In this document: one piece after another, positions 1 through 64,000 of the stretch
How positions within the stretch are numbered: position 1 is the stretch's first letter
How the letters are laid out: the number at the start of each line of letters is the position of its first letter
Assembly: GCA_963981525.1 (NCBI GenBank)
Contig: CAXCDZ010000001.1
Location: forward strand, 11,217 to 75,216
Source: an uncultured bacterium
GTDB lineage: Bacteria; Patescibacteriota; Microgenomatia; UBA1400; UBA12108
Direction: 5' to 3'
DNA: 64,000 nt
Made by a program: the position numbers and the translations under genes
The notes under the pieces: model-generated
Told to the model about the DNA's origin: nothing
What the model saw: the letters and a program-made list of their open reading frames with translations, nothing else
Databases searched by the model: none

Positions 1-132
1 GTAAGTGAAGTGGAATGGGGAGTCAAGGGTAAGGAGAGCGCGGGCCAATTCTTCTGTGTAGCGGGCTACTCCGTGGCCAGAATAAACCATCTGTGAGACG
101 TCGAGGGCTACTTTGTGTTTATTATTTTTCAT
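1..132 (-). CDS. Glycosyltransferase family 4 (GT1-like), N-terminal fragment; 3' end lies beyond the window
   Basis: Reverse-complement of 1..132 translates to MKNNKHKVALDVSQMVYSGHGVARYTEELARALL..., a typical GT4 N-terminus (KIALD...GGxxRY..EL..AL). ATG at 130-132. Overlaps the stop of the upstream gene by ~10 bp. Confidence 0.5.
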   Translation of the reverse strand, partial: MKNNKHKVALDVSQMVYSGHGVARYTEELARALLTLDSPFHFTY

Positions 133-1438
133 AGATAGAGAGAGCAAGTCCAGAATAGGTCTGCTCTGAAACTAGATTATAGCCTTGTTCAGCCAGATTC
201 GCACGACCCTGGAGAGATGTGTCAAAGATATCCTCGACATATTTGATGTAAAAAACCCGATCAGTAGTAAGAAGTTCTTGGTTTTTGAGCTCAGTGAGGG
301 GGAGATGAAGGTTGTAATATCTTAGCGGGGCGTTTTGAGCCAGACTGGGGAGAGCGACGATCCCATCTTGACTGTTGAGATAGCTAGTGAGTGAGCGCCA
401 GTCTTCGTGATGAAAAGCAGGACTCAGATAAAAAATTCCGACAAAGACTAGGTTAAGGACGACCATAAGAACAGTCACGGTGCGAGGTAGCTTGGAGAGC
501 CCGAGCGCAAGAAGTGTGAGAAGGAGTGGAACTAAGAACAAGAGGCGAAAGTATGAATAGATTGGGACAACAAGAGAGATAAGTGAGGCGAATAGGACAG
601 TACCGATAATGCTTACGGTGAGGAGAGTATACTTACCCTTAACTCTAGTGAGAATGTGAGAGTGCAAGGCAGCAATGAGTGCAATAATGCCTGCGTAGAG
701 ATATTTGTTAGTGAATGAGATTCTCCCTATTACTGCCTTAACCCAAGTGAGAGCAATTGCCTTGCCACTAATCCCACCGACTACCCTACCCCACTCTGGA
801 GAGTGGCTCATGGTGGAGAGCCCGATTCCGATCGAGTCAATTAAAGAGGGAAGCCAAGGAATAAGGGATAAAAAGGTCAGGAAGGCGAGGCGGGTGAGCT
901 GCCATTTTTTTTGAGATACCACGTATGCTAACTGGAAAAAGATGATGATCCAAGCGAGATAGGAACTCCACAACGCAAACATTGTGGAGAGCATATAGCA
1001 TATTGCTAATAGCTTATGGCGTTTTTGAGATACAAGAAGGGAAAGTAAGTAATAGAAACTGGCCGTGACAAAAAATGTGGTCATCATGTAAGTGCGTCCT
1101 TCGGCAGAGTAGTAGATCAAGAGTGGATTGGTTGCTAGTAGTAAGCCTGCGATAGTACCAGCTTTCTTATTTAGAGCTGAAGCCAGTTTTCTACCAAAGT
1201 AAACTGTACCAAGACCTGCTAAGAGAGATGGTGTGCGGAGGGCAAACTCAGAGAATCCTACCAGAGAGGTCCAGGCCGAGAGAATGAGGTGATAAATGGG
1301 AGGCTGGAAGTCAGAGAGGGCGTAGGTGAGAAGCGGACCCATCTTACCCATCAGAGCGAGGGCTTGGATACTCTCGTCGAGCCAGAGTGAGCTAGTCATA
1401 ATGGGAAGGCGGAGAATGAGGGCTAAAAGATAAATCAT
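122..1438 (-). CDS. GT-C fold glycosyltransferase, ArnT/PMT_2 family (GT39/GT83-like) polytopic membrane protein
   Basis: ORF track 122..1510. Contains the 'WLDESIQALAL...FQPPIYHLIL' DE-loop motif characteristic of ArnT/PMT_2. Many TM helices. Start likely at internal Met (MIYLLALIL, ~1438) to avoid a 65-bp overlap with the upstream methyltransferase. Confidence 0.7.
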   Translation of the reverse strand: MIYLLALILRLPIMTSSLWLDESIQALALMGKMGPLLTYALSDFQPPIYHLILSAWTSLVGFSEFALRTPSLLAGLGTVYFGRKLASALNKKAGTIAGLLLATNPLLIYYSAEGRTYMMTTFFVTASFYYLLSLLVSQKRHKLLAICYMLSTMFALWSSYLAWIIIFFQLAYVVSQKKWQLTRLAFLTFLSLIPWLPSLIDSIGIGLSTMSHSPEWGRVVGGISGKAIALTWVKAVIGRISFTNKYLYAGIIALIAALHSHILTRVKGKYTLLTVSIIGTVLFASLISLVVPIYSYFRLLFLVPLLLTLLALGLSKLPRTVTVLMVVLNLVFVGIFYLSPAFHHEDWRSLTSYLNSQDGIVALPSLAQNAPLRYYNLHLPLTELKNQELLTTDRVFYIKYVEDIFDTSLQGRANLAEQGYNLVSEQTYSGLALSIYEK

Positions 1439-1445
1439 ATTGTTT

Positions 1446-2231
1446 CTACAAACCTGAATCAAACCTGGAAGATGATTTTGGTTTTGCCCGAGTATTCTCG
1501 AAGACCCCAAAAATATGAGCTGAGAAAACTATCGGAGAGAAAGTGATGAATGGGATAGAGAAGAGTGCGAAGAGATCAAAAACTATCTTCTTGAGTCCAG
1601 TCCTAAAAGCATAGTTATCGAGCCTACCACCCTTGAGCTCGACTACTTTGTAGTGAAGGATGTTGGCGATCTTGCGTGCCTGGTGGAAAGTAAATTGATA
1701 AGTATGCCCCCAGGGCCCAAAAGCAGTAGAGACAAATAATTTTGAGGGAAAAAAGGTCAAGAGAATACCATTGAGGAACCAACCGGCGTTAGGAAAAGAA
1801 AAAATAATCTTGCCCTTGGGAGATAATAATGGTTTGAGATCATATAGAAGAGTCTGAGGAGAAAAAAGATGTTCGAGGACATCCGAGAGAACGATGATGT
1901 CAAATTTGTTATCAAAAGGAATGGGCTCTCTCTCCACATCGCAAGCCTGGTACTGGATCTTGCTGCCAACAAAAGATTGCTTGGATCTCTCCTGGATGTC
2001 AAGTCCATAGAGATTGTGATACCCTTCTTCCTCTAGCTGAAAAAGGATCTTGCCGTCTGAACAACCGATATCAAGAATAGTGGAGTCAGGTTGGGCATGT
2101 TCTCTAATCATATCTAAAACGATGCGGTGTTTGTTGATCATGCCGAGTCCATCTGTATCGTTATCTGAAAAAGCAGAGACTTGATTATCAATAAACTGTT
2201 TTTTGATGCTGGGAGAGGACTTATGACTCAT
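1446..2231 (-). CDS. Class I SAM-dependent methyltransferase
   Basis: Motif I 'ILDIGCSDGKILFQLEE' (DxGxGxG). Post-I acidic residue 'LYGLDIQE'. 'IIVLSDVLEHL' motif II. Confidence 0.75.
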   Translation of the reverse strand: MSHKSSPSIKKQFIDNQVSAFSDNDTDGLGMINKHRIVLDMIREHAQPDSTILDIGCSDGKILFQLEEEGYHNLYGLDIQERSKQSFVGSKIQYQACDVEREPIPFDNKFDIIVLSDVLEHLFSPQTLLYDLKPLLSPKGKIIFSFPNAGWFLNGILLTFFPSKLFVSTAFGPWGHTYQFTFHQARKIANILHYKVVELKGGRLDNYAFRTGLKKIVFDLFALFSIPFITFSPIVFSAHIFGVFENTRAKPKSSSRFDSGL

Positions 2232-3082
2232 TTGCTAAGTTTACCACTTATTAACATTTCCAAGATCCCGAAAACACGACCATAGTCATAGATTATTTTG
2301 AACGCGAGATACTGGGGGTTGAGGCGAGTAATGGACCTAAACATACCCACCATAATCGAGATGGGGAGAGTGGAGCGCAGGACTGCGTAGAGCGCGCCAA
2401 ATAGACCTAGTTTGTAAGGACGTTTGGCTGCCCATTTGGCCTGATAGTAAATCTTTTTGTAAGAATCGGGATTGTGGTGATAACAGAGTGCGTGAGTCGC
2501 AAGAGGCCTCTTGCCGAGCTTGTGGAAAAGACTCCAGGTATCGGTGTAGCCAATGTTGTCAAAACCCCCCACCCCCTCAAACTCGCTCCGGAGAATAGCC
2601 CGGTAATCGGTGCCCCATTTTGGTGGGTTCTTGGGGAATCTAGACTGATCCTCCCACCCTTCCTCGATATTCCAGCAACGTGCAAGAGGATTATCCCAGT
2701 TGGCAACTTGCTCGAGAGTAGTGTAGGTGCCGATTGCATCTCCTTTCTTGATAGGAGTAATGAGATCGCGAACATAGTCGGGACCGAACTCCATATCAGC
2801 ATCAACGAAGAGAAGAATATCAGAACTCGCGTACTCGGCGCCGAGGTTGCGGGCGATGGCTGGACCCTGATGATCTTGCTTAAGCAGCATGATCTTGTCG
2901 GAGTAGTTAGTAAGAAGATCTAGGGAGTTATCGGTAGAGCCGTCGTCAACCACGATCAGTTGGATTGGAAGGCTTTGGGTGAGAAGTGAGTCGAGCGCGG
3001 CGGGCAAAGTATGTGCGCTGTTGTAGGTCGCAAGAACTAAGGAAGCGACTGGCTTAGATGAGGGCATGGAGCTCCTTCTCAA
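2228..3082 (-). CDS. Glycosyltransferase family 2 (GT-A)
   Basis: 'ASLVLATYNSAHTLPAALDSLLTQS...LIVVDDGSTDNS' and a 'VDAD' DxD-region. Typical GT2 N-terminal domain. Confidence 0.8.
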   Translation of the reverse strand: MRRSSMPSSKPVASLVLATYNSAHTLPAALDSLLTQSLPIQLIVVDDGSTDNSLDLLTNYSDKIMLLKQDHQGPAIARNLGAEYASSDILLFVDADMEFGPDYVRDLITPIKKGDAIGTYTTLEQVANWDNPLARCWNIEEGWEDQSRFPKNPPKWGTDYRAILRSEFEGVGGFDNIGYTDTWSLFHKLGKRPLATHALCYHHNPDSYKKIYYQAKWAAKRPYKLGLFGALYAVLRSTLPISIMVGMFRSITRLNPQYLAFKIIYDYGRVFGILEMLISGKLSK

Positions 3083-4121
3083 TACTATTTACGACTGTAG
3101 CTAGATTGTATGGTTTGAGATCCTCGGTATAGTCAATCTTCCTTTTGCCTTTTACGGCACGCTCGATCCCACGAGCAATATCGACTGAATCGTGTGGGTC
3201 CACAAAATAACCTGAGTTGCCAATAATCTTGCGTCTGATCGGGTCATCTGAGGCGACAATGGGTAGTCCTGCTGCCATTGCTTCTAGATAGACCCTGCCA
3301 AATGCTTCTTGTGGGTCTGGAGTGAAACAAAAAATGTGAGACGCTCGGTAGTATGCTGGGAGCTTGCTGGGCTCCAGGTGCTTGATCCAGGAGAACTCAT
3401 TGTCTAGCTGTGAGAGATCTTGGGTAATCTCGTCTTCTAGCTCACCACTACCGATCAGAAGGAGGGAGGATTTGAGATAGGAAACTGCCTTGATAACACT
3501 CGGAATGTTTTTATAACTAGTGAGAGCGCCAACTGTGAAAATGATGGGTCTGACAAGATCAATCTCTGCTGGTTTGGCTGACTGGAAAGGCTTGATATTA
3601 ATTGGGTTGGGAATATGAATAGTCTTGGTGTTTGAGTGAGCGTGTTTAACCGCCCATGTGAGAGCTTGTGGGGTAAGGGCAATAAAAAGATCGGGTCGAG
3701 CGTGGAGGCTAGCGAGATCATCATGTCCTATCCCAGCTCTCCCAAAAACTACTGTCTTGACCTTAGGGAATTCACGTCGAATTAGCTTAAGTTGAGAGGA
3801 TCCGTTAACTGCAATGATGACCTCGGGGTTGAATTTCTTGATTGCTGAGAGAGAGTTGTTGGTAAACATCACCACCTCCCGGCTGGCTTGATTGAGTCCG
3901 AGACGAAAAAGAATTTTCTGGAAAAAGTTGTCTGGGGCAGGAGGAGGAGGTATATCTGGACCTGAGACTTGCTGATGTTGATACTTTTTCTGAGAAAGTT
4001 TGCCGGCACTAAGAACCAAAATATCGTGCTTATCGGAAAGTTTGGTTGCAATAAGGTCCGTTGAGATCTCACTCCCCCTGTCTACTAACCCAAGAGTCAT
4101 GTGGAGAAAGAGCAACTTCAC
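3054..4121 (-). CDS. Glycosyltransferase family 4
   Basis: C-terminal 'FGRVYLEAMAAGLPIVASD' (GT4 EX7E-region). Rossmann-like GT-B layout. Confidence 0.75.
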   Translation of the reverse strand: MKLLFLHMTLGLVDRGSEISTDLIATKLSDKHDILVLSAGKLSQKKYQHQQVSGPDIPPPPAPDNFFQKILFRLGLNQASREVVMFTNNSLSAIKKFNPEVIIAVNGSSQLKLIRREFPKVKTVVFGRAGIGHDDLASLHARPDLFIALTPQALTWAVKHAHSNTKTIHIPNPINIKPFQSAKPAEIDLVRPIIFTVGALTSYKNIPSVIKAVSYLKSSLLLIGSGELEDEITQDLSQLDNEFSWIKHLEPSKLPAYYRASHIFCFTPDPQEAFGRVYLEAMAAGLPIVASDDPIRRKIIGNSGYFVDPHDSVDIARGIERAVKGKRKIDYTEDLKPYNLATVVNSIEKELHALI

Positions 4122-4921
4122 AAGAACTTTCTTTTTAAGTGTTTTACCGGAGTAATGAGAGAGGCCAAGAGCTCATAAGTGAAGGAGCGTTTGATAGATG
4201 GGTCAGGGATAATATTGGGCCGAGGGAGGGAGAAAATCTCGGGGAGAGGTGTGGTAATCGGGAGCCCTTTCTCGACTTTGTATTTGTGACGGTGAAGCAC
4301 ACTCTTAAGATTGGCACCAGCACTAGAACGCTTGAGATACATGGCGTGGTGAAGATAGTTGTTGGTAATATACCAATTCTGAGGAGCGCGCTCACGCGTA
4401 CTAACACCATCTTGGTCAAAAAACCCTTCGAGTGGATAATCACCTTGGTAGTGGAGACCCTGGATCTTATCCCTGTTAACTAGGCGAGTCACGAGATGCC
4501 CATGCTGCCCGAACAGACTATACTCGCCAATAGAATCTTGCTGATGATGATAAATGTCACCAAGGAGGTCGTAGCGCCTGACTACTATTCCCTCGAATTT
4601 ATCAGAATTGACTTGCCCAACAATCTCTTTGGCTAGGTGAGTGGAGTAGATCTCGTCACCATCGATTAGCCAAATCCAGGGGTTCTTGGACTCCTGAATC
4701 TGAGCTTGCCTAACTGCAGTGAGCTCCTTGGGAGTAGAGATCTTGATGGTAGTCAGGTTAATCTTGGGATCCTTAATGCTCCTGATAATCTCAAGTGTGT
4801 GGTCGGTGCTGCCAGTATCCGTAATTAGCAATGTATCAACGTAGGGCAAAATAGAGTTAATAGCAAACCAGATCCACTGATCCTCATTTTTGACCACCAT
4901 GTGGGCGGCAATAGAGGTCAC
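4118..4921 (-). CDS. Glycosyltransferase family 2-like protein
   Basis: 'IAAHMVVKNEDQWIWFAINSILPYVDTLLITDTGSTDHT' and 'LIDGDE'. GT2-like N-terminal fold. Confidence 0.6.
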   Translation of the reverse strand: MTSIAAHMVVKNEDQWIWFAINSILPYVDTLLITDTGSTDHTLEIIRSIKDPKINLTTIKISTPKELTAVRQAQIQESKNPWIWLIDGDEIYSTHLAKEIVGQVNSDKFEGIVVRRYDLLGDIYHHQQDSIGEYSLFGQHGHLVTRLVNRDKIQGLHYQGDYPLEGFFDQDGVSTRERAPQNWYITNNYLHHAMYLKRSSAGANLKSVLHRHKYKVEKGLPITTPLPEIFSLPRPNIIPDPSIKRSFTYELLASLITPVKHLKRKFL

Positions 4922-5598
4922 TTCTTGGTTGCCTCGACAATCATAATCATGCCAAAGAGTGCTGGAGCAAGCTTGAGAAAAGGAATATCAAGGCGTCGTC
5001 TAGAAACTGGCAGGAATGATGTTTCTGTGAATCCTGTGGCATCTAGGAGTTGCTTGAGAATGTGGCGGTTAAAGAAACGAATGTGCGTCCACTCCCATGG
5101 CTTGTTATCCTCACCCTCTGTTTTTGGGAGCGATCCTGTGAGAAGAGTGTATAGACGATACCTCCAGTATCCTTGGTTGGGAGTAGAGATAATAACTCTC
5201 CCGCTTGGCTTAAGAACTCGGTATATCTCATGGAGAATATCGGCGGGAGTAAAGACATGCTCAATATTATCTCCCCAGAAGACAGTGTCAAAAGATTTAT
5301 CCTTAAAAGGCAATTTCTTCTCTACAGAACCAACGACTCCTTTGACTCCACGCTTTTTGGCATTTGCAATCGCAGTTTCGGAGATGTCCAGCGCTGTAAC
5401 CTGGCATTGATAATTATCTTGGAGGTAGCTCCCGACGATAGAGTTGCCGCTTGCAAGATCTAGAACCTTTTCTTTTCTCCTGAATAATTTGGGTAGTACC
5501 CAATTTCGTTCATACTGATCAAAAAGTTCGCCACCTGCACGAAGAGTTCGCTTAACCCACTGCTTTTCATATTTTTCGGAAATTTGGTTTTTTGTCAT
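4918..5598 (-). CDS. Class I SAM-dependent methyltransferase
   Basis: 'KVLDLASGNSIVGSYL' motif I. 'VFWGDNIEHV' and 'LKPSGRVIIS' (methyltransf_11/23-like). Confidence 0.7.
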   Translation of the reverse strand: MTKNQISEKYEKQWVKRTLRAGGELFDQYERNWVLPKLFRRKEKVLDLASGNSIVGSYLQDNYQCQVTALDISETAIANAKKRGVKGVVGSVEKKLPFKDKSFDTVFWGDNIEHVFTPADILHEIYRVLKPSGRVIISTPNQGYWRYRLYTLLTGSLPKTEGEDNKPWEWTHIRFFNRHILKQLLDATGFTETSFLPVSRRRLDIPFLKLAPALFGMIMIVEATKK

Positions 5599-5611
5599 AG
5601 GCTCATTATAT

Positions 5612-6943
5612 TCAATTATCGTGAGATTTTCTGTAGAGAAAAGTTTGTGAGTCTATCTCCTCGTGGAGGACGTAGTAGTTATCTATGTAGTTAAGAATAA
5701 GTTGGGGAGCTGAGTTGCTACCTAAAAGAATATATACTGGCTGAGAATCAAGTAGCTTGGAGACTGTTAACTCCTGCACCCCGGGATAGTCATAATAGAG
5801 AGGAGTGCTGGGATAGATAAAGTCTATATTGGGATACTTGTTGATCAGGTAGTACCAATGATCCCAGGAGTTGGTGGTAAAAATCGTCTCATCTCCTACA
5901 ATGTTTGTAATGTGCTGTGACTCAGAAATAATTGTCTGCTCGATGAATCTAGGAGGAAGGGCGCGGTAGTCATGATAATATTCCAAAAACACTAGTAGGC
6001 TAGTTATGGAGAGAATGGTAATAATTAGGCGCCTGCAAGTGATGATCTTGATATTAGTTAGTAGTAAAAATAACAGGAGTAAAAGGAAGTTGAGCGATGG
6101 CAAGACATGAAAAAGCTCGAACCTAGGCCAGATTCCAATTAGAGAAAATAGATACCACACCATTAACTCTCGATGCTGACGTGGGATCTTGGAAGATTTT
6201 TGCCTCTGGGCAAAGAATGAGACTGCTAACATAACGATGGGAAGCAGAAAGAGAATAAGTTGGTTGAGCTGGGGTAGTTGTCTCTGGCCAGAATGACTAG
6301 CCATATGCTGAATTGGAAATAATAGGTTTTGCTGGACTGCAGTTAACCAACTCTCTGTTGGGATCATTAGTAGGTATCCAGCAATAGCCAAGAAACCACT
6401 AAGGAGTATAAATCGAAGAAATTGTCTTGAGCTATTTAGTGAGTACATTATGGGAATTAGCATAACTACTGCAGTTTGTTTGGTAAGAATCGCGAAAGAG
6501 AAGAAGATTGAGGCAAGTAGTAGTCGACCACGATAGATCATACTGTAGGTAATAAACAACAAGGGTGTTAAGAGGTGGTCAAACCACAAGCCATTTGCTT
6601 CGTACCTAATCTGCCAGATGATGAGAAGAAAGGAGACAAATATAAGCAACTTGAGTGAAGAGTGCCTTTTGCGAAGCTCTGTGACGAATAGTGACAAATT
6701 GAACAGTAGCACTGCTGTTGTAATTAACTGAAGCATAGTCACGTCCCAATGATTTGAGGAAACTAAAGAAAGAATTGAAAGCAAGAGAGGTGGGTAGACA
6801 ACAAAGATGTTGGAATAGTATGCAAATCCACCTTGGTGCAGATATGGCCAAACTAACATCTCTGGCCAAGCCGTAAATTGAGTGCTATATAGCAAAACCG
6901 TGAAGATGGCCGACAATAATATTAGGGGCTTGTGCCTTGTCAT
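5612..6943 (-). CDS. Uncharacterised polytopic membrane protein (possible GT-C-like transferase or polymerase)
   Basis: ~10 predicted hydrophobic helices and a C-terminal soluble domain. No recognisable catalytic motif. Confidence 0.4.
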   Translation of the reverse strand: MTRHKPLILLSAIFTVLLYSTQFTAWPEMLVWPYLHQGGFAYYSNIFVVYPPLLLSILSLVSSNHWDVTMLQLITTAVLLFNLSLFVTELRKRHSSLKLLIFVSFLLIIWQIRYEANGLWFDHLLTPLLFITYSMIYRGRLLLASIFFSFAILTKQTAVVMLIPIMYSLNSSRQFLRFILLSGFLAIAGYLLMIPTESWLTAVQQNLLFPIQHMASHSGQRQLPQLNQLILFLLPIVMLAVSFFAQRQKSSKIPRQHRELMVWYLFSLIGIWPRFELFHVLPSLNFLLLLLFLLLTNIKIITCRRLIITILSITSLLVFLEYYHDYRALPPRFIEQTIISESQHITNIVGDETIFTTNSWDHWYYLINKYPNIDFIYPSTPLYYDYPGVQELTVSKLLDSQPVYILLGSNSAPQLILNYIDNYYVLHEEIDSQTFLYRKSHDN

Positions 6944-8229
6944 TAACTTTTTGATGGAGAAAAGTGTTCTTGATATGATTTCTTCGCAAAGAGAAGGGTG
7001 AAGATGAGAATGGCTAGTCTAGTGATAATCCTGGCATAACCTGCCCCAATAAGACCAAATGGTGGGATCAAAACTACATCAGAAATAAGGAGGACTATGG
7101 TACTCAAGATACCCGAGATTGCAAAATAGGTTGGCTTGTTGAATAGGTAAAACAATGCAACAAAAGGAGAAGTTGCAGTAAGAAGAGCGGTCGAAATGAA
7201 AAGTAGGTTCAGAGGGGCAACGGCATCAAGATATTCTAGTCCGACAGTGTAATAGATGGCGGGGTAGCTCAATAAGGTCAGGAGCATAATTCCAACCAGA
7301 GAAATTACCCCAATAAGGTAAGCTTTTTTTAGATATGCTTGTAAGTGATGCTTACTTTTGTAGGAGGCAACTCGCACGTTGAGAACTGAACCGAGAGACC
7401 AACCAATTAGGCTAGCGACTGTAGCGATCCTCACGGCAGCTGACCAGAGACCTGTTTCATGACTTGAAAGATAGTTCTGCACTATGATGACGTCGATATT
7501 GTCGGCAATGGTAGCTGAGATAATTGCGATGCTGGTCCATTTGGCAACGGAGATAATTTTTTGCGCTCTATTCTTATCTAGAACGGGTTTGAAATATGTT
7601 AGTGGTAACTTGACAAACCCGGCAATTCCTCCTGCAAGTGGCATCAAGAGATAGACGAGAGTTAGAGGGCCTAGAGCTATGCCAACTGACATAAAAATAA
7701 CTGCATAAAGAAACTTGCCAATTGATTGGATAAAATTGGTCAGGACTGAGTAAGTGAAAAGCCCTCTTCCCTGCAGGATCACGTTAATATATTCGTAAAA
7801 TATCACTGCACCTGAGAGCAAAAATACCCACCTTACCAGATAGTAGTACTGTTCAAGCTGAAGAACTCTGATACCTATCCATTTGCTGGCAATTATCCCA
7901 AATACCATAAGTGCCACAGTCAAAGCTAGTTTGAGGACAAGGCCTGTTTGAATCGTTTCTTTGACAAAGGTGGGATTATCTTTGTGTTGAGATATTTCTC
8001 TCTGAACAGCGATGTTAACTCCAAAGTCACCAACTTTTGAGAGAATAAGTAATAAAGAGAATAGAACTGAGAATATTCCGAACATTTCTGGCCCGAGGGA
8101 GCGAGAGAAGATAATCATTGCGACCGCAGAAATAGCAGTGGCGGTTATGTTACCTGCCATCATCATCGTGGCTGAGCGAACCCCTTCAGATCTAATAGTT
8201 TGGAGTGCAAGTTTTCGGATTCTATCCAT
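6943..8229 (-). CDS. Wzx-like oligo/polysaccharide flippase (MOP superfamily)
   Basis: N-terminus 'LALQTIRSEGVRSATMMMAGNITATAISAVAMIIFSRSLGPEMFGIFSV' is typical of polysaccharide biosynthesis protein (Wzx). 12-14 TM. Confidence 0.75.
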   Translation of the reverse strand: MDRIRKLALQTIRSEGVRSATMMMAGNITATAISAVAMIIFSRSLGPEMFGIFSVLFSLLLILSKVGDFGVNIAVQREISQHKDNPTFVKETIQTGLVLKLALTVALMVFGIIASKWIGIRVLQLEQYYYLVRWVFLLSGAVIFYEYINVILQGRGLFTYSVLTNFIQSIGKFLYAVIFMSVGIALGPLTLVYLLMPLAGGIAGFVKLPLTYFKPVLDKNRAQKIISVAKWTSIAIISATIADNIDVIIVQNYLSSHETGLWSAAVRIATVASLIGWSLGSVLNVRVASYKSKHHLQAYLKKAYLIGVISLVGIMLLTLLSYPAIYYTVGLEYLDAVAPLNLLFISTALLTATSPFVALFYLFNKPTYFAISGILSTIVLLISDVVLIPPFGLIGAGYARIITRLAILIFTLLFAKKSYQEHFSPSKS

Positions 8230-8250
8230 GGACTCATTATAGACCAGTTA

Positions 8251-8868
8251 TTACTTGAACTGGGTCAAGAATCCCCAGATCCTCTCCCACATAGAAGGTT
8301 CGGCGCTGGCTGGGACAGAGCTCGGGGTAACGTCGAGCGGGTTGTAGGCCAGAACATCCTCGACAGAGAGAGTGTTGTTAAGATTGTGATAGATCCCGAT
8401 CACGACAACTGGCTTCTCGACCAGGCGATGAGATGAGTCAAAATCAGTGTCATACTCCAACATATAGACGTCACTGGTGGGGAGAACAAGAATGTCATGA
8501 GATTCGCTAGCAACTCTTACTTCGTGGATCATGCCGAGCTTGCTCATGGGCTGGTTGACTCCCCTGCCCTGCCAGAGTCTGTATCCTAGATAGATCACGA
8601 GCGGGAGAACTAGGAGAGGAATCGTGAACTTGATATTGATGACAGTGTTTTGGCTTTTCCAGATCCTCTTGAGTGCGAGCCACAGACGACCAATGGGATT
8701 ATTGATCCGCAGGTTTACGTCCAGTAAGGGATCTTCTAGGTTCTCAGATTTGGTGACGTCAACGTCGATTGCGTGTACTCCATTGATTGAGACAGATCTC
8801 CCCACCTTCTTCTTACTCTCGCTTGCGCGCTCTGCAATATCAACAATGTCTTTTGCCATTACTATCAA
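8251..8868 (-). CDS. Hypothetical protein with a single TM segment
   Basis: ORF only. One hydrophobic segment (IPLLVLPLVIYLGY). No motif recognised. Confidence 0.35.
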   Translation of the reverse strand: MIVMAKDIVDIAERASESKKKVGRSVSINGVHAIDVDVTKSENLEDPLLDVNLRINNPIGRLWLALKRIWKSQNTVINIKFTIPLLVLPLVIYLGYRLWQGRGVNQPMSKLGMIHEVRVASESHDILVLPTSDVYMLEYDTDFDSSHRLVEKPVVVIGIYHNLNNTLSVEDVLAYNPLDVTPSSVPASAEPSMWERIWGFLTQFK

Positions 8869-8877
8869 TGTACCAAA

Positions 8878-9828
8878 TTAGCGGGAATTGTCTAGTTGTG
8901 TCATTCTAGTTTGACGAGGAGGATTTGATGAGTCCCTCAATGATTGGATGTAGTGCAGTGAAGCTGTAACAATGCTCATGTATTGAATATGCCTTTTGTC
9001 ATCCATAGCTGGATTATCTACCTCATTATCTGTTTGAATGCCGGGATGTCGATAGGGAATGGTAACGCTGCCGACTTTTTTGCCTTCATGGAGTGCACGA
9101 ATAATAGGGAAGAAGGTTGCACTATTGTATGCGCCAGTATTTACATGCGAATGAAAATCCGCAGCCGCACCAGAGCTTGCCTCAAACTGATATCGACCCA
9201 TAAAGTATGGCAGAAATTCCTTGCGAAAGATTCGTGGTCCAAACCAAGCATCAAGATCCGGGTCGTTAGGAGGGAGAAGATCACTTATTCTCAAAAGATG
9301 ATTAAAGCGAGTATTGGCTCTCGTTTCGTAAGCAACCTGAGCAGCCGGATATGTAGAAAAACTCTCTTCATCTCTGGCGGGGACAACCAGATCACAACCC
9401 TCCTTGAGCATGGCCTGCGTAGCTTGCCAAAGACAGGTTGGAGTGAGAAAACTAATCTTCTCTGGCTCAGACCAAGCGATGATCTTAACCTGATCTAATT
9501 CTGCTGCAGCTTGGAAAGCCTCTTGACGAGCAGGGTCCATTCCTCTTTCTTTTTGAGTAAGAACTTGGACATCCAGCTCATTAAGAGCGGATCGAAAATC
9601 ACTACCCTCGTCCCCACCATCAACAACTAGTGTTGAGTGTCCCAGCTCTTGAGATTGAGTGAGTAACTGTAGAGCTAGATCACCACGGATTTTGTCTGTG
9701 TGATCTGGACTGTTGAGATCACCTGAATACCAATCTGGATAAAAGGTGGTTGTGACTACTGCCAAAGATTCTGGGTGTCGTGCGAGCTCACAATTTGCCA
9801 AATCTGGGTGTAACTCTTGTTTAGTCAT
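8878..9828 (-). CDS. Hypothetical protein, possibly nucleotide-diphospho-sugar-transferase-like; visibly higher GC than neighbours
   Basis: 316-aa ORF. 'LVVDGGDEGSD' acidic cluster. Composition differs from flanking genes. Confidence 0.35.
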   Translation of the reverse strand: MTKQELHPDLANCELARHPESLAVVTTTFYPDWYSGDLNSPDHTDKIRGDLALQLLTQSQELGHSTLVVDGGDEGSDFRSALNELDVQVLTQKERGMDPARQEAFQAAAELDQVKIIAWSEPEKISFLTPTCLWQATQAMLKEGCDLVVPARDEESFSTYPAAQVAYETRANTRFNHLLRISDLLPPNDPDLDAWFGPRIFRKEFLPYFMGRYQFEASSGAAADFHSHVNTGAYNSATFFPIIRALHEGKKVGSVTIPYRHPGIQTDNEVDNPAMDDKRHIQYMSIVTASLHYIQSLRDSSNPPRQTRMTQLDNSR

Positions 9829-10094
9829 GTGAGTATATTATTAACTTCCAGCTCTTCTGCGTCGAACACACGTCCTTGTTCGATTTTTTCTAACGCACCT
9901 ATTGCGAATATGGCGATAAGCATAAGAGGTGTTAAATACTTTGCTTCTGTACCTGGGTCGACAACATCAAAAAGAGGCAATAATAATATTCCTGCTATAT
10001 ATGCACCCGTAAATTCACTCATGCGAGTTCCTACCCATGAACGTATTTCAAGCCGTTTTTTATGCTCTTCTAAACTATTCTCTTTGGTAAACAT
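9825..10094 (-). CDS. Small membrane protein (2 TM)
   Basis: 89-aa ORF with two hydrophobic helices. Start overlaps the stop of the upstream gene by 4 bp. Confidence 0.35.
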   Translation of the reverse strand: MFTKENSLEEHKKRLEIRSWVGTRMSEFTGAYIAGILLLPLFDVVDPGTEAKYLTPLMLIAIFAIGALEKIEQGRVFDAEELEVNNILT

Positions 10095-10131
10095 ATGGGT
10101 ATTATATAGTGAGGCCTATAGTAATTCAAGG

Positions 10132-10425
10132 CTAAACAAATCTGATCTGGAGAGTCTTACCTAATGCCCTGGCGATGCGATCAACGAGCTGGATTGAAGG
10201 ACTAACACTCATAGATTCGATCCGGGAGATCACGGCCTGAGTAGTACCTGCAAGCTTTGCTAATTCCTGTTGTGTTAGATTGTTAGCAATACGCGCGCTA
10301 ATAAGCTGTCTTCCCACTTGATATTCAGTCTCACTGTTTTGCCACTCCTCTTCAAATTTGGGAGATTTGCGTAGCCTAGCAATTGTGCGATCTAGATCGT
10401 CCTGTTTTTTATTCATAATTTGCAT
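10132..10425 (-). CDS. higA: XRE-family helix-turn-helix antitoxin (HigA-like)
   Basis: 'ISARIANNLTQQELAKLAGTTQAVISRIE' is a canonical HTH_XRE. Lies immediately downstream of a Gp49/HigB-like toxin gene. Confidence 0.7.
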   Translation of the reverse strand: MQIMNKKQDDLDRTIARLRKSPKFEEEWQNSETEYQVGRQLISARIANNLTQQELAKLAGTTQAVISRIESMSVSPSIQLVDRIARALGKTLQIRFV

Positions 10426-10447
10426 TATATCTGATTAGATATAAATG

Positions 10448-10768
10448 TCAAGTGATCTTTGTTAACTGCTTTTGCCCAAACACTAGATCTTTTCTGCTAG
10501 TTGATCTGCTAGTTTTGCGAAAAATATGCAAGATATAAACTATACTTTTCTTTTGATAAACAAAAATCCTGGTATTATGCTTACCAAGAATACGCACTTC
10601 CCAATAATCATATCCACGCATTTTTTTAAGATCACGAATAGCTGGACTAACTCCATACTCTTGCAAGTATTGGAGTTTGCGAGCTATCTTACGTTGCTCT
10701 GCCACAGAAACCTTGTCCAAATACCCATCTAGATCAATTAGATAATCTATCTGATAACTCATGCTCAA
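10448..10768 (-). CDS. higB: Type II toxin, RelE/HigB (phage Gp49-like, DUF891) family
   Basis: 'WEVRILGKHNTRIFVYQKKSIVYILHIFRKTSRSTSRKDLVFGQKQL' matches the Gp49-like killer-protein signature. Toxin-upstream/XRE-antitoxin-downstream order is typical of HigBA. Confidence 0.65.
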   Translation of the reverse strand: MSMSYQIDYLIDLDGYLDKVSVAEQRKIARKLQYLQEYGVSPAIRDLKKMRGYDYWEVRILGKHNTRIFVYQKKSIVYILHIFRKTSRSTSRKDLVFGQKQLTKIT

Positions 10769-10822
10769 TCCTTTCTCACTAATCCATTACTAACTCCAGT
10801 ATTACCCATATACTACCCGAAG

Positions 10823-11953
10823 TCAAGTATTGCAAGAAAACTTAGAAATCACATATGACATGATGATGTACATGCTTGGCAAGATTGGCATGAGGTAACG
10901 AGGGAAGACGAGACGGAGAGAGATAAATGTGAGATAAACGATGATCCAGGTGAAGTGAAGGAGAATTGTTCTGTTGGCTCGAAGACGTTTCTGAAAGAGT
11001 GAGGTGAAAGTTGCAAGAAGTGAGAGAGGCCAGAGCAGGCTCCAGCCGGGAGCTGGAATAAGTCCGTGATCTCCATACCACTCACGCCACTGACCAGTTA
11101 GGACTATGCGAAAGATCTCTCCTTTGGGATATTCTGGTACGTATGAGTGGTAGAGCCTGAGAATACTAACGTGAAGCTCCACAAAGTCGACTATGCTATG
11201 ACCACGAACAAAAAACATGATGTAACCAGCTAGATAAGTTAGCAGACTGATATATGAGAGTTTGATGAATCTGATAATCTTCTGTCTATCTGAAACATAG
11301 AGATAGATAAGGGAAGAGATTGCTAGAACTAGAGCAACAGAGAATGACTTGGAGAGTGCGATGAGTGCCAGAATGACCATACTGAGCCTGGGCCGAGTGG
11401 AAAAAATGTAGAGATAAAGAGCGATGAGAGTAGTCTGGATGAGGTCGAGGTAGGGACGCACAAGCTGCTCCCGAACGAGTTGATCAGATACTAAGAGTAG
11501 TGGGGAAGCGAGAGACCACCACCTACTCATGAGGCGGCGAGAAGTAAGATATGTAAGAAGAAGGAGAGAGGCAAATGATAGGTACTGAACTAGCATGGGA
11601 CTGCCAAACAATAGTGTGGAGAGACCAAAAAGATATTTCCCGAGTGGTTGAGTCTCTGGATTGATGCTTGTTGGGTCTGAGCCTTGGATGTATTCGTACC
11701 CGGCGAGAGTATAGAGATCGGAATCGCTAATATTCCCATCGAATATACCTTCCTGATTGCAATACGTCCGATATGTGGAAATCATCTTATCCCAGCCATG
11801 TTGAGCTCGATAGTCTGGCAGGCAATATTGAGAAAATGAATATTTCTCTTGAAGATGAGAGACGTTGAGTTTGTTTAGATAATAAGATGCGCCAAGCATG
11901 AACGTGAGAGTAAGAAAGGCGGCAAATATTACCTTGAGTTTGCTATTAGACAT
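10823..11953 (-). CDS. Polytopic membrane protein, probable GT-C (PMT_2-like, degenerate DE loop)
   Basis: 'NPETQPLGKYLFGLS' resembles the PMT/ArnT 'KPPLGYWL' loop. Multi-TM. Confidence 0.45.
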   Translation of the reverse strand: MSNSKLKVIFAAFLTLTFMLGASYYLNKLNVSHLQEKYSFSQYCLPDYRAQHGWDKMISTYRTYCNQEGIFDGNISDSDLYTLAGYEYIQGSDPTSINPETQPLGKYLFGLSTLLFGSPMLVQYLSFASLLLLTYLTSRRLMSRWWSLASPLLLVSDQLVREQLVRPYLDLIQTTLIALYLYIFSTRPRLSMVILALIALSKSFSVALVLAISSLIYLYVSDRQKIIRFIKLSYISLLTYLAGYIMFFVRGHSIVDFVELHVSILRLYHSYVPEYPKGEIFRIVLTGQWREWYGDHGLIPAPGWSLLWPLSLLATFTSLFQKRLRANRTILLHFTWIIVYLTFISLRLVFPRYLMPILPSMYIIMSYVISKFSCNT

Positions 11954-13479
11954 TGAGTTGCATCCATTGAGTTCATGTTTTGTAAAACAAATATTTTGGG
12001 GATATCAGATGATTGCTGGTAACAATTATCGAGGACTTTTGACCAATTAAAGACAGTTTTTTCAAATTGTGGAACGTCCATATCGGTAAGGAAGGTGTTG
12101 TAGATAACAATTTGCGGGGGGTTGTTAATTACCTGAGTGTAATACTCAAGCCTTTGCCATTTTGCAAGAGTGATGTTGGCGAGGAAATGCCTGGTGCAGG
12201 TCCTGCGTTGTGTGTGTACCGGAGCCTCAGCTGCCCCCCAGCCGTAAACAGAGACAATACAGTCACTACTTGTAGTGTTCTCTAAGATGAACTCCTCTTC
12301 TGGCTTGAGCTTGACTTGCCAAACTATACTTGTCGGGAATTGTGTCGGAATATAAGCAAGAGCGAGTTTTTGATTTGGCAAAACGACGATAATAAATGTA
12401 AGTAGGAAGAGTGTGCTGACAACAAACTTTGAAAAGCGACCCTTTAGGACAGAGGTTGTGAGGGATGATGCCCAGTCAGTAATTATTGCGATAGTAAGTA
12501 TTAGGGGAGGTATAATCTGCACCAGGTAGTGTGAGCTAATGCTCCGTCCTGCTGCAAAACCTATAAAAGAACCAATTGAGTAAAATATAACCACAAGCTG
12601 AGGAAGATTGACGCGGTTAATGAAGGTGAGCTTGATAAGTGAGATGAGTGCGCCAAAAGATAGGAGCAAAATAATAGCAGGAGCGTAATTTAATTCTGTG
12701 ATGAGCTTGGAGATAATGGTGATAGTTTCTGGGGTGTGAATAATTAACTGTCTAATATTTAGGAATCCAGATTTGTATCTAAGCACCTCTAGATATGATG
12801 GGAGAGCGCTACTTGAAAGTAGATATGCTGTAATAACTGCGAGGCTTGAGATAAATCCCATTACAAACTTAAGTGTCTGAATAATTACTGTTTTGTACTT
12901 AGCTTGTTGGAATGCAAAAAGCATAAAAGGAATGATGGCAAAAACAGTGAATCCAAAAGGGTCTTTCATTTGGCTTGCCGTGGCAAAAGCAAAACCTGAC
13001 CAAAAAAGACTAGGCTTGTCCTGAATAAGCAGTTTTAAGCCAAGGAGGGAAAGTAACAAGCCAAACATCTCAGAGCCAATTAGAAGTGACTCTATCAGGG
13101 GAGAAAATAGAATTATTGAGATAATGACTGTTGATAGGAGAGAGTACTCTCTTGAGAGAATCTTGGTAGTAATCTTGTAAAGTAGTAGTGATATCAAGAA
13201 GTTGAGAAGTAGGTGGAGAAACTTGAATGATCCCAAGCTTTGGCCAAAAATACTTGCCCAAGAACTAACTACGAGCATAATTCCTGGCGGCTTGTATTCC
13301 CAGTAATCTAGATAGGGAACTCCGTTATTATTAAGCGGAGAAAGCGCAGGTAGAAGAAGCGAAGCTGTGTCGCCTGAGAATTTGTTATCAGGAAATCTGT
13401 TAACAATATTTAGCACCGGAAGAATGGCGAGAAGAAGAATAAATATTATTTTTTGAAGTTTTTTTGACTTTAGCTGCAT
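11929..13479 (-). CDS. GT-C fold glycosyltransferase, ArnT/PMT_2-like
   Basis: 'FPDNKFSGDTASLL...YWEYKPPGIMLVV' (EKPPG loop as in ArnT). ~12 TM. Confidence 0.55.
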   Translation of the reverse strand: MQLKSKKLQKIIFILLLAILPVLNIVNRFPDNKFSGDTASLLLPALSPLNNNGVPYLDYWEYKPPGIMLVVSSWASIFGQSLGSFKFLHLLLNFLISLLLYKITTKILSREYSLLSTVIISIILFSPLIESLLIGSEMFGLLLSLLGLKLLIQDKPSLFWSGFAFATASQMKDPFGFTVFAIIPFMLFAFQQAKYKTVIIQTLKFVMGFISSLAVITAYLLSSSALPSYLEVLRYKSGFLNIRQLIIHTPETITIISKLITELNYAPAIILLLSFGALISLIKLTFINRVNLPQLVVIFYSIGSFIGFAAGRSISSHYLVQIIPPLILTIAIITDWASSLTTSVLKGRFSKFVVSTLFLLTFIIVVLPNQKLALAYIPTQFPTSIVWQVKLKPEEEFILENTTSSDCIVSVYGWGAAEAPVHTQRRTCTRHFLANITLAKWQRLEYYTQVINNPPQIVIYNTFLTDMDVPQFEKTVFNWSKVLDNCYQQSSDIPKIFVLQNMNSMDATQCLIANSR

Positions 13480-13488
13480 GATTGCTAT

Positions 13489-15060
13489 TTATGATTGCGA
13501 TTTATTTTTGGAGAATAGTGATTTTGCCAGGATAATAACTGAGGCGAAATAGGTGCTTATCCATAGATACCACCATGATCCTTTGACCAGAAGTGGCTTG
13601 TATTGACTCAACTGAGTAAGCAGTGTGGGAATGGAGGTTAGATCGTAGTAGCTATTAACTAAGGTGTGCATACCTCCAAGCTGGAGCCAAACAAATATGA
13701 GACCTATGAGAATAGCGAGAATATTTTTGATCACGCGATTATCTGTAAAACTCGTGATGCCAAGTATGACTAGTGCCAGTTGAGAGACTATTAGGGGATA
13801 ATAATATCTAGCCTGAACACCCAATGAATATCCGAGTACGCGTGCAAATTGGTAGTCGTAAAGGAATATCCCCATTACATAAACAATGAGAGAGAGAATG
13901 AGGAAGGTGGGAATTGTTAACTCTGAGAATCTCTTATGCTTGATTTTTTTGAGATAAATTACACTAATGCCAATGATTGATACTAGGACTAGTCGATTGG
14001 ATAGCTGCCAGTAAATACTAGGCAGTACAATGCCAAGCCACTTAAACACACCCCAATACCAGACAATGTTTTGTGAGTTTAGTTTGTGAAAAGAAAATTT
14101 AGCGAAAGCTATTAATGTTGGGGGGTTAGAGGTTGTGGTGGTTATTAACTCGGCCCCAGGCAGCGTACCACTACTTAGGAGTGAAAAAATCTTAGGGAAT
14201 TCTTGCCATCCAGCAACAAGAGCGATAATAACTATCACTCTCATGAGAGCAGAAAAATGAGATCTAATATTCTTGTCCATTCTCAGACGGAGTACTAAGG
14301 CAATCAGGAGAATGGGAACAAATAAGTATCCCTGGGTTTTTGTAAGGAAGGTGAGGCCAGCGACAATTCCGATGGTGTTGGCTAACCTTGCACTCCACCC
14401 GGCGTTAATCACTCTGAGAGATAAATATATAAGCATGGTAAACAAGAGATTAAATAAATTGTCACTGTTTACACCTGAGCCTACAAAGGTAAGCATGGGA
14501 TGGAGAGAGGTTGTAATCGCAAGAACTGTGGGCAAATTGCTTTTTTTGGGAAAAACTTCTTTCCCAATAAGATATGCAAAATATATGAGAGTAGTTGATA
14601 AGAATATGCTCCCGACCCTAACTAGGAATAAGCGAGAGATGATATCCCTGTTTTTTGCGATCCGATAGAAGATTGAGCTATATGCGTAGTAGAGGGGTGG
14701 GTATCGCGCAGCTTCTCTCCAAACGTATGAAGAGGAGTTGGAGTCACTATTTAACTCACTGATAGCAAGTTCGTTTATTCCGAAGAGAGAGTCTGAGTAT
14801 TCTGGATGATACTCGCTATGGTAGGTATATTTATTGTTCCCGAGTTCATCCCGATATGTCCCTAGCAAATTTTCAGTTTGTAATAGCTCCTCAGACAAAT
14901 CATCTCCACTCCCTGTTGGCATCTTATCTTCGCTAGTGAAGTACTGTACTGAAGCAAGGTGAGCTTGCTCATCCGGAAACTCTAAGGGGAGAACTACCAA
15001 ACTCCAGGTGAGTTGGATAAAAAAAGAAGATAATATGATTAAGAAGATTTTTTTATTCAT
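13489..15060 (-). CDS. GT-C fold glycosyltransferase, ArnT/PMT_2-like
   Basis: 'LEFPDEQAHLASVQYF' DE motif and '...ARYPPLYYAY'. Polytopic. Confidence 0.65.
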   Translation of the reverse strand: MNKKIFLIILSSFFIQLTWSLVVLPLEFPDEQAHLASVQYFTSEDKMPTGSGDDLSEELLQTENLLGTYRDELGNNKYTYHSEYHPEYSDSLFGINELAISELNSDSNSSSYVWREAARYPPLYYAYSSIFYRIAKNRDIISRLFLVRVGSIFLSTTLIYFAYLIGKEVFPKKSNLPTVLAITTSLHPMLTFVGSGVNSDNLFNLLFTMLIYLSLRVINAGWSARLANTIGIVAGLTFLTKTQGYLFVPILLIALVLRLRMDKNIRSHFSALMRVIVIIALVAGWQEFPKIFSLLSSGTLPGAELITTTTSNPPTLIAFAKFSFHKLNSQNIVWYWGVFKWLGIVLPSIYWQLSNRLVLVSIIGISVIYLKKIKHKRFSELTIPTFLILSLIVYVMGIFLYDYQFARVLGYSLGVQARYYYPLIVSQLALVILGITSFTDNRVIKNILAILIGLIFVWLQLGGMHTLVNSYYDLTSIPTLLTQLSQYKPLLVKGSWWYLWISTYFASVIILAKSLFSKNKSQS

Positions 15061-16040
15061 GATTGTTTGGAATACCAGGCCCAGGAATCTATAATTGCAT
15101 CATGAATATCCAGATGTATTGGCTTCCATGATGAGATACGCTGGAATTTGCTTGAATCTGCGATCACCCTGGGTGAGTCACCCGACCTTGCGCTAGCGAG
15201 TTTGGTCACGATTTTTTGACCAGTAACTTCCTCCACAGCCTGAATAATCTCCATGACACTATATCCCCTACCCGTGCCTAGATTGAATAAGTCTGAGGAG
15301 TTGCCGCCCCTAAGATAGGCCAAGGCCGCAATGTGGGCATTTGCCAGGTCATCGATGTGAATATAGTCTCTGACACAAGTTCCGTCTGGGGTAGAGTAAC
15401 CAGTCCCGAATATCTCTAGAGCCCCTTCCCTGTCTGAGACTACCCGAAAACAGTTGGAGATAAGGTGGTGAGAGTGTTCTGGATTTTGGCCAAGGTGACC
15501 TGCTGGGTCAGCTCCTGCAACATTAAAGTATCGAAGGATTGCATAGTTGGAGTTGCTAGTCTTGGCCGAGTTAATGAGGGAGCACTCTGCCTCAAGTTTG
15601 GTGGCTCCATATGGATTAATTGGGTTTGGAATGCAGTCCTCAGTTATTGACTCAGACGAGACCTCCCCGTATACGGCAGCAGTACTAGAGTAAATGATGT
15701 GAGGGACTTGCTTGTTAACAATATAGCTCCATAGTTTTGCAGATTTCTCACTGTTGTTGAGCTGATATTTTTCTGGGTACTTGATGGACTCTGGCACGCT
15801 AATAGAGGCTGCAAAATGAATGACAGCATTAATCTGATTACGCGCAAACACTCGATCAAGAATAGTGGGGTCTGCAAAGTCACCCACAACTAACTCAGCT
15901 TGCTTGGGGAGGACATCTCGCGATCCAGTTGAGAGATTATCAATGACGATTACTTGCTCTCCCATCGCTATGAGCTTCTTGACAGTGTGGGAGCCTATAT
16001 ACCCACAACCACCTGTTATAAGTATTTTGGTTTTGTGCAT
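15057..16040 (-). CDS. galE: UDP-glucose 4-epimerase
   Basis: 'ILITGGCGYIGSHT', 'YSSTAAVYGE', 'YGATKLEAE' (YxxxK), 'LRYFNVAGA', 'GTGYSTPDGTCVRDYIHIDDLANAH'. Full-length GalE signature set. Confidence 0.85.
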   Translation of the reverse strand: MHKTKILITGGCGYIGSHTVKKLIAMGEQVIVIDNLSTGSRDVLPKQAELVVGDFADPTILDRVFARNQINAVIHFAASISVPESIKYPEKYQLNNSEKSAKLWSYIVNKQVPHIIYSSTAAVYGEVSSESITEDCIPNPINPYGATKLEAECSLINSAKTSNSNYAILRYFNVAGADPAGHLGQNPEHSHHLISNCFRVVSDREGALEIFGTGYSTPDGTCVRDYIHIDDLANAHIAALAYLRGGNSSDLFNLGTGRGYSVMEIIQAVEEVTGQKIVTKLASARSGDSPRVIADSSKFQRISSWKPIHLDIHDAIIDSWAWYSKQS

Positions 16041-16121
16041 GGATCGTTACCTGTATATTCTTGAGCTAATAATCTATAATTAGAAATCATTATAGTATAG
16101 GATCTCTATGAAAGGGCGTAC

Positions 16122-17042
16122 ATGAAGAGTTTAGTGTCTTTGGTGATACCAACATATAACGAAGTGGGTAATCTCGAAAAGCTATATGAGGAGATTGTTA
16201 GAAATCTAAGTAGTAAATACAGTTATGAAATAATTTTTGTCGATGATGGTAGCACCGACGAATCTCTAAAAATCATCAAAAAAATAAAAAAGAATGATAA
16301 GAGAATCAAGTTTATTTCTTTTACAAGAAATTTTGGCCACCAATACGCGCTAAAGGCAGGTCTAGATAACGCGAAGGGAGACTGCGTAATTTCTCTGGAC
16401 GCGGATCTTCAGCACCCACCATCCATGATTTCAGAAATGTTAAAAGAGTGGAAAAAAGGATTTAAGATTGTGTATACAAAGAGAGTCAGGGAAGACAATA
16501 CTTCTTACTACAAACTGATAACCTCCAAGCTTTTCTATTATATTATTAATAAGCTATCTCAAGTCCGGATAGAGTATGGAATGGCTGATTTTCGCTTACT
16601 GGATAGAAAAGTCGTTGAGATCATCAAAAATACAAGTGAGTCGGCTTTTTTCTTGCGCGGATTAGTTGCATGGACTGGCTTTCCAAGTAAGTCAATTACC
16701 TACACGCCAGATGAGCGATATTCAGGGCAAACCAAGTATTCTCTCCACAAAATGATGAATATGGCGATTGATGCGGTCACGTCGTTTAGCATTGTACCTT
16801 TACGATTAGCTACTATTCTTGGATTTTTTATCTCACTAGTGAGTGGGATATATGCCTTGTACGCAGTGATTGTGTGGATTACTGACAGCAAGGTGATTAC
16901 TGGCTGGCCATCAGTAATAGTGAGCGTTTTGTTTATTGGTGGAATGCAGCTAATGATGTTGGGAATAGTGGGTGAGTATGTTGGGAAAGTGTTTTTGGAA
17001 TCAAAAAAACGACCTCTATACATTATCGGGGAGATGGAGTGA
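16122..17042 (+). CDS. Polyprenol-phosphate glycosyltransferase, GtrB/ArnC/DPM1-like GT2 with C-terminal TM helices
   Basis: '[22 protein letters not shown]...EIIFVDDGSTDES...FTRNFGHQYALKAGLDNAKGDCVISLDADLQHPP' plus two C-terminal hydrophobic helices. Classic bactoprenol-P sugar synthase architecture. Confidence 0.85.
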   Translation: MKSLVSLVIPTYNEVGNLEKLYEEIVRNLSSKYSYEIIFVDDGSTDESLKIIKKIKKNDKRIKFISFTRNFGHQYALKAGLDNAKGDCVISLDADLQHPPSMISEMLKEWKKGFKIVYTKRVREDNTSYYKLITSKLFYYIINKLSQVRIEYGMADFRLLDRKVVEIIKNTSESAFFLRGLVAWTGFPSKSITYTPDERYSGQTKYSLHKMMNMAIDAVTSFSIVPLRLATILGFFISLVSGIYALYAVIVWITDSKVITGWPSVIVSVLFIGGMQLMMLGIVGEYVGKVFLESKKRPLYIIGEME

Positions 17043-18586
17043 CGAAGAGGATAATTTTTCTTGCTTTTAGCATTGTGGTAGGAATGTTCTTGGCTGGGAA
17101 TAATCTAAAAGCCGAGTTTGGGCCAATTGATGATCATGAAGTTGTTAACTGGCTAGGGGCAGATAGAAAGATACTGTTAAGTGAAATTCCCCAAATGCTC
17201 AAGGAGACTGAGCTTGGTAGATTTGGCAAATATGCCAGGTACAGACCCAGCTACTACACACTCCGGATCGGAGAGAGCTATCTGTGGGGAGGCAATGCTA
17301 GCCTGTGGTACATGGCAAGAATTGTGATGTTTGTGGTGGCTATCTATCTCACATTACTAATATTATCGAGTTATGTCTGGTGGCCAGTTGCCCTATTTGG
17401 TGTCTTACACATACTTGAGCAAAATTATTGGGGAGATATCTTATCTAGACTCGGACCATCAGAGATTTACTCAGTTCTAGGCCTACCTATGTATATATAT
17501 GGACTAATTCGGATATGGAACCCTAAGAGCACTAATAATAGAGCCATGTTCATCATGTACTTTGTGGGGTTTGTGATTTGTGTCGGGGCAAAAGAGAATT
17601 TTTCTTTTCTGTTGATACCAACCCTACTCTTATCTGGCAGGCTTATCAAAGAAAAGCGAATGAGCGGCTGGAGACTAGCAGGATCGATTGCAATGATTGG
17701 TTATGTGACAACTATATTTGCCTCGATTGCGATTAACACCCTCAAGACAAGCAGTGATATCTACGGAGCGGATGTCTCAATTGCGTCGCGGCTGATAGCA
17801 TATATTGATAGCGTTAAGAATATAATCGACGGATTTGTGACAAAACCCATGTTCTTTTCGGCAATTGCAGCCATGCTACTAATACTTGCATATATCCCAA
17901 GAGAGCGAATATACAAGTTGTTTATGACTAGCATCCGCTATGCTGCGGTGGCGGCAGCGTTTTTGCTAGTTGGAGCTTCGCAGCATGTTTATTACGGGGC
18001 AATATTCCCCACCAATATCCGATACGATTTCCCAATCTTAGTCATCCCAACCATACTAATTATTATATTGACTAAGTATTTGGTAGCGGCTACGAGTGAT
18101 CTTGGCTTAAAAATTGCTCGACCCGCAATATATCTAGGGACATTGATTGCAATAGCTCTTCTTATACAACCGACCCACTACCTAGAAACCAGGACTAAGT
18201 CTATCCAGAACGTCGAGATGACAACTAGTTTTATGGGTAAGTTGAGAGCTGATGCGAGACGGATAAGTGAGAATCCGTCATCCCCTCTAATTATCAACAG
18301 TGAAAGACCAATTGATTATGAAATGATCTCCTCCTTACAACGATTCTTAGTATACTCCGGAGTTAATAGCCCAGTCTATCTTAGATATATATCTAACCCA
18401 GACTTACGAGATTCGACCTTAGGACAACTGCTGGACGATCGATTAAGGGTAGTGGCTGATCAGGGAAGTTCTGAGTATATTCGTGGGTTTACTGCGTATA
18501 ATGATCAGCTAATAATGGGTGACTGTTACAGTATCCTGGTAGGTGAAGTCGAAAGTGAGAGTTGTGTGAACCTAAGTCGTTACTGA
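17039..18586 (+). CDS. Polytopic membrane protein, GtrC-like candidate GT-C transferase paired with upstream GtrB-like gene
   Basis: 515 aa, many TM. 'GPIDDHEVVNWLG' acidic first loop. Start overlaps the stop of the GtrB-like gene (ATGA). Confidence 0.45.
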   Translation: MTKRIIFLAFSIVVGMFLAGNNLKAEFGPIDDHEVVNWLGADRKILLSEIPQMLKETELGRFGKYARYRPSYYTLRIGESYLWGGNASLWYMARIVMFVVAIYLTLLILSSYVWWPVALFGVLHILEQNYWGDILSRLGPSEIYSVLGLPMYIYGLIRIWNPKSTNNRAMFIMYFVGFVICVGAKENFSFLLIPTLLLSGRLIKEKRMSGWRLAGSIAMIGYVTTIFASIAINTLKTSSDIYGADVSIASRLIAYIDSVKNIIDGFVTKPMFFSAIAAMLLILAYIPRERIYKLFMTSIRYAAVAAAFLLVGASQHVYYGAIFPTNIRYDFPILVIPTILIIILTKYLVAATSDLGLKIARPAIYLGTLIAIALLIQPTHYLETRTKSIQNVEMTTSFMGKLRADARRISENPSSPLIINSERPIDYEMISSLQRFLVYSGVNSPVYLRYISNPDLRDSTLGQLLDDRLRVVADQGSSEYIRGFTAYNDQLIMGDCYSILVGEVESESCVNLSRY

Positions 18587-19764
18587 GTAAAGATAGAGAT
18601 AATCTCTGCTATCTCTTGTTGAGTGAGTTCTGGATTGTTACCGAAATAGAGGCCATTCTGATGGATCAGACTGGCGTTTGGACTGACAATGTTCTTAAGA
18701 TTGGGTGTTAAGTATTTTTTGAAAAATGGCTGGTCGGCCATATTGCCACCCACAACTGGTCGAATTTCGATCTTATCTGCACATTTCCTGACTAGCTCAT
18801 CCCTTATTTCTTGAGTTTTGCAGATTACAGGAATAGCAAAATTGGAGAGAAAATCCATATGCTCATATTTAATTGAATAAAAGCGATCAGTCTGAGAGTA
18901 GATCTCGGGAGCAATTGCTAAGAAGTTTTCGTTTCTTTTTTTGGTGATCTCGTCAATGTGCTTGAGCTGATTATGACCAAGGAAACCGTTAATTTCTGTG
19001 GGGCGCAGATTGTAACCAAGATCGTAGAAGGTGTAGCGAGAGTAAAAAGTTGAGTTTACGTCGTGCTTGTTGCGCATCTCCTCTTGTTTAGTAAGAGATA
19101 AGTTTCTGTCCCAACCGTGGGCACGAACTAACCTAAGCATAGTAGAAAGTTCTTCGTCGTCAGTCAGGATAGCGCCGCCTTCGATGGTAGACATGTGGTG
19201 GCCGACATAGAATGAGAAGGTGCTAGCAAGACCAAAGTTACCCAACTTCTTACCCTTGTAAACTGATCCCATGGACTCGCAATTATCCTCGATAAGGATA
19301 ATGTTTTTTTCACTGCATAGGCTACTGATCTGATCAAGGTCATCTGAGAAGCCGAGCAAGTTGGTGATGAATAGCATCTTAATGTCACCATGAAGCTCTA
19401 ACGCTTGAGAGAAGGTGCGGCTTGAGACATTGAGAGTGTCTAGTTCTACGTCTACTGGAATAGCTTCTAGGCCAAGTTGGATGATGGGCATGGCGTTGGT
19501 TGACCAGGTAAGTGATGAGAAGGCAACCTTGTCACCTTTTTTAAGCCTACCGAGATTGAGAAGTGACTGGATGATGGCTAGATTGGCGGAGCTACCGCTG
19601 TTAACGAATATTGCATGCTCCCTACCCTGGTATATTCCTAGCTCATTTTCAAATTTTTCACACTGCTTGCCAAATGATAATTGTTTGGCGGATGACAAAA
19701 ACTCGATAAGATCACTGGTAGTTTGTTTTTCGTTGTAGTAGGTAGACTTGATGAGCTTAATCAT
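18580..19764 (-). CDS. DegT/DnrJ/EryC1/StrS (ArnB-type) PLP-dependent sugar aminotransferase
   Basis: 'SGSSANLAIIQSLL', 'HHMSTIEGGAILTDDEEL', 'YNLRPTEINGFLGHNQL' are DegT-family hallmarks. Confidence 0.8.
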   Translation of the reverse strand: MIKLIKSTYYNEKQTTSDLIEFLSSAKQLSFGKQCEKFENELGIYQGREHAIFVNSGSSANLAIIQSLLNLGRLKKGDKVAFSSLTWSTNAMPIIQLGLEAIPVDVELDTLNVSSRTFSQALELHGDIKMLFITNLLGFSDDLDQISSLCSEKNIILIEDNCESMGSVYKGKKLGNFGLASTFSFYVGHHMSTIEGGAILTDDEELSTMLRLVRAHGWDRNLSLTKQEEMRNKHDVNSTFYSRYTFYDLGYNLRPTEINGFLGHNQLKHIDEITKKRNENFLAIAPEIYSQTDRFYSIKYEHMDFLSNFAIPVICKTQEIRDELVRKCADKIEIRPVVGGNMADQPFFKKYLTPNLKNIVSPNASLIHQNGLYFGNNPELTQQEIAEIISIFTQ

Positions 19765-19766
19765 AA

Positions 19767-20993
19767 CTATTTATTATAAAACAAATCTTGAATAGATTCT
19801 GCAGTATTTTTCCAGCTAAACTTGTTGACGATCGATTTCCTGGCTTTACGGGAAGCCTGCTGATATTTATTGGTATCCATCTTCATGACTTTTACGATGG
19901 CCTTGACCATCTTACCTGTGTCACGAGGGTCGACTAGATGGCCTGTAACGCCATCAACTACGTCTTCGTTCTTGACTGGATATCTAACGGCGAGAGTGCC
20001 GCAGGAGAGCGCCTCTTTTACCGGGAGAGCCATCGAGGTGGTACCAGACCGCTCAGAGTATGAGCATTGGACGAGAACCTTGGCCAGAGAGTATAGCTGG
20101 GGGAGGATGTGATAATCAACAAAACCTAGGAACTCAACAGAACTCTCTAGCTTGAGTTCGCTTGCCAGATTACGAAGTTTTTGCTCGGCCTTAGGATTCT
20201 TGATGGTTGAGGTGATTATCAGATGAGCTGATGGCACCTTTTTTTTGACTAGTGCGAATATTTTGATCATTTTGTCGGTACCTTTGACGGGAGAGTAATC
20301 AGTGCTGTGCACGACAACTTGCTTTCCTTTGTACTTTTTCTTGAGAGCACTGCTGGCAAATGGCTTGAAATGATCGGTGTTAATGCCTGCGTAGGAAATT
20401 GCGGGATTGACTCCAAAAATTTCTCTTATGTACTTTGCTGTCGTTTGATTGAGGGTAATTGTAGAGGTAGTTTTTTTAGTTGCTTTAATATCCATTTTTT
20501 TATAGGTAAGTGAGAGTGATCTGATTAAGAATCGCTTAAAAATTGGGAAATTGCTGATAAAGTCTTGATCGTGAAAAAAAGCAAATGGCTCAAAAATGTA
20601 CTGGATATGGCGAGATTGTGTTTTTGCCGCTAGATAATTGCCAACTACGTTCATGGGAAACATGTTTGAAACTATGATTGGTTTTTCACCCAACTCAAGA
20701 CTACTATTGGCTAGTCTTAAAATTGCAATGTTTTCCCACACAATTTGTATTGGGAGAGTTAGCCAGTAAATGAGAGAAGTTGAGGTTAGCTTATTAAGAG
20801 AAAGGAGTTGAACATCAAGCTTGGAGTAGTTATCCATCGCCTCAATAGAGGTGTTTTCGACGATAATAGTGATGCGAAATTTTTTACTAAGGATCTTTAT
20901 AACCTCGTAGATGAATTTGGTCCCTCCCATCCAGTAGAGGAAATGAGTATGAAGCCAAAATATATGAAGTTGTTTTTTCTTATTTTTTTTCAT
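19767..20993 (-). CDS. Glycosyltransferase family 4
   Basis: GT-B layout with C-terminal 'SYSERSGTTSMALPVKEALSCGTLAV' (E..E region). Confidence 0.65.
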   Translation of the reverse strand: MKKNKKKQLHIFWLHTHFLYWMGGTKFIYEVIKILSKKFRITIIVENTSIEAMDNYSKLDVQLLSLNKLTSTSLIYWLTLPIQIVWENIAILRLANSSLELGEKPIIVSNMFPMNVVGNYLAAKTQSRHIQYIFEPFAFFHDQDFISNFPIFKRFLIRSLSLTYKKMDIKATKKTTSTITLNQTTAKYIREIFGVNPAISYAGINTDHFKPFASSALKKKYKGKQVVVHSTDYSPVKGTDKMIKIFALVKKKVPSAHLIITSTIKNPKAEQKLRNLASELKLESSVEFLGFVDYHILPQLYSLAKVLVQCSYSERSGTTSMALPVKEALSCGTLAVRYPVKNEDVVDGVTGHLVDPRDTGKMVKAIVKVMKMDTNKYQQASRKARKSIVNKFSWKNTAESIQDLFYNK

Positions 20994-22317
20994 TTAAATA
21001 GTCTGCTAGATGGGTAAAGGCAAAATACATTAGTAGTGGTGTAAATGATAGCATCATTCTGGCAGCTGAGGGGCCAATAGAGGACCAAACGGTGTATTTT
21101 TGGGCAAAAATGTAGCCTCCGCCCAAGAGAATCGCTGTGCCTAGAGTAAAAATAATTAGCCATGCTGGGCGAATGCGCTTTCTTTCTCTAATCGTGAGGA
21201 ATGCTGCAAGAGCGGCAAGTAAGGTTGGGATCTTGATGTATGTAAGATAGTTTTTGACCAAGAAGAGCTCGATCTGGAATAGTTCTTTAAGGTTAAAATT
21301 AGCGAGAATTGATCCTAAGGAGATGCTAACCAGTCGTTTATTCGTGAGGTCAACAACAGCATAGGATGTCCAGAGATATCTGGAGAGAAAAAATAAGGCG
21401 ATTAGGACAGATGATTTAATAACTGATTTTCTTTTGACCATTTGGTAGAGCATGACTGAGATAGTAATAAGCCAGAAGGGCTCTAGAGATCTTGTGAAAA
21501 AAGAGGATAGGAGCATAAGAGTCGAGATCGTGGGTGAGTAGTTTTTTTTGTCGATGAGAAAATATATCGAGAAAAAGAAGAATATGGTGTACGGGAGATT
21601 GGTGTAGGCGATGGTTGAGTGCGAAAATAGTTCGGGAGATGCAGCAAGAATGAGAGGAAATAGGTGAGTTAGTTTGGGCTTGCCTGATCGTATCCCCCAT
21701 TTTTCATAGAAAAGTAGCACGAGACTAAGATAGAAGCCAAAGTACACTATCATCGGCGTTGAGGCACCCAAGATATAGCTCCAGGCATGCAAACTAGATG
21801 TCATAAATGGATAGCTATAGTAGTAGTCAAAATTGCTATAGGTATCGTGAATGTCGTTCCTAAAATCTTCGATCCGGATGTTTTCTGAGAAGACTCTGCC
21901 CCGGAAATCATAGAGAGTGAGAGCGTCCCAGTCTGTGACTGGCCAAGAGAGATTGTGGAGCAGAATGGTAGAAATAAATGCAATTAGGAGAAGGTTGAGA
22001 GGAAGCTTGAGGGTAGACATATATTTTGTAAGACTTATTCTCTTCCATACCCCACTACGCACGACTCGGAAGATGAAGTAAGCAAGAGAGATAATAGCTG
22101 CAGAGAAAACTAGCTGATGCGAAATGTTAGCTCCCGATATCATAATTGCGGTAAAGACAATGTTAATAAGGGTCGCCCCCAAGAGGAATGAGATCGAGAG
22201 AGTGAGGAGTGAGGATAACTTGTGAGCGAAGCGATTCCTGAATAGATCAAGACATGTCCACCCGAGAAGAGTAATTGTGAGGTATCCAGCAAATAGATTG
22301 ATAAGTGAAATAATCAT
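20980..22317 (-). CDS. Uncharacterised polytopic membrane protein, family 'A' (paralog of 25695..27014)
   Basis: 'WPVTDWDALTLYDFRGRVF', 'YSYPFMTSSLHAWSY', 'AYTNLPYTIFF' are shared with 25695..27014. Confidence 0.5.
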   Translation of the reverse strand: MIISLINLFAGYLTITLLGWTCLDLFRNRFAHKLSSLLTLSISFLLGATLINIVFTAIMISGANISHQLVFSAAIISLAYFIFRVVRSGVWKRISLTKYMSTLKLPLNLLLIAFISTILLHNLSWPVTDWDALTLYDFRGRVFSENIRIEDFRNDIHDTYSNFDYYYSYPFMTSSLHAWSYILGASTPMIVYFGFYLSLVLLFYEKWGIRSGKPKLTHLFPLILAASPELFSHSTIAYTNLPYTIFFFFSIYFLIDKKNYSPTISTLMLLSSFFTRSLEPFWLITISVMLYQMVKRKSVIKSSVLIALFFLSRYLWTSYAVVDLTNKRLVSISLGSILANFNLKELFQIELFLVKNYLTYIKIPTLLAALAAFLTIRERKRIRPAWLIIFTLGTAILLGGGYIFAQKYTVWSSIGPSAARMMLSFTPLLMYFAFTHLADYLNEKK

Positions 22318-22319
22318 AA

Positions 22320-23894
22320 CTATTTTATCCTCATTTCCCTAAGGAGATCTTCTCCTAGATTTGGACTCTCGTGTGTTAGCAGACTTGAGAGAATTGAGGC
22401 ATATCTTCTTGCCTCTTTTTGATTATTCTCTTGCATATTGAGATAGTATAGTCCGACTAGAGACTCTAGATTACTACTCTTGAGTAACAAGGCTTGCTCA
22501 TAGAGCTCCCTGGCCTGGTCAAAGTCTCCCATTGTGTAGTGATAGGCACCAAGATTAGATAGTTGCTCTGAGGTCATGAGGTCATCGTTATGATCTAGCT
22601 TTCCCACCTTGGCAATGGCTTCACCGTAAAGGTATGGGAGAGGAGCGCGATTAGTGTACTTGAGGTATATCCCTAAGATAGATTGAGCGTCAGATAACCC
22701 TGCTTGGACGTCAGAGATATTTAGTTGAATAGTGGTGAGTTGATTCTTGATTGTGTTGGGATTGCCCTCATATTCAAAGTCGCCTTTTTCGTGATCATCT
22801 ACGTAAGCAACGACGCTTACTGAGTATGATAGATTTGAGTTTAGTTCGACTTTGACTAAATTTGCTGTCGCTAAGTCTTCTATTACAACCTCTTGATAGA
22901 TGTCGTCTAACTCGTTATCACCACCATCTTCTCCCAATGAGACTTCTTCTAGCAAGCTTAAAATAGATTCGCTACCATCAAGTCTTTCTATAATAATGTT
23001 GTTGATAGAGGCATCCAAGGTCCTTGGTAGTAGTGTTTGTACCTCAGCAATGGGAACAGGTAGGATCGGCCAGCCGTAAAATGATTCTGAGGATGGGTAA
23101 AGGATGGTATTGCCGGCGGTAATCATAATCCAGTCTGCAGAGTTGAGTGAGGAATAAAAATCCTCATTTGTTGCGGAGTAGAGTTGTCGTGGATAGAGAA
23201 AATAGCGAAGAAGTAGCTGATTACCCTCCATTTGCCAGGGGTTTTCCTGAGGTGGATGGGCAACTGAGGAGTCTTCTGGGACTACATCCTGATACAGAAC
23301 AACATGATCATAGTAGTCTCCCCAAACCGTCTTCATTCTTTGACGATAAGTTGCCGTATCCTCCCCTACTAGACGGTGGATTAGGCTTGGGAAGTAAGCT
23401 AATGAAAAATAGACAGTGCTGATAAATGAGTAAACTATGATTACTGCGGTGATAATGGGGACAGGCGATAGTTTTTTGGGTTTGGGAATTATTGAGGAAA
23501 GATACATTCCAGCAGAGAAAGTCAAAGTGAGGAAGGTTATCTCTGGATGAATGTGAACGTGGGAGAATACATATCCGGTTCCATTTCTTATCTCTACAAG
23601 AATTAGCAATAAATATATGGTGCTCGCAAGTGGTAGTAACACTATTCGATTAAACCTTGAGATAAATATGTCATCTTCTGACTTAGTCTTATGCAGCCAG
23701 TTAAGGAAAATGGTCATGACAATTAGAATCTTGATATCTATTCCAATAAAGTTGGAAACGAATCCATCGTATAAATATGCTTCTGTGAGAGAAAGCAATA
23801 TTACCAATAAGAATATATGTCTATTCATGCGTATAGGTATAGACATACTTTTGCTAAGTAATCTTCTAAATGATTTTGAGTAATGCTTATCCAT
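22320..23894 (-). CDS. Membrane protein family 'B' with C-terminal TPR repeats (paralog of 27016..28008)
   Basis: N-terminal 5 TM. 'LLRYFLYPRQL' is shared with 27016..28008. C-terminal 'AYHYTMGDFDQARELYEQALLLKSSNLESLVGLYYLNMQENNQKEARRY' is a TPR-like repeat. Confidence 0.5.
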   Translation of the reverse strand: MDKHYSKSFRRLLSKSMSIPIRMNRHIFLLVILLSLTEAYLYDGFVSNFIGIDIKILIVMTIFLNWLHKTKSEDDIFISRFNRIVLLPLASTIYLLLILVEIRNGTGYVFSHVHIHPEITFLTLTFSAGMYLSSIIPKPKKLSPVPIITAVIIVYSFISTVYFSLAYFPSLIHRLVGEDTATYRQRMKTVWGDYYDHVVLYQDVVPEDSSVAHPPQENPWQMEGNQLLLRYFLYPRQLYSATNEDFYSSLNSADWIMITAGNTILYPSSESFYGWPILPVPIAEVQTLLPRTLDASINNIIIERLDGSESILSLLEEVSLGEDGGDNELDDIYQEVVIEDLATANLVKVELNSNLSYSVSVVAYVDDHEKGDFEYEGNPNTIKNQLTTIQLNISDVQAGLSDAQSILGIYLKYTNRAPLPYLYGEAIAKVGKLDHNDDLMTSEQLSNLGAYHYTMGDFDQARELYEQALLLKSSNLESLVGLYYLNMQENNQKEARRYASILSSLLTHESPNLGEDLLREMRIK

Positions 23895-23910
23895 ATATAT
23901 TCATTCTAAA

Positions 23911-24759
23911 TTACTTCGGTAAAATAGCTACAATGTTAAGTATTCGACTGTTAATGTCTCCAAGTGGAATTTTGGACAGCTTACCCCCCTCTTTGAGGAT
24001 GTAGGTTTTATATCCACAGCTATTCAATAGATCCAGTGTCTTCGTGTTCGAATGACCATAATTACGCGAGTTTTTGTTTAACTCTACAATAATAACTGCT
24101 ATTTTTTTACCAAGGAGTGCTTTTTTTGCACCGAGTAGGACATCATATTCTGCTCCCTCAACGTCGATTTTGAGTATTTTAATTTGGCTTATCTTTTCCT
24201 TACGTATTACATGATCTAATGTAGTAACTCTAACCTCAATATTGCCTTGTTCGTTATTGATTGTATGTGAAATATGATTCGTTTCAGATATTTTAGTTGT
24301 TCTGAAGGTTGATTTTCCCTTTTTACTAGATAGTGCTTGATCAAATATGCGAACAGTATTTACGAGATTATTTAGTAACACATTTTCATATAATCTCTCC
24401 CTTGATTGTTGTGTTGGTTCAAATGCAAATATTCTACCCTTGGTAATCTTAGAAGCTGCAATAAGTGACATCTCGCCTATTCCTGACCCAACATCAACAA
24501 ACACATCGTCACTCCCTAGATTGTGATAGATGTATTCCATTTCTGCATACTCTGGCCATCCTTCATACACGATCAGGCTTCCAAATGAACTATCAGGGTA
24601 ACAGATACATTTTGTTTCTGGAGTTAATTGTATCAAGGCTGGAATCTTAAATGTTACTTGATTAATTCTCCACCAAATGACTCTAAGCAGGGCAATGTAC
24701 TTATGATTAGTGTTATTGGGATGGATTGTTATTCTGTATAGAGCTTTAATAATACTCAT
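23911..24759 (-). CDS. FkbM-family methyltransferase
   Basis: 'FVDVGSGIGEMSLIAASK...RIFAFEPTQQSRERLYENV' is the FkbM signature. Strongly AT-rich gene. Confidence 0.7.
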   Translation of the reverse strand: MSIIKALYRITIHPNNTNHKYIALLRVIWWRINQVTFKIPALIQLTPETKCICYPDSSFGSLIVYEGWPEYAEMEYIYHNLGSDDVFVDVGSGIGEMSLIAASKITKGRIFAFEPTQQSRERLYENVLLNNLVNTVRIFDQALSSKKGKSTFRTTKISETNHISHTINNEQGNIEVRVTTLDHVIRKEKISQIKILKIDVEGAEYDVLLGAKKALLGKKIAVIIVELNKNSRNYGHSNTKTLDLLNSCGYKTYILKEGGKLSKIPLGDINSRILNIVAILPK

Positions 24760-24762
24760 GTT

Positions 24763-25716
24763 TTAATTATGATTAATTGCTACATATATTTGGATAATAA
24801 TATTTCTTGCTATTGTAAATAAATTTTTATTTGATAACTGCTTTTCTAATGCAGTGTCATATTCTGTATTTACTTCGATTTTTGATGGATGAATATACGG
24901 AGTGTGTAGTTTCCTGGTGGGTAAGTTAGCTATACTATGAATATCAAACTTGGTATGTGTTGCATTTTTACCAAACCCGATATTTGATACTAAATTTTTA
25001 CTTGGAACAATGGTAAGCAAATTATTTTTTAATTGACAGAAAAAAAACTGGTAATCCCAAGTGTCAATCTTTCCTTCGAAGCACTTTTGGAAAAGGTTTT
25101 TCCAGTATGTATAAGCCCTTTCAGAGTAGAATTTTGTGCAAAATTCTCCCGAATCTTTAACGTTTTTCCAGTCTTTCATATTAACGTCATATAAATCCCA
25201 AACTCGCTTCCAGGTTGCCCAGCCCCATATCTGACTATGTGATGAAAATAGATAACTATCATGGATATTAATGCCACCTTCGTATGGATTACTACCAGAT
25301 ATGCTTGATATTCTTGTATTATGCTTATATTTATCTAGTAGCTTATCGCAATACTCAAAGAAGTATATGTTTGGCAAACAATCGTCTTCCAATATAATTC
25401 CTTCACTCTCATTTTGAAAAAACCAAGTAATTGCTTGTGTAACTCCTAACTTACATCCCAAATTTTGCTCTCTAAACAATGTTTTCACCGAGCACTTCCA
25501 ATTTATTTTTTTAACAATTGATCTTGTTTGGCTAATTTTTTCTAATTCACTCTTCGTTGCGTTCTGAGATGGCCCATCCGCTGCAATATATATTTTTTTT
25601 GGCTTAACTTTTTGTATTATTTTAAATACTTTTTCTGTTTCTTCTGGCTTGTTGTAAATAATGAACAGTAGTGGCTTGCTGACTTGATACTTTTTCACGA
25701 TTTTTGCCCTTTCCAT
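24763..25716 (-). CDS. HlpA-like nucleotide-diphospho-sugar-transferase-like protein (hypothetical)
   Basis: 'LLFIIYNKPEETEKVFKII...IYIAADGP', 'ILEDDCLP', 'QIWGWATWKRVW'. AT-rich like its neighbour. Confidence 0.45.
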   Translation of the reverse strand: MERAKIVKKYQVSKPLLFIIYNKPEETEKVFKIIQKVKPKKIYIAADGPSQNATKSELEKISQTRSIVKKINWKCSVKTLFREQNLGCKLGVTQAITWFFQNESEGIILEDDCLPNIYFFEYCDKLLDKYKHNTRISSISGSNPYEGGINIHDSYLFSSHSQIWGWATWKRVWDLYDVNMKDWKNVKDSGEFCTKFYSERAYTYWKNLFQKCFEGKIDTWDYQFFFCQLKNNLLTIVPSKNLVSNIGFGKNATHTKFDIHSIANLPTRKLHTPYIHPSKIEVNTEYDTALEKQLSNKNLFTIARNIIIQIYVAINHN

Positions 25717-27014
25717 CTAAAAAATATAGATTGACTAATTAAATATATAGATAGAGGTATTATAAATATTGCCATACGCTGAGCAGAATTTCCTATTTGA
25801 TCCCATGTTTCATAGCGAATGCTAAAAATATAAGTCCCGATGAAAAACATTGCGAGAGAGGTAACTATAGTTAGCATAACAACCTTAATGCTAGTTGAGA
25901 AGCTACGATAATTATATATGAACAATAATGCTGTAACACCGATCGCGTAGTAGAGATAAGCGTCCGGTCTAAGAATATTAGCCCATATATACTCTAGAAC
26001 TACCCTAATTTGTGAGACTTCTAGGTTGGCAACTAAGATACGGAGATCGCTAATAATTCCAGAGGAAGAAGGGGTCGCGTAAGTATTGTTTAGTGATTTA
26101 AACCTTTGCCATGGTATTTGAACTATCTTTACCATAATCAGATAGGTCAATGTACTTATACCTTTGTTTCGAAATCCCTTGGTGAGCAAAAGCATGGCAG
26201 GAATCACAGCTAGCCAAAATGGCTCTATTCTAATCCAGGTGCTGAGCGCAATCAGAAGCATGCCTAGATATAGCCTCCCCCTCTTGCCGTTAATGCCTTC
26301 GGCTAGGTATATGTACCCAAGCGCGAGGAAGGTAGCGTATGGGAGATTGGAATAAGTCATGTGCGCTTGTTCATAGATCGCAGTAACAAATCCCAAGCAG
26401 ACTGTCCAGAACAATGCATAGGAAGGAGAGGTTTTCCTGGCGATTAATGAGTAGAAGATTGTTAGGAGGGAAATGTATATAAGTGAGTAGATGATGGTCG
26501 GTGAGTAGAAGCTCATTGAGTATACCCAGGTGTTACTAAGAGAGGTAAATAATGGATAGCTAAAATCATATCCCGTTCTAAATCCCTCATCCATAAAACC
26601 AGTGTTGATAAATGAGATTGCTCGATAGTCATAGAGGGCAAGAGAGTCCCAGTCTTTGGCTGGCCAGTATAAGCCGTACAGCAAAACTGGAACCAGAAAG
26701 AAAATGCCAAAGAGGATTGTAATGATTGTGGTTATTTTGCCAGACCTCTTAACCAATGGAGTGGGTCTAGTATTCCTTGCTAGATATGCTGAGATAATAA
26801 AAAGAACGACAAGGAGAGAGTTTGACTCAAGAGCAGCATATTTTAGCCCGGCAAGATTAGTAAGAAATAGAGCTAAGGTAAATAGTCCAAGTCCGATTAG
26901 ATAGCCTAGGGCAAGTGATTCGACTCTAGCTGCATCAGGATAGATGAGTCTGACAATGTTTCTCCCAAAAAGGGTAACTAGGATAAGTCCGATAAATAGT
27001 AATAGTAATCCCAT
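25695..27014 (-). CDS. Uncharacterised polytopic membrane protein, family 'A' (paralog of 20980..22317)
   Basis: 'WPAKDWDSLALYDYRAISF', 'FSYPLFTSLSNTWVY', 'TYSNLPYATFL'. ORF track gives 25695..27083; start likely at internal Met (MGLLLLF) to abut the upstream gene. Confidence 0.5.
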   Translation of the reverse strand: MGLLLLFIGLILVTLFGRNIVRLIYPDAARVESLALGYLIGLGLFTLALFLTNLAGLKYAALESNSLLVVLFIISAYLARNTRPTPLVKRSGKITTIITILFGIFFLVPVLLYGLYWPAKDWDSLALYDYRAISFINTGFMDEGFRTGYDFSYPLFTSLSNTWVYSMSFYSPTIIYSLIYISLLTIFYSLIARKTSPSYALFWTVCLGFVTAIYEQAHMTYSNLPYATFLALGYIYLAEGINGKRGRLYLGMLLIALSTWIRIEPFWLAVIPAMLLLTKGFRNKGISTLTYLIMVKIVQIPWQRFKSLNNTYATPSSSGIISDLRILVANLEVSQIRVVLEYIWANILRPDAYLYYAIGVTALLFIYNYRSFSTSIKVVMLTIVTSLAMFFIGTYIFSIRYETWDQIGNSAQRMAIFIIPLSIYLISQSIFFRWKGQKS

Positions 27015-27015
27015 A

Positions 27016-28943
<1,928 letters not shown>

Positions 28944-29717
28944 TTACTTAAGAAGATCGTAGACAAAACGAACTAGGCCAGAGTGAATCTTGTGAAGGGA
29001 GAGGTGGATGGGGGTAGCACCGTTTCTTGCCAGGGCAATATCTCCCTCATCCATGAGTTTGCGTCTGCCTGTTTGTGATTTGCTATTTTGCTGATCTCGA
29101 AAGCCGGAGAGGGCCACCTTGAGATCATGTGGCTTGTAGTGCTTGCTCATCCTTAGCCAGTAATCGTAGTCCATCACGTAGTGGTACTTATCATTAAACT
29201 CACCTATCTTCTCGTAAACTCGTCGAGACCAGAAAGTAGAAGGCTGCGGTAACATCGAGTCGGCAACCATGAGAGTAGTTCTGGAATATATGGCCATAAG
29301 AAAGCGTTTGTAGCCAGAAATTATCCAGTTGTTTTTGCTAACCTCACCCTTCTCGTTAATAACCAAGCAATCCCCCGTAATCCAGTCAGCACCTGTGCGG
29401 GCGTAATACTCCCCCACTCTCTTGAGGGTGCCGGTGAGATAGATGTCATCAGAATTAAGATATGCTAAGACATCACCTGACGTGAGCTTGAGACCTTTGT
29501 TAATAGCATCAGTCTGTCCCTGATCTTTTTCACTAACCCACTTGAGCTTGTTTCCGTAACTTTTGAGGATCTTAACAGTGTCGTCAGTGCTGCCTCCATC
29601 GATTACGAAGTATTCTAGGTTCTTGTAGCCTTGTGAGAGGACGCTATCGATCGTATCTTTGATGTACTGACCCTGGTTGTAGGAAGGGGTGATAATACTG
29701 ATCTTGGGAAGCTTCAT
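28944..29717 (-). CDS. Glycosyltransferase family 2
   Basis: 'PKISIITPSYNQGQYIKDTIDSVLSQGYKNLEYFVIDGGSTDDT' and 'LNSDD'. Confidence 0.8.
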   Translation of the reverse strand: MKLPKISIITPSYNQGQYIKDTIDSVLSQGYKNLEYFVIDGGSTDDTVKILKSYGNKLKWVSEKDQGQTDAINKGLKLTSGDVLAYLNSDDIYLTGTLKRVGEYYARTGADWITGDCLVINEKGEVSKNNWIISGYKRFLMAIYSRTTLMVADSMLPQPSTFWSRRVYEKIGEFNDKYHYVMDYDYWLRMSKHYKPHDLKVALSGFRDQQNSKSQTGRRKLMDEGDIALARNGATPIHLSLHKIHSGLVRFVYDLLK

Positions 29718-30046
29718 TTGGAGTCTGCTTGCTTAATTGCCTTGTCTCTCACTACCTTCTCAAGCTTTTGTCTGAGCTTATTGATTTGGATGCGATTCTC
29801 AATTAGAAGTGCATAGGATCCCATAAAGGCAAATATTACAATCACGTCTGTGAGGCGATTAACCTCGAATATCCTTCTGAGAAAGTTAGCTGATGACTCG
29901 ACAGCTACAATGATGCCCAGGGCAAATAGGCTTAACAACCATGACATTGCCTCTACTTTTGGGAGTTCACCTTTTTTGTAGTGAATCCTCACGACATACA
30001 TCATAAACAAGATGAATAGGACCGACAAGATTTGGATTCCTAGCAT
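29714..30046 (-). CDS. Small membrane protein, DUF2304-like (GT2-associated)
   Basis: 110 aa, 3-4 TM, followed by a charged coiled tail. Sandwiched between two GT2 genes as in DUF2304 contexts. Confidence 0.45.
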   Translation of the reverse strand: MLGIQILSVLFILFMMYVVRIHYKKGELPKVEAMSWLLSLFALGIIVAVESSANFLRRIFEVNRLTDVIVIFAFMGSYALLIENRIQINKLRQKLEKVVRDKAIKQADSK

Positions 30047-30047
30047 T

Positions 30048-30710
30048 TTACCTCCATAGCCAATATGGCAATTTAATTAGTATTCTAACAGCGTCTAGCA
30101 TATTAAAGCCATACTCCTTACCATGATAAACTGTACTGATAGGGATCTCAGTGAAGTTAAGGTTGCCTTTGGCAATCCTGACAGCGATCTCTGTCTCTAC
30201 CTCATAACCTGCTGAATGCCAGATAATTTTGCGATAAGCTGAGCGAGTCATAGCCTTGAAACCAGAGGGGATATCGGCAATGTAATGGCGAAAAAGAAGA
30301 TTGATGAGAATGGAGATACTTTTGTTACCAAGAACTCTCATTAATGGCATCTTGGCATCTAGCTGACGAACACCTAAAACTATGTCCGCTCCTTTATTAA
30401 GTGCTTGCTTGAAATGCTTGAGATCTCCCACCTCATGCTGATCATCACCGTCCATAAAAATGACTGCATCGGCACCCATTTTTTTGAAAGCATATTGGCA
30501 GCCTGTTTTCATTGCAGCCCCCTTGCCTAGGTTTACCATGTGAGAGAGGCACTTGACGCCGCGCTCCCTGACTATCTTCCTGGTGTTGTCCAAGCTACCA
30601 TCGTTGACTACGATGATGTTTTTTTTGCCAACCCCAGCTTCGAGCTTAGTTAGAAACCTCCCAATATACTTGGCCTCGTTATAGGCGGTAATAATGACGG
30701 CAATCTTCAC
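30048..30710 (-). CDS. GT2, DPM1/polyprenol-phosphate glycosyltransferase-like (short, no TM)
   Basis: 'IAVIITAYNEAKYIGRFLTKLEAG...IIVVNDGSLDNT...VIFMDGDDQHEVGDL'. Confidence 0.7.
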   Translation of the reverse strand: MKIAVIITAYNEAKYIGRFLTKLEAGVGKKNIIVVNDGSLDNTRKIVRERGVKCLSHMVNLGKGAAMKTGCQYAFKKMGADAVIFMDGDDQHEVGDLKHFKQALNKGADIVLGVRQLDAKMPLMRVLGNKSISILINLLFRHYIADIPSGFKAMTRSAYRKIIWHSAGYEVETEIAVRIAKGNLNFTEIPISTVYHGKEYGFNMLDAVRILIKLPYWLWR

Positions 30711-32347
30711 TGGTTCTCCAGATTATCGGCTTGCATGTGGACGGTGGGGAAACCAAATGTGCGAAAGATCACCCGTCCATCATCCCGAGCAATAATATCT
30801 TGCTCTCCGTACTCAAATAATGGCTGAACTATTAGAAGAGTGTTGTCAGGTAGATCCATCTGCTCTATAGGACCCTGAGGTCTGATATCGCCGAAATAGT
30901 ACTTACCCAACTTGATCATAGGAACACCGTCAATCATCAATCGATTATCTTTGGCCTTGCGATAATCGCGCGGATCAACCTGGTTGTAGTAGGCAAAATA
31001 CATGGAGGTCTCACCGTAGCTCTGAGTAATAATAAAGTGGTCATATTGATCTTCCCTCTCTCGCGCGTATTCAATAGCCTCAAACATTGTGGAGTCATAC
31101 CAGTACCTGCCATAGCTGGGATACTGATAGACATATCTGAGAGTCCAGTTGGCAAAAGATAATGAGTAGGCAAGAAGGAGTGCCGTAAACAATAGCTTAC
31201 GAAAACCGGATGTTTTGGACCAGAGAAAAATTTGGACAAGAGCATATCCTGCAAAAATCTGAGGAACTGGAAGCATCGCTAGACTGCGCAAACCATAGGC
31301 AGGGCCAACGAGCGCGGTTGGGATAGGGGCAAGGAGTAGCCAGGCGATCAGGAGTCGCCAAGCTTTTTGTTTTTTCTTATACAACAAGAATATACCCAGG
31401 AGAATGAGAGGGGCGTCGATGAGATATAACATGCCATGGTTGGCGAGACCGTAGCGGAGATTGCTATCTCCTCCCACAAAGAGGAATTGACCAGAGAAGT
31501 TGTCAAAATAGTAGGTTACAAAATCCTGGAGATGATACGTCGCGCGATTCTCAGTTAGCTTGGCCAGGGTACTCTTGGGGTTATCAAAGAAATTGCGACC
31601 GCGCTCTACCCGAGGAATAATTGTCTTGTCAACGAAAATGTTGATATTCTGGAACCTGACTTGCCCACCAGCAAAGAAGGCTAGATAGAGAGCGGGGAGA
31701 GCAAAAACTAGAGCGACCGACCAGTAGCGGACAAATGGCTTGACCCACACCTTAACCTGCTGACCCCAATGAGACCAAAGCCAAACTAACATGAGAAGAA
31801 GGGGGGTAAACATCTTGGAGGTGTAGTAAGTATATGCGGCTAGTGCGAGATAGAGGGCGGAACGTGTGAAACGACTCTTGAGAAGGTAGTAGACACTAGC
31901 CAGGCCAAGAGTGAGGGCTAGATTGGCTTCGTAGCCACCGCGACTGAGATGAATGTGCCACGGAGTGAGAGTGAGTAAAAGGGAGGCAATGAGAGCTGTC
32001 CCCTCCCCCAGTTTGAGAATGAGGACAAGGCGATAGGTCAGATAAACTGCAATGATCCCAGCGATGGCTGAAGGGATCCTAACTGAGGCGGGAGTAGGAC
32101 CAGTAATAAGCTGAACGAGTGCCACGGCGTAGATGTAAACTGGGTTTTTTTGGTCACCCCATGACTCAAACTGGAGAGGCATAAACTTGCCAAACTCGTC
32201 TCGACCAGTCTTGACGATCGAGAGGGCGTTGTAACCGATTGCGATCTCATCTCCGTAGAGCGAGGGCATGTGGGTATTGAGATAAGGGAGTCTCAAAGCA
32301 GCGGCGAGCAAGATAATGATGGTGATCAGGCGAGTGCGATGTTTCAT
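30707..32347 (-). CDS. GT-C fold glycosyltransferase, ArnT/PMT_2 family
   Basis: 'MPSLYGDEIAIGYNALSIVKTGRDEFGKFMPLQF...KNPVYIY' DE loop. Polytopic. Confidence 0.7.
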   Translation of the reverse strand: MKHRTRLITIIILLAAALRLPYLNTHMPSLYGDEIAIGYNALSIVKTGRDEFGKFMPLQFESWGDQKNPVYIYAVALVQLITGPTPASVRIPSAIAGIIAVYLTYRLVLILKLGEGTALIASLLLTLTPWHIHLSRGGYEANLALTLGLASVYYLLKSRFTRSALYLALAAYTYYTSKMFTPLLLMLVWLWSHWGQQVKVWVKPFVRYWSVALVFALPALYLAFFAGGQVRFQNINIFVDKTIIPRVERGRNFFDNPKSTLAKLTENRATYHLQDFVTYYFDNFSGQFLFVGGDSNLRYGLANHGMLYLIDAPLILLGIFLLYKKKQKAWRLLIAWLLLAPIPTALVGPAYGLRSLAMLPVPQIFAGYALVQIFLWSKTSGFRKLLFTALLLAYSLSFANWTLRYVYQYPSYGRYWYDSTMFEAIEYAREREDQYDHFIITQSYGETSMYFAYYNQVDPRDYRKAKDNRLMIDGVPMIKLGKYYFGDIRPQGPIEQMDLPDNTLLIVQPLFEYGEQDIIARDDGRVIFRTFGFPTVHMQADNLENQ

Positions 32348-32349
32348 GA

Positions 32350-34194
32350 TTATTCTGGGCTACAACTATTTCTAAATGAAGGATTGTTTTCTAGTTCATG
32401 AGTAACAACATCGTCCAAATCATGCACTTCGTGGAGAAGAAGAGCTTGACTCCAAGACTTGCCAGCGAATTTACGAATTGAGGCAAGATCATTTATTGGA
32501 GTAGAAATAGTCAGGATTTTTCTAGCATCTTGTGTGCGGTATTTCTCACAAGCCAGATCTTTGATGTTGGCGTGTCTTAACTCGTATTTACCTGCCTGGA
32601 CTAGATGAGAGAAACCAAAATCATCGGGGGCATTGCGGATGCCGCTCTGAACTTCGCTTGTAGTAAGGTCGCCATAAAAATATGGGGCAAGTGGCCCATG
32701 AAGTTCAGTGTCAATAATGTAGTCATAATCAGATGAGACGCTCTTGACGTAGCCAAAAACGTCACGTGCGTCACTGGTCCACATGAGATCATTGCTATGA
32801 GTAAAGACAAGGAAGTAGTGACTGAGTGACTGAGCGACAAAAAACAAGATAATCAAGAGATAGCCAAATAAGAGGGGGATAGCATAGCGCTTGAGATATT
32901 TCCCAGCCCAAGTGAACAACCCCTTGATGCCGATGCCAATAATGAGGGAGATAATATATAGGGCGATAAGAGCCATTCGCATGTTGATATTGTTAGCTAG
33001 AGCGGCGGGAATGAGAGAGATTAAGATTGTAACTGCATAGAAAAAATAGAGGGAATCCTGAGGATTTAGCTTATTTAACTTGTTTCTAACAAGTGACTCA
33101 AGGAATCTTTTGCATGCGTATCCAATCGAAAACAAGCCAACTAAAAAGAGTGGGAGTATTGGGTAGAGGAAGGCGCCGTAACTCGCGTCAAAGCCATACT
33201 CACTCTCAGCCTGCAAAAATAGATAATCAGATCCGAGATAACGGTAATAGGTTTTGCCAATGTTAGTTAGTTTCTCAACTGGTTTGTTCCAGAGTCCGTA
33301 GCAAAACTGGGACTTATCAGCGTTTCGCATAAAAGAGAGATAACAGTATTGCCTCTTCTCGTCGATCTCTAGAGTTGCACCTTCTGCGGACTTATTATTG
33401 TAGTACTCGAGTCGGTTGAGGCCCTTGCTAGACGTCAGATCACCTATCCAGCCGAGGCCAATGAAAAGGAGGGCGAGAATAAGCAGGAGGGATTTTTTGA
33501 GTTTGCTAATAAGTGGCCATGACTGGACCAGAGTTGCTATGATAATTGTGAGGATTGCAATGTAGCGAATAGAGGCATACCAATATCCAGCAAGACCAAG
33601 CATGACAGCTGCGAGAATCCATAGTCGGGAATCCTTGGCTCTAGTGAGAGTTGCACGCGTAATGAGCCAGATCCCAACTGCAAAAAATGCCATCGCACTA
33701 AATGCCTCGTAGAAGATCCGAGACATATCAAAGTGCCAAGGACTAAAAGCAAGAACAAAAACAGCAAATAAGAGACCCCATTTACTTCTCTTACCCCAGA
33801 GTTCTTTGAGCGTGAGATAGAGCATGAGGAGACTCACTACACCTGCGACTGCAGAAGGAAGATGAGTAACTAGGTTATCCATACGGCCGAGGACCTTGCT
33901 CCAAAATGCCATGGAATAGACCAATCCAGGCGCCTTCCACTCCCCGAATGCCTCAAAAACTAGTGGCCAGGGCTTGTTCCAGGTATCTCTACCGGTCTCG
34001 GCAATTGCCTTTGCGTCGGCGGCAAAACCCACCTCGTCGATGTGGAGGCCGGGGGGAGTACTACCGAGCTGGTAAAAGCGAGAAAATAGGATGGCAAAGA
34101 GAACAAGGATAACGAGGAAATATTTGGAGAGGGAGGAGAGTTTTTGCATATAGATCATTATACCTAGTTTTGGACGACGACCCATTTCTGGCAA
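32350..34194 (-). CDS. GT-C fold glycosyltransferase, ArnT/PMT_2 family
   Basis: 'GLHIDEVGFAADAKAIAETGRDTWNKPWPLVF...KAPGLVYSMAF'. Start may be the internal Met (~34158) to avoid a 31-bp overlap. Confidence 0.7.
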   Translation of the reverse strand: MPEMGRRPKLGIMIYMQKLSSLSKYFLVILVLFAILFSRFYQLGSTPPGLHIDEVGFAADAKAIAETGRDTWNKPWPLVFEAFGEWKAPGLVYSMAFWSKVLGRMDNLVTHLPSAVAGVVSLLMLYLTLKELWGKRSKWGLLFAVFVLAFSPWHFDMSRIFYEAFSAMAFFAVGIWLITRATLTRAKDSRLWILAAVMLGLAGYWYASIRYIAILTIIIATLVQSWPLISKLKKSLLLILALLFIGLGWIGDLTSSKGLNRLEYYNNKSAEGATLEIDEKRQYCYLSFMRNADKSQFCYGLWNKPVEKLTNIGKTYYRYLGSDYLFLQAESEYGFDASYGAFLYPILPLFLVGLFSIGYACKRFLESLVRNKLNKLNPQDSLYFFYAVTILISLIPAALANNINMRMALIALYIISLIIGIGIKGLFTWAGKYLKRYAIPLLFGYLLIILFFVAQSLSHYFLVFTHSNDLMWTSDARDVFGYVKSVSSDYDYIIDTELHGPLAPYFYGDLTTSEVQSGIRNAPDDFGFSHLVQAGKYELRHANIKDLACEKYRTQDARKILTISTPINDLASIRKFAGKSWSQALLLHEVHDLDDVVTHELENNPSFRNSCSPE

Positions 34195-35942
34195 AACTCA
34201 GCTCGATTCATGGTCTCTAGATCAAAGTCTGAGTGAGTGGTGGGGTGAACATAATTATTTAGCTCATCACTGTCACAGAGCTGATCACCAATGATACGAC
34301 GCAGTTCACCACTATCTAAGGAAGATACGAGAGAGCGAGGAGAATTAGTTGAAGATATCAGTGATACAGATGGACAAGCAAGAGAGCGCTCAATGGAATC
34401 AAAGCGAATAATAGCTGTGTCATAATCCTCAAGATCTTCTGGACATCGATTGGTTATCGTGAGGTTCTGATACTGATAGTTGTCGTCGTCAGATGGGCTG
34501 TAGCCATTATTAAAGCTAGTGATCAGCTCACTAGTGATATCCTGATTGACTAGGACGATGTTGCTATAAACATACCTCGGCTGATTATCGATAATAAGAA
34601 TCTTGACGTTAGGAGATAATCTGACATAGTTGGCAAGCAAGCGCTCATCAAAAAAGTGAGCTTGCGCATTCTCAATCGGAGCAGTGAACAGATAGTGATA
34701 GGCAAAGTTGAGAGTAGAAACACCAAATAACACAGCAAAAACGTAAGGATATATCTTGAATATGATCTTAGATTTCTGCTTGAGATAAATGTAGATGCCA
34801 TAGATGCCGTAGGCCAGAACAATATTGAGGATTACTAGATATATTGCTGAGCGAAAGGCCATAGAGTCGTTGAGATGTATCACAGTCGCTGTGGGGGAGA
34901 GGATGAGCAAGAGCAGAATAAGGAGGTGGGGACGAGAGTGACGGACTAGAAGATGTCCTATGCCATAGAGCATGAATGGGAGTGTAAAGGGATAAAAATA
35001 ACCCATCCCAGCTGAGAACACCCCCATGGTTTCGCCGTGAATAAACAATAATTGAGGAGAGATAAGAGTAAGATATTTGTCTCTGATAAGCATCAATAAG
35101 CTGAGATATTTGTTGCTGAATATCTGTTTGGCAAATTCGGGAGCTAGGGAGAGTGTACGCTCAGCATTGACTCCACCACCCAATCTATCGATGTTGGTGA
35201 AGATGAGCTCACTGCTCCGCCCTCCATAACTGTCGTAGTTAGTGATGGTGCGGATGAAGAGAAATGCGATCCAGGAGATGGCAGGTAGATAGTCTGTCCA
35301 ACGACGCTTGGACTCTGCAAAGAAAGCAAGATAAATCAGATAAACTCCAGTTAACATGGGGAGAGCGAATTTGTATCCATGATAAGTAAAAAATCCGATA
35401 GCAAAGGTCATAAAAAAGCCTATGAGGGAGAGTGGGGATAGTTTGCGTTGAGAAAATAGAGCCAGACATACCCATGAGGCTAGATACCAAAAGAGTGAGG
35501 TAGGTTGCTCGAGAGCGGTACGAGAGAAGATCACATGCCATGGGGAAAGATACAGAAGAATAGCAGTAATAATAGCGATAGGTCGCTTAACTCTGATAAG
35601 TAGTAGCCAAATAAGGACTAGCAGAGGAGTAAGAGAGCTATAGATAACGGTCATAAGGCGAGAACTTGCGGGAGACTGGGGTAAGAAGCTTAGAGTGGGA
35701 GTGTTGATGAGTGGGCCAAGCTCAGACATGGTCCCGGTGTTGGGCAAGAAAGAGAGTGGATGCCAAGAACCCTCGATGTCACGCCCAATTTCTATCACAG
35801 CGTGGGCCTGGATGACGTTGTCGATCTCATCATGAGACAAAGAAACTGGGACTGTGTTGAGATAGCTAAGGCGAAGGAGTAACCCTATGATAACCGAGAT
35901 GACAAGTATTATGAGAGGCTTCCTGTATTTCATAAGTGACAT
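34164..35942 (-). CDS. GT-C fold glycosyltransferase, ArnT/PMT_2 family
   Basis: ORF track extends to 36251, but that overlaps the upstream gene by 300 bp. Start re-set to 'MSLMKYRKPL' (ATG at 35940-35942). 'LSHDEIDNVIQAHAVIEIGRDIEGSWHPLSF' DE loop. Confidence 0.65.
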   Translation of the reverse strand: MSLMKYRKPLIILVISVIIGLLLRLSYLNTVPVSLSHDEIDNVIQAHAVIEIGRDIEGSWHPLSFLPNTGTMSELGPLINTPTLSFLPQSPASSRLMTVIYSSLTPLLVLIWLLLIRVKRPIAIITAILLYLSPWHVIFSRTALEQPTSLFWYLASWVCLALFSQRKLSPLSLIGFFMTFAIGFFTYHGYKFALPMLTGVYLIYLAFFAESKRRWTDYLPAISWIAFLFIRTITNYDSYGGRSSELIFTNIDRLGGGVNAERTLSLAPEFAKQIFSNKYLSLLMLIRDKYLTLISPQLLFIHGETMGVFSAGMGYFYPFTLPFMLYGIGHLLVRHSRPHLLILLLLILSPTATVIHLNDSMAFRSAIYLVILNIVLAYGIYGIYIYLKQKSKIIFKIYPYVFAVLFGVSTLNFAYHYLFTAPIENAQAHFFDERLLANYVRLSPNVKILIIDNQPRYVYSNIVLVNQDITSELITSFNNGYSPSDDDNYQYQNLTITNRCPEDLEDYDTAIIRFDSIERSLACPSVSLISSTNSPRSLVSSLDSGELRRIIGDQLCDSDELNNYVHPTTHSDFDLETMNRAEFCQKWVVVQN

Positions 35943-35950
35943 TATATAGA

Positions 35951-37075
35951 TTAAGCGACAAAACGACCTATGGCAAATAGTGAAAACAAAGATATTAGTC
36001 CCAAAAGAGAAATAAGCTGCATAAGGAATAAATTTCTCTTGCTTAGTTTGCGCGCGAGAATGTAATAGACCGGAAAGATCACAAGAACATATCGGGGGAG
36101 TGAGGTGAGTGATCCTGTCAAAGTCGGAATTAGGAGGGCGCCGAGCGCGAATATTAGCTGAGAGAAAGGAATGAGTTTGTAGCCAATTGCTAGAATACTG
36201 CCAAAGGCTGCCAGAGAAAATAACTCCAGGAGCGAACGGAAATAAACCCAACTGGCTGGCTCGACAGTGAGGAGGATCTTGAGATATCGATAAATAACCT
36301 GAGGGAGAGTGATCAATCTACTATCGTACCTATCAACTCCAAACATGGGTAGTACGCGCATAAACATCAAGGGATCAGCGAAGTCCCGGTAGAGATATCC
36401 CATGTAGAGCATCAAGCCGCTGAGCGAGATGGCGAGTAGTCCGAAGATTCTAAAAATCTTGATCTTATGACCCGACTCTTTTGCATGCAAAATCATCTCT
36501 ACGAGCAAACTAAGTGAGAGCAAGCAACCAATAACTCTAGTGCCAGAGGCAATCCCTGCAAGAATTGCTGCTGCTAACCAATGCTTCTTCTTGACCATAT
36601 AGAAAAACCAAATGGAGAGAGCGAGAAAGAGCGACTCGCTATAGACGCCAAGAAAATAAAAACTAGTTGGGAAAAATAGCATACAGCCAATGGCTAACAG
36701 CTTATGGTGGGGAAATAAGCGGTAGATACCAAATATAGCAAATATGAGAGTAATGATACTAATCATGACCCCGGCAAATAATGGTGAAGGGGTGATGGGG
36801 GTGAGAGCTCTAATCATGAGTGGGTAGACTGGGAAAAAGGCTTGAGTGCCGGTATCTTGATAGCCGTAACGCGCAATGCGCAAGTAATGAATGCCATCAA
36901 AGTGTGCAAAAACTGAGGAGGCTCGAGAGTAGTGAGAAGTGAGTTCTGCTTGATAATAGGGGAACTCAATATTGAGATCCCTTTTGAGGGAATAGTTGAG
37001 AGTAAGGGAGATTATCCCTAGCCAAACTATAACAATGAGACCTAATCTAGTTAGTGTTGGTAAGTACTTTTCCAT
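35951..37075 (-). CDS. PIG-V/Gpi18-like (GT76-like) mannosyltransferase-family membrane protein
   Basis: 'FDGIHYLRIARYGYQDTGTQAFFPVYPLMIRAL' matches the PIG-V 'D..HY..IA..GY....AFFPLYPL' signature. ORF track start 37246 trimmed to 'MEKYLPTL' (~37075). Confidence 0.55.
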   Translation of the reverse strand: MEKYLPTLTRLGLIVIVWLGIISLTLNYSLKRDLNIEFPYYQAELTSHYSRASSVFAHFDGIHYLRIARYGYQDTGTQAFFPVYPLMIRALTPITPSPLFAGVMISIITLIFAIFGIYRLFPHHKLLAIGCMLFFPTSFYFLGVYSESLFLALSIWFFYMVKKKHWLAAAILAGIASGTRVIGCLLSLSLLVEMILHAKESGHKIKIFRIFGLLAISLSGLMLYMGYLYRDFADPLMFMRVLPMFGVDRYDSRLITLPQVIYRYLKILLTVEPASWVYFRSLLELFSLAAFGSILAIGYKLIPFSQLIFALGALLIPTLTGSLTSLPRYVLVIFPVYYILARKLSKRNLFLMQLISLLGLISLFSLFAIGRFVA

Positions 37076-38090
37076 AAACTTCGTATGTAGCTCTAGCTGT
37101 TTTTTCCCAACTAAAATTCCTGGCGCGAGCTTGCCCTTGTGAACTGAGTTTTTTTCTTGCCCGACTATCCCGAAGAAGCATCTTGAGAGAATCGAGTAAT
37201 TCCTTTTTGCTGTGAGGATCAAAATATGCGACTGACTTACCGCCAACCTCAGGCAGACTGCCCTGATTGCTTGTGAGGACGGGGCAGCCCTGATTCATGG
37301 CTTCGAGGATGGGGAGTCCGAACCCCTCGTACCATGAAGGCTGAACATACAGGGTGGCATGCGCGTAGATATATGGCATGTGGTGAGTGGGGATGTAGCC
37401 GAGCATCTTGATCCGATTTTTGGCAGGAGAGGCGGCAATGAGTGACTCGATCTCCCGATACTCTGGGATATCGGGCTTGTCAGAGAATACTTTGCCGACA
37501 ATGACGAGGTGGAGGTTGGGTTTGTTGAGTTGGGAGAAGGCATTGATAAGTCCTTTGACATTTTTGTTCCAATTGATGTCCCCTACGTACAGTAAATAAC
37601 GTGGAGGGAGGCTGTATTTTTTGATAATTGGCGAGTTGAGAGTGGCTGTTTTTCTGATTATGATAGGGGCTAGGGGAACGACAGTGATCTTGCTCTCTGG
37701 CACATTCATGATCTCCTGGATATCCCGGCTCGAAGACTCAGAATCAGTAATGATGTGGTTGACCCCTCTAAGGGAGCGTTTTTGAAGATTGTATTTGAGG
37801 CGGCCACGCAGTCCAGGAGGGAAATGAGAGGCAAATTTGAGTGGAATGAGATCATGAATTGTGACAATCGTGGGTAGAGGTTTTCTGTGAGGTAGGGTTA
37901 AGAAGTGTGGGTCAAAAAATGGAAAGTGAACTAGATCAACTGAATCATGGTAGCAATTACCATCTTTTGCCAGAAACGTTGAGTCAGGAAAATTCTGCTG
38001 GAGAGCCCTGAGTAGCTCTCTAGTATAGACCCCTACCCCCCTAGTTTGTGAGGCTGAGGAAAGCGGCGCAAGACTGATTGCGACTTTCAT
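37047..38090 (-). CDS. Glycosyltransferase family 4
   Basis: 'YVQPSWYEGFGLPILEAMNQGCPVLTSNQGSLPEV' is the canonical GT4 EX7E motif. Confidence 0.85.
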   Translation of the reverse strand: MKVAISLAPLSSASQTRGVGVYTRELLRALQQNFPDSTFLAKDGNCYHDSVDLVHFPFFDPHFLTLPHRKPLPTIVTIHDLIPLKFASHFPPGLRGRLKYNLQKRSLRGVNHIITDSESSSRDIQEIMNVPESKITVVPLAPIIIRKTATLNSPIIKKYSLPPRYLLYVGDINWNKNVKGLINAFSQLNKPNLHLVIVGKVFSDKPDIPEYREIESLIAASPAKNRIKMLGYIPTHHMPYIYAHATLYVQPSWYEGFGLPILEAMNQGCPVLTSNQGSLPEVGGKSVAYFDPHSKKELLDSLKMLLRDSRARKKLSSQGQARARNFSWEKTARATYEVYGKVLTNTN

Positions 38091-39697
38091 TTCTTCCTAT
38101 CCCTTGTGAGAACATATAGAACTGAGATAATCGAGCCCAAGCTAATAATGTTAGCTATGCTCTCAATATTGGAAGATCCAACGTAAACTCGATAATCATG
38201 AGTTCCTGGATTGAGCATGAGACTGATAGTGCCATCGTCTCTTGGTGAAAGAAGATCGTCAGAGTTATCTCCCTCAACTTGAACGTGCCAGGAAGGGAAA
38301 TAGTTTCTGAGGATCGTTAACTCCCCGATCTCTTCTTTGTTGTTGGCGGTAAAAGTGATGTTGGTGGGAGTCGCAACGACACCCTCCAGAATAATGTTGC
38401 CTGAGCTAACAAGAACATCGTCTGATTTGTAACGAACATCCTGAGGTGACCACATCGGGAGAATCTCGGTGCGGAATGTTGTGGCAGTTTTGGTCAAGTA
38501 CAATGTGTAGAGAGAGCCAAACTCTTCTTCGTTTAGAAATTGGATTGGCCTCCTGTAATTGCGCACATTAAAAAGAGCAAGGCCTAGAAAGATTGTAATC
38601 AAGATGATCTGGAGTTTTTTGGACTTGAAACTAGAGAGAAACACGAAGGCAATGAGAGGGGCAAGAAGCGTAGTGAGGAATAAAAATCTCCAGGGAAATT
38701 GGACAGTTTGTAGGAGAGTAAGAGAATCCCAGATATAGAATGAACGAGAACTCATCATAAAAACTGTAAAGAAAAATGCGAAGACTAGAAAAATATTTTT
38801 TCTTGTCCTCTTCTTTAGAGCAACAAAGATTGTGGTGAGGGCAACTACAATAATTTGAGCCAGACCCAGTTGGAACGAGACCCCATCACCTGGTCCCGGC
38901 AATGAATACCAGTAGTCCCATTTACCATACAAAAACTGCTTTAGGTAAACGAAGTGTTGATCGAACCGGAAAGTAAAGTCTTGGTTGTGAAAAGAGTACA
39001 ACATAGTTCTCTCAACAATCATGGGAAGGAGAAAGAATGCGGCAAGACCCAGGCTGAGCGCGAACGAAAGCAATGCTCTTTTGGAAAATAGCTTGGCAAA
39101 AAACAAATAGGCAATAAGAAAAGCCATGAAAAGGAGGCCGAGGAAATTGTGGGCAATCAAGAGAAGGGCAAGTGGGAGAGAGTGATACCATCTGAGAGCT
39201 TTTTGGTGGCTAAGATCATGAAAACTTACTAAAACCCAGGGAATAATTCCCATTGCAACGACTTCGCCTAGAGCGCCGCGAACAAAAATATTAAGAAATT
39301 GATATGGAGTTGCTAGATAGAGAGCTGCTGAGAAGAAAGCGAGCATCTTGTTCTCTCTGGCAAATAGCTGGTAGATACCGAGTCCGCCGATGAGATAACT
39401 AACAAGAAGAATTAGTTTTACTGCCAAAACGGAGCTCATACCCGACAAGATCAGGGCTGTGGAGAGATAGTAAGGAAGTGGATAAATAAAGTTAAAAAGA
39501 GGAATGCCATAACCTTCATCAAAATTGCCAGCCCATCTGAGAGGGAACTGTCCTGACTTGAGCATTTTGACAGCTTCGTCTGCTCGTAGGATATGAAAAA
39601 CTCCATCGTGAGAGGCGAACCAACCAGGATTAAAAAGTGAAGAAGCAAGGATTAAACCTAGAATAATCAGAATTACTGGGAAGAGATACTTCTTCAT
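38087..39697 (-). CDS. Polytopic membrane protein, GT-C-like (paralog of 50982..52514)
   Basis: 'SHDGVFHILRADEAVKMLKSGQFPLRWAGNFDEGYGIPLFNFIYPLPYYL' is shared with 50982..52514. DE present in first loop. Confidence 0.5.
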   Translation of the reverse strand: MKKYLFPVILIILGLILASSLFNPGWFASHDGVFHILRADEAVKMLKSGQFPLRWAGNFDEGYGIPLFNFIYPLPYYLSTALILSGMSSVLAVKLILLVSYLIGGLGIYQLFARENKMLAFFSAALYLATPYQFLNIFVRGALGEVVAMGIIPWVLVSFHDLSHQKALRWYHSLPLALLLIAHNFLGLLFMAFLIAYLFFAKLFSKRALLSFALSLGLAAFFLLPMIVERTMLYSFHNQDFTFRFDQHFVYLKQFLYGKWDYWYSLPGPGDGVSFQLGLAQIIVVALTTIFVALKKRTRKNIFLVFAFFFTVFMMSSRSFYIWDSLTLLQTVQFPWRFLFLTTLLAPLIAFVFLSSFKSKKLQIILITIFLGLALFNVRNYRRPIQFLNEEEFGSLYTLYLTKTATTFRTEILPMWSPQDVRYKSDDVLVSSGNIILEGVVATPTNITFTANNKEEIGELTILRNYFPSWHVQVEGDNSDDLLSPRDDGTISLMLNPGTHDYRVYVGSSNIESIANIISLGSIISVLYVLTRDRKK

Positions 39698-40515
39698 TAG
39701 TTCCAGTCTTTTGCGATGCTTGGTTTGGTCGCAGTTTTTGAGAATTCCCAGTACTTAATGTAGGAAGATCTCAAATGAAGTCCAGAATAATAGGCAAAAA
39801 CAAAACCAGGAAAACCATCCTGAAAACCTTTGTGGCGAAGATAGATCTCGAGGAATCTAACAATAGGCTTAACCAGCATGTAGTTAAGAATAGTTGGTGT
39901 GTCGAGTTGCAACTTGCCTTGTTTGAGCCATTCCTCAGCTTGGAGAGTAGTGTAACGATTGCTGCGCAAGAGATAGCGAGAGAAGTTGGGGTCGGCAATG
40001 TGAAGGAGATCTTCTACCAACTGCCCGGTCATGCCATCTACCTCCATGAGTTCGTGAACATTCTTCTGTGGGAGCTTAGCCTTACCCTTCTGAAAGAGTC
40101 TGATGACCGGATCGGGATACATGCCACCCTTGTTCATCCAGCGACCGAGGAAATAGTTGCGACGATTGAGTTGGAAGGCGGCAGGTTGGGTGGTGGGATC
40201 TAGAGAGATCACTCTCGAGATCTCTTTGGCGAGCATGGAGCTCACTCTCTCGTCAGCATCTAACTGAAGAATCCAGGGGTTAACACAAGCGTCAATTGCG
40301 ATCTGCTTGTTGATGTGAAAGTTGGTGCGGTTGGGTTCGGTAATAACTCGCGCTCCATACTCGGCAGCTATCTTGACGGTATTATCAGATGAGGAGCCGT
40401 CTACGATAATAATCTCATTGGCAATCTCCCTGATACTTACAAGACAATCCCCGAGAGTACCCTCTTCGTTATAGACTGCGAGGGCAATTGAGAGAGCTGG
40501 TTTGGTTGGTTGCAT
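39697..40515 (-). CDS. Glycosyltransferase family 2
   Basis: 'LSIALAVYNEEGTLGDCLVSIREIANEIIIVDGSSSDNT' and 'QLDADE'. Confidence 0.8.
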   Translation of the reverse strand: MQPTKPALSIALAVYNEEGTLGDCLVSIREIANEIIIVDGSSSDNTVKIAAEYGARVITEPNRTNFHINKQIAIDACVNPWILQLDADERVSSMLAKEISRVISLDPTTQPAAFQLNRRNYFLGRWMNKGGMYPDPVIRLFQKGKAKLPQKNVHELMEVDGMTGQLVEDLLHIADPNFSRYLLRSNRYTTLQAEEWLKQGKLQLDTPTILNYMLVKPIVRFLEIYLRHKGFQDGFPGFVFAYYSGLHLRSSYIKYWEFSKTATKPSIAKDWN

Positions 40516-40555
40516 GTGATAAGTATATCCTACGCCCTAAATTATGGGAAATTAA

Positions 40556-42172
40556 CTATCTACCGCTAGTAATCGTGAAGGCGTTGGTGCCGTTTGGGAA
40601 ATCAATCTTATCGAGAATCGGAGTATCAGCCCAAAAATCGTCACCTTTGCCGACGTAGAGAGTGCGAGACCCATCACTCCCTCCATCCCACTCCATTTGC
40701 TTGAAGGTGTATTTACCAATTGAGTATTCCTCAAGCTGATCAACCCAAGGGAGACCAAGCAGCTGATAATCAAGGAGTTTTTTGCTATCTTCCTGAAAAA
40801 TTCGTGGATCAAGCTGAGAATAAAAAGCAACAAAGACGTGTGGCTCGCCGTAGGCTTTGGTGAATATTATCTGATCATATGAGTCCTGGTGAGCGTCTAC
40901 GTACTCAACTGCTTGGCTGTATCCTACTTGCCAGTCTCTCGCAAAAGCGCGAGGGTACCAGGCATAATAAAGGAAGAAAAAACTAAAAACTTCGATAGCG
41001 GCGAGAGCATAAAGCAGGTTGAGATATTTGAATTTGATTTTGATTAAGTGGGTCAGACCAAGCGCGGCAAGGATTTGCCAGGCTGGAAGAGTAAGGATGC
41101 TTCTGAGAACGTGATAGGGATCTTTGGTGAGCGCGGCTGGCACAAAGCCAAATACGATAAGCGCTATGGGGAGAGTGCGGGCAAGTCCTCTGTATTTCCC
41201 TAGCTGAGTGAGACCTACTATGAGAAGGAAGAACTCAAATAAGTAGATAACTCCCCTATATGGGAGACTATGTTGGGGGCGGATGCTACTGGAACCTAGT
41301 AGAAAGTGGGGGGATAGATAAGAGGTCCAGTTGGAGAAGGACTTGGTTACCATGAAAGTATATTTGTTAAATACAACCTTATTAAGAGTGTCGGGGAGAG
41401 GGAAAGTATCCCGATAGTGATAAAACTCAGTAACTGCTTCGGCATCAGTTGTAATACCAACCTGCCCATACCTAGCACGTCCATTACCTGTGGCAAAATC
41501 AATGATCATGGGAGTAGCCATTAGAGCAAGGGTTAGAAGAAAAATGAATATTTTGCGAGGTTTGACCTTCTTGTAGGAATATGTGAGAAGTACGCCAACT
41601 ATAAGCGGTACCAGGAGCTTGGCACTATTGTAGGTGTACGGGGCAAGGCCAAAAAAGAGGGCTGAGCCCATGAGATGTTTCCACCTACTACTATCGAGAG
41701 ACAATAGATAGAGATAGATGCCTAATAGGAAGAATAGCAAAGAGACACCTGCCTCAAACCCAGGTCTCGAGAGCATAAGATGCCAGGGGGAAATAGTCAA
41801 TAAAAAGGCTGCGATCAGACCTACCTTCTCATTGTATAAGTGCTTGGCCAACAGATAAGTGAGATAAATTACTCCAATTCCGGCAAGAGCGGCAGGGAGT
41901 CTAACTCCCCAAGCGTTGAGACCAAAGAGCTTGATAAAGGGAACTAGGAGATAGATATAGACCGGAGATTTCCATTCACCATACGAGCGAAAGAAAAGGG
42001 GTAGGGAGTCTCCCCACTCATCCATTCCAGTTTCCATAATTGAGTAGGCGGAGTATCCCATCGAGACCTCATCCCAATTAAGAGCTGGTGGGACAGAGGA
42101 CAAAAGAAACACGCGAGTCACAAAAGCCAACAGTAAAATCCAAAATAGTTTTGGTGGAATTATCTTGCCCAT
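40556..42172 (-). CDS. GT-C fold glycosyltransferase, ArnT/PMT_2 family
   Basis: 'ALNWDEVSMGYSAYSIMETGMDEWGDSLPLFF...KSPVYIY'. Confidence 0.7.
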   Translation of the reverse strand: MGKIIPPKLFWILLLAFVTRVFLLSSVPPALNWDEVSMGYSAYSIMETGMDEWGDSLPLFFRSYGEWKSPVYIYLLVPFIKLFGLNAWGVRLPAALAGIGVIYLTYLLAKHLYNEKVGLIAAFLLTISPWHLMLSRPGFEAGVSLLFFLLGIYLYLLSLDSSRWKHLMGSALFFGLAPYTYNSAKLLVPLIVGVLLTYSYKKVKPRKIFIFLLTLALMATPMIIDFATGNGRARYGQVGITTDAEAVTEFYHYRDTFPLPDTLNKVVFNKYTFMVTKSFSNWTSYLSPHFLLGSSSIRPQHSLPYRGVIYLFEFFLLIVGLTQLGKYRGLARTLPIALIVFGFVPAALTKDPYHVLRSILTLPAWQILAALGLTHLIKIKFKYLNLLYALAAIEVFSFFFLYYAWYPRAFARDWQVGYSQAVEYVDAHQDSYDQIIFTKAYGEPHVFVAFYSQLDPRIFQEDSKKLLDYQLLGLPWVDQLEEYSIGKYTFKQMEWDGGSDGSRTLYVGKGDDFWADTPILDKIDFPNGTNAFTITSGR

Positions 42173-43092
42173 ACCTCTAGGATATCACGATCAGAGACAA
42201 TGGAGTTAGCTTGCTGTATGCGGCGCTTGCTGAGCGCTTCTGGCAACTTGAATAGTGCCTTGAGTAGTGGAAGAGGATACCTGTATAGATAGTATGGGAG
42301 ATAAAGGAGATGCTCTAAGAGCATTTTTTTGTCGGAGATGTTTTTCCAGATAAAGAGGAATTGATTGCGCTGCGCTGTGTCCATCACAAACTTCTTGGTG
42401 AAGTTGCTTGCGATCACACTCTTTTGGTGATCGTGCACACAATGACACTCAGGTGCCCAGAGAACTTTCCACCCTCTCTTCCATGCAGAGTAGCCTAGAT
42501 CCGTGTCTTCCCAGTAAAAAGGCTTATAAAGAGTGTTCATGCCACCTAATTGATTCCATTTCTTTTTGTCAAAAGCTGCCTGACCACCTGAGGCCCACAA
42601 GCTAGAATTGACAGAGTGAGAGTTGGCTTTGGTAGGCTTGACCTTGAAGTGATGGAAGAGACCCTTGTTCCATTCCCCTCCCATCCAGGCTTCGCCTGAG
42701 TTAAAACCAACTGAAAAAACATCCTTGTCATCAAAAATATCTAGGCATTTCTCAAAGCAGTCCACGCTGGGTCTGACATCTGTATTAAGGAGCATGATGA
42801 GATCTCCCTTGGCAAGGTTAACCCCTTTGTTAACGTTGGCGGAGAAACCGAGATTCTTGTTGTGGTTGTAGGCTCTGATCTTCCCTCGCTTTTGCTCTGA
42901 CTGCATAAACCCCCATGAGTCGTCGTGTTGACTATTGTCGTCAACTATGACGATCTCGGCTCCTACACGGGCAGCGGCTTTGTAGACATACGGCAGATTT
43001 TGCTTCATCTGAGTCTCGCTGTTCCAACTGGGGATCACGACGCTGACTTTGACTTTGCTTTTGTTTATCTTCATCTGCTTATTGTATACCAA
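42160..43092 (-). CDS. Glycosyltransferase family 2
   Basis: 'VSVVIPSWNSETQMKQNLPYVYKAAARVGAEIVIVDDNSQHDDS' and 'YWEDTDLGY'. Confidence 0.75.
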   Translation of the reverse strand: MVYNKQMKINKSKVKVSVVIPSWNSETQMKQNLPYVYKAAARVGAEIVIVDDNSQHDDSWGFMQSEQKRGKIRAYNHNKNLGFSANVNKGVNLAKGDLIMLLNTDVRPSVDCFEKCLDIFDDKDVFSVGFNSGEAWMGGEWNKGLFHHFKVKPTKANSHSVNSSLWASGGQAAFDKKKWNQLGGMNTLYKPFYWEDTDLGYSAWKRGWKVLWAPECHCVHDHQKSVIASNFTKKFVMDTAQRNQFLFIWKNISDKKMLLEHLLYLPYYLYRYPLPLLKALFKLPEALSKRRIQQANSIVSDRDILEVWAR

Positions 43093-44437
43093 AAATAGTT
43101 ACTCTTAGGCCACCAAAAACTTGCTCTCCAAGCTTGTCAGTACGATCAAGAAGAACTGCTATCTTATCTGACTCGGTTACTACCACGATCACTGGCGCCT
43201 CGTCTTGCATGCTGACTCCATGTGTTTTGAGAAGATAACCAATGCCATCACGCCTTCCTGGAGGTGCTTCTAATCTGAGGTTGATGATATCACCGTATCC
43301 AACTATGTAACTAGCAATATCCTGTTTGACTCGCAAGCTAAATGGTTCTGTAATGATAGCTCGCTCATTGAGATTGCTAACTATGATGAAGGCGATCAGG
43401 AGTGATATAAATATTTTTTTGGGTATAGTCTGCGCGCTCAACCTGGTAACCAAGAGCAATATTAGCGGGATGAACATGGGAAGGAAATAGTATTCGGCAA
43501 AACCTAGATCTCGATAGATGATAAGCATAAAAGGAACAAAGACAAGGATAGATGCACATAGCTTGGTTAGTGAAGATGCTTTTGTTACTAAAAGTGAAGA
43601 AAGTGCAATTACCAAGGATGCGATTCCTAGATAATTAACTCTAGAGCCAACTAGTAACTCTGAGAGAGTGTAGTCAAGTTTTGTAAGAAGAGTGGTTACA
43701 AAAATTAGGAGCTCGGCATGACCTGTACCACCACTAAGAAAGCTTATTAATAAGTGAGTATTGAGAAAACCATGCCTGAGATCAAATAGAAGAAGGGGTG
43801 TAAGGGGGAGAAAGAGGAAAAAGAGGGATAGTAATTTTTGTTTGTTTGTAAGGCTAAAGAAATATTTCGCCCTAGAGAGAACTAATAATCCTGCAACTCC
43901 AACGATAGAGAGATGAATGTGAGTTGAGAATCCCGCCACAAGGAAGAAAAGATATTTGTACCAAGACTTGTGATCTATATTATCCCAAAGAATAATCATG
44001 GTAATCATCCAAAGACTGAGAAGAGATACGTTCCATGGGACATGTGCGAGCTTGATGAGATAGGGAGAGATCATCCAGATTGTGCTACCAAGAATACCCT
44101 GCAATCTACTGCGTTTGGCAAGATATAAGTAGGTGATGAGACCAACGGAAACGTCAAGAATTAGTGATAAGATCGCAAGTCCAAGAGGATTACCGCTACC
44201 AAGAGCTAAGGCTACTGATCCAAGATAATAATAGAGTGGCCCTAGGAAAAAACTACCCTCCCCTCTCACAACTGGACCAATGAGAGTTGGTTTGCCACCT
44301 ATAATGTCAGACATGACTCCGACGTCGCGTGCTTGATCCCACTCAAAAGTGGTAAGACCTGATAGATTGCTGCTGCGTAAATAGATGCCCAGAACAGCGA
44401 GGAGGATTATTGAGAGATACTTAATAATATTTTTCAT
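43079..44437 (-). CDS. GT-C-like polytopic membrane protein (paralog of 55911..57419; D-Q variant of DE loop)
   Basis: 'TFEWDQARDVGVMSDIIGGKPTLIGPV...FLGPLYYYLGS' versus 55911 'FQGDEARDVLIAKRMIDNKTPILLGPE...YLGPLYYYLIT'. Confidence 0.55.
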   Translation of the reverse strand: MKNIIKYLSIILLAVLGIYLRSSNLSGLTTFEWDQARDVGVMSDIIGGKPTLIGPVVRGEGSFFLGPLYYYLGSVALALGSGNPLGLAILSLILDVSVGLITYLYLAKRSRLQGILGSTIWMISPYLIKLAHVPWNVSLLSLWMITMIILWDNIDHKSWYKYLFFLVAGFSTHIHLSIVGVAGLLVLSRAKYFFSLTNKQKLLSLFFLFLPLTPLLLFDLRHGFLNTHLLISFLSGGTGHAELLIFVTTLLTKLDYTLSELLVGSRVNYLGIASLVIALSSLLVTKASSLTKLCASILVFVPFMLIIYRDLGFAEYYFLPMFIPLILLLVTRLSAQTIPKKIFISLLIAFIIVSNLNERAIITEPFSLRVKQDIASYIVGYGDIINLRLEAPPGRRDGIGYLLKTHGVSMQDEAPVIVVVTESDKIAVLLDRTDKLGEQVFGGLRVTIFGIQ

Positions 44438-45477
44438 GATATGAGTTCTATTAGATTTTTTCCAAAATGTTTCTTGCTAAACCTCTTGACATCCATCTGG
44501 GAGGCAATGTTCTGATAACTCAAGAGACTAGCCACAACCTTAGTTGTTAGCTCCACTAGATTATCTAAACTATACCAGTGCAAACCCTGGTCACTAACCA
44601 CCTCATTCTGACCCCCTTTGGGGATTACTAGAGGAACGCAGCCGGCAGTGATTGCCTCGGCTGTGGTGATCCCAAAATGTTCGACTAGGTCTGGATTCTT
44701 GTTTTGATCAACTTGGTAACCTGCCCCGTGCCAGAATATACTTGCCTTACCATACAACTCAGACAAGTCAGAGTAGGATAGGTTGGGATAAAAATCTATG
44801 GGCAAGTCCCCGGCACTCTCTTGGAGCTTTGCGAGCCAAGTATCATCACTTGATCCTCCAGCGAGTGCAAGTCGCCAGCCATCTAGCAGAGGACTGAGCT
44901 TGGCAAAGGCTTGAATCAGGATATCCTGCTTCTTAATGTTAACCGTTGGTTCGAATCTACCAACTGAGAGAATGAGTTTTTCTTTTGCCCTAGTCTTAAT
45001 TGGTGTGACTGGAGGATAGATAACAAGTGAGTTGGTACGATATTCCTGGTCGATCACTGACTTGGTAAAGTTGGAGTTGACGATGATTCTGTTAACTCGC
45101 TTGAGCTTGAGTTGGGTTGCAAACTTACCTCCCCCGACATTATGGAAAGGTACCTGCATGTGAATGATGTTTGCCTTGGCTCCCAAAAGTGGGATGCTCC
45201 CATCGGAAAGATAGAGTACGAGATCATATTCGCGGGTTGCCTTGAACATTGCAAGAGGGCTGCCTTGTGAATAAAGTGGCATGATACTAGTATCTAATTG
45301 AGGGTTCTTGAGCTTGATATCCAGCAAGTTAGTGAGTTTGCTAATCTGCTCAAGATTGTCCCATGCGAAATGTAGTTCGTAGCCTGCGCTTTCGATGACT
45401 GAAGCGGCTTCGAGCATATATCTCTCCCCTCCCCCGAGATGATCTAGGTACGGGGTGACGATGAGAGCTCGCTTCAC
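44434..45477 (-). CDS. Glycosyltransferase family 4-like
   Basis: N-terminal 'MKRALIVTPYLDHLGGGERYMLEAA' and C-terminal 'EHFGITTAEAITAGCVPLV'. Confidence 0.65.
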   Translation of the reverse strand: MKRALIVTPYLDHLGGGERYMLEAASVIESAGYELHFAWDNLEQISKLTNLLDIKLKNPQLDTSIMPLYSQGSPLAMFKATREYDLVLYLSDGSIPLLGAKANIIHMQVPFHNVGGGKFATQLKLKRVNRIIVNSNFTKSVIDQEYRTNSLVIYPPVTPIKTRAKEKLILSVGRFEPTVNIKKQDILIQAFAKLSPLLDGWRLALAGGSSDDTWLAKLQESAGDLPIDFYPNLSYSDLSELYGKASIFWHGAGYQVDQNKNPDLVEHFGITTAEAITAGCVPLVIPKGGQNEVVSDQGLHWYSLDNLVELTTKVVASLLSYQNIASQMDVKRFSKKHFGKNLIELIS

Positions 45478-46295
45478 CTTTGTCCTTGCTGTTTCTCAAA
45501 TAATCCTTCGGCATGCTCTGGATTTTCGGGATGCTGTTGCATCTCGAATAACTTTGCGTAGCTCATAAAGACCGAGAAACCCTGGTAAATACTCTGGATC
45601 AGGCCGATCTTGCCGTCAAGTAGTCCTGCTTTGAATATGCCTCGCCTCACCATCTCCATCTTGAGTTTGCGCAGAAGAGTGAGTGAAGTAACTGGTGCCA
45701 TTTCTCCGTCATAATACTGCTCTGCTTCTTTGTCGGTATACCTGTCAGTTTTGTTGACGATGTACTCCAATGATTGATCCTTGTGATGCTCCATATGATT
45801 CCTGAGTTGACCTAACTCACCTCGGAATGTTGGGGTAGAGTGGATGTCGGTGGGCCAATCCAAGAAATCGGCCTTGCGAAATAACCTAACCACGTAGTCA
45901 GTGCCCCATCCCCCATATTTAAGTGGGTATCCAAGAGAGAAGTTGAGACGAGGAAGCTTGTAAGCTGGTGAAGGAGAAGGTGACTTGATAATTGCGACAA
46001 TCTCACCCTGCAGTTGAGGAGTAATAACTTCGTCAAAATCCATAATGAGAACCCAGTCGCCCTTGGCATCACGTACCTGCTGGGCACGAATCTCTTCGAC
46101 AACGCGAGAGGCTGGACGAGCGATAAAGATTAGATTGAGATTGTAGTTTTTTGCAAGCTGAAGCAGACCTCTATCCTCTTTCATCTCCATCGCATAAACA
46201 GTGATGTTGTCGGCAAAAGAAATGCTCTTAAGCAGATTCTCAAAGGTATCTAGATTATCTTCTGGGGCAATCTGAGTAATGGCTGAGAGTGTCAT
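45474..46295 (-). CDS. GT2-like (GT-A) glycosyltransferase
   Basis: 'GDWVLIMDFDEV' DxD region. GT-A-like N-terminal half. Confidence 0.5.
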   Translation of the reverse strand: MTLSAITQIAPEDNLDTFENLLKSISFADNITVYAMEMKEDRGLLQLAKNYNLNLIFIARPASRVVEEIRAQQVRDAKGDWVLIMDFDEVITPQLQGEIVAIIKSPSPSPAYKLPRLNFSLGYPLKYGGWGTDYVVRLFRKADFLDWPTDIHSTPTFRGELGQLRNHMEHHKDQSLEYIVNKTDRYTDKEAEQYYDGEMAPVTSLTLLRKLKMEMVRRGIFKAGLLDGKIGLIQSIYQGFSVFMSYAKLFEMQQHPENPEHAEGLFEKQQGQR

Positions 46296-47743
46296 TTTGC
46301 CTCTTTCTTGACCCCGAGATAATCACCTGACTCAGATACAATCTGATACTCAGGATCTAATAATGAGAGATCATCGCGAACTAGCATGATGACACCATCT
46401 GGATGATCATTGAGATAAGCTTGGAAGTAATCGGTGTTGTAGAAGAAGATGACCTGATTCTGATAGTAATAGAGCGTAGAGGGCGAACCTCCATAGCGAA
46501 AGCTCGAGCTTATTCTCTGAGATTCGGGCAAGATGGCCTCGGCAACGCGCTCCGAAGGAGAGACCAAGACAACGAGTGGGTCACTACTTATTGTGGAGAG
46601 AGCCCGGACTACTGTCAGTTGATTGGTGGTGGTGGGGGTAGAGCGAGGATAATCAACATATCGATAAGCAGAGAGAAGGGACTGGGCGAAAATACCGATT
46701 GCTAGAATAGCTATAACTTTTCTCGCTTGTTTTGAGTTGGCAAAATAGGTAATAGCATATCCACAGAGCAAGCTGACCGCTGGATAGACTGGAAGAATAT
46801 ACCAGAACAATCTCGTGCGTGCGAGCGTAAAAACAAGGATGGGAATGATCAGCCACCAGAGAACTAGGAGATCCTGAGCACTGCGTGAGCGAAGATATTG
46901 GCATAAGACAAAATATCCCCCCAGAATGGCAACTAGGATAACTCCTATCCCAAGATTCTCGTAGAGAAAATTGAGATAGTAATACCTACTCTCGAGATGA
47001 AACTCGATTGGATTGGTAACGCGTGCCACAACCTGTTCCAGGAAGTACGGGGAGATAAAGTCGTTTCGATATTTGAGATAGGAGTAGAGATGCCATGGAA
47101 TCAAGAGGAGAGAAGTCAGAATAGCCGAGCTTGTGAGATATTTTTTACCTTTTGTTAGGAGAAGTGGCAAAGAAATAAGGACTGCGAGCAAACCAGCAAC
47201 CCCCTTGAACCAAATGCTAAATGAAATAGTGAGAGCAAGAAAAATTGGTGAAAGATCAAAAAGGAGCACTACGCAAGTAGAGACAATACCCAAGAGAAGC
47301 GGCATATCGGTATTGAGTGCGCGAGATCGATCCAGAAACAAACCAAGTGTCCCCAAGATGCCAGCTGAGATCAAACCCATAATCCAAGAAGAGAGTTTTT
47401 TGCCTATCAAGTAAATGCCATAGAGAGTGAGGGCGGCAAAAATAGGCATGGCGAATCTAGCGCCAAACTCCCCTCCAAAAAATGTCAGGCCGAGACCGGC
47501 TACCCAGGAAATACCGGGGGGCTTTTCGAACCAAAGGTTACTATTGTAGGAATTGGTCCAGATATTACCATAATCTATTAGCTCTCTCCCGAGTTGACCA
47601 TAGATTGCTTCGTCCCAGTCATAGAGAGGATCTCTCCCTAAGCGCAAAAACAGAAGCAAACCAAAGAGAACAAAGAGTAGTGGTAGGATTTTATTTAGCC
47701 ATTTTGGCTGAGATTGCAAAGATTTTGTCATTCTTGTTCCCAA
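46292..47743 (-). CDS. GT-C fold glycosyltransferase, ArnT/PMT_2 family
   Basis: 'RDPLYDWDEAIYGQLGRELIDYGNIWT...FEKPPGISWVAGL' is ArnT-like. 40-53 bp overlap with the upstream gene; start uncertain (possibly non-ATG). Confidence 0.7.
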   Translation of the reverse strand: MGTRMTKSLQSQPKWLNKILPLLFVLFGLLLFLRLGRDPLYDWDEAIYGQLGRELIDYGNIWTNSYNSNLWFEKPPGISWVAGLGLTFFGGEFGARFAMPIFAALTLYGIYLIGKKLSSWIMGLISAGILGTLGLFLDRSRALNTDMPLLLGIVSTCVVLLFDLSPIFLALTISFSIWFKGVAGLLAVLISLPLLLTKGKKYLTSSAILTSLLLIPWHLYSYLKYRNDFISPYFLEQVVARVTNPIEFHLESRYYYLNFLYENLGIGVILVAILGGYFVLCQYLRSRSAQDLLVLWWLIIPILVFTLARTRLFWYILPVYPAVSLLCGYAITYFANSKQARKVIAILAIGIFAQSLLSAYRYVDYPRSTPTTTNQLTVVRALSTISSDPLVVLVSPSERVAEAILPESQRISSSFRYGGSPSTLYYYQNQVIFFYNTDYFQAYLNDHPDGVIMLVRDDLSLLDPEYQIVSESGDYLGVKKEAK

Positions 47744-48623
47744 AGTTGTTTGTTAAGAAATCTAAAAATGCAGCGCGTCTGATTGGACTACTCCAGTTGC
47801 GGAAAATAGCTTCTCGAAATAGAGCGAACTGGAGCCTAAGAGAGCCATATCGTTTGCCTATCATGAAGCGATTGCGAGTGATGTAGTAATCAACTAGTGG
47901 ACTACCAGAAACAGTGGTTGAAGAGTTTCGGTGGTAAACCATGAGCTTGGGGTTGTATTTAACTTCAATCCCGGCCTTAGCTGCTTTGAGACAGTAATCT
48001 GAGTCCTCAAGATATAGAAAGAAAGGCTCGTCCAACATGCCAATCTTCTTAAACACTTTCCTGGGAACTGCAATGTAGCATCCAGTAATGAACTCAACAT
48101 CCAGCTCTTTGTCATGTTGACCTTTGTCTACCTCATCGACTCCGAAGTGGCGGGCTATAGCCATGCCCCAGTCCATGTAACCACCGGCATACCAGATGAC
48201 GTCTCCCCTACCTTTTTGTTTATCATGATACTCATACCCCTTGGCGTAGTAGATCTTGGCACCTGCGATGCGATTTTTGCCATCCACGTACCTGAAAGCT
48301 CGGTAGAATAGATTGGGGTCAACCTCGGTGTCATTATTGAGAATGTGCACTACCTTGGCACCCATTCTCAAGGCCTTCTTGATTCCGATATTGTTACCAA
48401 CTGAGAAGCCCACATTGCCACCTGCATCAATTAGATCGAGGTCGGGGAACCTTTTTTTGAGCTGGGGAATCGAGTCGTTGCCAGAACCGTTATCGACGAC
48501 AATGATGTGAGGCTTGTCCTTAGAATTGTTGATTGAGTTGATGGCGACTTCTGTGTCTTCCCACTTCTTGTAGTTGATCATCACAACTGCGTGTTTGATC
48601 TTGCTTCTCTTCTTTTTTTTCAT
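47691..48623 (-). CDS. Glycosyltransferase family 2
   Basis: 'HAVVMINYKKWEDTEVAINSINNS...HIIVVDNGSGNDS' and 'LYLEDSDYC'. Confidence 0.8.
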   Translation of the reverse strand: MKKKKRSKIKHAVVMINYKKWEDTEVAINSINNSKDKPHIIVVDNGSGNDSIPQLKKRFPDLDLIDAGGNVGFSVGNNIGIKKALRMGAKVVHILNNDTEVDPNLFYRAFRYVDGKNRIAGAKIYYAKGYEYHDKQKGRGDVIWYAGGYMDWGMAIARHFGVDEVDKGQHDKELDVEFITGCYIAVPRKVFKKIGMLDEPFFLYLEDSDYCLKAAKAGIEVKYNPKLMVYHRNSSTTVSGSPLVDYYITRNRFMIGKRYGSLRLQFALFREAIFRNWSSPIRRAAFLDFLTNNFGNKNDKIFAISAKMAK

Positions 48624-49513
48624 ATTACCTTTCTGATTATTTTGTCTTTGAGACTCGACTTACCTATCTTACTTGTCCAGTGAAGAGACTCTTTGTAGCC
48701 ATGACGGAAAAACTCCTTAGGATGACTGACTAACTCATTCTCACTTGCGAGACTCTTGTACTGATTCTTTTCCCAGTAGAAGAAGAGAACAAGATAATAA
48801 TAGATTAACTGTAAAAATGCCAAGACAAATCCATGCATCCCATCCTTGTATCCCTGGTCAAAAAAGAAACGAGAGACGAACTCAGAAACTGATCTTTTCA
48901 TTGTATGCTGGAGAGTGATTGGTTTGCCCTGGGTTATGGCATCACTGGCTTCTGACTCTGCGTAACGAAAACTCCTATTGAGATAGTCTGAAATGCTGGT
49001 GTAGTTCTCGTGGATGAGGGCGTACTTCTCTTTTGGCTCGAGTTCTAGAATATCCCCTTTGACATCTGGTTTGGCGTGGATGTATTTGGGCCAACTGACT
49101 TTGCTTTTTTGGACAAACCGGATCTGATGATCTGGCCACCAACGACTATGTTTGATCCATTTGCCAAAAACAAAGTTCTTGCGAGGGATCTCAACTCCTG
49201 CATACTCACCATCTTTGGCAACTTGCTGGAGAATGGTTTGGAGAGACTGGGTGAGTTGCTCATCAGGGTCAATCACGAGAACATAGTCGTGCGCGGCGTA
49301 CTTGAGTGAAGATTGCCTAATCTCTTCGACTATCTCTACCCTCTTATGAGAGATGAGGTTGGCCTTGTGCTTTTTTATCACATCCTTTGTCTGATCATTA
49401 CTCTCCAGATCCACTACTGTAATATCATCTGAGAATCCCTTGAGGGAAGTTAGGCAGCGATCTAGACTCTCCGCTTCATTATGGGTGACGATAATTACTG
49501 AGATATTAGACAT
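48620..49513 (-). CDS. Glycosyltransferase family 2
   Basis: 'ISVIIVTHNEAESLDRCLTSLKGFSDDITVVDLESNDQT' and 'VIDPDE'. Confidence 0.75.
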   Translation of the reverse strand: MSNISVIIVTHNEAESLDRCLTSLKGFSDDITVVDLESNDQTKDVIKKHKANLISHKRVEIVEEIRQSSLKYAAHDYVLVIDPDEQLTQSLQTILQQVAKDGEYAGVEIPRKNFVFGKWIKHSRWWPDHQIRFVQKSKVSWPKYIHAKPDVKGDILELEPKEKYALIHENYTSISDYLNRSFRYAESEASDAITQGKPITLQHTMKRSVSEFVSRFFFDQGYKDGMHGFVLAFLQLIYYYLVLFFYWEKNQYKSLASENELVSHPKEFFRHGYKESLHWTSKIGKSSLKDKIIRKVI

Positions 49514-49534
49514 CGTGTAGTTATTCTACCAGAG

Positions 49535-50998
49535 TTATGACTTTTTGAAGGAATTGGCGAGAATATTCTTGACTTCGGCCTTGAGGAATTTGCCATCTAG
49601 TGTGTAGATGAGAATGGAGTAAACAATGATGCCAAGGATGATAGCTAGAATAAGTGTAAATAAGCTCGTGACAAAGAACTTATTAAAGAGAAAAATGGTA
49701 GATGCCATGACAAGTGAAGCCAAGAGAGGAATGCGGATGGAGTTAAGAGTATTGACTTTAACCACCTTGTTCATCTCGCGAATAACGAGCGGGAAGGTGA
49801 GGTAGGTAATAATGAAGATAGTAATTGTAATACCGACAAAACCAACATACTTGATCATCGGCAAACCGATCCCCCATGTCATAAGAGTGTACAAGACCAT
49901 AAGTTTGAGGACTACTTTTGGCTTGCCAAGTGCGTAGAGTGCGTTGGTGTAAGTCGTAGTCACGATGACTGGGAGAGCGGCGGCAAGCAACCACAGGAGT
50001 GCCGGAAGAGCTGGGAGCCATTTGTCACTTTTGTCAGCGTAGAGATACTGAAGAAGGCTAGTGGAGGTGACCATAAGCCCAGTCACGGCTGGAAAATACA
50101 GAATACTCATGAGATGAGTTGACTTCTCTAGCCAGCGACGGAGGCGCGCCTTGTCATGTTGAATGCGAGAGTAGGTGGGGAAGGTGATTCTGGAGACAAT
50201 CGTGATGATCTCCATTGGACGACTACTGATATTCTGTGCCAGGTTAAGAAATCCGACGGCGACTGGACCATAGAAAAAGGCAATCACAGTTGGGGTGATA
50301 TTATCCTTGAGGAGTGCAAGGAGAGAGTTGAGTTGATAAGGTACGCCAAAACTAAGAAGCCCTTTGATCGACTTTTTGTCAAACCCCCACCCCATTTTCC
50401 AAGGAGCAATAATATTAAGAGAGACTGCCCCGAGAAATGTTCTTGCTAATACTGCAACTGCTAGACTCCAGACACCATATCCCTTGAACGCCATAAAGAC
50501 TGCTATTCCATTGTAGGCAACAGTCTCTAGGATCTCTGGGATAATCAGAATATCAAAGCGAAGTTTGCGTTCAAGAAGAATCGAGGGGATAGTTTTGAAT
50601 GAAGTAAGGAAGATGCTAAAGCTGAGCGCTCTAATTAGCCACATTCCCTGTGAACCCAAGTCGTAGATGTTGGAAACATACGGCGAGACTACCCAGGCAA
50701 TAAGCATGAGGAAAGTTACCAATAATTGCTGAATGGTGAAGGTGGTTCTGATGTCCTTGAGATCAAGCTCTTCCTTTTTTTGGATCAAGGCAGCGCCAAG
50801 ACCAACATCAGAGAAAAAAGCGAGGAAAGTAAAAACGATAAAAGTAACAATCGCAAAGATTCCAAAAGTTTCTTGGGGAAGGGTTCGCGCGAGAAAAATG
50901 ACTCCAAAAGTATCAATTACCTTGAGAATGATACGTCTAAAAGAAAGTGTGAACACCCCCTTAAAAGCACGTTGTTTGAGATTATCTAGATTTGACAT
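49535..50998 (-). CDS. Wzx-like oligo/polysaccharide flippase (MOP superfamily)
   Basis: 'LKQRAFKGVFTLSFRRIILKVIDTFGVIFLARTLPQETFGIFAIVTF' N-terminus. ~14 TM. Confidence 0.7.
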   Translation of the reverse strand: MSNLDNLKQRAFKGVFTLSFRRIILKVIDTFGVIFLARTLPQETFGIFAIVTFIVFTFLAFFSDVGLGAALIQKKEELDLKDIRTTFTIQQLLVTFLMLIAWVVSPYVSNIYDLGSQGMWLIRALSFSIFLTSFKTIPSILLERKLRFDILIIPEILETVAYNGIAVFMAFKGYGVWSLAVAVLARTFLGAVSLNIIAPWKMGWGFDKKSIKGLLSFGVPYQLNSLLALLKDNITPTVIAFFYGPVAVGFLNLAQNISSRPMEIITIVSRITFPTYSRIQHDKARLRRWLEKSTHLMSILYFPAVTGLMVTSTSLLQYLYADKSDKWLPALPALLWLLAAALPVIVTTTYTNALYALGKPKVVLKLMVLYTLMTWGIGLPMIKYVGFVGITITIFIITYLTFPLVIREMNKVVKVNTLNSIRIPLLASLVMASTIFLFNKFFVTSLFTLILAIILGIIVYSILIYTLDGKFLKAEVKNILANSFKKS

Positions 50999-52514
50999 AT
51001 AGGTATCCTACTACAAAGAGAGTAATAAGCGAGATGAATGAAGCAATGCTCTCTAGAAGAGTGTGTGACTGAGTAATAACTATCTCGTGAGAATCGTCAA
51101 GAAGATCAAACTCAATAAGCCCATCTTGACTTGGACGTAAGGCTAGTGGCATACCATTATCAGTAGCTACCCAAGTTGGGTAGTAGGTACGAGGGAGAAC
51201 AAAGGTGCCGGGACCTTCTTGGCTTGTTGGGAGAGATGGAGCTTGAGACTCGGGAAATGAGGACACCCAGACAGGCAAGAATTCTGGGACTTTGGCTGCT
51301 AACTCATTTTGCAAAAAAGTTGTGTTGGTAAATTCCTGATCACTGTATGGTTTTTGAGCTTGAGGTGAGAAATACTTGAGATTAAAAAACAGTAATAACG
51401 AGATTGTAAGGATGGTGTAGAGGGTGCGCAACTGAGTGGACTTGAATAGTGTGACTGAGAGACCCGCCAAGACCGAGACTGCAAGAGAGATGAGAGCCAA
51501 AAATCGCCAAGGAAACTGAATGACCTGCAATACAAAAATATTATCCCAAAGGATTCTCGAGAATGAGGTAGTCATGATGACAGAGAACAAGAGAGTCACA
51601 CCGGCAAATAGAGCGAGAGTTTGAGCTTTTTTGTGACGGAGACCCACAATGACACCGAGGCCGGCGAGTATTAGGTGAAGTTTGCCAATCTTAAAAGAAA
51701 TCCCATCCTCCAAACCAGGGGCAGATCCTCCAAACCCCCAGACAGAATCCCATAATTGAGAGGGAGAGACGAAGTGGAGTGAGTAGTTGGTGAGGCGAGA
51801 GAGAGCGTCGACCTGGACGAAGTCTCTTTCAAAAATCAGCGGTAAGAGATAAAAACTTGCCAGCAACAATGAGAGCATGGCTGTGATTACTACCCTCCTG
51901 AGATGCTTGCCTTGATATAGCAAAGTCCAGACCATGAGAAAAGGAGCAACGAGAAGTGGAATCAGGTTGTGAGAGAGAAGAAATAATGCCGTGATTACAC
52001 TAGTTACTCCGACTCGTCGAGGGTTGAGAGAGCGCCATGCCCAGAACAGCCATGGCAATAACATGATCGCAAAAAGCTCAGCATAAGAACCTCTGACAAA
52101 TAGTCCGATTGCACGATACGGCACTAACAAAAAACTAACAGCTGAAAGAAGACCAACCAGATGACCATACCTCTTCATCAAGTAGTACATGCCAATCCCT
52201 CCCGACAAACTGATGAGGATCAGGCTCAGTTTGAGAGCGGTGAGGAGAGTTGGGGTAAAAATGCCAATAAAAGCAACTAAGTAATAGAAGGCAGGAGCAT
52301 AAAAATGAAAGAGAGGATAACCATAACCAAGGTTGGCTGTGTTGGCCCAGACTGCAGGAATCTGACCATCCATCAGAGTCTCTCTGAGTAGATAGACTCT
52401 TCCCAAGTGAGTTGGATCATGCACATCGAAGAAGCCAAACTTGAGTAATGGAAGGCAGGTTAGAAGGAGAACTCCTAGGATAATTAACCAGATGAGAGTA
52501 GATTTTTTTGGCAT
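50982..52514 (-). CDS. Polytopic membrane protein, GT-C-like (paralog of 38087..39697)
   Basis: 'FFDVHDPTHLGRVYLLRETLMDGQIPAVWANTANLGYGYPLFHFYAPAFYYL'. Confidence 0.5.
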   Translation of the reverse strand: MPKKSTLIWLIILGVLLLTCLPLLKFGFFDVHDPTHLGRVYLLRETLMDGQIPAVWANTANLGYGYPLFHFYAPAFYYLVAFIGIFTPTLLTALKLSLILISLSGGIGMYYLMKRYGHLVGLLSAVSFLLVPYRAIGLFVRGSYAELFAIMLLPWLFWAWRSLNPRRVGVTSVITALFLLSHNLIPLLVAPFLMVWTLLYQGKHLRRVVITAMLSLLLASFYLLPLIFERDFVQVDALSRLTNYSLHFVSPSQLWDSVWGFGGSAPGLEDGISFKIGKLHLILAGLGVIVGLRHKKAQTLALFAGVTLLFSVIMTTSFSRILWDNIFVLQVIQFPWRFLALISLAVSVLAGLSVTLFKSTQLRTLYTILTISLLLFFNLKYFSPQAQKPYSDQEFTNTTFLQNELAAKVPEFLPVWVSSFPESQAPSLPTSQEGPGTFVLPRTYYPTWVATDNGMPLALRPSQDGLIEFDLLDDSHEIVITQSHTLLESIASFISLITLFVVGYLYVKSR

Positions 52515-52517
52515 ATC

Positions 52518-54005
52518 CTATGGGATGAGACGATACAACCTAATCCAGCTGTCATCGTGTTTTTTGTATGCGAGAATCTCTTCTAAGCCAGGAGGGGTTG
52601 AGTCAATCTGAGTATTGTTGAGAACAAAGTAAATAGTGTTTTCATCTGATTCTCTGGCACGAAGGTCTTGGGGGGGTATTTCGTTAAGAGGCCAATAACC
52701 AGTGATTGTGAGATTGTTGAGACCATATGTATAGAGCTCGAGACCGTGGGGAAGGAGACCAAAGGTTCCTTCGGTGCCAACAATAATCTGTTGTCCACCG
52801 GCACTACGAGCCTCATCTGTGAGGTACTGGCTAATCTCCTTGACCCCATTTCCAGAGGCCCAGCCATCTGTGTAATCAGCATCATCTGAGAGGAGTGGGG
52901 TCTCTAGCGGGGAGGTGATCGCGAGAATAATAAAAAACATTGGCATAATGCTCAAACCAAGACTGATGAGAAATGAGCGCTTGAGCTCAAGGCGCGAGAC
53001 AAAATAAGCTACGAATAATAAGAAATATGGGACGACAAATAGAATGTAGCGTGAGCGATATAAACTAGCGATTGCAATCTCTGCTGCAAGAGGAACAAGA
53101 AACCAGACAGAGAGATGGAGAGTTTGCTTGAGATTCTTTTTGCCCAGTTGATAGGCACCAAATAATCCAGTGAAGGCAACAGGCCAAGTAAGATAATGGA
53201 GAAGCCACCTGGTGGAGTTAACGATGTTTTTGCCGAGACGAATTGGATCTTGAAGTATTTCGGCGATTGGTACTGCGAAGTCATTGTTTTTTTGGATGAT
53301 AATGTGCATCCACGGAGAGAGACGCTGGATATTGTAGATCATTTGTGCGAGAACAAAGATCAGGAGATATTGACCAAGATATTGCAACAGGGAACTACGC
53401 TTCTGAAGTGAGGTGTGATTGGTGATCAATCCGGCTGGGAACAAATATAAGTAGATGACTGCGGGTGATTTGACTAGCATCGCTAGGCCAATCGTGATAC
53501 CGATAATCAGAGCTAGATCTAGGCGAGGTTTGTTGTGATAGATCAAACTCAAGCAAAAAATCAGAACACCAAAAAATGTCAGCATGCTCCCGACTACTGC
53601 AAAACGATTGTAAAAGAAAAGGAATGGAGTAATCGTCCCAAAAAAAGCAGCCCAGTATGCTGTACGCTTGCCCCCCGTAAGAAAGCCTGCATACCACATC
53701 GCAATAATCGTACCAAGACCAGATAGGACTGAAACTAGACGGATTGCGAATAAGGGGTTGTTAATAATCTTGAGAAACGGCATTGCGATCCACATAAATA
53801 ATGGCTGCTTACCGTCAGTCAGAGAGATGAATCTCCACGAAGCATCGTATAGTGAGATCTGAGACCAGCGACCGTAGATTGCCTCATCGACAAAGATCGG
53901 AAGGCCTGTGAGGTTGGGGAGGGTAATAACAAAGTAGAAGATGAATATAAGAGCAATGAGCAGGTAGTCGCTTCGAGTAAGAGTGGGGAACAATTGCATT
54001 GTCAT
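52518..54005 (-). CDS. GT-C fold glycosyltransferase, ArnT/PMT_2 family
   Basis: 'LPIFVDEAIYGRWSQISLYDASWRFISLTDGKQPLFMW'. Confidence 0.7.
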   Translation of the reverse strand: MTMQLFPTLTRSDYLLIALIFIFYFVITLPNLTGLPIFVDEAIYGRWSQISLYDASWRFISLTDGKQPLFMWIAMPFLKIINNPLFAIRLVSVLSGLGTIIAMWYAGFLTGGKRTAYWAAFFGTITPFLFFYNRFAVVGSMLTFFGVLIFCLSLIYHNKPRLDLALIIGITIGLAMLVKSPAVIYLYLFPAGLITNHTSLQKRSSLLQYLGQYLLIFVLAQMIYNIQRLSPWMHIIIQKNNDFAVPIAEILQDPIRLGKNIVNSTRWLLHYLTWPVAFTGLFGAYQLGKKNLKQTLHLSVWFLVPLAAEIAIASLYRSRYILFVVPYFLLFVAYFVSRLELKRSFLISLGLSIMPMFFIILAITSPLETPLLSDDADYTDGWASGNGVKEISQYLTDEARSAGGQQIIVGTEGTFGLLPHGLELYTYGLNNLTITGYWPLNEIPPQDLRARESDENTIYFVLNNTQIDSTPPGLEEILAYKKHDDSWIRLYRLIP

Positions 54006-54023
54006 AGCTAGATTATAACAAGG

Positions 54024-55148
54024 TTAACTTCTTCTATGTTTGGCAAAGATTTTTGAGAAAAATAGATAGATTAGGGGTGCGGCAAAAGTGAGTAGGAAAT
54101 TGAACTCCCTGGTGTAAGTCCAGAATCCAGTTGAAACATAGGGGAAATAGTAATAGAGAGCAAGAATCGTCATAAGAGAGGAAAAGATAATGGTAATGCG
54201 TGAATTAGTGAGAAGTGAGGCTGTGAAGAACCAGATCAGATACCATGGCTGGAAACGATCAATCCAGATTAGGAGAGGAAGATATAGTAGCCAGGCTGAG
54301 AAAAATATAATCTGATCTTTGCTCAGGTACCTCTGGAGAAAATATGCAGGAACCATAACTATGGCCATCAGTTTGATCGAAATTCCATAGAAAAGCGAGA
54401 TAAATGATTGCTTGTACTTGTTCTTGAGAAACAAAAGGATTGCCAGGAGATAAAAAGCCATCATGATCCCATCATTGTGACTGTTAACGAGCGTCTCGAA
54501 CAAGATCAGAGGATTGAGTGCGTAGGTGAGCTGAAGGAGGGGAATGTTTTTGACTGATTTTAGCTTGTGTGCGATCTCCCCTATCAGCTTGATACTCCAG
54601 AGATAGAAGCCATATGGAATCAGCTTGGCGATAAGGAGAGAGAGCGTGAACTTGCCAAGACCAAGAAGGTAAACTGGAGAATAGAGAAGGGTATGACCAT
54701 ATCCGTAAGCTGCGGGAGTGTGGACCCAGCGCATAAATCGAAGCCATGGATCTCCCTCAAAATGGAGAGGCGGGTATATATGAGGGTTGGCATGATAGTG
54801 CCAAATGATCTTGGAATGGAACATGTAGTTATAGACGTCATAAGAGAACATGGGATAGCAAAGAGTTAAGATGAGCGAAAGAATAATAATCTTAGGCCAA
54901 GGGAACTTGGTGAGTTTTTTGCCAGACTTAAGAGTCCACAAATAGAGGAGGGCAAAACCGAGGGTAAATAATAAATAGATATTGCCAGATAGAGGACGAT
55001 CAAAATAAACCAAGTGCTGCAACTTGGAGATGAGTGAGAGAATGCTGGGGTTACTGGTTAGAGTGAGATTGAGATCAACAAAACCATATGAATATGCAAA
55101 AAAACCTAGTGTTAACAAGAGATAACTAACAAGAATTACAAAGCTCAT
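54024..55148 (-). CDS. Uncharacterised polytopic membrane protein (possible DUF2029/GT87-like GT-C)
   Basis: ~10 TM. 'YDVYNYMFHSKIIWHYHANPHIYPP'. Immediately downstream of a DPM1-like GT2. Confidence 0.4.
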   Translation of the reverse strand: MSFVILVSYLLLTLGFFAYSYGFVDLNLTLTSNPSILSLISKLQHLVYFDRPLSGNIYLLFTLGFALLYLWTLKSGKKLTKFPWPKIIILSLILTLCYPMFSYDVYNYMFHSKIIWHYHANPHIYPPLHFEGDPWLRFMRWVHTPAAYGYGHTLLYSPVYLLGLGKFTLSLLIAKLIPYGFYLWSIKLIGEIAHKLKSVKNIPLLQLTYALNPLILFETLVNSHNDGIMMAFYLLAILLFLKNKYKQSFISLFYGISIKLMAIVMVPAYFLQRYLSKDQIIFFSAWLLYLPLLIWIDRFQPWYLIWFFTASLLTNSRITIIFSSLMTILALYYYFPYVSTGFWTYTREFNFLLTFAAPLIYLFFSKIFAKHRRS

Positions 55149-55909
55149 AAATCGTATTTATGGAGAGTGTCGTTAACCCTGACGCGCATAATCTCAAAAA
55201 GCATCTCCAGAGATTCTTTGACAAAATTGCGAGACTTGCCGAGAGTGGTATCCTCGTTTTTCCAGATTACCCGCACTTCTTTGATACTTGCTCCGAGTTT
55301 TTTGGCGATGTGCAACAACTCAACGTCGTAGGCGGTGACTTTCCAGCCAGAAGCATTGTTAGCTCTCCCAAAAAGACGCATGTGTGAGAATATATCTCTT
55401 GCAAGACTAGTCTTGATTAACTTGAAGCCACACTGGGTATCTTTGATCTCGGGTAGCAATATCAAGCGACGAACAAGAAGGAAGACTATTGAGGCAAGCT
55501 GGCGAATAGGAGTGGTGTCAGTACGCTTGACTCCCCGAGAACCTATGACAACATCGTACCCTTCTGTAGTATGTGGAAGTAACTTGCTGAGCTCTTTGAT
55601 AGGAGTCGACTGGTCCATGTCAGTGAGGAGTACGTGCTCCCCCTTGGCCTTATTGATACCAGATCTCAGGGCATATGGCTTGCCTGCATGTTGGTTGTAC
55701 AGCAACTTGATCTCAGGGTTATTGGCAATGAAATCTTTGATTGCAAGAAGACTAGAGTCAGTTGAGCCGTCGTCAGAGATGATGACTTCGAATGTAAATT
55801 TTTGTTTTTTGAGATAATCCAAGATGTCTTGGAGTACTCCACGCTTGATGTTCTCTATTTCGTTGTAGTTGGGGATGAGGATGGTAACCTTTGGGGATTT
55901 GGTTTTCAT
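55145..55909 (-). CDS. GT2, DPM1/polyprenol-phosphate glycosyltransferase-like
   Basis: 'VTILIPNYNEIENIKRGVLQDILDYLKK...EVIISDDGSTDSS...YALRSGINKAKGEHVLLTDMDQSTP...VVIGSRGVKR'. Confidence 0.75.
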   Translation of the reverse strand: MKTKSPKVTILIPNYNEIENIKRGVLQDILDYLKKQKFTFEVIISDDGSTDSSLLAIKDFIANNPEIKLLYNQHAGKPYALRSGINKAKGEHVLLTDMDQSTPIKELSKLLPHTTEGYDVVIGSRGVKRTDTTPIRQLASIVFLLVRRLILLPEIKDTQCGFKLIKTSLARDIFSHMRLFGRANNASGWKVTAYDVELLHIAKKLGASIKEVRVIWKNEDTTLGKSRNFVKESLEMLFEIMRVRVNDTLHKYDL

Positions 55910-55910
55910 A

Positions 55911-57419
55911 TTATTCTTTCTCGATATTTATTGTTCCCACATATGTATCATAGGAGATTCTTTCGTTTTGTACCATAACCCTTTTTTGACTAAACTCATT
56001 TATCTGAGGGTGTCCCAGATATTCAGCAATTGAGGGATGGGTGGGACCAGTCAGGAAAAGTAGGGTGGTAGTCTCCTCGTCGCTCGAGCAGGGACCCCTC
56101 TCACAGATGACATATACAAGATCCTGGAGATCATTTTTGGGAGGGTTATCAGAGAGGGAGAGGTAGTACTGGATTGTTGTTATTGATGAACCTTGAGCAT
56201 TGACTGTGTTGTAGGGACGATTGTTGGCTTGAGAAAGTATATAGTCTGAGATCTCAACTGCCCTCTCTACCTGGATAGATGATTTACTGCGCAGATTGTA
56301 GATCAGAGTAGGATAGCTCCAGATAAGTAATCCCGCGAGGAAGATGACGCTAATCGCTCTAACCACTGGTCTGGCTCTAGTAGCAAGCGCTCCAAACATA
56401 AGTGCAATAGTGGGAAAAAGATGTGAGACATAGTGTACGTTTATGTTTTCTCGAAGAAAAGAAATAGTGATTATTGTGCCTATCAAGAAAAACCAAAGCT
56501 GCTTGAGATCTTTGGAATGCTTGTTTCGTCGCTTGAACAAGGCAGGAAAGAGGAGAAGGAGAAAGCTCGCTGAGTTTACTAAGCTAGATGGGACTTCTTT
56601 GAGCGCGATTGATTGGCTTCCAACAATACCTTTGGATACCATCACAATATTATTCTTGACCCTTTCAAGATAACCTGGCCCCACACTGTTTTCTGCTTTT
56701 TTGGAGACTAGATACTTAAAGAAAGCTTGAGTATTCACAAAATCATGTCGAAGCTCAAAAGCCCAGAATGGAGCTGTGACAATAACAAACCCAGATACGA
56801 TAAGTAAAATGCGTTTGATTAATTCTTTTTTTGGAATTATTTTTATATCTTGCTTGAGTAGAGCGAGAGCAGTCAAGACTACCATGATGAGAGCGACATA
56901 ATGGAGCTGAAAGAGAGCGCCGGCATAGAGTCCCAAAATAAACCACTTCCACCGCCCAACATAATCAAAAACAAAGAGAAGAAGGACTGAGAAAAAAGGC
57001 ACTAAATTGGGATTCCAGGAAGATCTAGAGTAATGGAGCATGACTGGGGACAACGCGTACATAAACCCTGCAACTAAGCCACCCCAAAACCCGAATTTCT
57101 TTTTTCCCCAAGAAAAAATAAGAAAGGTGGTTGCAACTCCGAACAGACCTACCATAATTGCTGGACCAGCTGGATGCATCTGAGAGATGAGAAGAGCAGG
57201 TGTAATAAGGTAGTAATAGAGAGGGCCCAAGTACATATTGCCCACAGAAGTCTCTGGACCCAGGAGGATTGGGGTCTTGTTGTCTATCATGCGTTTGGCG
57301 ATCAAGACATCCCTGGCCTCATCACCCTGAAAGATAAATGTCTGGTCTATCCTGTATAGATGTGTAAAAGAAGAAACTAGGAGAAGAATGATCGTCAGAA
57401 TGGTAAAAAGTTTTTTCAT
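55911..57419 (-). CDS. GT-C fold glycosyltransferase, ArnT/PMT_2 family
   Basis: 'HLYRIDQTFIFQGDEARDVLIAKRMIDNKTPILLGPETSVGNMYLGPLYYY'. Confidence 0.7.
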   Translation of the reverse strand: MKKLFTILTIILLLVSSFTHLYRIDQTFIFQGDEARDVLIAKRMIDNKTPILLGPETSVGNMYLGPLYYYLITPALLISQMHPAGPAIMVGLFGVATTFLIFSWGKKKFGFWGGLVAGFMYALSPVMLHYSRSSWNPNLVPFFSVLLLFVFDYVGRWKWFILGLYAGALFQLHYVALIMVVLTALALLKQDIKIIPKKELIKRILLIVSGFVIVTAPFWAFELRHDFVNTQAFFKYLVSKKAENSVGPGYLERVKNNIVMVSKGIVGSQSIALKEVPSSLVNSASFLLLLFPALFKRRNKHSKDLKQLWFFLIGTIITISFLRENINVHYVSHLFPTIALMFGALATRARPVVRAISVIFLAGLLIWSYPTLIYNLRSKSSIQVERAVEISDYILSQANNRPYNTVNAQGSSITTIQYYLSLSDNPPKNDLQDLVYVICERGPCSSDEETTTLLFLTGPTHPSIAEYLGHPQINEFSQKRVMVQNERISYDTYVGTINIEKE

Positions 57420-58123
57420 GAGTTGAGTCTTTTCCAGAGAACAAAACTCTCCCTAAGGGCACGAAGAATTACTCTGGGATTACTGCCAGTCTGGATGCCC
57501 ATCTTACGCTCATAATGGTTGATTGGTGTCTGATGGATGGTGGCCCCATTTCTAATAAGTTTCGTCATGAGCTCAGTGATGGTGATAGCGCTGCTGGTCT
57601 CAAGAGTGATGTTGTCTAGCAGGTTCTTGGGGATTAGTTTGTATGCACAGTCCACATCCTTGAGGCGGAGACCAAACAGAAGCAGGTTCCAGTATTTGAG
57701 TAAAACTTGAGCAAGGATAAGGCGCAATAAAGGATCTCTTCTCTTGTGGCGATAGCCAATAACTACGTCTGCTTGATCGCGCAGTGAGATGAAGTGGGGG
57801 AGTTCGTCAAACTGAAATTGTCCGTCAGAGTCAGTAAAAAAGACCCAGTCATACTGAGCTTCTTTGAGGCCGGTCTTAATAGAAGCTCCGTAGCCAAGAT
57901 TCTTGGGATGGGAAACCAATTTCACGAATGAGTGCTTCTTGGCATACTCTGCAACCAGTAGAGAGGTGTCGTCGCTGGAGCCATCATCAACTACAATGAT
58001 CTCGTATTTGTCTGATACTTTTTGGATATATTTGGCGGCGTCGGCGAGAGTTTTTTTGATATTCCCGGCCTCGTTGTAGGCAGGAAAGAAGACTGTGAGT
58101 TCTTTTAGCTTATCTCTAATCAT
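57416..58123 (-). CDS. GT2, DPM1/polyprenol-phosphate glycosyltransferase-like
   Basis: 'LTVFFPAYNEAGNIKKTLADAAKYIQKVSDKYEIIVVDDGSSDDT...GYGASIKTGLKEAQYDWVFFTDSDGQF...VVIGYRHKRRD'. Confidence 0.8.
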   Translation of the reverse strand: MIRDKLKELTVFFPAYNEAGNIKKTLADAAKYIQKVSDKYEIIVVDDGSSDDTSLLVAEYAKKHSFVKLVSHPKNLGYGASIKTGLKEAQYDWVFFTDSDGQFQFDELPHFISLRDQADVVIGYRHKRRDPLLRLILAQVLLKYWNLLLFGLRLKDVDCAYKLIPKNLLDNITLETSSAITITELMTKLIRNGATIHQTPINHYERKMGIQTGSNPRVILRALRESFVLWKRLNS

Positions 58124-58156
58124 CTAACAATTGTAACATTACTTGATTGGAATGGG

Positions 58157-59827
58157 TTATTGTTTTCTCATGTAGAGACTGATTGTTGTGGAGTCATAGA
58201 TGAGCTCAAACTGCACCGGAGAAGAGAGTGCGCGAACTGCATCTTCTGTGCCCCATTCTGTTTTGTAGATGTAGTAATAATCGGCGGGCACTGAAGTTAT
58301 ACTACCACCTTTGTACTTGTTGACTACATCTAGGCGAGGTTGATAACTAGAGTTGAGAACCATCAGTTGATCTGTGTCTAGATAATAAGTGTATTTCTCG
58401 GCAAGGGCAGGAATAACTGCGTTTCTGTGAACAGGGTTATTAACATAAACTATTCCCGGAGGAGCTTCCTTGAGCACACTGAGAGCTTCTAGCTCTTCGT
58501 TACCAATAATTTCTTGATCTGCCGTAAGAAAGCGGAGTTGCTCGAGATTGTTGGGAATCGTAAAGATAATAATCAAAAAAATGATTAACCAACTGCCTCG
58601 CCATTTTGAGTGAGCTAGATCAGACAACCACTCTACCAAAAGTATCCCTGAAAGCCAGGCTCCGTAATAAAGAAACTGCATGGTGTTGTACCAGCCGCCA
58701 TTTTGCACAAACAAGATCGGTGCCAGAACGGTCAATAAAATTGTAAATGAGATTGCTTGATAAAATGGAGACAATTTCTTCTTGAAGATTGAGGAGGCCA
58801 CATATATCCCCGCCAGAATGCGAGTCCCAAAATTGATAAGGAGAAATAGTCCGAGAGAGTATGCTTCGATTGCCCATAATCTGGGGGAGAAGCTAGTCGC
58901 ATTCTCATAGAGATGGTACCTGGCGAGCGTCAAGCTATGGTTGTAAAAGAGGAGGGAGTCGTCTATCAATAAGTGAGTCAGTGCAAGTGGTGCCCAACTA
59001 AATGGAATGCTAGAACCTGAGGAAACTCCATAAAAAACGAGCAGACCTAGAAAACTACCAGTGATTATCAATAATGCTTGAGTAAGAAAATCTCTCAATG
59101 CAAGCCTTTTCCCAACAAACTCTAGCAATTTGAAAATAGAAGTAAATAGGAGAGCTACAACTCCGCCATAGAACTTGAGACCAAAAAGAACGAAAAACAG
59201 AATTCCGAGGATGATGGATTGTCTTTTTTGATCCTTGCGGTTAATAAGCATGATGATCCAAAGGATGACTGAGAGCGAGAAGGCAAACTGAAGATTGAGA
59301 AACATAGTGGCAGGCTGAATGGAGGTTACAACTGGGAAGCCACGCAGAGACGAGTAGAAAAAAGTGCGATCCTGATAGAGGGTTGCGAGATAACTAAAGG
59401 AACTACCAAAATATAAGAAAAAGGCAAGAAGATTGGCTTTGAGAAGGTTGGATGTTCTAGTTTTAATAAAACGAAGAACGCTCCATATATATAAGAGTGC
59501 AGCAATAATTGGAAGAAGTTGGAAAAAGCTAAAGAAAGGTGAGATTCCTAGCCTGCTCAAAAGATGAAGGATATAATCCAAGAGAAAGTTGTAACTGGAG
59601 AGTGATTCGCCCGCCATAAGAGGATTCTGGAGCGGCCAACTCCCAAAACCAAGTTTTGCGAGACTGATATGCCAGAGAGAGTCATGCAGATGCCACTGAC
59701 CAATCTGAAGATTGCAGATCCCCGTTGTGCAATGCATAAAACCATTTGGAAGAATAAATGATAGAGAGAGAAACGCAAAGAAAAACGACTGAATAACTAA
59801 CCACTTATTGAGTCTAAGTTTCTTCAT
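58157..59827 (-). CDS. Uncharacterised polytopic membrane protein, 'C..C / HxHD-WH' family (paralog of 61025..62680)
   Basis: 'HCTTGICNLQIGQWHLHDSLWHISLA...GESLSSYNFLLDYIL', 'QNGGWYNTMQFLYYG'. ORF track start 60028 trimmed to 'MKKLRLNKWL' (ATG 59825-59827) so that it does not run through the divergent gene. Confidence 0.5.
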   Translation of the reverse strand: MKKLRLNKWLVIQSFFFAFLSLSFILPNGFMHCTTGICNLQIGQWHLHDSLWHISLAKLGFGSWPLQNPLMAGESLSSYNFLLDYILHLLSRLGISPFFSFFQLLPIIAALLYIWSVLRFIKTRTSNLLKANLLAFFLYFGSSFSYLATLYQDRTFFYSSLRGFPVVTSIQPATMFLNLQFAFSLSVILWIIMLINRKDQKRQSIILGILFFVLFGLKFYGGVVALLFTSIFKLLEFVGKRLALRDFLTQALLIITGSFLGLLVFYGVSSGSSIPFSWAPLALTHLLIDDSLLFYNHSLTLARYHLYENATSFSPRLWAIEAYSLGLFLLINFGTRILAGIYVASSIFKKKLSPFYQAISFTILLTVLAPILFVQNGGWYNTMQFLYYGAWLSGILLVEWLSDLAHSKWRGSWLIIFLIIIFTIPNNLEQLRFLTADQEIIGNEELEALSVLKEAPPGIVYVNNPVHRNAVIPALAEKYTYYLDTDQLMVLNSSYQPRLDVVNKYKGGSITSVPADYYYIYKTEWGTEDAVRALSSPVQFELIYDSTTISLYMRKQ

Positions 59828-59858
59828 AACGATATTAGTATAGCAGTCGATCGAGCAT

Positions 59859-61028
59859 ATGCAGTATGATATGGGTATGAGGAAAAATATTCTTGTAGCA
59901 ATTGCAATTGCTATCGTATCTCTAGTAGTGTTCTGGTCACCATTTCTTCTCAAGGCTGACAAACTCTGGGGAATTGAGTTAAAAGACCACTCGATGCAGA
60001 CGATTGTCGCTAATTTTGATGGAATCAACTTCTTGATAGTGGCAAAATCTCTCTACAATCAAGGAATCATTGAGACTGATTATCCGAGTATTTTGTCAGG
60101 GAGAGTGAACCTCTATTTCTCTGCCCATTACCCAGGATTCCCACTCATGATTAGAGCTTTTGATATCTTTCTCTCTGGACCAAATGCCCTTCTGGCTGCA
60201 ATCGCACTGAGCAATATCCTCCTTTCTGTTGCGCTCTATTACCTATATCAAAAGATTACCCCGAAAGGTAAGGGAGCGTTGTATCTGACAGCTTTGGCGT
60301 TATTTATCCCAGCTAGGATGCTCTCGATGCGGACAGTGGGTTCCAACGAAAGCCTATTCATCTTCTTTGTTCTAACTTCACTCTTGTTGTCATCTAACAA
60401 AAAATATTGGTTGTCGGGAATCGCTGGAGCTGGAGCCGTACTAACCAGAAGCCCAGGGATCTTACTTATGTTTGCTTATGCTGTTCCCCTATTAGCTAAT
60501 CTTAAGAAAAAAAATAAAATTGATTGGAAAAGCTACCTCCCATATTTATTGATCCCTCTTGCCCTAGTATCTCTATGGATTTTCTACGGACTCAGGTTCG
60601 GAGATTTCTTGGCTTACTTTAAAGTTGGTGGAAATATCAACCTCTATTTCCCCCCATTTATGACATTTGGCTCTAACTTTGACTGGATCTCTGGGATGTG
60701 GCTAGAGGATATTATCTATACATACCTATTTTACGGCGTGGGAATACTGCTTTTTTTTCAGCACCAGATAAAGAAGAATAAAAGCCTAGCAGTACTTGGA
60801 TATTTTGCGCTTATATACTACACGATGACCTTGTTTATAGTGCATCGCGATATTGCGCGCTACTCTCTACCAATTGCTCCTATTGTAATTGCGGGGTATG
60901 CTCCATTTATTCAGTCCAAGTATCTTAAGTACGCCTTAGTTGCTCTGATCGTCCCAATCTATCTTTATGCCTGGAACTTCATACTCAATAATGTGCAACC
61001 GGTTATGGACTGGTCAGCTTTCTTATGA
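59859..61028 (+). CDS. PIG-V/Gpi18-like (GT76-like) mannosyltransferase-family membrane protein (paralog of 35951..37075)
   Basis: 'AKSLYNQGIIETDYPSILSGRVNLYFSAHYPGFPLMIRAF' versus 'IARYGYQDTGTQAFFPVYPLMIRAL'. Multi-TM. Confidence 0.5.
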   Translation: MQYDMGMRKNILVAIAIAIVSLVVFWSPFLLKADKLWGIELKDHSMQTIVANFDGINFLIVAKSLYNQGIIETDYPSILSGRVNLYFSAHYPGFPLMIRAFDIFLSGPNALLAAIALSNILLSVALYYLYQKITPKGKGALYLTALALFIPARMLSMRTVGSNESLFIFFVLTSLLLSSNKKYWLSGIAGAGAVLTRSPGILLMFAYAVPLLANLKKKNKIDWKSYLPYLLIPLALVSLWIFYGLRFGDFLAYFKVGGNINLYFPPFMTFGSNFDWISGMWLEDIIYTYLFYGVGILLFFQHQIKKNKSLAVLGYFALIYYTMTLFIVHRDIARYSLPIAPIVIAGYAPFIQSKYLKYALVALIVPIYLYAWNFILNNVQPVMDWSAFL

Positions 61029-62680
61029 AGAGCAAAGTCCTGACAACTATATTAGTTGTAGCAGGACTGGTTGCGAGCTTGCTAGTCATATTCCCAAGTG
61101 GGAGAGAGTATTGTTATCAGGACCAGTGCGGAGTAATGTTCTGGGGAGCTCATGAGCATGATGCTATATGGCATCTAGCCGTATCTAACACCCTATTCTC
61201 TAATTTCCCATTCGAGATGCCAAATATGTCAGAGAGTATGATGAGTGGATACAATTATCTCTTAGATATTGTGATTGCGACTACCTCATTTGTTACCCGT
61301 ATCCCTGCCTCAAATTTATATTTCCAGATCATCCCGATATTATGGTTTGGTCTGTTTGTATGGTTAAGTAGCAAATTTGCCAAGCAATATCATAAGAGCA
61401 AATACTATCTACCCGCATTGCTATTTTTTAGTTTTTTTGGGAGCTCACTCGGCTATTTGATCACTCTCAAGAATGCTGGCTCTTTCTGGGGCTCAAGCTC
61501 TATCCTCTCTATGCAACCATTGCAGAACCTGCTTAACTTACAGTTTTCCCTATCCCTTTTACCATTCCTGGCAATCTTGATCGGACTGGTGAATAAGAGG
61601 AGGAGCGTCAAGGACTATGTTCTTTATGGAATATATGCATTCATAGCAATAGGACTAAAGCTCTATACGGGGGTTGGAATAGTGATGCTACTCATTGTGG
61701 ACTGGGTAATAAGAGCGATCCGCAGGAAAGACCCAATACTACTATCAACTCCTAAGCTGCTGATTACCGGACTATTCTCGATACTTGCTGTGATAATCTT
61801 TTATGCGCCATTTTCGCAATCAACTGGAGCTCCATTCTTACTTGATCCCATGGCTACAGTTAACCCCATCGTAGAGGACTCTAGCCTACTATATCTACCC
61901 AAGACTGCTGAGAGACTCTACTCTCTTAGAGGAGTCAAACTAGTAGTAATTGAGCTTTTTGTGCTCGGACTATTCCTAGTATTTAATTTTGGCTCCAGAA
62001 TATTTGCAGCGTTTGGGCTAGCAGGTAAACAAGAACCAAATGAGATCAGGGAAATAGTTGGCTTAACTGCTATTATCATGCTGATATTGTCTATACTCCT
62101 AACCCAGAGGGGGGTATGGTGGAACACCGTCCAGTTCTTGTATGTCTCCCTTTTCCTTTTTAATATTCTGGCAGCAGAGGGTCTGGTGAAAATATTTCAA
62201 TTACCAAAATTTGGAATAGTGCTAGGTGTCACCATCGTTCTTATTACTATCCCCACAAACATTGATGTTATGAGGTCGTTTTCTAACTTCCCAGGAAATA
62301 GCTATATCTCTAGTAATGAACTCTCGGCGCTAGAGTTTTTGAAAAAGCAAGATCCTGGGATAGTACTAACAGGCGGACTCCAATTACGCGGCTCAAAGAT
62401 AGCTTTACCCCCGCTTGAGGCAACCTACGACACAACATATGTCTCAGCCTACTCTCACAAACAAAGCTATCTCTCAGATCTTATCCAACTCCGACTAACA
62501 AATATTGATTATCATGAGAGACTAGAGATGGTAAGTAGATATGATTGCGAAGTCCTTGAAGATGTTAAGTATTTGTATGAGGTAAATGAAAGTCTATACG
62601 TATCAAATTACCAAGATTGTGGGAGAGGATTGGAAACAATCTATAGCAACGATACTGCATCAGTCTATCTTGTGAGATAA
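61025..62680 (+). CDS. Uncharacterised polytopic membrane protein, 'C..C / HxHD-WH' family (paralog of 58157..59827)
   Basis: 'YCYQDQCGVMFWGAHEHDAIWHLAVS...SESMMSGYNYLLDIVI', 'QRGVWWNTVQFLYVS'. Start overlaps the upstream stop (ATGA). Confidence 0.5.
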   Translation: MKSKVLTTILVVAGLVASLLVIFPSGREYCYQDQCGVMFWGAHEHDAIWHLAVSNTLFSNFPFEMPNMSESMMSGYNYLLDIVIATTSFVTRIPASNLYFQIIPILWFGLFVWLSSKFAKQYHKSKYYLPALLFFSFFGSSLGYLITLKNAGSFWGSSSILSMQPLQNLLNLQFSLSLLPFLAILIGLVNKRRSVKDYVLYGIYAFIAIGLKLYTGVGIVMLLIVDWVIRAIRRKDPILLSTPKLLITGLFSILAVIIFYAPFSQSTGAPFLLDPMATVNPIVEDSSLLYLPKTAERLYSLRGVKLVVIELFVLGLFLVFNFGSRIFAAFGLAGKQEPNEIREIVGLTAIIMLILSILLTQRGVWWNTVQFLYVSLFLFNILAAEGLVKIFQLPKFGIVLGVTIVLITIPTNIDVMRSFSNFPGNSYISSNELSALEFLKKQDPGIVLTGGLQLRGSKIALPPLEATYDTTYVSAYSHKQSYLSDLIQLRLTNIDYHERLEMVSRYDCEVLEDVKYLYEVNESLYVSNYQDCGRGLETIYSNDTASVYLVR

Positions 62681-62681
62681 A

Positions 62682-63857
62682 CTATTTTTTCTTCCAGATA
62701 ATCTTAGAGTAAGCAAAGAAGTTCCAGAACATGCCGACCAGAATACCGGTGACGGCAAACATCGTTCCGGTGTCAACTGCGAACTTGATAATCGGGAGAG
62801 TAAAGAGATTGTAGAAGCCGATATATCTCTCACCTAGAATAGCAATCACTTGCTGGATCAAGATCGAACCACCTGAGGCGAGGTTGAAGGCCACGAATTT
62901 TGCTGGTACTTGCTTAGCCTTGAGCTTGCGATCAGCGAAGGTCCAGAGATTGCTAAAAATAAAGTTACTGATAATGGCAGTCTCGATAGCGAGGAAGAAG
63001 GCCACCTGGAATGGCATTAGAGAGCGATAGATCTGCAAGAAGGCGATCTGGATGAGCGCACCGATACCTCCTGTGACTGCAAACTTAAAGATGCGATGGT
63101 TAAGTATTTTTTCGAGTCTGTTTTTCATGATGTACCTTAATGTATTAAATATATATTCTGAACCTAATTTGGAGTGACCGTGGGTACGATCAATAAAAAG
63201 AAATGGTACCTCGCCAATAGTGGCACCTACTTCGAGAGATTTTACTAAGAAGCCGATCTGCCAAGTGTACCCATCGAAGGCGCTGTGTGAGAGCGAGGGG
63301 AGAATGTGCTTAACGAGACTTGTTCTAATTGCGCGGTAGCCTGTTGTCCAGTCAGTGACCTTAAAGTTGAGCATTGTGGTACGAATAAATAGATTGCCAG
63401 CAAGTGACAGGAACTTGCGGTGTGGGGGCCAGTCCGCAGGTATTGCTCCACCTGGGATGTAGCGAGAACCAAGGACTAGGTCAGAACCAGACTCGATTAG
63501 TGCTAGCATTGGGACGGCCTTTGCCGGATTATGAGAGAGGTCTGCATCCATCTGGATGATAATCTCTGCACCCAACTTGTCGATTGCGTAGCGCATTCCT
63601 TTTTTATAGGCATGGCCGAGACCAGCTTTTTTGCGATTCTTGAGGAGCTTGATATAAGTCCTAGTCTTTGCGAGCTCTGTGATTGCCTTGCCAGTGCCGT
63701 CAGGACTCTGATCATCTACGAAAAGGATCTGGAGCTGATAATTGGTGAGGGATTTTTTGACTTTTGCTATAGCCTTTACCAAGGTTTTAATATTTCCCAC
63801 TTCGTTATAGGTGGGAATGATGATGACTACTTTTTGCTTAGATTTGTTTTTTTCCAT
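62682..63857 (-). CDS. GT2 polyprenol-phosphate glycosyltransferase (DPM1/ArnC/GtrB-like) fused to a C-terminal GtrA-like membrane domain
   Basis: '[25 protein letters not shown]...[12 protein letters not shown]...[16 protein letters not shown]...[13 protein letters not shown]', then the GtrA-like '[20 protein letters not shown]...' 4-TM tail. Confidence 0.8.
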
Positions 63858-64000
63858 ACGAGTTGATCATTAATTTTAGACCATCTCTAAGTGAGATAGC
63901 TGGTTTCCAGTTTAGCAGATCATTGGCTTTGGTGATATCGGGACGGCGGCGTGTAGGGTCATCAGCGAGTGCTTCGATTACCTCAACATTTAGCTTGTTG
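63838..64000 (-). CDS. NAD-dependent sugar-nucleotide decarboxylase/epimerase C-terminus (UDP-glucuronate decarboxylase UXS / ArnA-C-like); partial, N-terminus beyond window
   Basis: Minus-strand translation '...[53 protein letters not shown]' matches the UXS-family C-terminal 'DDPxxRxPDIxxAxxLLxWxPxxxLxxGL'. Stop overlaps the start of the GT2-GtrA gene by ~17 bp. Confidence 0.55.

Follow-up and report, generated by a model that had tools for sequence, protein, structure and literature searches.

Among described systems, the mycobacterial assembly lines for lipoarabinomannan (LAM) and arabinogalactan come closest in overall design to the locus considered here. The Gtr/Gac/YfhO three-component systems share its predicted logic, which in this locus would be multiplied many times. 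The role of one such component, GacJ, has been described (10.1101/180810).

The window, the 64-kb stretch of DNA that was analysed, is almost wholly one surface-sugar biosynthesis locus of an uncultured ultra-small CPR/Microgenomates bacterium resembling Woesebacteria. It is probably the central part of a cell-surface glycoconjugate super-locus of at least 79 kb, in which lipid-linked primers are extended by GT-C enzymes outside the membrane. A sequence-only reading had treated the locus as a 64-kb unit, which proved too narrow. The array runs past both ends, by at least 10 kb beyond position 1 and by about 4.6 kb beyond position 64000, and UDP-glucose dehydrogenase (Ugd) and three epimerase/dehydratases are encoded just upstream of the window. 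The affinity with CPR/Microgenomates proposed in that reading is supported by the sequence relatives, and each coordinate it listed belongs to a real ORF.

There are 57 ORFs in the window (55 of at least 100 aa and two small ones), and 53 are on the minus strand. This amends an earlier count of 54 out of 58 and leaves the one-strand bias and pervasive overlaps standing. Overlap occurs at 29 of the 48 minus-minus junctions and the gap is 30 bp or less at 44, with a few of the larger overlaps being an artefact of over-extended ORF starts. The strand switches twice (16122-18586 and 59859-62680). At least 20 genes encode GT-Cs, so the previous "about 16" was an undercount. Alongside them are 13 GT2 genes ("about 12" had been suggested), four GT4 genes rather than five, the two expected Wzx-type flippase genes, three methyltransferase genes and sugar-nucleotide enzyme genes. 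GT-C genes take up 46% of the bases, a share that rises to 71% when every glycosyltransferase is counted. In typical bacteria, only a small fraction of one percent of the genes encode GT-Cs. Set against that general background, chance is not a plausible explanation for the GT-C density.

The first 30 kb look like a variable, O-antigen-like part, with lower GC, deoxy-sugar genes and a toxin-antitoxin pair; flank coverage for 1-28.9 kb is limited. GC shifts inside the locus and is 0.33 at 24-26 kb. Genes are named below by their first coordinate.

122-1438, minus: GT-C (PMT_2), 438 aa in the form called on public contigs; PF13231 36.7 bits against a threshold of 26.1; first loop LWLDES
1446-2231, minus: SAM-dependent methyltransferase (Methyltransf_23 and Methyltransf_11)
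2228-3082, minus: GT2 (PF00535, 95.9 bits)
3054-4121, minus: GT4 (Glycos_transf_1, 92.6 bits)
4118-4921, minus: GT2 of the 39697 subgroup (PF00535, 49 bits; subgroup links)
4918-5598, minus: SAM-dependent methyltransferase (Methyltransf_11, 74 bits)
5612-6943, minus: unclassified membrane protein, about nine TM helices, adjoining the Wzx gene; weak NCBIfam match AZOBR_p60025 (E 0.008), no Pfam match, no link in HH comparison; could be GT-C-like or a polymerase
6943-8229, minus: Wzx-type MOP flippase (Polysacc_synt, 70 bits)
8251-9828, minus: two soluble proteins (8251-8868 and 8878-9828), function unassigned, no match in Pfam, NCBIfam or PDB; homolog of 8878 in related glycan locus L034
10132-10768, minus: toxin-antitoxin pair lying within the locus, HigB-like (Gp49) toxin with HTH antitoxin (PF05973; HTH_3/HTH_31 on called genes)
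10823-11953, minus: membrane protein, possible GT-C; no Pfam match, tied to GT-Cs by hhalign only, at 60% probability to the 20980 family
11929-13479, minus: GT-C (PMT_2-like, sub-threshold); PF13231 24.7 bits, E 3e-5; linked by HH comparison to 46292, 32350 and 40556 at 26-34% probability
13489-15060, minus: GT-C (DUF2142); PF09913 95 bits; first loop FPDEQ; linked by HH comparison to the 40556 family at 88% probability
15057-16040, minus: UDP-glucose 4-epimerase GalE (TIGR01179, 376 bits against a cutoff of 262)
16122-17042, plus: GtrB/ArnC-type polyprenyl-phosphate glycosyltransferase, GT2 with C-terminal TM helices (PDB 5EKP GtrB)
17039-18586, plus: membrane protein, about nine TM helices, candidate GT-C partner; start overlaps the GtrB homolog 16122 by 4 bp; DDHE motif after TM1; weak NCBIfam WsfD match (E 2.4e-4), no link in HH comparison
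18580-19764, minus: ColD/E1-like PLP sugar 3-dehydratase of the 3,6-dideoxyhexose pathway (DegT family, 206 bits; PDB ColD/WbdK, 2.8e-60)
19767-20993, minus: GT4 (Glycos_transf_1, 82 bits)
20980-22317, minus: GT-C fold, alignment A3, invariant WD...D...R; no Pfam model for the family
22320-23894, minus: A5-family membrane protein, encoded upstream of the A3 GT-C in a conserved pairing; C-terminal TPR (TPR matches); 655 relatives, no Pfam family
23911-24759, minus: FkbM-family methyltransferase (PF05050, 90 bits)
24763-25716, minus: soluble protein, function unassigned, in a low-GC stretch; faint GT2-profile match (E 0.0065), no match in the other searches
25695-27083, minus: GT-C fold, A3 member, paralog of 20980 (28% identity, E 2e-22)
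27016-28008, minus: A5-family membrane protein, encoded upstream of its partner 25695 (family and pairing comparisons)
27987-28943, minus: GDP-L-fucose synthase-like epimerase/reductase, Fcl/ColC type (PDB GDP-fucose synthase, 7e-66)
28944-29717, minus: GT2 (PF00535, 98.8 bits)
29714-30046, minus: small 3-TM DUF2304 protein, GacJ/Rv3632 type activator (PF10066, 46.8 bits)
30048-30710, minus: GacI-type GT2, polyprenyl-P-sugar synthase candidate (PF00535, 86.5 bits; related to 57416 and 62682)

Conservation differs between sub-blocks of the locus, and about half of the window keeps its gene order in related genomes. Judged by sequence comparison, 30707-63857 is the lineage-conserved core, a 33-kb block with 15 GT-C genes whose exact gene order is kept across species at about 50% amino-acid identity. 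The comparison with CPR genomes proposed earlier finds 30707-52514 collinear in 23 species-level genomes. On one contig of 964,590 bp the whole block is collinear together with Ugd and the three epimerases. Same-position orthologs in other species are about 45-63% identical and score up to 869 bits, a value reached by 30707. The conserved core implies a conserved envelope glycan.

30707-32347, minus: GT-C (PMT_2), last gene of the conserved block (PF13231, 30.2 bits); invariant DE at residues 33-34
32350-34194, minus: GT-C (PMT_2), with orthologs (PF13231, 33.1 bits); invariant DE
34164-35942, minus: GT-C (PMT-like), 592 aa after start correction (orthologs 583-594 aa); PMT 18.8 bits, sub-threshold; HH 99.9% to 40556
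35951-37075, minus: GT-C, PIG-V-like (Mannosyl_trans2); invariant FDG; 6 of 17 family members match PF04188, best 3.6e-8
37047-38090, minus: GT4 (Glycos_transf_1, 115 bits)
38087-39697, minus: GT-C (PTPS_related, YfhO-like); PF10131 43 bits; HH 96% to the 43079 family
39697-40515, minus: GT2, soluble subgroup (PF00535, 64 bits)
40556-42172, minus: top-scoring GT-C (PMT_2), alignment A1 (PF13231, 63 bits); invariant NWDE; 599 homologs
42160-43092, minus: GT2 (PF00535, 70.5 bits)
43079-44437, minus: GT-C, divergent PMT_2-like; HH 97.4% to 40556 and 99.6% to 55911; invariant D34 and D38
44434-45477, minus: GT4 (Glycos_transf_1, 67 bits)
45474-46295, minus: divergent GT2 of the 39697 subgroup (PF00535 18 bits, sub-threshold; family HMM links 1e-33 to 4e-40)
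46292-47743, minus: GT-C (PMT_2) with DWDE loop (PF13231, 33.2 bits)
47691-49513, minus: two GT2 genes, 47691-48623 and 48620-49513 (PF00535, 48 and 58 bits)
49535-50998, minus: Wzx-type MOP flippase in the conserved block (Polysacc_synt_3, 199 bits; orthologs about 690 bits)
50982-52514, minus: GT-C (PTPS_related; PF10131, 52.7 bits)
52518-54005, minus: GT-C (PMT_2 and PMT; PF13231 44.4 bits, PF02366 41.8 bits)
54024-55148, minus: GT-C, MptA/MptB-family-like (PF26314 precomputed on the identical protein; NCBIfam MptA, E 1.6e-5)
55145-55909, minus: GT2, DPMS/GtrB-related subgroup (PF00535, 86.8 bits; subgroup links)
55911-57419, minus: GT-C (PMT_2-like, sub-threshold) with GDE loop; PF13231 23.5 bits; 43079-family HMM 116 bits
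57416-58123, minus: GT2, DPMS/GacI-related subgroup (PF00535, 98 bits; subgroup links)
58157-59827, minus: GT-C fold, Microgenomates family A4, 556 aa, no Pfam model; 30% identity to 61025
59859-61028, plus: GT-C, PIG-V-like/AZOBR_p60025-like (NF046093, E 6e-12; HH 99% to 35951)
61025-62680, plus: GT-C fold, A4 family; invariant HD..WH loop
62682-63857, minus: DPMS-type polyprenyl-phosphate hexose synthase, GT2 with GtrA/DPMS TM domain (PF00535 and PF04138)

Six genes reach the Pfam gathering threshold for PMT_2 (PF13231: 122, 30707, 32350, 40556, 46292 and 52518), one for DUF2142 (13489) and two for PTPS_related (38087 and 50982). Four others (11929, 34164, 43079 and 55911) fall below threshold and are joined to the GT-Cs by HMM or HH searches, 54024 belongs to MptA_B_family, and the two PIG-V-like genes called earlier are upheld. 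The multi-TM proteins 5612, 10823 and 17039 and the A5 family (22320 and 27016) were given no class. A first-loop Asp or Asp-Glu is invariant in every family alignment with intact N-termini, and identity between paralogs within the window is only 23-33%. Which acceptor a GT-C uses cannot be read from its fold.

Donor synthases of the Ppm/ArnC-like kind had been anticipated, and their homologs are present. 16122 matches GtrB (PDB 5EKP) over its full length at 1.6e-81 and ArnC at 3e-38. 62682 matches an archaeal DPMS (PDB 5MLZ) at 4.3e-41 over residues 8-346 and has a GtrA_DPMS_TM domain. The GacI-type GT2 gene 30048 is immediately upstream of the DUF2304 gene 29714, an arrangement resembling GacI/GacJ and PpgS/Rv3632, in which a GT2 gene is directly beside a DUF2304 gene; the two form a predicted GacI/GacJ-type pair. 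The trio around them also adjoins the core block in a related locus (L018). By coordinates, a GT-C or candidate GT-C gene adjoins each DPMS/GtrB-like GT2. The soluble core GT2s could be polyprenyl-P-sugar synthases themselves, or protein-directed enzymes.

How might these parts work together? Activated sugars would come from GalE, the ColD-like 3-dehydratase, the GDP-fucose-synthase-like reductase and the upstream UDP-glucose dehydrogenase and three epimerase/dehydratases. On the cytoplasmic side, soluble GT2 and GT4 enzymes would produce a primer or short oligosaccharide carried on a lipid. Another group of GT2 enzymes (16122, 62682, 30048 with its partner 29714 and, related to these, 55145 and 57416) would load single sugars onto polyprenyl phosphate. 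The lipid-linked species would then cross the membrane via the MOP/Wzx flippases 6943 and 49535 and the GtrA-like domain of 62682. On the outer face the GT-Cs, at least 20 in number and each presumably an old, individually conserved paralog, would add or branch sugars one step per enzyme, and three methyltransferases would modify the product. The analysis establishes gene families, folds, donor-synthase homologies and synteny; the order of steps, the sugars used and a glycan or lipoglycan acceptor rather than protein are inferred. The locus suggests that these cells make a complex surface glycan and assemble most of it on the outer side of the membrane.

Repeated protein O-glycosylation, the interpretation first preferred, now seems unlikely. 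PMT_2/PMT-like GT-Cs would transfer sugars from polyprenyl-P-sugars to Ser/Thr of secreted proteins (S-layer, pilins or sortase substrates) and further GT-Cs would elongate the attached glycans. A DPMS-type synthase is present, and the PMT (PF02366) and PMT_2 models are both passed by 52518 and by a further PMT_2 gene that lies outside the window. However, 52518 is the only window gene to pass the PMT model, no window ORF has a Pfam match to the MIR domain, and enzymes that act on lipids or glycans, such as ArnT, fall under the PMT_2 model as well. The best PDB matches of the 39697-type GT2s are GmaR and SunS, which glycosylate proteins or peptides, but these matches are limited to the N-terminal 90 residues. 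No priming phosphoglycosyltransferase was found in the window or its 10-kb extensions, a point in favour of this reading; nor were an LCP-type ligase or an acceptor gene. These three absences weigh against outside extension by GT-Cs too. The lack of a candidate acceptor protein in the locus speaks against protein O-glycosylation, and nothing found favours protein acceptors. Stepwise building of a single large glycan is the better fit because 15 non-redundant GT-Cs keep their order together with soluble GT2/GT4 and Wzx genes.

Bac_transf, Glycos_transf_4, Wzy_C and Wzz have no Pfam match in the window, as the earlier reading had said. Beyond position 1, though, the same array encodes a Wzy_C protein at a distance of 4.0-5.8 kb (44.5 bits; threshold 31.7), and the absence of Wzy is therefore a window-edge effect. 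The Wzy_C family also includes O-oligosaccharyltransferases such as PglL, which would suit protein acceptors. The gene would also suit a conventional O-antigen- or capsule-like heteropolysaccharide, with a GT2/GT4 repeat unit primed by a phosphoglycosyltransferase encoded elsewhere, flipped by Wzx and polymerized or ligated by Wzy_C, the GT-Cs being Gtr-type side-chain decorators only. Two Wzx genes, 17 cytoplasmic GT2/GT4 genes, deoxy-sugar genes typical of O-antigens, a hexapeptide acetyltransferase and the methyltransferases are consistent with this, and a step by Wzx plus Wzy_C or a ligase may take place. Nevertheless, such a pathway as the whole explanation is doubtful. GT-C genes outnumber the cytoplasmic glycosyltransferases and are the best-conserved part of the locus, whereas one would normally expect only a few, variable decorating modules. 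Moreover, the Wzy_C gene sits in the non-core part, and no phosphoglycosyltransferase or Wzz turned up in about 79 kb. Outside extension by GT-Cs also has to be weighed against several independent, adjacent systems (for example teichoic-acid-like polymer glycosylation, a lipoglycan and a variable surface polysaccharide) clustered through compaction of a genome of about 1 Mb. The paired Wzx genes, the toxin-antitoxin pair, the GC shifts, both strand switches and the uneven conservation of sub-blocks could all be read in this way. Even so, this seems quite improbable, as junctions overlap throughout and the exact order of 30707-63857 across species argues that this block, at least, is functionally coupled.

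At a GC content of about 0.43, the window contains 55 ORFs that reach 100 aa or more and two small ones. The strong one-strand bias claimed in the sequence-only reading (54 of 58 genes) is borne out: 53 of the 57 ORFs lie on the minus strand, and the exceptions are two gene pairs on the plus strand (16122-18586 and 59859-62680). Among the 48 junctions between minus-strand neighbors, 29 are overlaps and 44 lie within 30 bp. Mechanical ORF calling over-extended four genes at the 5' end (34164-36251, 35951-37246, 58157-60028, and 122-1510). Orthologs and public gene calls back shorter forms (34164-35942, 35951-37075, 58157-59827, and 122-1438), and once these starts are corrected the apparent overlaps of 170-300 bp vanish. 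Scans of the window for tRNA genes and Rfam families returned neither.

Families were assigned by a Pfam scan of every window ORF, supplemented by NCBIfam, PDB, family HMMs and hhalign. The two Wzx flippases expected from the sequence are recovered as MOP-type genes (6943-8229 and 49535-50998), and about 12 expected GT2 genes become 13, whereas Pfam finds four GT4 genes instead of five. There are also three methyltransferases, two SDR epimerase/reductases, one DegT-family enzyme and one DUF2304 protein. Genes 8251, 8878, and 24763 (genes are named by their lower coordinate) have no match in PDB, NCBIfam, or Pfam. GT-C genes occupy 46% of the window's bases and all glycosyltransferases together 71%.

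The GT-C assignments come from several lines of evidence. PMT_2 (PF13231, similar to CAZy GT39/GT83) is matched at or above its gathering threshold of 26.1 bits by 122, 30707, 32350, 40556, 46292, and 52518. HMM placement in PMT_2 had been proposed as a check, and it succeeds for these six but not for 11929 (24.7 bits) or 55911 (23.5 bits), which fall below the threshold. Gene 34164 has only a PMT match, also below threshold (18.8 bits). In addition to PMT_2, 52518 passes PMT (PF02366) at 41.8 bits and is the sole window gene to do so. Pfam places 13489 in DUF2142 and both 38087 and 50982 in PTPS_related. By family HMMs and hhalign, 34164, 43079, and 55911 are firmly linked with the PMT_2 genes, and PTPS_related and DUF2142 are connected to the same group. 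The tie of 11929 is weak, consisting of its sub-threshold match and HH probabilities of 26-34%. Gene 54024 carries MptA_B_family (PF26314) in the precomputed annotation of an identical protein, and its match to the NCBIfam MptA model is weak (24 bits vs. a cutoff of 439). Genes 35951 and 59859 are PIG-V-like, with Mannosyl_trans2 matched by 6 of 17 family members, and 59859 also matches the AZOBR_p60025 glycopolymer family (6e-12). Taken together, the Pfam matches, HMM and HH ties, MptA_B and PIG-V-like assignments and the A3 and A4 families described next put the number of GT-C-fold genes in the window at 20 or more. The early claim of GT-C abundance therefore stands, but its count of about 16 was too low. 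Gene 10823 is a weak GT-C candidate, with an HH link of 60% probability. Single-sequence HH comparison of 5612, a 9-TM protein adjoining a Wzx gene, and of 17039 against all families of the locus gave no link.

Two families without a Pfam model are predicted by structural modeling, with confidence, to be GT-C enzymes: A3 (20980 and 25695) and A4 (58157 and 61025). The named A4 homologs found here are all from Microgenomates. Could A3 be the missing Wzy? This was rejected, as the model matches GT-C enzymes only and two homologs carry PMT_2.

A multi-pass membrane core with the GT-C fold is present. PDB sequence searches with the profile of the 40556 family, with 52518, and with 54024 gave no match, and fold comparison alone links these proteins to solved GT-C enzymes. 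The best structural matches of GT-C proteins from the locus are ALG12, STT3B, and Pmt4. Wherever the N-termini of an ortholog family are intact, its first loop has an invariant DE or D (30707, 32350, 34164, 40556, 43079, 46292, and 38087), and the same is seen in the alignments of A3, A4, and a further GT-C group (A2). By analogy, the first loop is assumed to face outward. The donor would be a polyprenyl-phosphate-linked sugar, for which the adjacent GtrB-, DPMS-, and GacI-type synthase genes give indirect support.

Among these synthase genes, 16122 matches Synechocystis GtrB (PDB 5EKP, 1.6e-81) over the full length and also matches ArnC (3e-38). The end of 16122 shares 4 bp with the start of its partner 17039, which encodes a 9-TM protein and is only a candidate GT-C. 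Gene 62682 is a full-length homolog of the Pyrococcus dolichol-phosphate-mannose synthase (5MLZ, 4e-41) and includes a fused GtrA/DPMS membrane domain (GtrA_DPMS_TM). The GT2 gene 30048-30710 is directly followed by the DUF2304 gene 29714-30046 (PF10066, 46.8 bits, 3-TM), and pairs of this type also occur in two related loci (L018 and L035). GacI/GacJ and PpgS/Rv3632 are arranged in this way, and in them the small protein stimulates polyprenyl-phosphate-sugar synthesis (10.1101/180810). Sequence comparison puts 55145 and 57416 in the same GT2 subgroup. Each donor-synthase GT2 adjoins a GT-C or candidate GT-C gene, including the following.

Donor synthases of the window and their GT-C neighbors
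30048, minus strand, GT2 synthase beside GT-C gene 30707
55145, minus strand, GT2 synthase beside GT-C genes 54024 and 55911
57416, minus strand, GT2 synthase beside GT-C genes 55911 and 58157
62682, minus strand, GT2 synthase beside GT-C gene 61025

A second GT2 subgroup is soluble (4118-4921, 39697-40515, 45474-46295, and 48620-49513). One member, 45474, is below the GT2 threshold and may be catalytically degenerate. Sugar supply is represented by 15057 (GalE), 18580 (a ColD/E1-like 3-dehydratase of 3,6-dideoxyhexose pathways, 2.8e-60) and 27987 (GDP-fucose-synthase-like). UDP-glucose dehydrogenase (Ugd) and three further epimerase/dehydratase genes lie upstream of the window, beyond position 64000.

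The GT-C genes are not only numerous but also strongly conserved in order. A scan of GTDB species genomes yielded 23 related loci, most of them from Woesebacteria or Microgenomates MAGs, in agreement with the CPR/Microgenomates context first suggested. Homologs of 40556 are 50-64% identical, and the named ones are from Woesebacteria, Microgenomates, and Moraniibacteriota. Several contigs with a Microgenomates-type syntenic locus bear titles such as 'uncultured Pseudomonadales bacterium' or 'uncultured cyanobacterium' (L009, L012-L014, L016, L018, L019, L021, L022, L024, L026, and L030); these are probably taxonomic mislabels. From 50982 down to 30707 the gene order is kept in 23 of 23 relatives, as far as the 10-kb flanks make it readable, with positional orthologs scoring up to 869 bits.

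Gene order kept between 50982 and 30707 (minus strand)
First half: GT-C 50982, Wzx 49535, GT2, GT2, GT-C, GT2, GT4, GT-C, GT2
Second half, continuing: GT-C, GT2, GT-C, GT4, GT-C, GT-C, GT-C, GT-C 30707

On a 964,590-bp contig from another species (Ga0376277_0000019, JGI 3300037810), from which two adjacent loci were fetched, the entire 30707-63857 stretch is collinear, including its opposite-strand pair, and is followed by Ugd and epimerase genes. Each GT-C family keeps its own invariant first-loop Asp or Asp-Glu. The window paralogs are only 23-33% identical to one another. Therefore, the duplications predate the species splits and every copy has been kept.

The array runs on past both window ends. 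On the position 64000 side, the Ugd-epimerase genes are the last of the array. At the position 1 side the window edge cuts it, and beyond lie GT4, GT4, hexapeptide acetyltransferase, GT2, Wzy_C, PMT/PMT_2, GT4, GT2, and GT4 genes. This extends the locus to at least 79 kb with at least 21 GT-C genes. It also occurs on a 66,795-bp JGI metagenome contig, a 91,649-bp ENA scaffold and many shorter contigs.

What might such a locus make? One point of reference is the three-component systems GtrA/GtrB/GtrV (O-antigen), GacI/J/K/L (streptococcal group A carbohydrate) and CsbB/GtcA/YfhO (teichoic acids), whose mechanism has been described (10.1101/180810). As in these, a GT2 polyprenyl-phosphate glycosyltransferase adjoins a GT-C gene (16122, 62682, and 30048 with its GacJ-like DUF2304 partner), there are candidate flippases of Wzx or GtrA type, and 38087 and 50982 are PTPS_related/YfhO-like. 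The flippase candidates are the domain fused in 62682 and the two Wzx-type genes; no free-standing GtrA gene was found. In gene content the locus appears to repeat the three-component parts (polyprenyl-phosphate-sugar synthase, flippase, GT-C) many times, with soluble GT2/GT4 and Wzx genes added. However, the known systems have one GT-C per module, which decorates a polymer made elsewhere. Here there are at least 20, 15 of them in a strictly syntenic block, outnumbering donor synthases about 4:1, and no separate backbone pathway (ABC transporter, rhamnan genes) is visible.

The second point of reference is the set that builds LM/LAM and arabinogalactan in Corynebacteriales: PimA/B (GT4), Ppm1 (DPMS) and the GT-C enzymes PimE, MptA/B/C, EmbA/B/C, and AftA-D. 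There, as proposed here, a single glycan is lengthened and branched outside the membrane by many non-redundant GT-C enzymes that draw on polyprenyl-phosphate-monosaccharides, and the locus has a candidate MptA_B-family gene (54024), PIG-V-like genes (35951 and 59859), a DPMS homolog and GT4 genes. In contrast, sequence orthology is at the family level only, phylum and envelope differ, and no decaprenyl-phospho-arabinose genes (UbiA, DprE) were seen in the locus. The mycobacterial genes are dispersed over a 4-Mb genome, whereas here all the genes form a single array, and the genome is probably close to 1 Mb.

Three stages make up the most economical model. In the cytoplasm a lipid-linked primer would be synthesized, it would then be flipped across the membrane, and an ordered series of GT-C enzymes would extend and branch it outside. 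By analogy, the design principle would be the one by which mycobacteria make LAM and arabinogalactan, condensed here into a single array. An envelope glycan shared across the lineage would come from the conserved half, with variation supplied by the other half. It is tentatively suggested, as a possibility short of probable, that this Microgenomates super-operon (about 38 kb, 15 GT-C) and its variable add-on blocks (in all at least 21 GT-C and at least 79 kb) produce, almost wholly on the outer face of the membrane, a major envelope glycopolymer that has not been described so far, as an independent, clustered counterpart of the mycobacterial machinery.

Other readings have to be weighed. In a standard Wzx/Wzy pathway a polymer would be made and then decorated, and the Wzx flippases, the many GT2/GT4 genes, deoxy-sugar genes and modification enzymes all resemble such O-antigen or capsule loci. 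The absence of a priming WbaP/WecA-type transferase, read earlier from the sequence, holds: Pfam finds no Bac_transf or Glycos_transf_4 in 55 window ORFs or in nine ORFs beyond position 1, nor does precomputed annotation of both flanks. The accompanying claim that Wzy and Wzz are missing is correct for Pfam matches inside the window, and Wzz was not found in the flanks either, but a 581-aa Wzy_C gene (44.5 bits vs. a threshold of 31.7) lies just outside, 4.0-5.8 kb beyond position 1 in the same co-directional array (L007:15482-17227). GT-C genes dominate, and one half of the array is shared between species, unlike hypervariable Wzx/Wzy loci. A decorated Wzx/Wzy polymer fits the conserved GT-C-dominated core less well than the three-stage model does.

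In protein O-glycosylation the same enzymes would modify proteins. The one soluble GT2 searched, 39697, has GmaR and SunS as its best PDB matches, over the N-terminal 90 or so residues only, and these two enzymes glycosylate protein or peptide. No window ORF has a Pfam match to a MIR domain, and the eukaryotic PMT/POMT signature of GT39, PF02366 with MIR in loop 5, does not occur. Bacterial Pmt enzymes are not known to carry MIR domains, so its absence still leaves room for protein acceptors. PDB sequence searches gave no match to the solved Pmt1, Pmt2, or Pmt4. In the lumenal GT-C sets of eukaryotes and archaea (ALG3/9/12/6/8/10, PIG-M/V/B/Z, PMT, STT3/AglB), paralogous GT-C enzymes each transfer one sugar from Dol-P-sugar; the locus shares with them a paralogous GT-C series and a DPMS homolog, but it is bacterial and its genes are clustered. 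In the 61025 family a WWN lies inside TM helices, instead of a WWDYG following the last TM helix, and so the family is not a demonstrated oligosaccharyltransferase. Both protein O-glycosylation and a set of several unrelated pathways side by side again fit the core less well than stepwise extension of a flipped primer.

The ArnC/ArnT (GT83) pathway for lipid A aminoarabinose was also compared. Common to both are the ArnC similarity of 16122, a PMT_2 model that covers ArnT-like enzymes and the UDP-glucose dehydrogenase upstream of the window. CPR bacteria are generally described as having neither outer membrane nor lipid A. Unlike ArnB, 18580 is ColD-like, and ArnA, ArnD, and ArnE/F were not found. 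The proposal that 15057-19764 (GalE, ArnC-like, GT-C, DegT) is an Arn module was rejected on the identities of 18580 and 27987.

A recurrent gene pair was also noted. The membrane protein family of 22320 and 27016 (A5) lies directly upstream of an A3 GT-C in five of the five cases examined.

A5-A3 gene pairs
Window, minus strand, A5 27016-28008 and A3 GT-C 25695-27083
Window, minus strand, A5 22320-23894 and A3 GT-C 20980-22317
Related locus L034, A5 239-1297 and A3 GT-C 1294-2676
Related locus L034, A5 8451-10001 and A3 GT-C 10001-11311
Related locus L035, A5 9001-9999 and A3 GT-C 10001-11347

A GT4 gene comes next in four of the five. This looks like a conserved two-gene module, in which A5 is possibly a partner subunit. 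A5 is a widespread membrane family without a Pfam model, to which no fold could be assigned. Its core spans about 330 aa, a PPxxPW...YPR motif is conserved at the C terminus, and some members have a TPR tail. HH comparison links it to none of the other families of the locus. An EpsG/Wzy-like identity was considered but set aside: Pfam on 40 members gave no family, only weak DUF6798 in 11. Perhaps, with the same reserve as for the glycopolymer itself, A3, A4, and A5 belong to its assembly.

If the genome is near 1 Mb, the locus takes up roughly 8% of it. The locus suggests that a genome-reduced lineage spends a large share of its coding capacity on one surface glycan. A large part of bacterial diversity, most of it uncultured, belongs to CPR/Patescibacteria, whose envelope chemistry is almost unstudied. 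The CPR reviews and protein-family survey searched do not mention glycosylation, and no description of this type of locus was found in the literature searched on CPR glycosylation. The component families are all of known kinds. The literature that could be searched yielded no description of a locus on this scale, of such GT-C clustering, of its conservation within a reduced genome, of the two GT-C families without a Pfam model, or of the A5-A3 pair. If the glycopolymer reading is true, these cells may attach to their hosts through the polymer as their surface. The locus may help to identify molecules of episymbiotic attachment. For experimenters it defines a conserved set of genes, comprising donor synthases whose close homologs have been solved and 15 GT-C steps in order, and it invites comparison with the GT-C assembly lines of mycobacteria, themselves drug targets.

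Outside the conserved block the locus may be more variable. From 1-30 kb only the trio 30048/29714/28944 was seen in the flanks of GTDB relatives, in L018. The 10-28 kb stretch has a lower GC content (minimum 0.33) and holds the deoxy-sugar genes, and parts of it recur elsewhere as modules. A Gp49 (HigB-like) toxin and HTH antitoxin pair inside the array (10132-10768) bounds it on one side, where the 1-10 kb block meets the lower-GC block of 10.8-28 kb. At 24001-26000 GC is 0.33 vs. about 0.43 elsewhere, which may reflect recent acquisition; this stretch includes the soluble protein gene 24763-25716 and the beginning of a GT-C gene. In one population variant (L006) the 58157 ortholog is split into ORFs of 195 and 364 aa (10308-11979) and an upstream epimerase (5629-6297) is truncated to 222 aa; pseudogenisation or assembly error may be the cause. 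Seven loci (L010, L012, L013, L017, L028, L030, and L033) have an extra gene of about 500-520 aa between the 40556 and 39697 orthologs. It is absent from the window, has no Pfam match and may encode a further GT-C-like membrane protein. Finally, on the related 965-kb contig the orthologs of the MptA_B and PMT_2 genes are separated by an inserted gene with a Bro-N domain, usually of phage origin (L032 2333-3178).

Follow-up and report, generated by a model that had tools for sequence, protein, structure and literature searches.

The locus described here carries a toxin-antitoxin (TA) pair for which we take higBA of plasmid Rts1, together with higBA of Pseudomonas aeruginosa, to be among the closest known systems. 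A regulatory parallel that is not a toxin-antitoxin system is offered by the cI gene of phage lambda, which encodes an XRE-family repressor made from P_RM on a leaderless mRNA, with the promoter overlapped by its operator and regulation exerted both positively and negatively via three operators; we draw this parallel as an analogy alone and claim no homology with the antitoxin studied here beyond the HTH fold. HigA of P. aeruginosa also represses the main operon promoter, situated upstream of higB. Structures have been described for the HigBA proteins of Streptococcus pneumoniae (PDB 6AF3/6AF4; Kang et al., FEBS J 2020, PMC7984235), and mutagenesis defined the active-site residues of its toxin, SpHigB, as R68, R73, F90 and K92, plus E66 (PMC7984235). 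The pair examined here shares with the S. pneumoniae module the toxin-first gene order and an XRE-type HTH antitoxin of similar size (94-97 aa), but differs in its low sequence identity, in the shorter N-terminus of its toxin and in having one operator palindrome, between toxin and antitoxin, where S. pneumoniae has four upstream of higB. From P. aeruginosa higBA it differs in that its host is a CPR bacterium, and in that an intergenic, consensus-perfect antitoxin promoter contains the only operator and apparently yields a leaderless mRNA.

The organism is an uncultured, ultra-small bacterium of the Microgenomates type (CPR), and the pair lies inside a surface-sugar cluster. We analysed a 64,000-nucleotide stretch of its DNA (the window), in which the five minus-strand ORFs of the original prediction (8251-10768) were all recovered. 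The features discussed below are as follows, in order of coordinates:

6943..8229, minus strand: gene for a Wzx-type flippase, the downstream flank
8251..8859, minus strand: gene for a conserved single-pass membrane protein of 202 aa, start ATG 8859, with a C-terminal OB-like beta-barrel
8867..8894, minus strand: promoter-like TAGACA-N16-TACATT, 7 nt before ATG 8859
8878..9828, minus strand: gene for a 316-aa GT-A-fold glycosyltransferase-like enzyme of a divergent GT2-like family with an invariant E121-P-E123-K
9825..10094, minus strand: ORFan of 89 aa that contains two hydrophobic segments and whose stop codon overlaps the 316-aa start codon in ATGA
10101..10129, minus strand: promoter-like TTGAAT-N17-TATAAT (10/12 consensus), 6 nt upstream of the 89-aa start codon
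10132..10416, minus strand: higA-like antitoxin gene (XRE/HTH_3), encoding 94 aa when read from ATG 10416 (97 aa from ATG 10425)
10424..10451, minus strand: predicted antitoxin promoter TTGACA-N16-TATAAT (12/12 consensus)
10425..10444, no strand assigned: predicted operator, the 8+8-nt palindrome TTATATCT-aatc-AGATATAA, which spans both the spacer and the -10 box of that promoter
10448..10762, minus strand: higB-like toxin gene, 104 aa from ATG 10762 (106 aa from the TTG at 10768)
10769..10774, minus strand: Shine-Dalgarno-like AAAGGA, read from the sequence, 6 nt before the toxin ATG
10798..10826, minus strand: weak promoter-like TTGACT-N17-AATACT (9/12 consensus), possibly a toxin promoter
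10823..11953, minus strand: gene for a 376-aa polytopic membrane protein, the upstream flank, syntenic in relatives

The RelE/HigB toxin that had been proposed at 10448-10768 is borne out by a match to the Pfam Gp49 family (PF05973, E=3.4e-10; its 40.3 bits exceed the cut-off of 23.9), beside which stands one to PHROG 2523 (E=6e-10), and the XRE antitoxin proposed at 10132-10425 by a match to HTH_3 (E=2.7e-14). Both proteins are detectable homologues of the S. pneumoniae ones, the toxin-family profile matching the HigB chain 6af3_A (E=1.5e-8) and the antitoxin-family profile the HigA chain 6af3_B (E=5.3e-9). By alignment, E55, R57, R65, F81 and K83 of the window's toxin, which are invariant among 20 toxin-family members, are equivalent to E66, R68, R73, F90 and K92 of SpHigB; the conservation of SpHigB D61 in this family is not clear. 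All 11 family-invariant residues are found in the window's toxin, which at position 84 has T where at least 90% of the family have K, and the recognition helix of the antitoxin (TTQAVISRIE) shows no variation among 35 homologues. The two ORFs are unbroken and identical in sequence across more than 100 assemblies, and the assemblies are 99.98-100% identical, a sign of clonal stability of the locus. The genes lie on one strand, toxin first and 31 nt apart, and the pairing recurs in the same arrangement in about 60 family loci (from the best 80 of 405 metagenome matches, not a random sample). From the Pfam matches, the matches to both 6AF3 chains, the conserved catalytic residues and the intact ORFs we conclude that 10448-10762 encodes a Gp49/HigB-type toxin of the RelE superfamily with predicted endoribonuclease activity, and that the pair is, on these sequence criteria, a HigB(Gp49)/HigA(XRE) type II toxin-antitoxin module. 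NCBIfam searches returned no specific model for the toxin and generic HTH matches only for the antitoxin; PADLOC gave no specific defence-system match for the toxin, and PADLOC and PHROGs together no defence-system assignment for the pair.

Homologue alignments support corrected starts for the toxin, antitoxin and 202-aa genes (ATG 10762, 10416 and 8859), which gene callers also chose in over 100 public assemblies of this organism; the 104-aa toxin product is called identically on at least 105 public assemblies and the 94-aa antitoxin is the form called in others. The 54-bp gap that had been noted at 10769-10822 is real with the TTG start, but the toxin start moves to ATG 10762. The toxin gene is among the 13 of 55 window genes that have any Shine-Dalgarno-like motif. 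Most members of the toxin family carry about 8 N-terminal residues that the 104-aa form lacks, so its full activity is not guaranteed.

The predicted antitoxin promoter is the sole perfect match to TTGACA-N16-TATAAT in the 64 kb, against 0.05 expected, and the toxin stop codon (TGA, 10450-10448) falls inside its -35 box. In the same non-random sample of family loci, 62 non-redundant regions upstream of the antitoxin were compared. Of these, 59 contain a TTGAC[ATC] box and 51 have the core palindrome ATATC-N3-8-GATAT at the same place, a palindrome missing from all 34 toxin-upstream regions; the layout of -35 box, palindrome, -10 box, 6-8 nt and ATG is kept in 51-59 of the 62. The original prediction had pointed to 10769-10822 as the place to look for an operator palindrome, but a search of that gap for inverted repeats of at least 6 nt found none. 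Rather than controlling both genes from a toxin-upstream promoter, the conserved operator, which occurs once in the window, lies in the intergenic spacer, within a promoter that belongs to the antitoxin alone. A role for the palindrome at the RNA level, in a hairpin or a terminator, was also considered and rejected: the structure is weak (-7.4 kcal/mol, z -1.8) and lacks a T-run, and the sequence itself is conserved, beyond base pairing. The ATG at 10416 lies 7 nt downstream of the -10 box, a geometry that implies a leaderless transcript, and the antitoxin mRNA is probably of this kind.

Toxicity, neutralisation, DNA binding and transcription start are predicted for this module from sequence, and we propose that it works as follows. 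By analogy with other HigB toxins, the toxin would be a ribosome-dependent endoribonuclease. Its transcription would probably come either from the glycan gene upstream, by read-through, or from the weak promoter-like element at 10798..10826, which overlaps the stop codon of the 376-aa gene and is kept in the related lineages L023 and L110 despite the deletion of the toxin there. The antitoxin would be expressed separately, from a consensus sigma-70 promoter that it has to itself within the 31-nt spacer, and, as a dimer, would bind its predicted site, the palindrome duplex TTATATCTAATCAGATATAA over the -10 box, with autorepression the likely outcome.

Across relatives the TA pair, or the antitoxin alone, is found in 13 related cluster lineages, always adjoining the 202-aa gene. 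Its toxin is intact in 7 of these; 2 others have a frameshift in it and 4 a deletion, and remnants are left behind. This loss in 6 of 13 lineages weakens the earlier suggestion that the pair guards the locus against loss. In a neighbor-joining tree the cluster-linked antitoxins group together, and two subclades (bootstraps 76% and 58%, moderate values from a 97-aa protein) correspond to the two positions that the pair occupies, left or right of the 202-aa gene. The pairwise identities of the antitoxin and the 202-aa protein are correlated (r=0.69, the values being mutually non-independent), and the TA pair co-diverges with the 202-aa gene. Thus, given the grouping of the cluster-linked antitoxins and this co-divergence, the insertion of the TA pair is ancient. 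In the subclade of the window, the L023 group, L025 and the L110 group, the toxin is intact in the window alone, while in the other subclade the toxin ATG follows the stop of the 202-aa gene by 4-14 nt. The antitoxin ORF, promoter and operator persist across the 13 lineages, the toxin-less ones included, except that the operator is lost in L025 and the antitoxin is frameshifted in L111, and this persistence could reflect a role beyond neutralising the toxin. Between window and L023 the antitoxin has a dN/dS of about 0.09, such ratios being otherwise mostly unusable because synonymous sites are saturated; the antitoxin of the L110 lineage is 63% identical to that of the window, against 87% for the 202-aa protein, and has evolved about 4 times faster. 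Most family members sit in unrelated contexts.

The 202-aa gene is not cargo; it encodes a membrane protein that is a conserved component of the glycan cluster. It had been described as a 205-aa single-TM protein, and the single pass stands, with the length reduced by the corrected start. At least 263 homologues with 59-87% identity are found in Woesebacteria and Collierbacteria; the protein has no Pfam family, its predicted structure reaches a pLDDT of about 90 over residues 100-172, and a fold search gave weak, generic OB-fold matches. The gene lies between a homologue of the 376-aa gene and Wzx in most of the related clusters examined, and the TACATT-N7-ATG stretch at its start is nearly unchanged in L023 and L110.

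No gene of the block had been thought to look related to glycosylation, a view that fails for the 316-aa gene, which encodes an accessory GT-A glycosyltransferase-like enzyme. A fold search places the protein in the GT-A (nucleotide-diphospho-sugar transferase) fold, and 14 of 30 family members match Glycos_transf_2 (PF00535; best E=1.9e-6), although the window's protein itself gives no match in Pfam, this model included, and, searched alone, nothing among PDB sequences. The closest known enzymes are the Dol-P-Man synthase (DPMS) of P. furiosus (5MLZ), GpgS, MpgS, MGS, ArnC and GtrB, with just 10-15% identity; DPMS, GtrB and ArnC have transmembrane helices whereas the 316-aa protein has none. 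Its invariant E121-P-E123-K follows a strand at 116-119, where the DXD motif would be expected, and may by position alone be an ExE variant of it. The enzyme might possibly be a polyprenyl-phosphate sugar synthase whose product supplies the GT-C-type enzymes nearby. Its family of about 31 members is common to Patescibacteria and DPANN archaea, and a locus scan of species-representative genomes with a 10-sequence alignment recovered no relative above 44% identity. The gene is directly upstream of the 202-aa gene in its four closest lineages, including the TA-free L001; in L002, where the two genes are adjacent, the contig ends before a TA pair could be seen. We considered whether the 202-aa protein is a dedicated partner of this enzyme, but the family sizes (at least 263 versus about 31) and the usual absence of the 316-aa gene beside members of the 202-aa family argue against it.

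The 89-aa ORF is the only orphan among the three hypothetical neighbours, a lineage-specific one of doubtful coding status. It has no family match in Pfam, NCBIfam, PADLOC or PHROGs, finds itself alone in an exhaustive phmmer search of 1.84 billion representatives and has no tblastn match in related loci; its GC3 (27.8%) is the lowest in the window and its codon-usage z is -3.7. The -35 part of the promoter-like element before it aligns with the promoter of the 202-aa gene in L023 and L110. On the downstream side the Wzx flippase of the original prediction is confirmed (Polysacc_synt, E=2.8e-19), whereas the GT-C gene on the upstream side finds no confirmation, the 376-aa protein having no match in Pfam or PDB. 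This protein has at least 8 hydrophobic stretches, its neighbours are DUF2142/PMT_2-like, and homologues with 45-60% identity occupy the same position in L002, L023-L031 and L121.

Our preferred reading of the block, which we consider probable, is a HigBA module anciently resident in the backbone of the glycan cluster plus three genes that are not its cargo. The module would have entered the backbone formed by the 376-aa gene, the 202-aa gene and Wzx of this Microgenomates cluster long ago and would since have been inherited with it as a selfish or neutral resident, its toxin being lost repeatedly and the orphaned antitoxin then decaying, at least sometimes. The original prediction suggested instead that all five genes of 8251-10768 form one horizontally inserted islet, foreign to the operon and stabilised by the TA pair. 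Insertion fits the TA pair itself, which is absent from the related clusters L001, L119 and L120, just as the 89-aa and 316-aa genes are absent from the closest relatives L023 and L110; the toxin gene (35.5% GC) and the 89-aa ORF (38.1%) are GC-poor against a window gene mean of 43.1%. However, the five genes do not come and go as a unit: the 202-aa gene belongs to the backbone and is present in most related clusters with the TA pair on either side, the 316-aa gene adjoins it in the TA-free L001 and in L002, and presence or absence of the TA pair does not coincide with that of the 316-aa and 89-aa genes. The block likewise shows no coherent deviation in composition from its flanks, the composition differing gene by gene (GC z -2.2 for the toxin, +0.1 for the antitoxin, -1.45 for the 89-aa ORF, +0.6 for the 316-aa gene and +1.75 for the 202-aa gene). 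The higher GC ascribed to the 316-aa gene is marginal (45.2%), and it is the 202-aa gene that is richest (49.0%, GC3 60%). Neither an integrase or transposase nor flanking repeats were found, and Rfam and tRNA scans of the window were negative, which leaves no tRNA integration site at this locus. Hence we regard the single islet as extremely unlikely. It is very improbable, too, that the window's pair is an inactive relic whose decay is yet to come: the frequent loss of the toxin in sister lineages, its shortened N-terminus and T84 would fit, but both ORFs are intact, every family-invariant toxin residue is kept, promoter and operator are perfect and the sequence is the same in over 100 assemblies.

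The persistence of antitoxin, promoter and operator without a toxin in the L023 group, L096 and L110 raises the question of a domesticated regulator, that is, a HigA-like protein controlling part of the cluster via its autoregulated promoter, with the toxin as an optional modulator coupling glycan-gene transcription to growth. The low dN/dS against L023, the constant placement of the antitoxin gene upstream of Wzx or the 202-aa gene and in the same direction, and the close spacing of toxin ATG and 202-aa stop in the other subclade agree with it, and HigA of P. aeruginosa represses further genes besides its own (PMC12552656). The operator, however, is single in 64 kb; Wzx (TATAAT 6 nt before its ATG), the 89-aa ORF and the 202-aa gene each have their own -10 box near the ATG; and the loss of the operator in L025, the rapid divergence of the L110 antitoxin, the frameshift in L111, the existence of TA-free clusters and the unrelated contexts of most family members all speak against it, leaving this explanation rather unlikely. 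If, as we think improbable, this HigBA subfamily were a built-in control element of the CPR surface-glycan cluster, the toxin would be made solely as a by-product of upstream glycan-gene transcription, with no operator of its own and with what appears to be translational coupling to the 202-aa gene in one subclade, and the antitoxin would have a supply of its own from a leaderless promoter under autorepression; the toxin/antitoxin ratio, and with it growth, would thereby serve as a readout of cluster expression or as a limit on it, and retained orphan antitoxins would act as its regulators. Variable surface-glycan loci are typical sites of defence genes, and a module beside genes for the likely phage receptor might be an abortive-infection system. 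Gp49-family proteins and XRE regulators are indeed common in phages, as the PHROG matches reflect, and the antitoxin weakly matches the defence HTH models capH and HTH_VI; the toxin, however, matches no specific PADLOC system, there are no other defence genes in the neighbourhood, and frequent toxin loss with clonal stability of the locus gives no sign of an arms race, so that a role in phage defence has, in our judgement, a small chance of being correct.

Under the preferred reading of an ancient resident the locus is ordinary in kind and of modest interest in detail, and the basic picture of TA biology is unchanged by these results. It corrects the annotation of a recurrent five-gene Microgenomates stretch, in which two "hypothetical" genes are components of the cluster. 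The related lineages provide a natural ageing series of a chromosomal TA at one syntenic site, from an intact toxin through a frameshifted to a deleted one with footprints, and ending in an orphan antitoxin that is fast-evolving or frameshifted. For a large family of CPR HigBA modules, the results point to a regulatory design with the operator only in the intergenic antitoxin promoter and an apparently leaderless mRNA. The same spacing of -10 box and ATG is seen in 12 of 55 window genes, against about 1.9 expected, suggesting that this organism makes frequent use of promoters of the leaderless type.

All five ORFs of the block at 8251-10768 were recovered at the stated coordinates, on the minus strand, with revised starts for three of them:

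10448-10768, minus strand, toxin gene (revised start ATG 10762, 104 aa)
10132-10425, minus strand, antitoxin gene (revised start ATG 10416, 94 aa)
between the antitoxin and 316-aa genes, minus strand, 89-aa ORF
8878-9828, minus strand, 316-aa gene
8251-8859, minus strand, '205-aa' gene (revised start ATG 8859, 202 aa)

The revised starts, that of the toxin with AAAGGA 6 nt upstream, are those of the gene callers on at least 105 public assemblies with an identical toxin, and also agree with homologue alignments; the block is 99.98-100% identical among six of these assemblies that were aligned. The proposed families of the pair held in profile searches: the 106-aa ORF, as first called, passes the Pfam Gp49 model of RelE/HigB-type toxins (PF05973; 40.3 bits, cut-off 23.9), and the 97-aa ORF matches HTH_3 (E=2.7e-14), as claimed for an XRE-HTH antitoxin. 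The flank at 6943-8229 is likewise a Wzx-type flippase (Polysacc_synt, E=2.8e-19). The upstream flank, encoding a 376-aa protein, has no match in Pfam or the PDB, and its 'GT-C' label is therefore unconfirmed; the genes next upstream of it are PMT_2-like and DUF2142-like. Nearly the entire window (1-64000) is a one-directional glycan-related array, with many polytopic PMT_2/DUF2142-like proteins, GT2, GT1 and methyltransferases, and contains neither a tRNA nor an Rfam match.

We built a toxin profile from 20 family toxins and an antitoxin profile from 35 members. These match Streptococcus pneumoniae HigB (6af3_A, E=1.5e-8) and HigA (6af3_B, E=5.3e-9) respectively, the two chains of a single solved complex. 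The putative active-site residues of SpHigB are D61, E66, R68, R73, F90 and K92, of which mutagenesis pointed to R68, R73, F90 and K92 (Kang et al., PMC7984235). In a HMMER alignment E66, R68, R73, F90 and K92 correspond to E55, R57, R65, F81 and K83 of the window toxin, five positions that do not vary within the family. About 8 N-terminal residues of most family toxins are missing in the window toxin and two relatives. Anti-phage system models gave no specific match to the pair. By these sequence criteria we assign the pair to the HigBA family, in which it is a real but ordinary module, probably long resident in the glycan cluster. In S. pneumoniae HigBA the operators lie upstream of higB, whereas in the window pair the candidate operator lies between toxin and antitoxin; a separate higA promoter is shared with P. 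aeruginosa higBA. A search of the window pair for the defining operator upstream of the toxin, one governing both genes, found none; this makes the pair a regulatory variant inside the HigBA family and is no ground for exclusion. Here and below, we infer the functions of the pair, its operator and its neighbours from sequence and comparison.

Related loci were gathered via homologues of the 316-aa, antitoxin and 205-aa proteins, together with a metagenome scan using the antitoxin alignment (best 80 of 405 matches used as loci), and window proteins were placed on them by tblastn. A backbone recurs, consisting of an epimerase, a DUF2142 protein, the 376-aa protein, a slot, Wzx, a methyltransferase, GT2, GT1, GT2 and a methyltransferase, and its variable part is the slot between the 376-aa protein and Wzx.

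Gene content of the slot in the window and in related loci (L numbers); T, toxin; A, antitoxin; numbers, protein lengths
Window: T, A, 89, 316, 205
L023/24/30 and L110/112: A, 205
L025: A, 205, plus toxin remnant ATGAGTTATCAA (MSYQ)
L026-29/31/33/121: 205, frameshifted T, A
L032, L034, L040, L042, L063: 205, T, A
L043: 205, frameshifted T, A
L003/L066: 316, 205, T, A
L096: 205, A
L001, L119, L120: 205, without TA pair
L002: 316, 205, then contig end

The 205-aa gene is therefore the constant element. The 316-aa gene is directly upstream of it in its four closest lineages, and the TA pair is found on either side of it depending on the locus. Comparison of composition with the flanks gave no coherent deviation, the GC z-scores being -2.2 for the toxin, +0.1 for the antitoxin, -1.45 for the 89-aa ORF, +0.6 for the 316-aa gene and +1.75 for the 205-aa gene. 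The constancy of the 205-aa gene, the two positions of the pair and the incoherent composition together contradict the five-gene islet suggested originally, in which the block was inserted as a whole. The antitoxins of window and L023, and likewise their 205-aa proteins, are ~82% identical, but the 376-aa proteins only 60% and Wzx only 40% (window 6943-8229 against L023 4623-5882); L023 and L025 have a common Wzx, 62% identical. The cluster is mosaic, and a recombination breakpoint separates the 205-aa gene from Wzx.

Nor did the view that none of the neighbours looks glycosylation-related survive, as two of the three, the 316-aa and 205-aa genes, are glycan-cluster genes. The 316-aa protein itself has no Pfam match; 14 of 30 homologues match Glycos_transf_2. 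After strand 116-119 its family has an invariant E121-P-E123-K, which by its position would stand where a DXD is expected, and the gene is an accessory enzyme of the cluster. This GT-A family is small (~31 clusters, in Patescibacteria and DPANN archaea) and lacks a Pfam model of its own; it is common to Patescibacteria and Woesearchaeota/Nanoarchaeia at 27-31% identity (L014-L018, L020, L022). Woesebacteria and Collierbacteria supply at least 263 homologous clusters of the 202-aa membrane protein at 59-87% identity, an unusually good conservation, yet the family is absent from Pfam and carries no assigned function. The protein has a single transmembrane segment, and its C-terminal domain is modelled with confidence as a beta-barrel, OB-like but with weak, generic OB-fold matches in a fold search. 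The 89-aa ORF is an orphan, putative ORF: when 1.84 billion representatives were scanned exhaustively with HMMER, its sole match was itself, and it is missing from every related locus examined. Its GC3 is the lowest and its codon usage the most atypical in the window, and its stop overlaps the 316-aa gene start, with a promoter-like site 6 nt upstream of its own ATG.

Overall the antitoxin family is scattered, which is usual for TA modules, and most of the best 80 of 405 antitoxin loci (49-62% identity) have an intact toxin of ~112 aa in non-cluster contexts. In an NJ tree every cluster-linked antitoxin falls within one region, which also takes in a few members of non-cluster or undetermined context. 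Within it are a subclade with the order 205-T-A (bootstrap 76%) and one with the order T-A-...-205, including the window, L023 and L025 (bootstrap 58%). Across cluster loci, pairwise identities of the antitoxin track those of the 205-aa protein (r=0.69, 45 non-independent pairs). This grouping and correlation fit one or two old insertions of the pair followed by co-inheritance. Of 13 cluster lineages, 7 keep an intact toxin, 2 carry a frameshifted copy and 4 have lost it by deletion; L023 and L110 retain both spacers that once flanked it, now fused. The orphan antitoxin of L023 is conserved (81-82% identity to the window; dN/dS ~0.09, with dS near saturation), and that of L110 is 63% identical to the window's versus 87% for the adjoining 205-aa protein. 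In our reading, the pair is a resident, selfish or neutral, that is probably decaying slowly, domestication of the antitoxin being a minority possibility. This syntenic series of toxin and antitoxin decay is of modest interest.

In L111, one of three near-identical L110-type assemblies, the orphan antitoxin is frameshifted where a poly-A run drops from A8 to A7 (L111 5221-5560 against L110 5647-5952); this could be real decay, phase variation or assembly error. The non-cluster loci L035-L037 and L100, related to the window antitoxin subclade, have a toxin without residues ~51-75 and with a frame change, and L039 holds its intact version; this deletion is a further independent event of toxin decay. 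In two other non-cluster loci (L057 ~4270-4300 and L085 ~2050-2080) the ~110 nt preceding the toxin gene include a sequence resembling the 3' end of a tRNA gene, GGTTCGAGTCC.... Such a sequence would be a classic target for integration and agrees with the family being mobile outside the glycan cluster.

The 54-bp gap at 10769-10822, where an operator had been anticipated, lacks inverted repeats of at least 6 nt and holds a weak promoter-like site alone (9/12 consensus). The strong signals lie between toxin and antitoxin, where TTGACA-N16-TATAAT at 10451-10424 is the sole perfect match in 64 kb (0.05 expected). The toxin stop codon falls inside its -35 box, and the antitoxin ATG at 10416 is 7 nt downstream of its -10 box. 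A palindrome at 10425-10444, TTATATCT-aatc-AGATATAA, covers the spacer and -10 box, making up a 20-bp candidate operator, TTATATCTAATCAGATATAA, that occurs once in the window. The layout is family-wide: TTGAC(A/T), (T)GATATCT-N4-AGATATCA, 6-8 nt, ATG. Among 62 non-redundant antitoxin upstream regions 59 have the -35 box and 51 the palindrome core, which is found in none of 34 toxin-upstream regions examined. The antitoxin recognition helix, TTQAVISRIE, is invariant, in accord with the conserved operator half-site. The palindrome folds weakly as an RNA hairpin.

This spacing of -10 box and ATG is not confined to the antitoxin. Across all 55 long ORFs of the window, a TATAAT-like hexamer (at least 5/6) ends 6-8 nt upstream of the start codon in 12, including Wzx (8230-8250; other examples at 5599-5611 and 54006-54023), against ~1.9 expected per comparable offset window, and even a loose Shine-Dalgarno motif precedes just 13. 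These counts suggest that leaderless transcription units are frequent in the host organism and that the 'operon' has many internal promoters. In the 205-T-A subclade the toxin ATG is 4-14 nt past the 205-aa gene stop. We propose that the toxin would be transcribed by read-through from upstream genes, and the antitoxin made as a leaderless mRNA from its own autorepressed promoter. This design of promoter, operator and leaderless start across the whole family is again of modest interest. In L026 (3885-3925) and L027-L029, of a frameshifted-toxin lineage, two tandem copies of the operator unit ATATCGAATAAG precede the antitoxin; L031, a close relative, has a single copy. In one public scaffold (L114 ~4330-4346, equivalent to window 10428-10429) a run of N stands exactly at the operator palindrome, and therefore assemblers stumble at this inverted repeat.

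Follow-up and report, generated by a model that had tools for sequence, protein, structure and literature searches.

The two overlapping plus-strand genes analyzed here probably encode a two-enzyme unit, a GtrB-type synthase together with a partner of GT-C type, that glycosylates on the outer face of the membrane: we place the probability of this reading at about three in four. They lie in a 64-kb stretch of Patescibacteria DNA (64,000 nucleotides, the window) that is almost wholly a minus-strand glycan locus. Gene 1, gene 2 (the product of which is protein X) and neighboring features are defined in Table 1; the pair refers to both genes, and L-numbers (L002, L005 and so forth) denote genome loci compared with the window. 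The sequence-only reading had remarked on the orientation of the pair, opposite to the rest of the locus, and rightly so: the plus strand holds just 4 of the ∼55 real genes of the window. The locus itself is large and of polysaccharide type, with Wzx-like flippases, many GT2 and GT4 genes and sugar-nucleotide enzymes. Besides X it encodes more than 10 further GT-C-like proteins.

The pair is a familiar kind of system; the X family is unannotated. The known mechanism of lipid-linked extracytoplasmic glycosylation is unchanged by our finding. What is gained is a fold and a probable donor for a widespread membrane-protein family, the characterization of which would aid in interpreting surface-glycan loci of uncultured Patescibacteria, which are very rich in GT-C genes.

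Table 1. Features of the pair and its surroundings (positions in the window).
Feature	Position	Strand	Details
Gene 1, GtrB-type polyprenyl-phosphate (undecaprenyl-P) hexose synthase (by homology)	16122..17042	+	ATG start; 306 aa
Gene 2, protein X, polytopic membrane protein with predicted GT-C fold	17039..18586	+	515 aa; about 11 TM helices; N-terminus inside
galE (UDP-glucose 4-epimerase family)	15057..16040	-	TIGR01179, 376 bits (cutoff 262); divergent from the pair
DUF2142 polytopic membrane protein	13489..15060	-	PF09913, E 4.6e-27; co-transcribed downstream of galE
Divergent intergenic region between galE (-) and gene 1 (+)	16041..16121		81 bp; 32% GC
DegT/E1-dehydrase-like gene	18580..19764	-	3′ end converges on gene 2
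Convergent 3′-end overlap, gene 2 and DegT-like gene	18580..18586		7 nt
HigA/HigB-type toxin-antitoxin pair	10132..10768		ORFs of 97 aa and 106 aa
Second candidate donor synthase, GT2 fused to GtrA domain	62682..63857

Gene 1 encodes a putative GtrB-type synthase

Homology supports the assignment of gene 1 as a polyprenyl-phosphate sugar synthase with the full GtrB/ArnC architecture, as the sequence-only reading had proposed: a GT2/GT-A domain (PF00535, E 1.5e-36, residues 6-166) is followed by a juxtamembrane region and two C-terminal TM helices, with hydrophobic segments beginning at about residues 219 and 265. The match to Synechocystis GtrB (sll0501, PDB 5EKP) is full length (E 1.6e-81, residues 5-304), and the hydrophobic C-terminal region aligns with TM1 and TM2 of that protein; key residues, juxtamembrane helices, the two TM helices and the C-terminal tail are all shared. 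In the HMMER alignment D93/D95, R121, D156 and R199 of gene 1 correspond to GtrB D94/D96, R122, D157 and R200, the DXD motif reading D93-A-D95. Both the Und-P-glucose synthase activity of Synechocystis GtrB and the roles of its key residues (DXD, R122, D157, R200) are published (PMC4728340). Gene 1 is also 40.1% identical to P22 GtrB over 98% coverage, matches ArnC at about 1e-38 and finds GtrB in 132 of 50,697 phage records; an identical protein is named ‘polyisoprenyl-phosphate glycosyltransferase’ by JGI.

The top NCBIfam match is PgfS, with 286 bits against an equivalog cutoff of 500, and ArnC scores 162 against a cutoff of 529. Because both scores fall below the equivalog cutoffs no specific sugar can be assigned. 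In contrast to Synechocystis GtrB, the donor here may be something other than UDP-glucose, as the adjacent galE suggests.

The two reading frames overlap by 4 nt. The junction, previously read as ATGA, is in fact GTGA (17039..17042), in which the GTG start of gene 2 overlies the TGA stop of gene 1; the open reading frames and the overlap are nevertheless as described, and a GGAG stands 5 nt upstream of the GTG. Such an arrangement points to translationally coupled genes. The 4-nt overlap is kept in L002, L009, L010 and L018, and in the last three of these the X homologue starts with ATG at the equivalent junction. Some gene callers begin gene 2 at ATG 17084, giving 500 aa; GTG 17039 is preferred because the shorter version would lose the first TM helix (residues 2-24, preceded by a K/R-bearing N-terminus on the inside), which is conserved in the family.

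Protein X has a predicted GT-C fold

The sequence-only reading had described a polytopic protein carrying ‘DDHE’ in its first loop. The description holds: D31-D32-H33-E34 lies in the first outer loop, 7 residues past the first TM helix. Among 49 diverse members of the family, conservation of D31, D32 and H33 reaches 90% or more, and the DDHE motif is kept in a set of about 1,500 cluster representatives. The conserved motifs of the family (IDDHE, RYRPSYY, SRLGPSE, GxKENF and RYDFP) are directly testable. According to the predicted topology all conserved polar motifs face outside, as does a small C-terminal domain of ∼105 aa with a conserved Cys pair.

The AF2 model of X is confident and in Foldseek searches matches solved GT-C enzymes, although with weak E-values (best 3.3e-3); identity to the GT-C enzymes ArnT and PMT/PMT_2 is only 5-13%. 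The model thus supports the GT-C fold that the sequence-only reading had expected of the second gene, and the first outer loop carries the conserved acidic motif. The assignment is founded on predicted structure and gene association, there being no significant sequence match to solved or curated families: Pfam gives no match for X (PMT_2, YfhO, DUF2142, PTPS_related and Glucos_trans_II included), searches of PDB sequences with X alone and with a 49-sequence profile return chance matches only, and BFVD viral structures yield nothing useful. NCBIfam has no model for X. Its sole match there is a marginal one to WsfD (NF051875; E 2.4e-4, 20 bits against a cutoff of 80) that covers residues 95-232 only and is made by one of the 49 members tested, the other 48 having none; three of the 49 weakly match PMT_2.

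Two possible relationships within the window were considered. X does not appear to be a paralogue of the neighboring DUF2142 protein (hhalign probability 0.4%), and similarity to the PMT_2-like proteins of the window is not significant (12%). A scan of ten long X members (681-851 aa) found no GtrB-X fusion; their N-terminal extensions (140-340 aa) contain no Pfam domain.

X-family genes are associated with GtrB

The X family is scattered among CPR, Chloroflexota, Verrucomicrobiota, Planctomycetota, Bacteroidota and Proteobacteria; at E≤1e-3 it numbers 1,495 representatives of clusters formed at 50% identity. Of 23 genome loci, 14 have a strong homologue of GtrB, scoring 159 bits or more, within ∼1 kb of X. 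Either gene may come first, and some pairs stand alone (L005/L006, L025, L026); at L005 the pair sits beside resolvase, ParB and RepB genes. The remaining nine loci divide into four that are cut by contig ends and five with intact flanks (L013, L014, L024, L027 and L028). The similarity scores of GtrB and X co-vary among loci (rho 0.67, p 0.009), while at the closer loci GtrB is 52-68% and X 31-46% identical. The conserved 4-nt overlap, combined with the strong GtrB homologue at 14 of 23 X loci, supports the view that gene 1 and X are a coupled functional pair. The same adjacency indirectly makes X a candidate user of a lipid-phosphate-linked sugar donor. Given a second candidate donor synthase (Table 1) and the abundance of GT-C-like proteins, the pairing of gene 1 and X in this organism need not be one-to-one.

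It could be argued that X makes no use of the GtrB product and that adjacency is incidental, X being either a polymerase or ligase like Wzy, WaaL or WpsI/J, with diphosphate-linked oligosaccharides as substrates, or a scaffold or transporter of GT-C fold that has no catalytic role. The five intact loci devoid of a nearby GtrB fit such a view, as does the existence of many other GT-C-like genes in the window that could use the product, and two family members weakly match an ‘oligosaccharide repeat unit polymerase’ model. Those matches are, however, marginal (2 of 49 members), and the association with GtrB extends over many phyla, in both orders and in isolated two-gene units. Together with the conserved overlap, the co-varying scores and an acidic motif placed as in catalytic GT-C enzymes, these observations render an incidental neighborhood very improbable.

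GalE and a DUF2142 protein complete a four-gene set

Divergent from the pair is galE, which is likely to supply or diversify the UDP-sugar used by the gene 1 enzyme. A GalE homologue is linked to GtrB and X in L002, L008, L009, L010 and L018. The DUF2142 protein encoded downstream carries a conserved E27-P29-D30-E31 motif near its N-terminus and, compared with the PMT_2-like proteins of the window, gives an hhalign probability of 91.6% (E 8e-7); it is a candidate second GT-C-type enzyme. Orthologues of 40-43% identity adjoin GtrB and X in L009, L010 and L018. The layout differs: in the window the order is DUF2142 ← galE followed by GtrB → X, whereas in these three loci GtrB → X converges on DUF2142 ← GalE. 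In three other genomes, then, GalE, GtrB, X and DUF2142 form a four-gene set resembling the Pgf system (see below).

From position, the promoters of both the galE unit and the pair presumably lie in the divergent intergenic region. A scan for consensus sigma-70 sites found none in that region, and a promoter and terminator scan of 15700..19000 returned fewer promoter-like sites than shuffled sequences.

The pair is probably a long-term resident of a variable locus

Since the pair looked AT-rich and opposite in strand, the sequence-only reading suggested that it may be an acquired add-on. An explicit version of this idea is that of a recently acquired, self-contained serotype-converting module of the GtrB-GtrC kind found in temperate phages. 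Gene 1 does begin AT-rich (29.5% GC over its first 200 bp), and its overall GC of 38.1% falls at the 5th percentile of windows of its size. Gene 2, however, has 42.1% GC, and the pair, at 40.6%, is about 1 SD below the mean of windows of the same length (43.0%, SD 2.4; 10.6th percentile) and so within the range of the window. The tetranucleotide distance of the pair (89.5th percentile) is likewise unremarkable, and the neighboring genes at 11929..15060 and 19767..23894 are also of 40-41% GC.

Codon usage tells a similar story. The codon deviation of the pair genes (Karlin B 0.34-0.35, against a mean of 0.29) was rejected as a sign of foreign origin: what chiefly sets plus-strand genes apart is G3/C3 skew, the difference expected from strand bias. 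GC3 skew is +0.21 in gene 1 and -0.18 to -0.39 in minus-strand genes, a mirror image which indicates that gene 1 has fully equilibrated to its own strand. Under so strong a strand-specific mutational bias neither the opposite orientation nor a locally AT-rich 5′ end is evidence of acquisition.

The true compositional outlier of the window lies at about 23000-26000, where the genes at 23911..24759 and 24763..25716 have 35.2% and 31.8% GC, respectively.

Comparison of loci bears on the same question. L002 retains galE, GtrB, X, DegT, GT1 and onward with order and overlaps unchanged, including the 4-nt overlap of the pair and the 7-nt overlap of gene 2 with the DegT-like gene; such tight packing argues against recent insertion. 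GtrB and X are there 68% and 46% identical to their counterparts in the window, a divergence like that of the flanking genes (38-77%). In the more distant relatives L035, L038 and L039, on the other hand, the DegT-like gene directly adjoins the DUF2142 gene, and galE is missing along with the pair. Contiguity of the flanks in genomes that lack the pair, proposed earlier as a sign of acquisition, is therefore found among distant relatives, but the closer one keeps the pair in place. Because DegT and DUF2142 are joined in those three loci, we infer that GalE, GtrB and X constitute an old gain/loss block.

Other features that could speak for mobility are the scatter of the X family over many phyla, the resolvase, ParB and RepB genes beside the L005 pair, and a conserved synthase coupled to a variable GT-C protein, as in gtr clusters. 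Against these stand the lack of tRNA genes in the window, of an integrase context for the pair and of convincing flanking repeats (imperfect short pairs only were found). X gave no tblastn match at E≤1 in 50,697 INPHARED phage records, and the IMG/VR viral contigs contained no relatives of its family. No gtrA gene occurs near the pair, where the small neighboring ORFs are a toxin-antitoxin pair, or beside the pairs of L005, L006, L009, L010 and L018, where the small ORFs are unrelated; the sole GtrA domain of the window is the one fused to the GT2 protein at 62682..63857. The opposite-strand layout is itself conserved in L009, L010 and L018. On balance the recent add-on is improbable, its ‘recent’ part being largely refuted. 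The evidence favors long residence in a variable locus over recent import; with galE, and often with the DUF2142 GT-C protein, the pair acts like a cassette carried by some lineages and missing from others.

Among the imperfect repeats, 16053-16073 and 18496-18516 are identical at 17 of 21 positions, a similarity judged to be due to chance.

Proposed function and acceptor

A plausible sequence of events for the GtrB plus GT-C unit begins with the adjacent GalE-family epimerase, which by its family membership would interconvert the UDP-hexose pool. The gene 1 enzyme, anchored by its two TM helices, would then move one hexose or N-acetylhexosamine from a UDP-sugar to polyprenyl phosphate at the cytoplasmic face, a step supported by strong homology. 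The lipid-linked sugar would next be flipped, with no adjacent GtrA-type gene at hand. On the outer face X would take the sugar from its lipid carrier and attach it to an acceptor, a role suggested by fold, conserved motifs and gene association. Most likely X passes the lipid-linked sugar on to a cell-surface molecule, and the location of the pair points to the glycan built by the surrounding locus as the most likely acceptor.

The acceptor could instead be protein, X being a protein O-glycosyltransferase (PMT, PgfM or PgtC2-like) that modifies secreted or membrane proteins and the four genes a Pgf-like cassette. In keeping with this, PgfS is the top NCBIfam match of gene 1, a GT-A synthase plus an epimerase plus two GT-C proteins is the composition of the S. 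mutans pgf operon, and stand-alone X-GtrB pairs (L005) exist outside glycan loci. However, the PgfS score is under its equivalog cutoff, PgfM1 and PgfM2 belong to the YfhO family whereas X and DUF2142 do not, and published DUF2142 proteins are linked to cell-wall polysaccharide assembly. The pair moreover resides inside a large locus of polysaccharide type. We regard a protein acceptor as rather unlikely, the glycan of the locus being preferred.

More speculatively, and at less than even odds, X may be the founder of an undescribed GT-C family of dedicated GtrB partners, forming with GalE and DUF2142 a portable, flippase-less set of four genes for extracytoplasmic galactosylation or GalNAc-ylation, in Patescibacteria/CPR perhaps of surface proteins, like those modified by Pgf, instead of a polysaccharide. 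Characterization of a single member could lead to a new CAZy GT-C family; GT136 is a precedent.

Relation to known systems

The nearest analogues of the pair are the GtrA/GtrB/Gtr* systems of Shigella and Salmonella phages, three-component periplasmic glycosylation systems of the Mann & Whitfield type (summarized in PMC11127046). Gene 1 is homologous to their GtrB and shares its domain and TM architecture; it too is paired with a polytopic protein, of predicted GT-C fold, bearing an acidic outer-loop motif; in both cases the synthase is conserved and the GT-C protein quick to diverge. In contrast to those systems, the pair lacks gtrA, is linked to galE and a second GT-C protein, and is found not on a prophage but in synteny within a chromosomal Patescibacteria glycan locus. 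Nor has X detectable similarity to phage Gtr* or GtrC: the comparison with GtrC/Gtr families, proposed with the sequence-only reading, found no match in either the phage tblastn or Pfam. The likeness to GtrB-GtrC drawn by that reading consequently stands for the pairing of a GtrB with a fast-diverging GT-C protein, but not for homology of X to GtrC or Gtr*, nor for a gtrA.

Comparison with the GT-C enzymes ArnT and PMT/PMT_2 is also instructive. PMTs have about 11 TM helices. X resembles these enzymes in having about the same number, with its acidic motif directly after TM1; it differs from PMT/PMT_2 in its small C-terminal outer domain with the conserved Cys pair, and, in contrast to the ArnC/ArnT system, no genes of the Ara4N pathway (ArnA, ArnD) adjoin the pair.

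The Pgf system of S. mutans consists of the GT-A synthase PgfS, the epimerase PgfE and the GT-C proteins PgfM1 and PgfM2, and adds GalNAc to Ser/Thr-rich regions (PMC12041528). The same four parts lie together in the window: gene 1 as the synthase of GtrB type, galE for the epimerase, and X and DUF2142 as polytopic proteins of GT-C type. The GT-C partners here, however, are an unannotated family and DUF2142, neither of which matches YfhO in Pfam, and the genes form two divergent or convergent transcription units rather than a single operon.

Lastly, in Paenibacillus alvei the branching glucosylation of the S-layer glycan is carried out by WsfH and WsfD, a lipid-P-glucose synthase and a membrane transferase encoded in a cluster without a flippase gene (PMC2943079). 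The logic is the same as that of the pair, including the absence of a flippase gene.

Gene pair: a GtrB-type synthase and an unannotated GT-C protein

Both open reading frames recognized by the sequence-only reading are confirmed, and its anatomy of the pair is correct with the exception of a start codon: the junction, taken to be an ATGA overlap, reads ...GAG ATG GAG TGA, giving a GTGA overlap with GGAG 5 nt upstream. Some public gene calls begin gene 2 (hereafter X) at ATG 17084, for a product of 500 aa. The GTG start at 17039 is preferred because the alternative would delete the first transmembrane (TM) helix, which is modelled with pLDDT >90 and is kept in the other full-length members of a 10-sequence family alignment. 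The same 4-nt start/stop overlap of GtrB and X occurs in a relative (L002, GCA_020049755.1) and at loci from Woesebacteria (L009) and Microgenomates (L010 and L018). The convergent DegT-like gene and gene 2 share 7 nt at their 3′-ends. A terminator-like GC-rich hairpin followed by a T-run lies within gene 2 (17935..17960), but the count of such structures is not above shuffled expectation and it is probably due to chance.

Coordinates of the gene pair and of other features in the window
Feature	Coordinates	Strand	Details
Gene 1 (GtrB-like)	16122..17042	+	306 aa, ATG start
Gene 2 (X)	17039..18586	+	515 aa, GTG start
galE	15057..16040	-	divergent from pair; TIGR01179, 376 bits (cutoff 262)
DUF2142 polytopic protein	13489..15060	-	after galE
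DegT-like (CDP-6-deoxy-hexulose 3-dehydrase-like)	18580..19764	-	
FkbM/RfbT-like methyltransferase	23911..24759	-	282 aa; 35.2% GC
Protein without assigned function	24763..25716	-	317 aa; 31.8% GC
PMT_2-like genes	at 122, 11929, 30707, 32350, 40556, 46292, 52518, 55911		
PTPS_related genes	at 38087, 50982		
Wzx-like flippases (two)	6943..8229; 49535..50998		
Polytopic membrane protein	59859..61028	+	389 aa; no Pfam match
Polytopic membrane protein	61025..62680	+	551 aa; no Pfam match
Second membrane lipid-sugar synthase candidate	62682..63857		GT2 fused to GtrA/DPMS TM domain

Judged by its sequence, gene 1 is certainly a member of the GtrB-type family, with the full GtrB/ArnC architecture originally attributed to it. 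It contains a GT2 domain (PF00535, E 1.5e-36) and both C-terminal TM helices, and residues 5-304 align with Synechocystis GtrB (PDB 5EKP, E 1.6e-81); ArnC structures are matched at ~1e-38. Identity to phage P22 GtrB is 40.1% over 98% of length, and a Listeria phage homologue is 41% identical. The residues important in GtrB, namely D94/D96 of the DXD motif, R122, D157 and R200 (PMC4728340), align with D93/D95, R121, D156 and R199. Among NCBIfam models PgfS scores highest (286 bits, under the equivalog cutoff of 500); the ArnC model gives 162 bits against a cutoff of 529.

X matched no Pfam family and no PDB sequence, and among NCBIfam models only WsfD, marginally (20 bits; the cutoff is 80). 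Across 49 diverse family members the WsfD match is confined to the window protein, and PMT_2 is weakly matched by three. A word-indexed search returned only 10 homologues, whereas an exhaustive profile search returned 1,495 cluster representatives at E<=1e-3, 717 of these at E<=1e-30. Neither 50,697 phage genomes nor IMG/VR yielded a member of the family, and membership of X in the GtrC families, to which it had been likened, is not supported. The proposed GT-C fold is, on the other hand, supported: from the family alignment AlphaFold2 yields a confident model (pLDDT 83.7, pTM 0.83), and Foldseek places ArnT first (E 3.3e-3, probability 1.0, TM 0.44).

Positions invariant or nearly so in the family are D31 D32 H33 (the 'DDHE' of the sequence-only reading), R67-x-R69-P70, E79, W131, L138-G-P-x-E142, G183-x-K-E-N187, D240-x-Y242, Q315, R328-Y-D-F-P332 and C496/C509. 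From model helices and hydrophobicity ~11 TM helices are predicted and the N-terminus is placed inside; past TM7, where the model is less confident, the topology is more tentative. On the inner side are the short K/R-rich loops (205-209, 285-295, 355-359); all conserved polar motifs, and a C-terminal alpha/beta domain of ~105 residues with the Cys pair, are placed outside. This predicted layout is that of a catalytic GT-C enzyme on the outer face. That the pair comprises a lipid-sugar synthase and a GT-C transferase is well supported; the mechanism, lipid-linked glycosylation, is of an already known kind.

Some members of the X family, among them P0029, P0052, P0070 and P0089 (823-851 aa), carry N-terminal extensions of 140-340 residues without a Pfam domain; these may represent additional TM helices or a novel domain.

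Association of GtrB and X across genomes

Contigs with X homologues come from Woesebacteria, Microgenomates, Peregrinibacteria, Anaerolineae, Verrucomicrobiota, Lentisphaerota, Riflebacteria, Prolixibacteraceae, Planctomycetia, Alphaproteobacteria and MAGs labelled Pseudomonadales. A strong gene 1 homologue (>=188 bits) lies within ~1 kb of X at 14 of 23 genome loci; none was found at four loci where the flank is ended by the contig end, nor within 6 kb of X at the remaining five. Both gene orders occur, and at L005/L006 (beside resolvase, ParB and RepB genes), L025 and L026 the two genes form isolated units. The L025 unit, in the order X→GtrB, belongs to a cultivable bacterium, Roseibium sp. 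MMSF_3544. Over the 14 loci the similarity scores of GtrB and X to the window pair co-vary (Spearman 0.67, p 0.009). At the closer loci GtrB is always the more conserved (52-68% identity against 31-46% for X), a pattern also seen in gtr clusters, where a conserved GtrB accompanies a more divergent partner.

Two loci merit mention. On a 73-kb JGI contig (3300045256; L005, 10001..12560) an isolated X→GtrB-like pair directly follows resolvase/recombinase, ParB and RepB genes, outside any glycan locus, so that plasmid-like elements may be a further vehicle of the X family. In a Candidatus Peregrinibacteria genome (L014, 5929..9128) there are two tandem X paralogues (209 and 194 bits), with no strong GtrB homologue within 6 kb.

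The linkage extends to galE and the DUF2142 gene. At L009, L010 and L018 the same four genes are present but rearranged, with GtrB→X convergent with DUF2142←GalE (identity to the window proteins 40-43% for DUF2142 and 38-41% for GalE); X also adjoins GalE at locus L008. The DUF2142 profile aligns with the PMT_2-type GT-C proteins of the window (hhalign probability 91.6%, E 8e-7), and the protein bears an E27-P29-D30-E31 motif near its N-terminus. As a relative of X it was rejected (hhalign probability 0.4%). In this linkage a GT-A lipid-sugar synthase and an epimerase are combined with two GT-C proteins. The same four parts make up the S. mutans pgf operon, whose products attach GalNAc to Ser/Thr-rich stretches of proteins (PMC12041528), although the GT-C families of that operon are different. 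In lactococci and streptococci, published work links DUF2142 proteins to the assembly of cell-wall polysaccharides, one instance being a variable 'GT2 + DUF2142' pair in S. thermophilus rgp loci. Novelty is modest and lies in X, a member of a large, unannotated GT-C family whose consistent partner is GtrB, and in the recurrence of the pair together with GalE and DUF2142.

Composition and strand bias

The pair had been described as AT-rich. This is true of the first 200 bp of gene 1 (29.5% GC, unranked in the window distribution) and of gene 1 itself (38.1%, 5th percentile of same-length windows), but only slightly of the pair as a unit: gene 2, unranked separately, has 42.1% GC, and the pair, at 40.6%, falls at the 10.6th percentile (window mean 43.0%, SD 2.4), with the flanking genes 11929..15060 and 19767..23894 likewise at 40-41%. 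Its strand-symmetrised tetranucleotide distance is at the 89.5th percentile.

Codon usage deviates somewhat (Karlin B 0.34-0.35; mean 0.29, SD 0.07; gene 2 is on the high side), but the deviation is accounted for by strand bias rather than foreign origin. As had been noted, the pair runs opposite to nearly all other genes: only four real genes of ~55 are on the plus strand. The ~51 minus-strand genes have C- and T-rich coding strands, with coding-strand GC3 skews of -0.18 to -0.39. Cumulative GC skew climbs monotonically through 1..64000, GC and AT skew both being positive on the plus strand nearly throughout. Together the cumulative and GC3 skews indicate a strand-specific mutational bias across the whole window; for 60 kb or more, gene orientation opposes the G-rich strand. 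Third-position G/C skew, which explains the codon-usage deviation of the pair, is +0.21 in gene 1, +0.06 in gene 2 and ~-0.05 in the other plus-strand pair. Gene 1 is fully equilibrated to the bias, which argues for long residence in its present orientation.

The clear compositional outlier of the window lies at ~23000-26000. The methyltransferase and 317-aa protein genes found there show the largest tetranucleotide deviation; neither has a counterpart in the relatives L002 and L035, and L002 lacks exactly these two AT-rich genes. As a recently added modification module these two genes are more plausible than the GtrB pair.

An old three-gene block

An identical locus was read on 22 contigs, which stem from several samples, and the pair is present in each case. 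In L002 the order epimerase / GtrB / X / DegT-like / GT1 / 445-aa / TPR and onward is kept, overlaps included, and the identities of GtrB (68%) and X (46%) fall within the 38-77% spanned by flanking genes. Both observations speak for long residence. In three more distant relatives (L035, L038 and L039) the DegT-like protein is 70% identical and orthologues of the epimerase, TPR, 445-aa, DUF2142, 376-aa and 316-aa proteins are present, but GalE, GtrB and X are absent from the contigs. There the DUF2142 orthologue directly follows, and overlaps, the DegT-like gene; GalE, GtrB and X therefore define a block gained or lost relative to this lineage. From these sequences the direction could be either.

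The proposal of an acquired AT-rich module thus stands only in part: composition lends it no support, and comparative genomics recasts it as an old three-gene indel, in place in L002 and with its flanks joined in the more distant relatives. No tRNA, integrase or convincing flanking repeat was found at the block. The sole flanking repeat, an imperfect 21-nt direct repeat (17/21 identical) that roughly brackets the pair, has one copy in the upstream intergenic region (16053..16073) and the other inside the 3′-end of gene 2 (18496..18516); we judge it to be chance. Over long time scales the block behaves as a module; it is neither a recent import nor an instance of phage-type seroconversion.

The surrounding glycan island

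The window is one long glycan island. Its GT-C-like polytopic proteins, very dense over 122..57419, include at least eight that are PMT_2-like, two PTPS_related, one DUF2142 and several that are unannotated. Short GT2 genes (55145..55909, 57416..58123) stand immediately before several of their genes, which suggests repeated synthase/GT-C pairings. In the host organism more than one GT-C protein could draw on the GtrB product. Many GT2 and GT4 genes, several methyltransferases and two further epimerase/dehydratase-family genes are also present. Among named homologues, those nearest to the DegT-like dehydrase come from the Patescibacteria group, Levybacteria and Pacebacteria, which makes a CPR bacterium the probable host.

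The other plus-strand pair, which encodes the 389-aa and 551-aa proteins, is convergent with the GT2-GtrA/DPMS fusion gene, and 59859..63857 may constitute a second lipid-sugar synthase and transferase module. The first of these genes overlaps a minus-strand ORF (58157..60028) by 170 nt at their 5′-ends, and so one start is probably over-extended. Within the glycan locus there is also a toxin-antitoxin pair (10132..10768), comprising a Gp49/HigB-like protein of 106 aa, whose gene has 35.5% GC, and an HTH_3/HigA-like protein of 97 aa.
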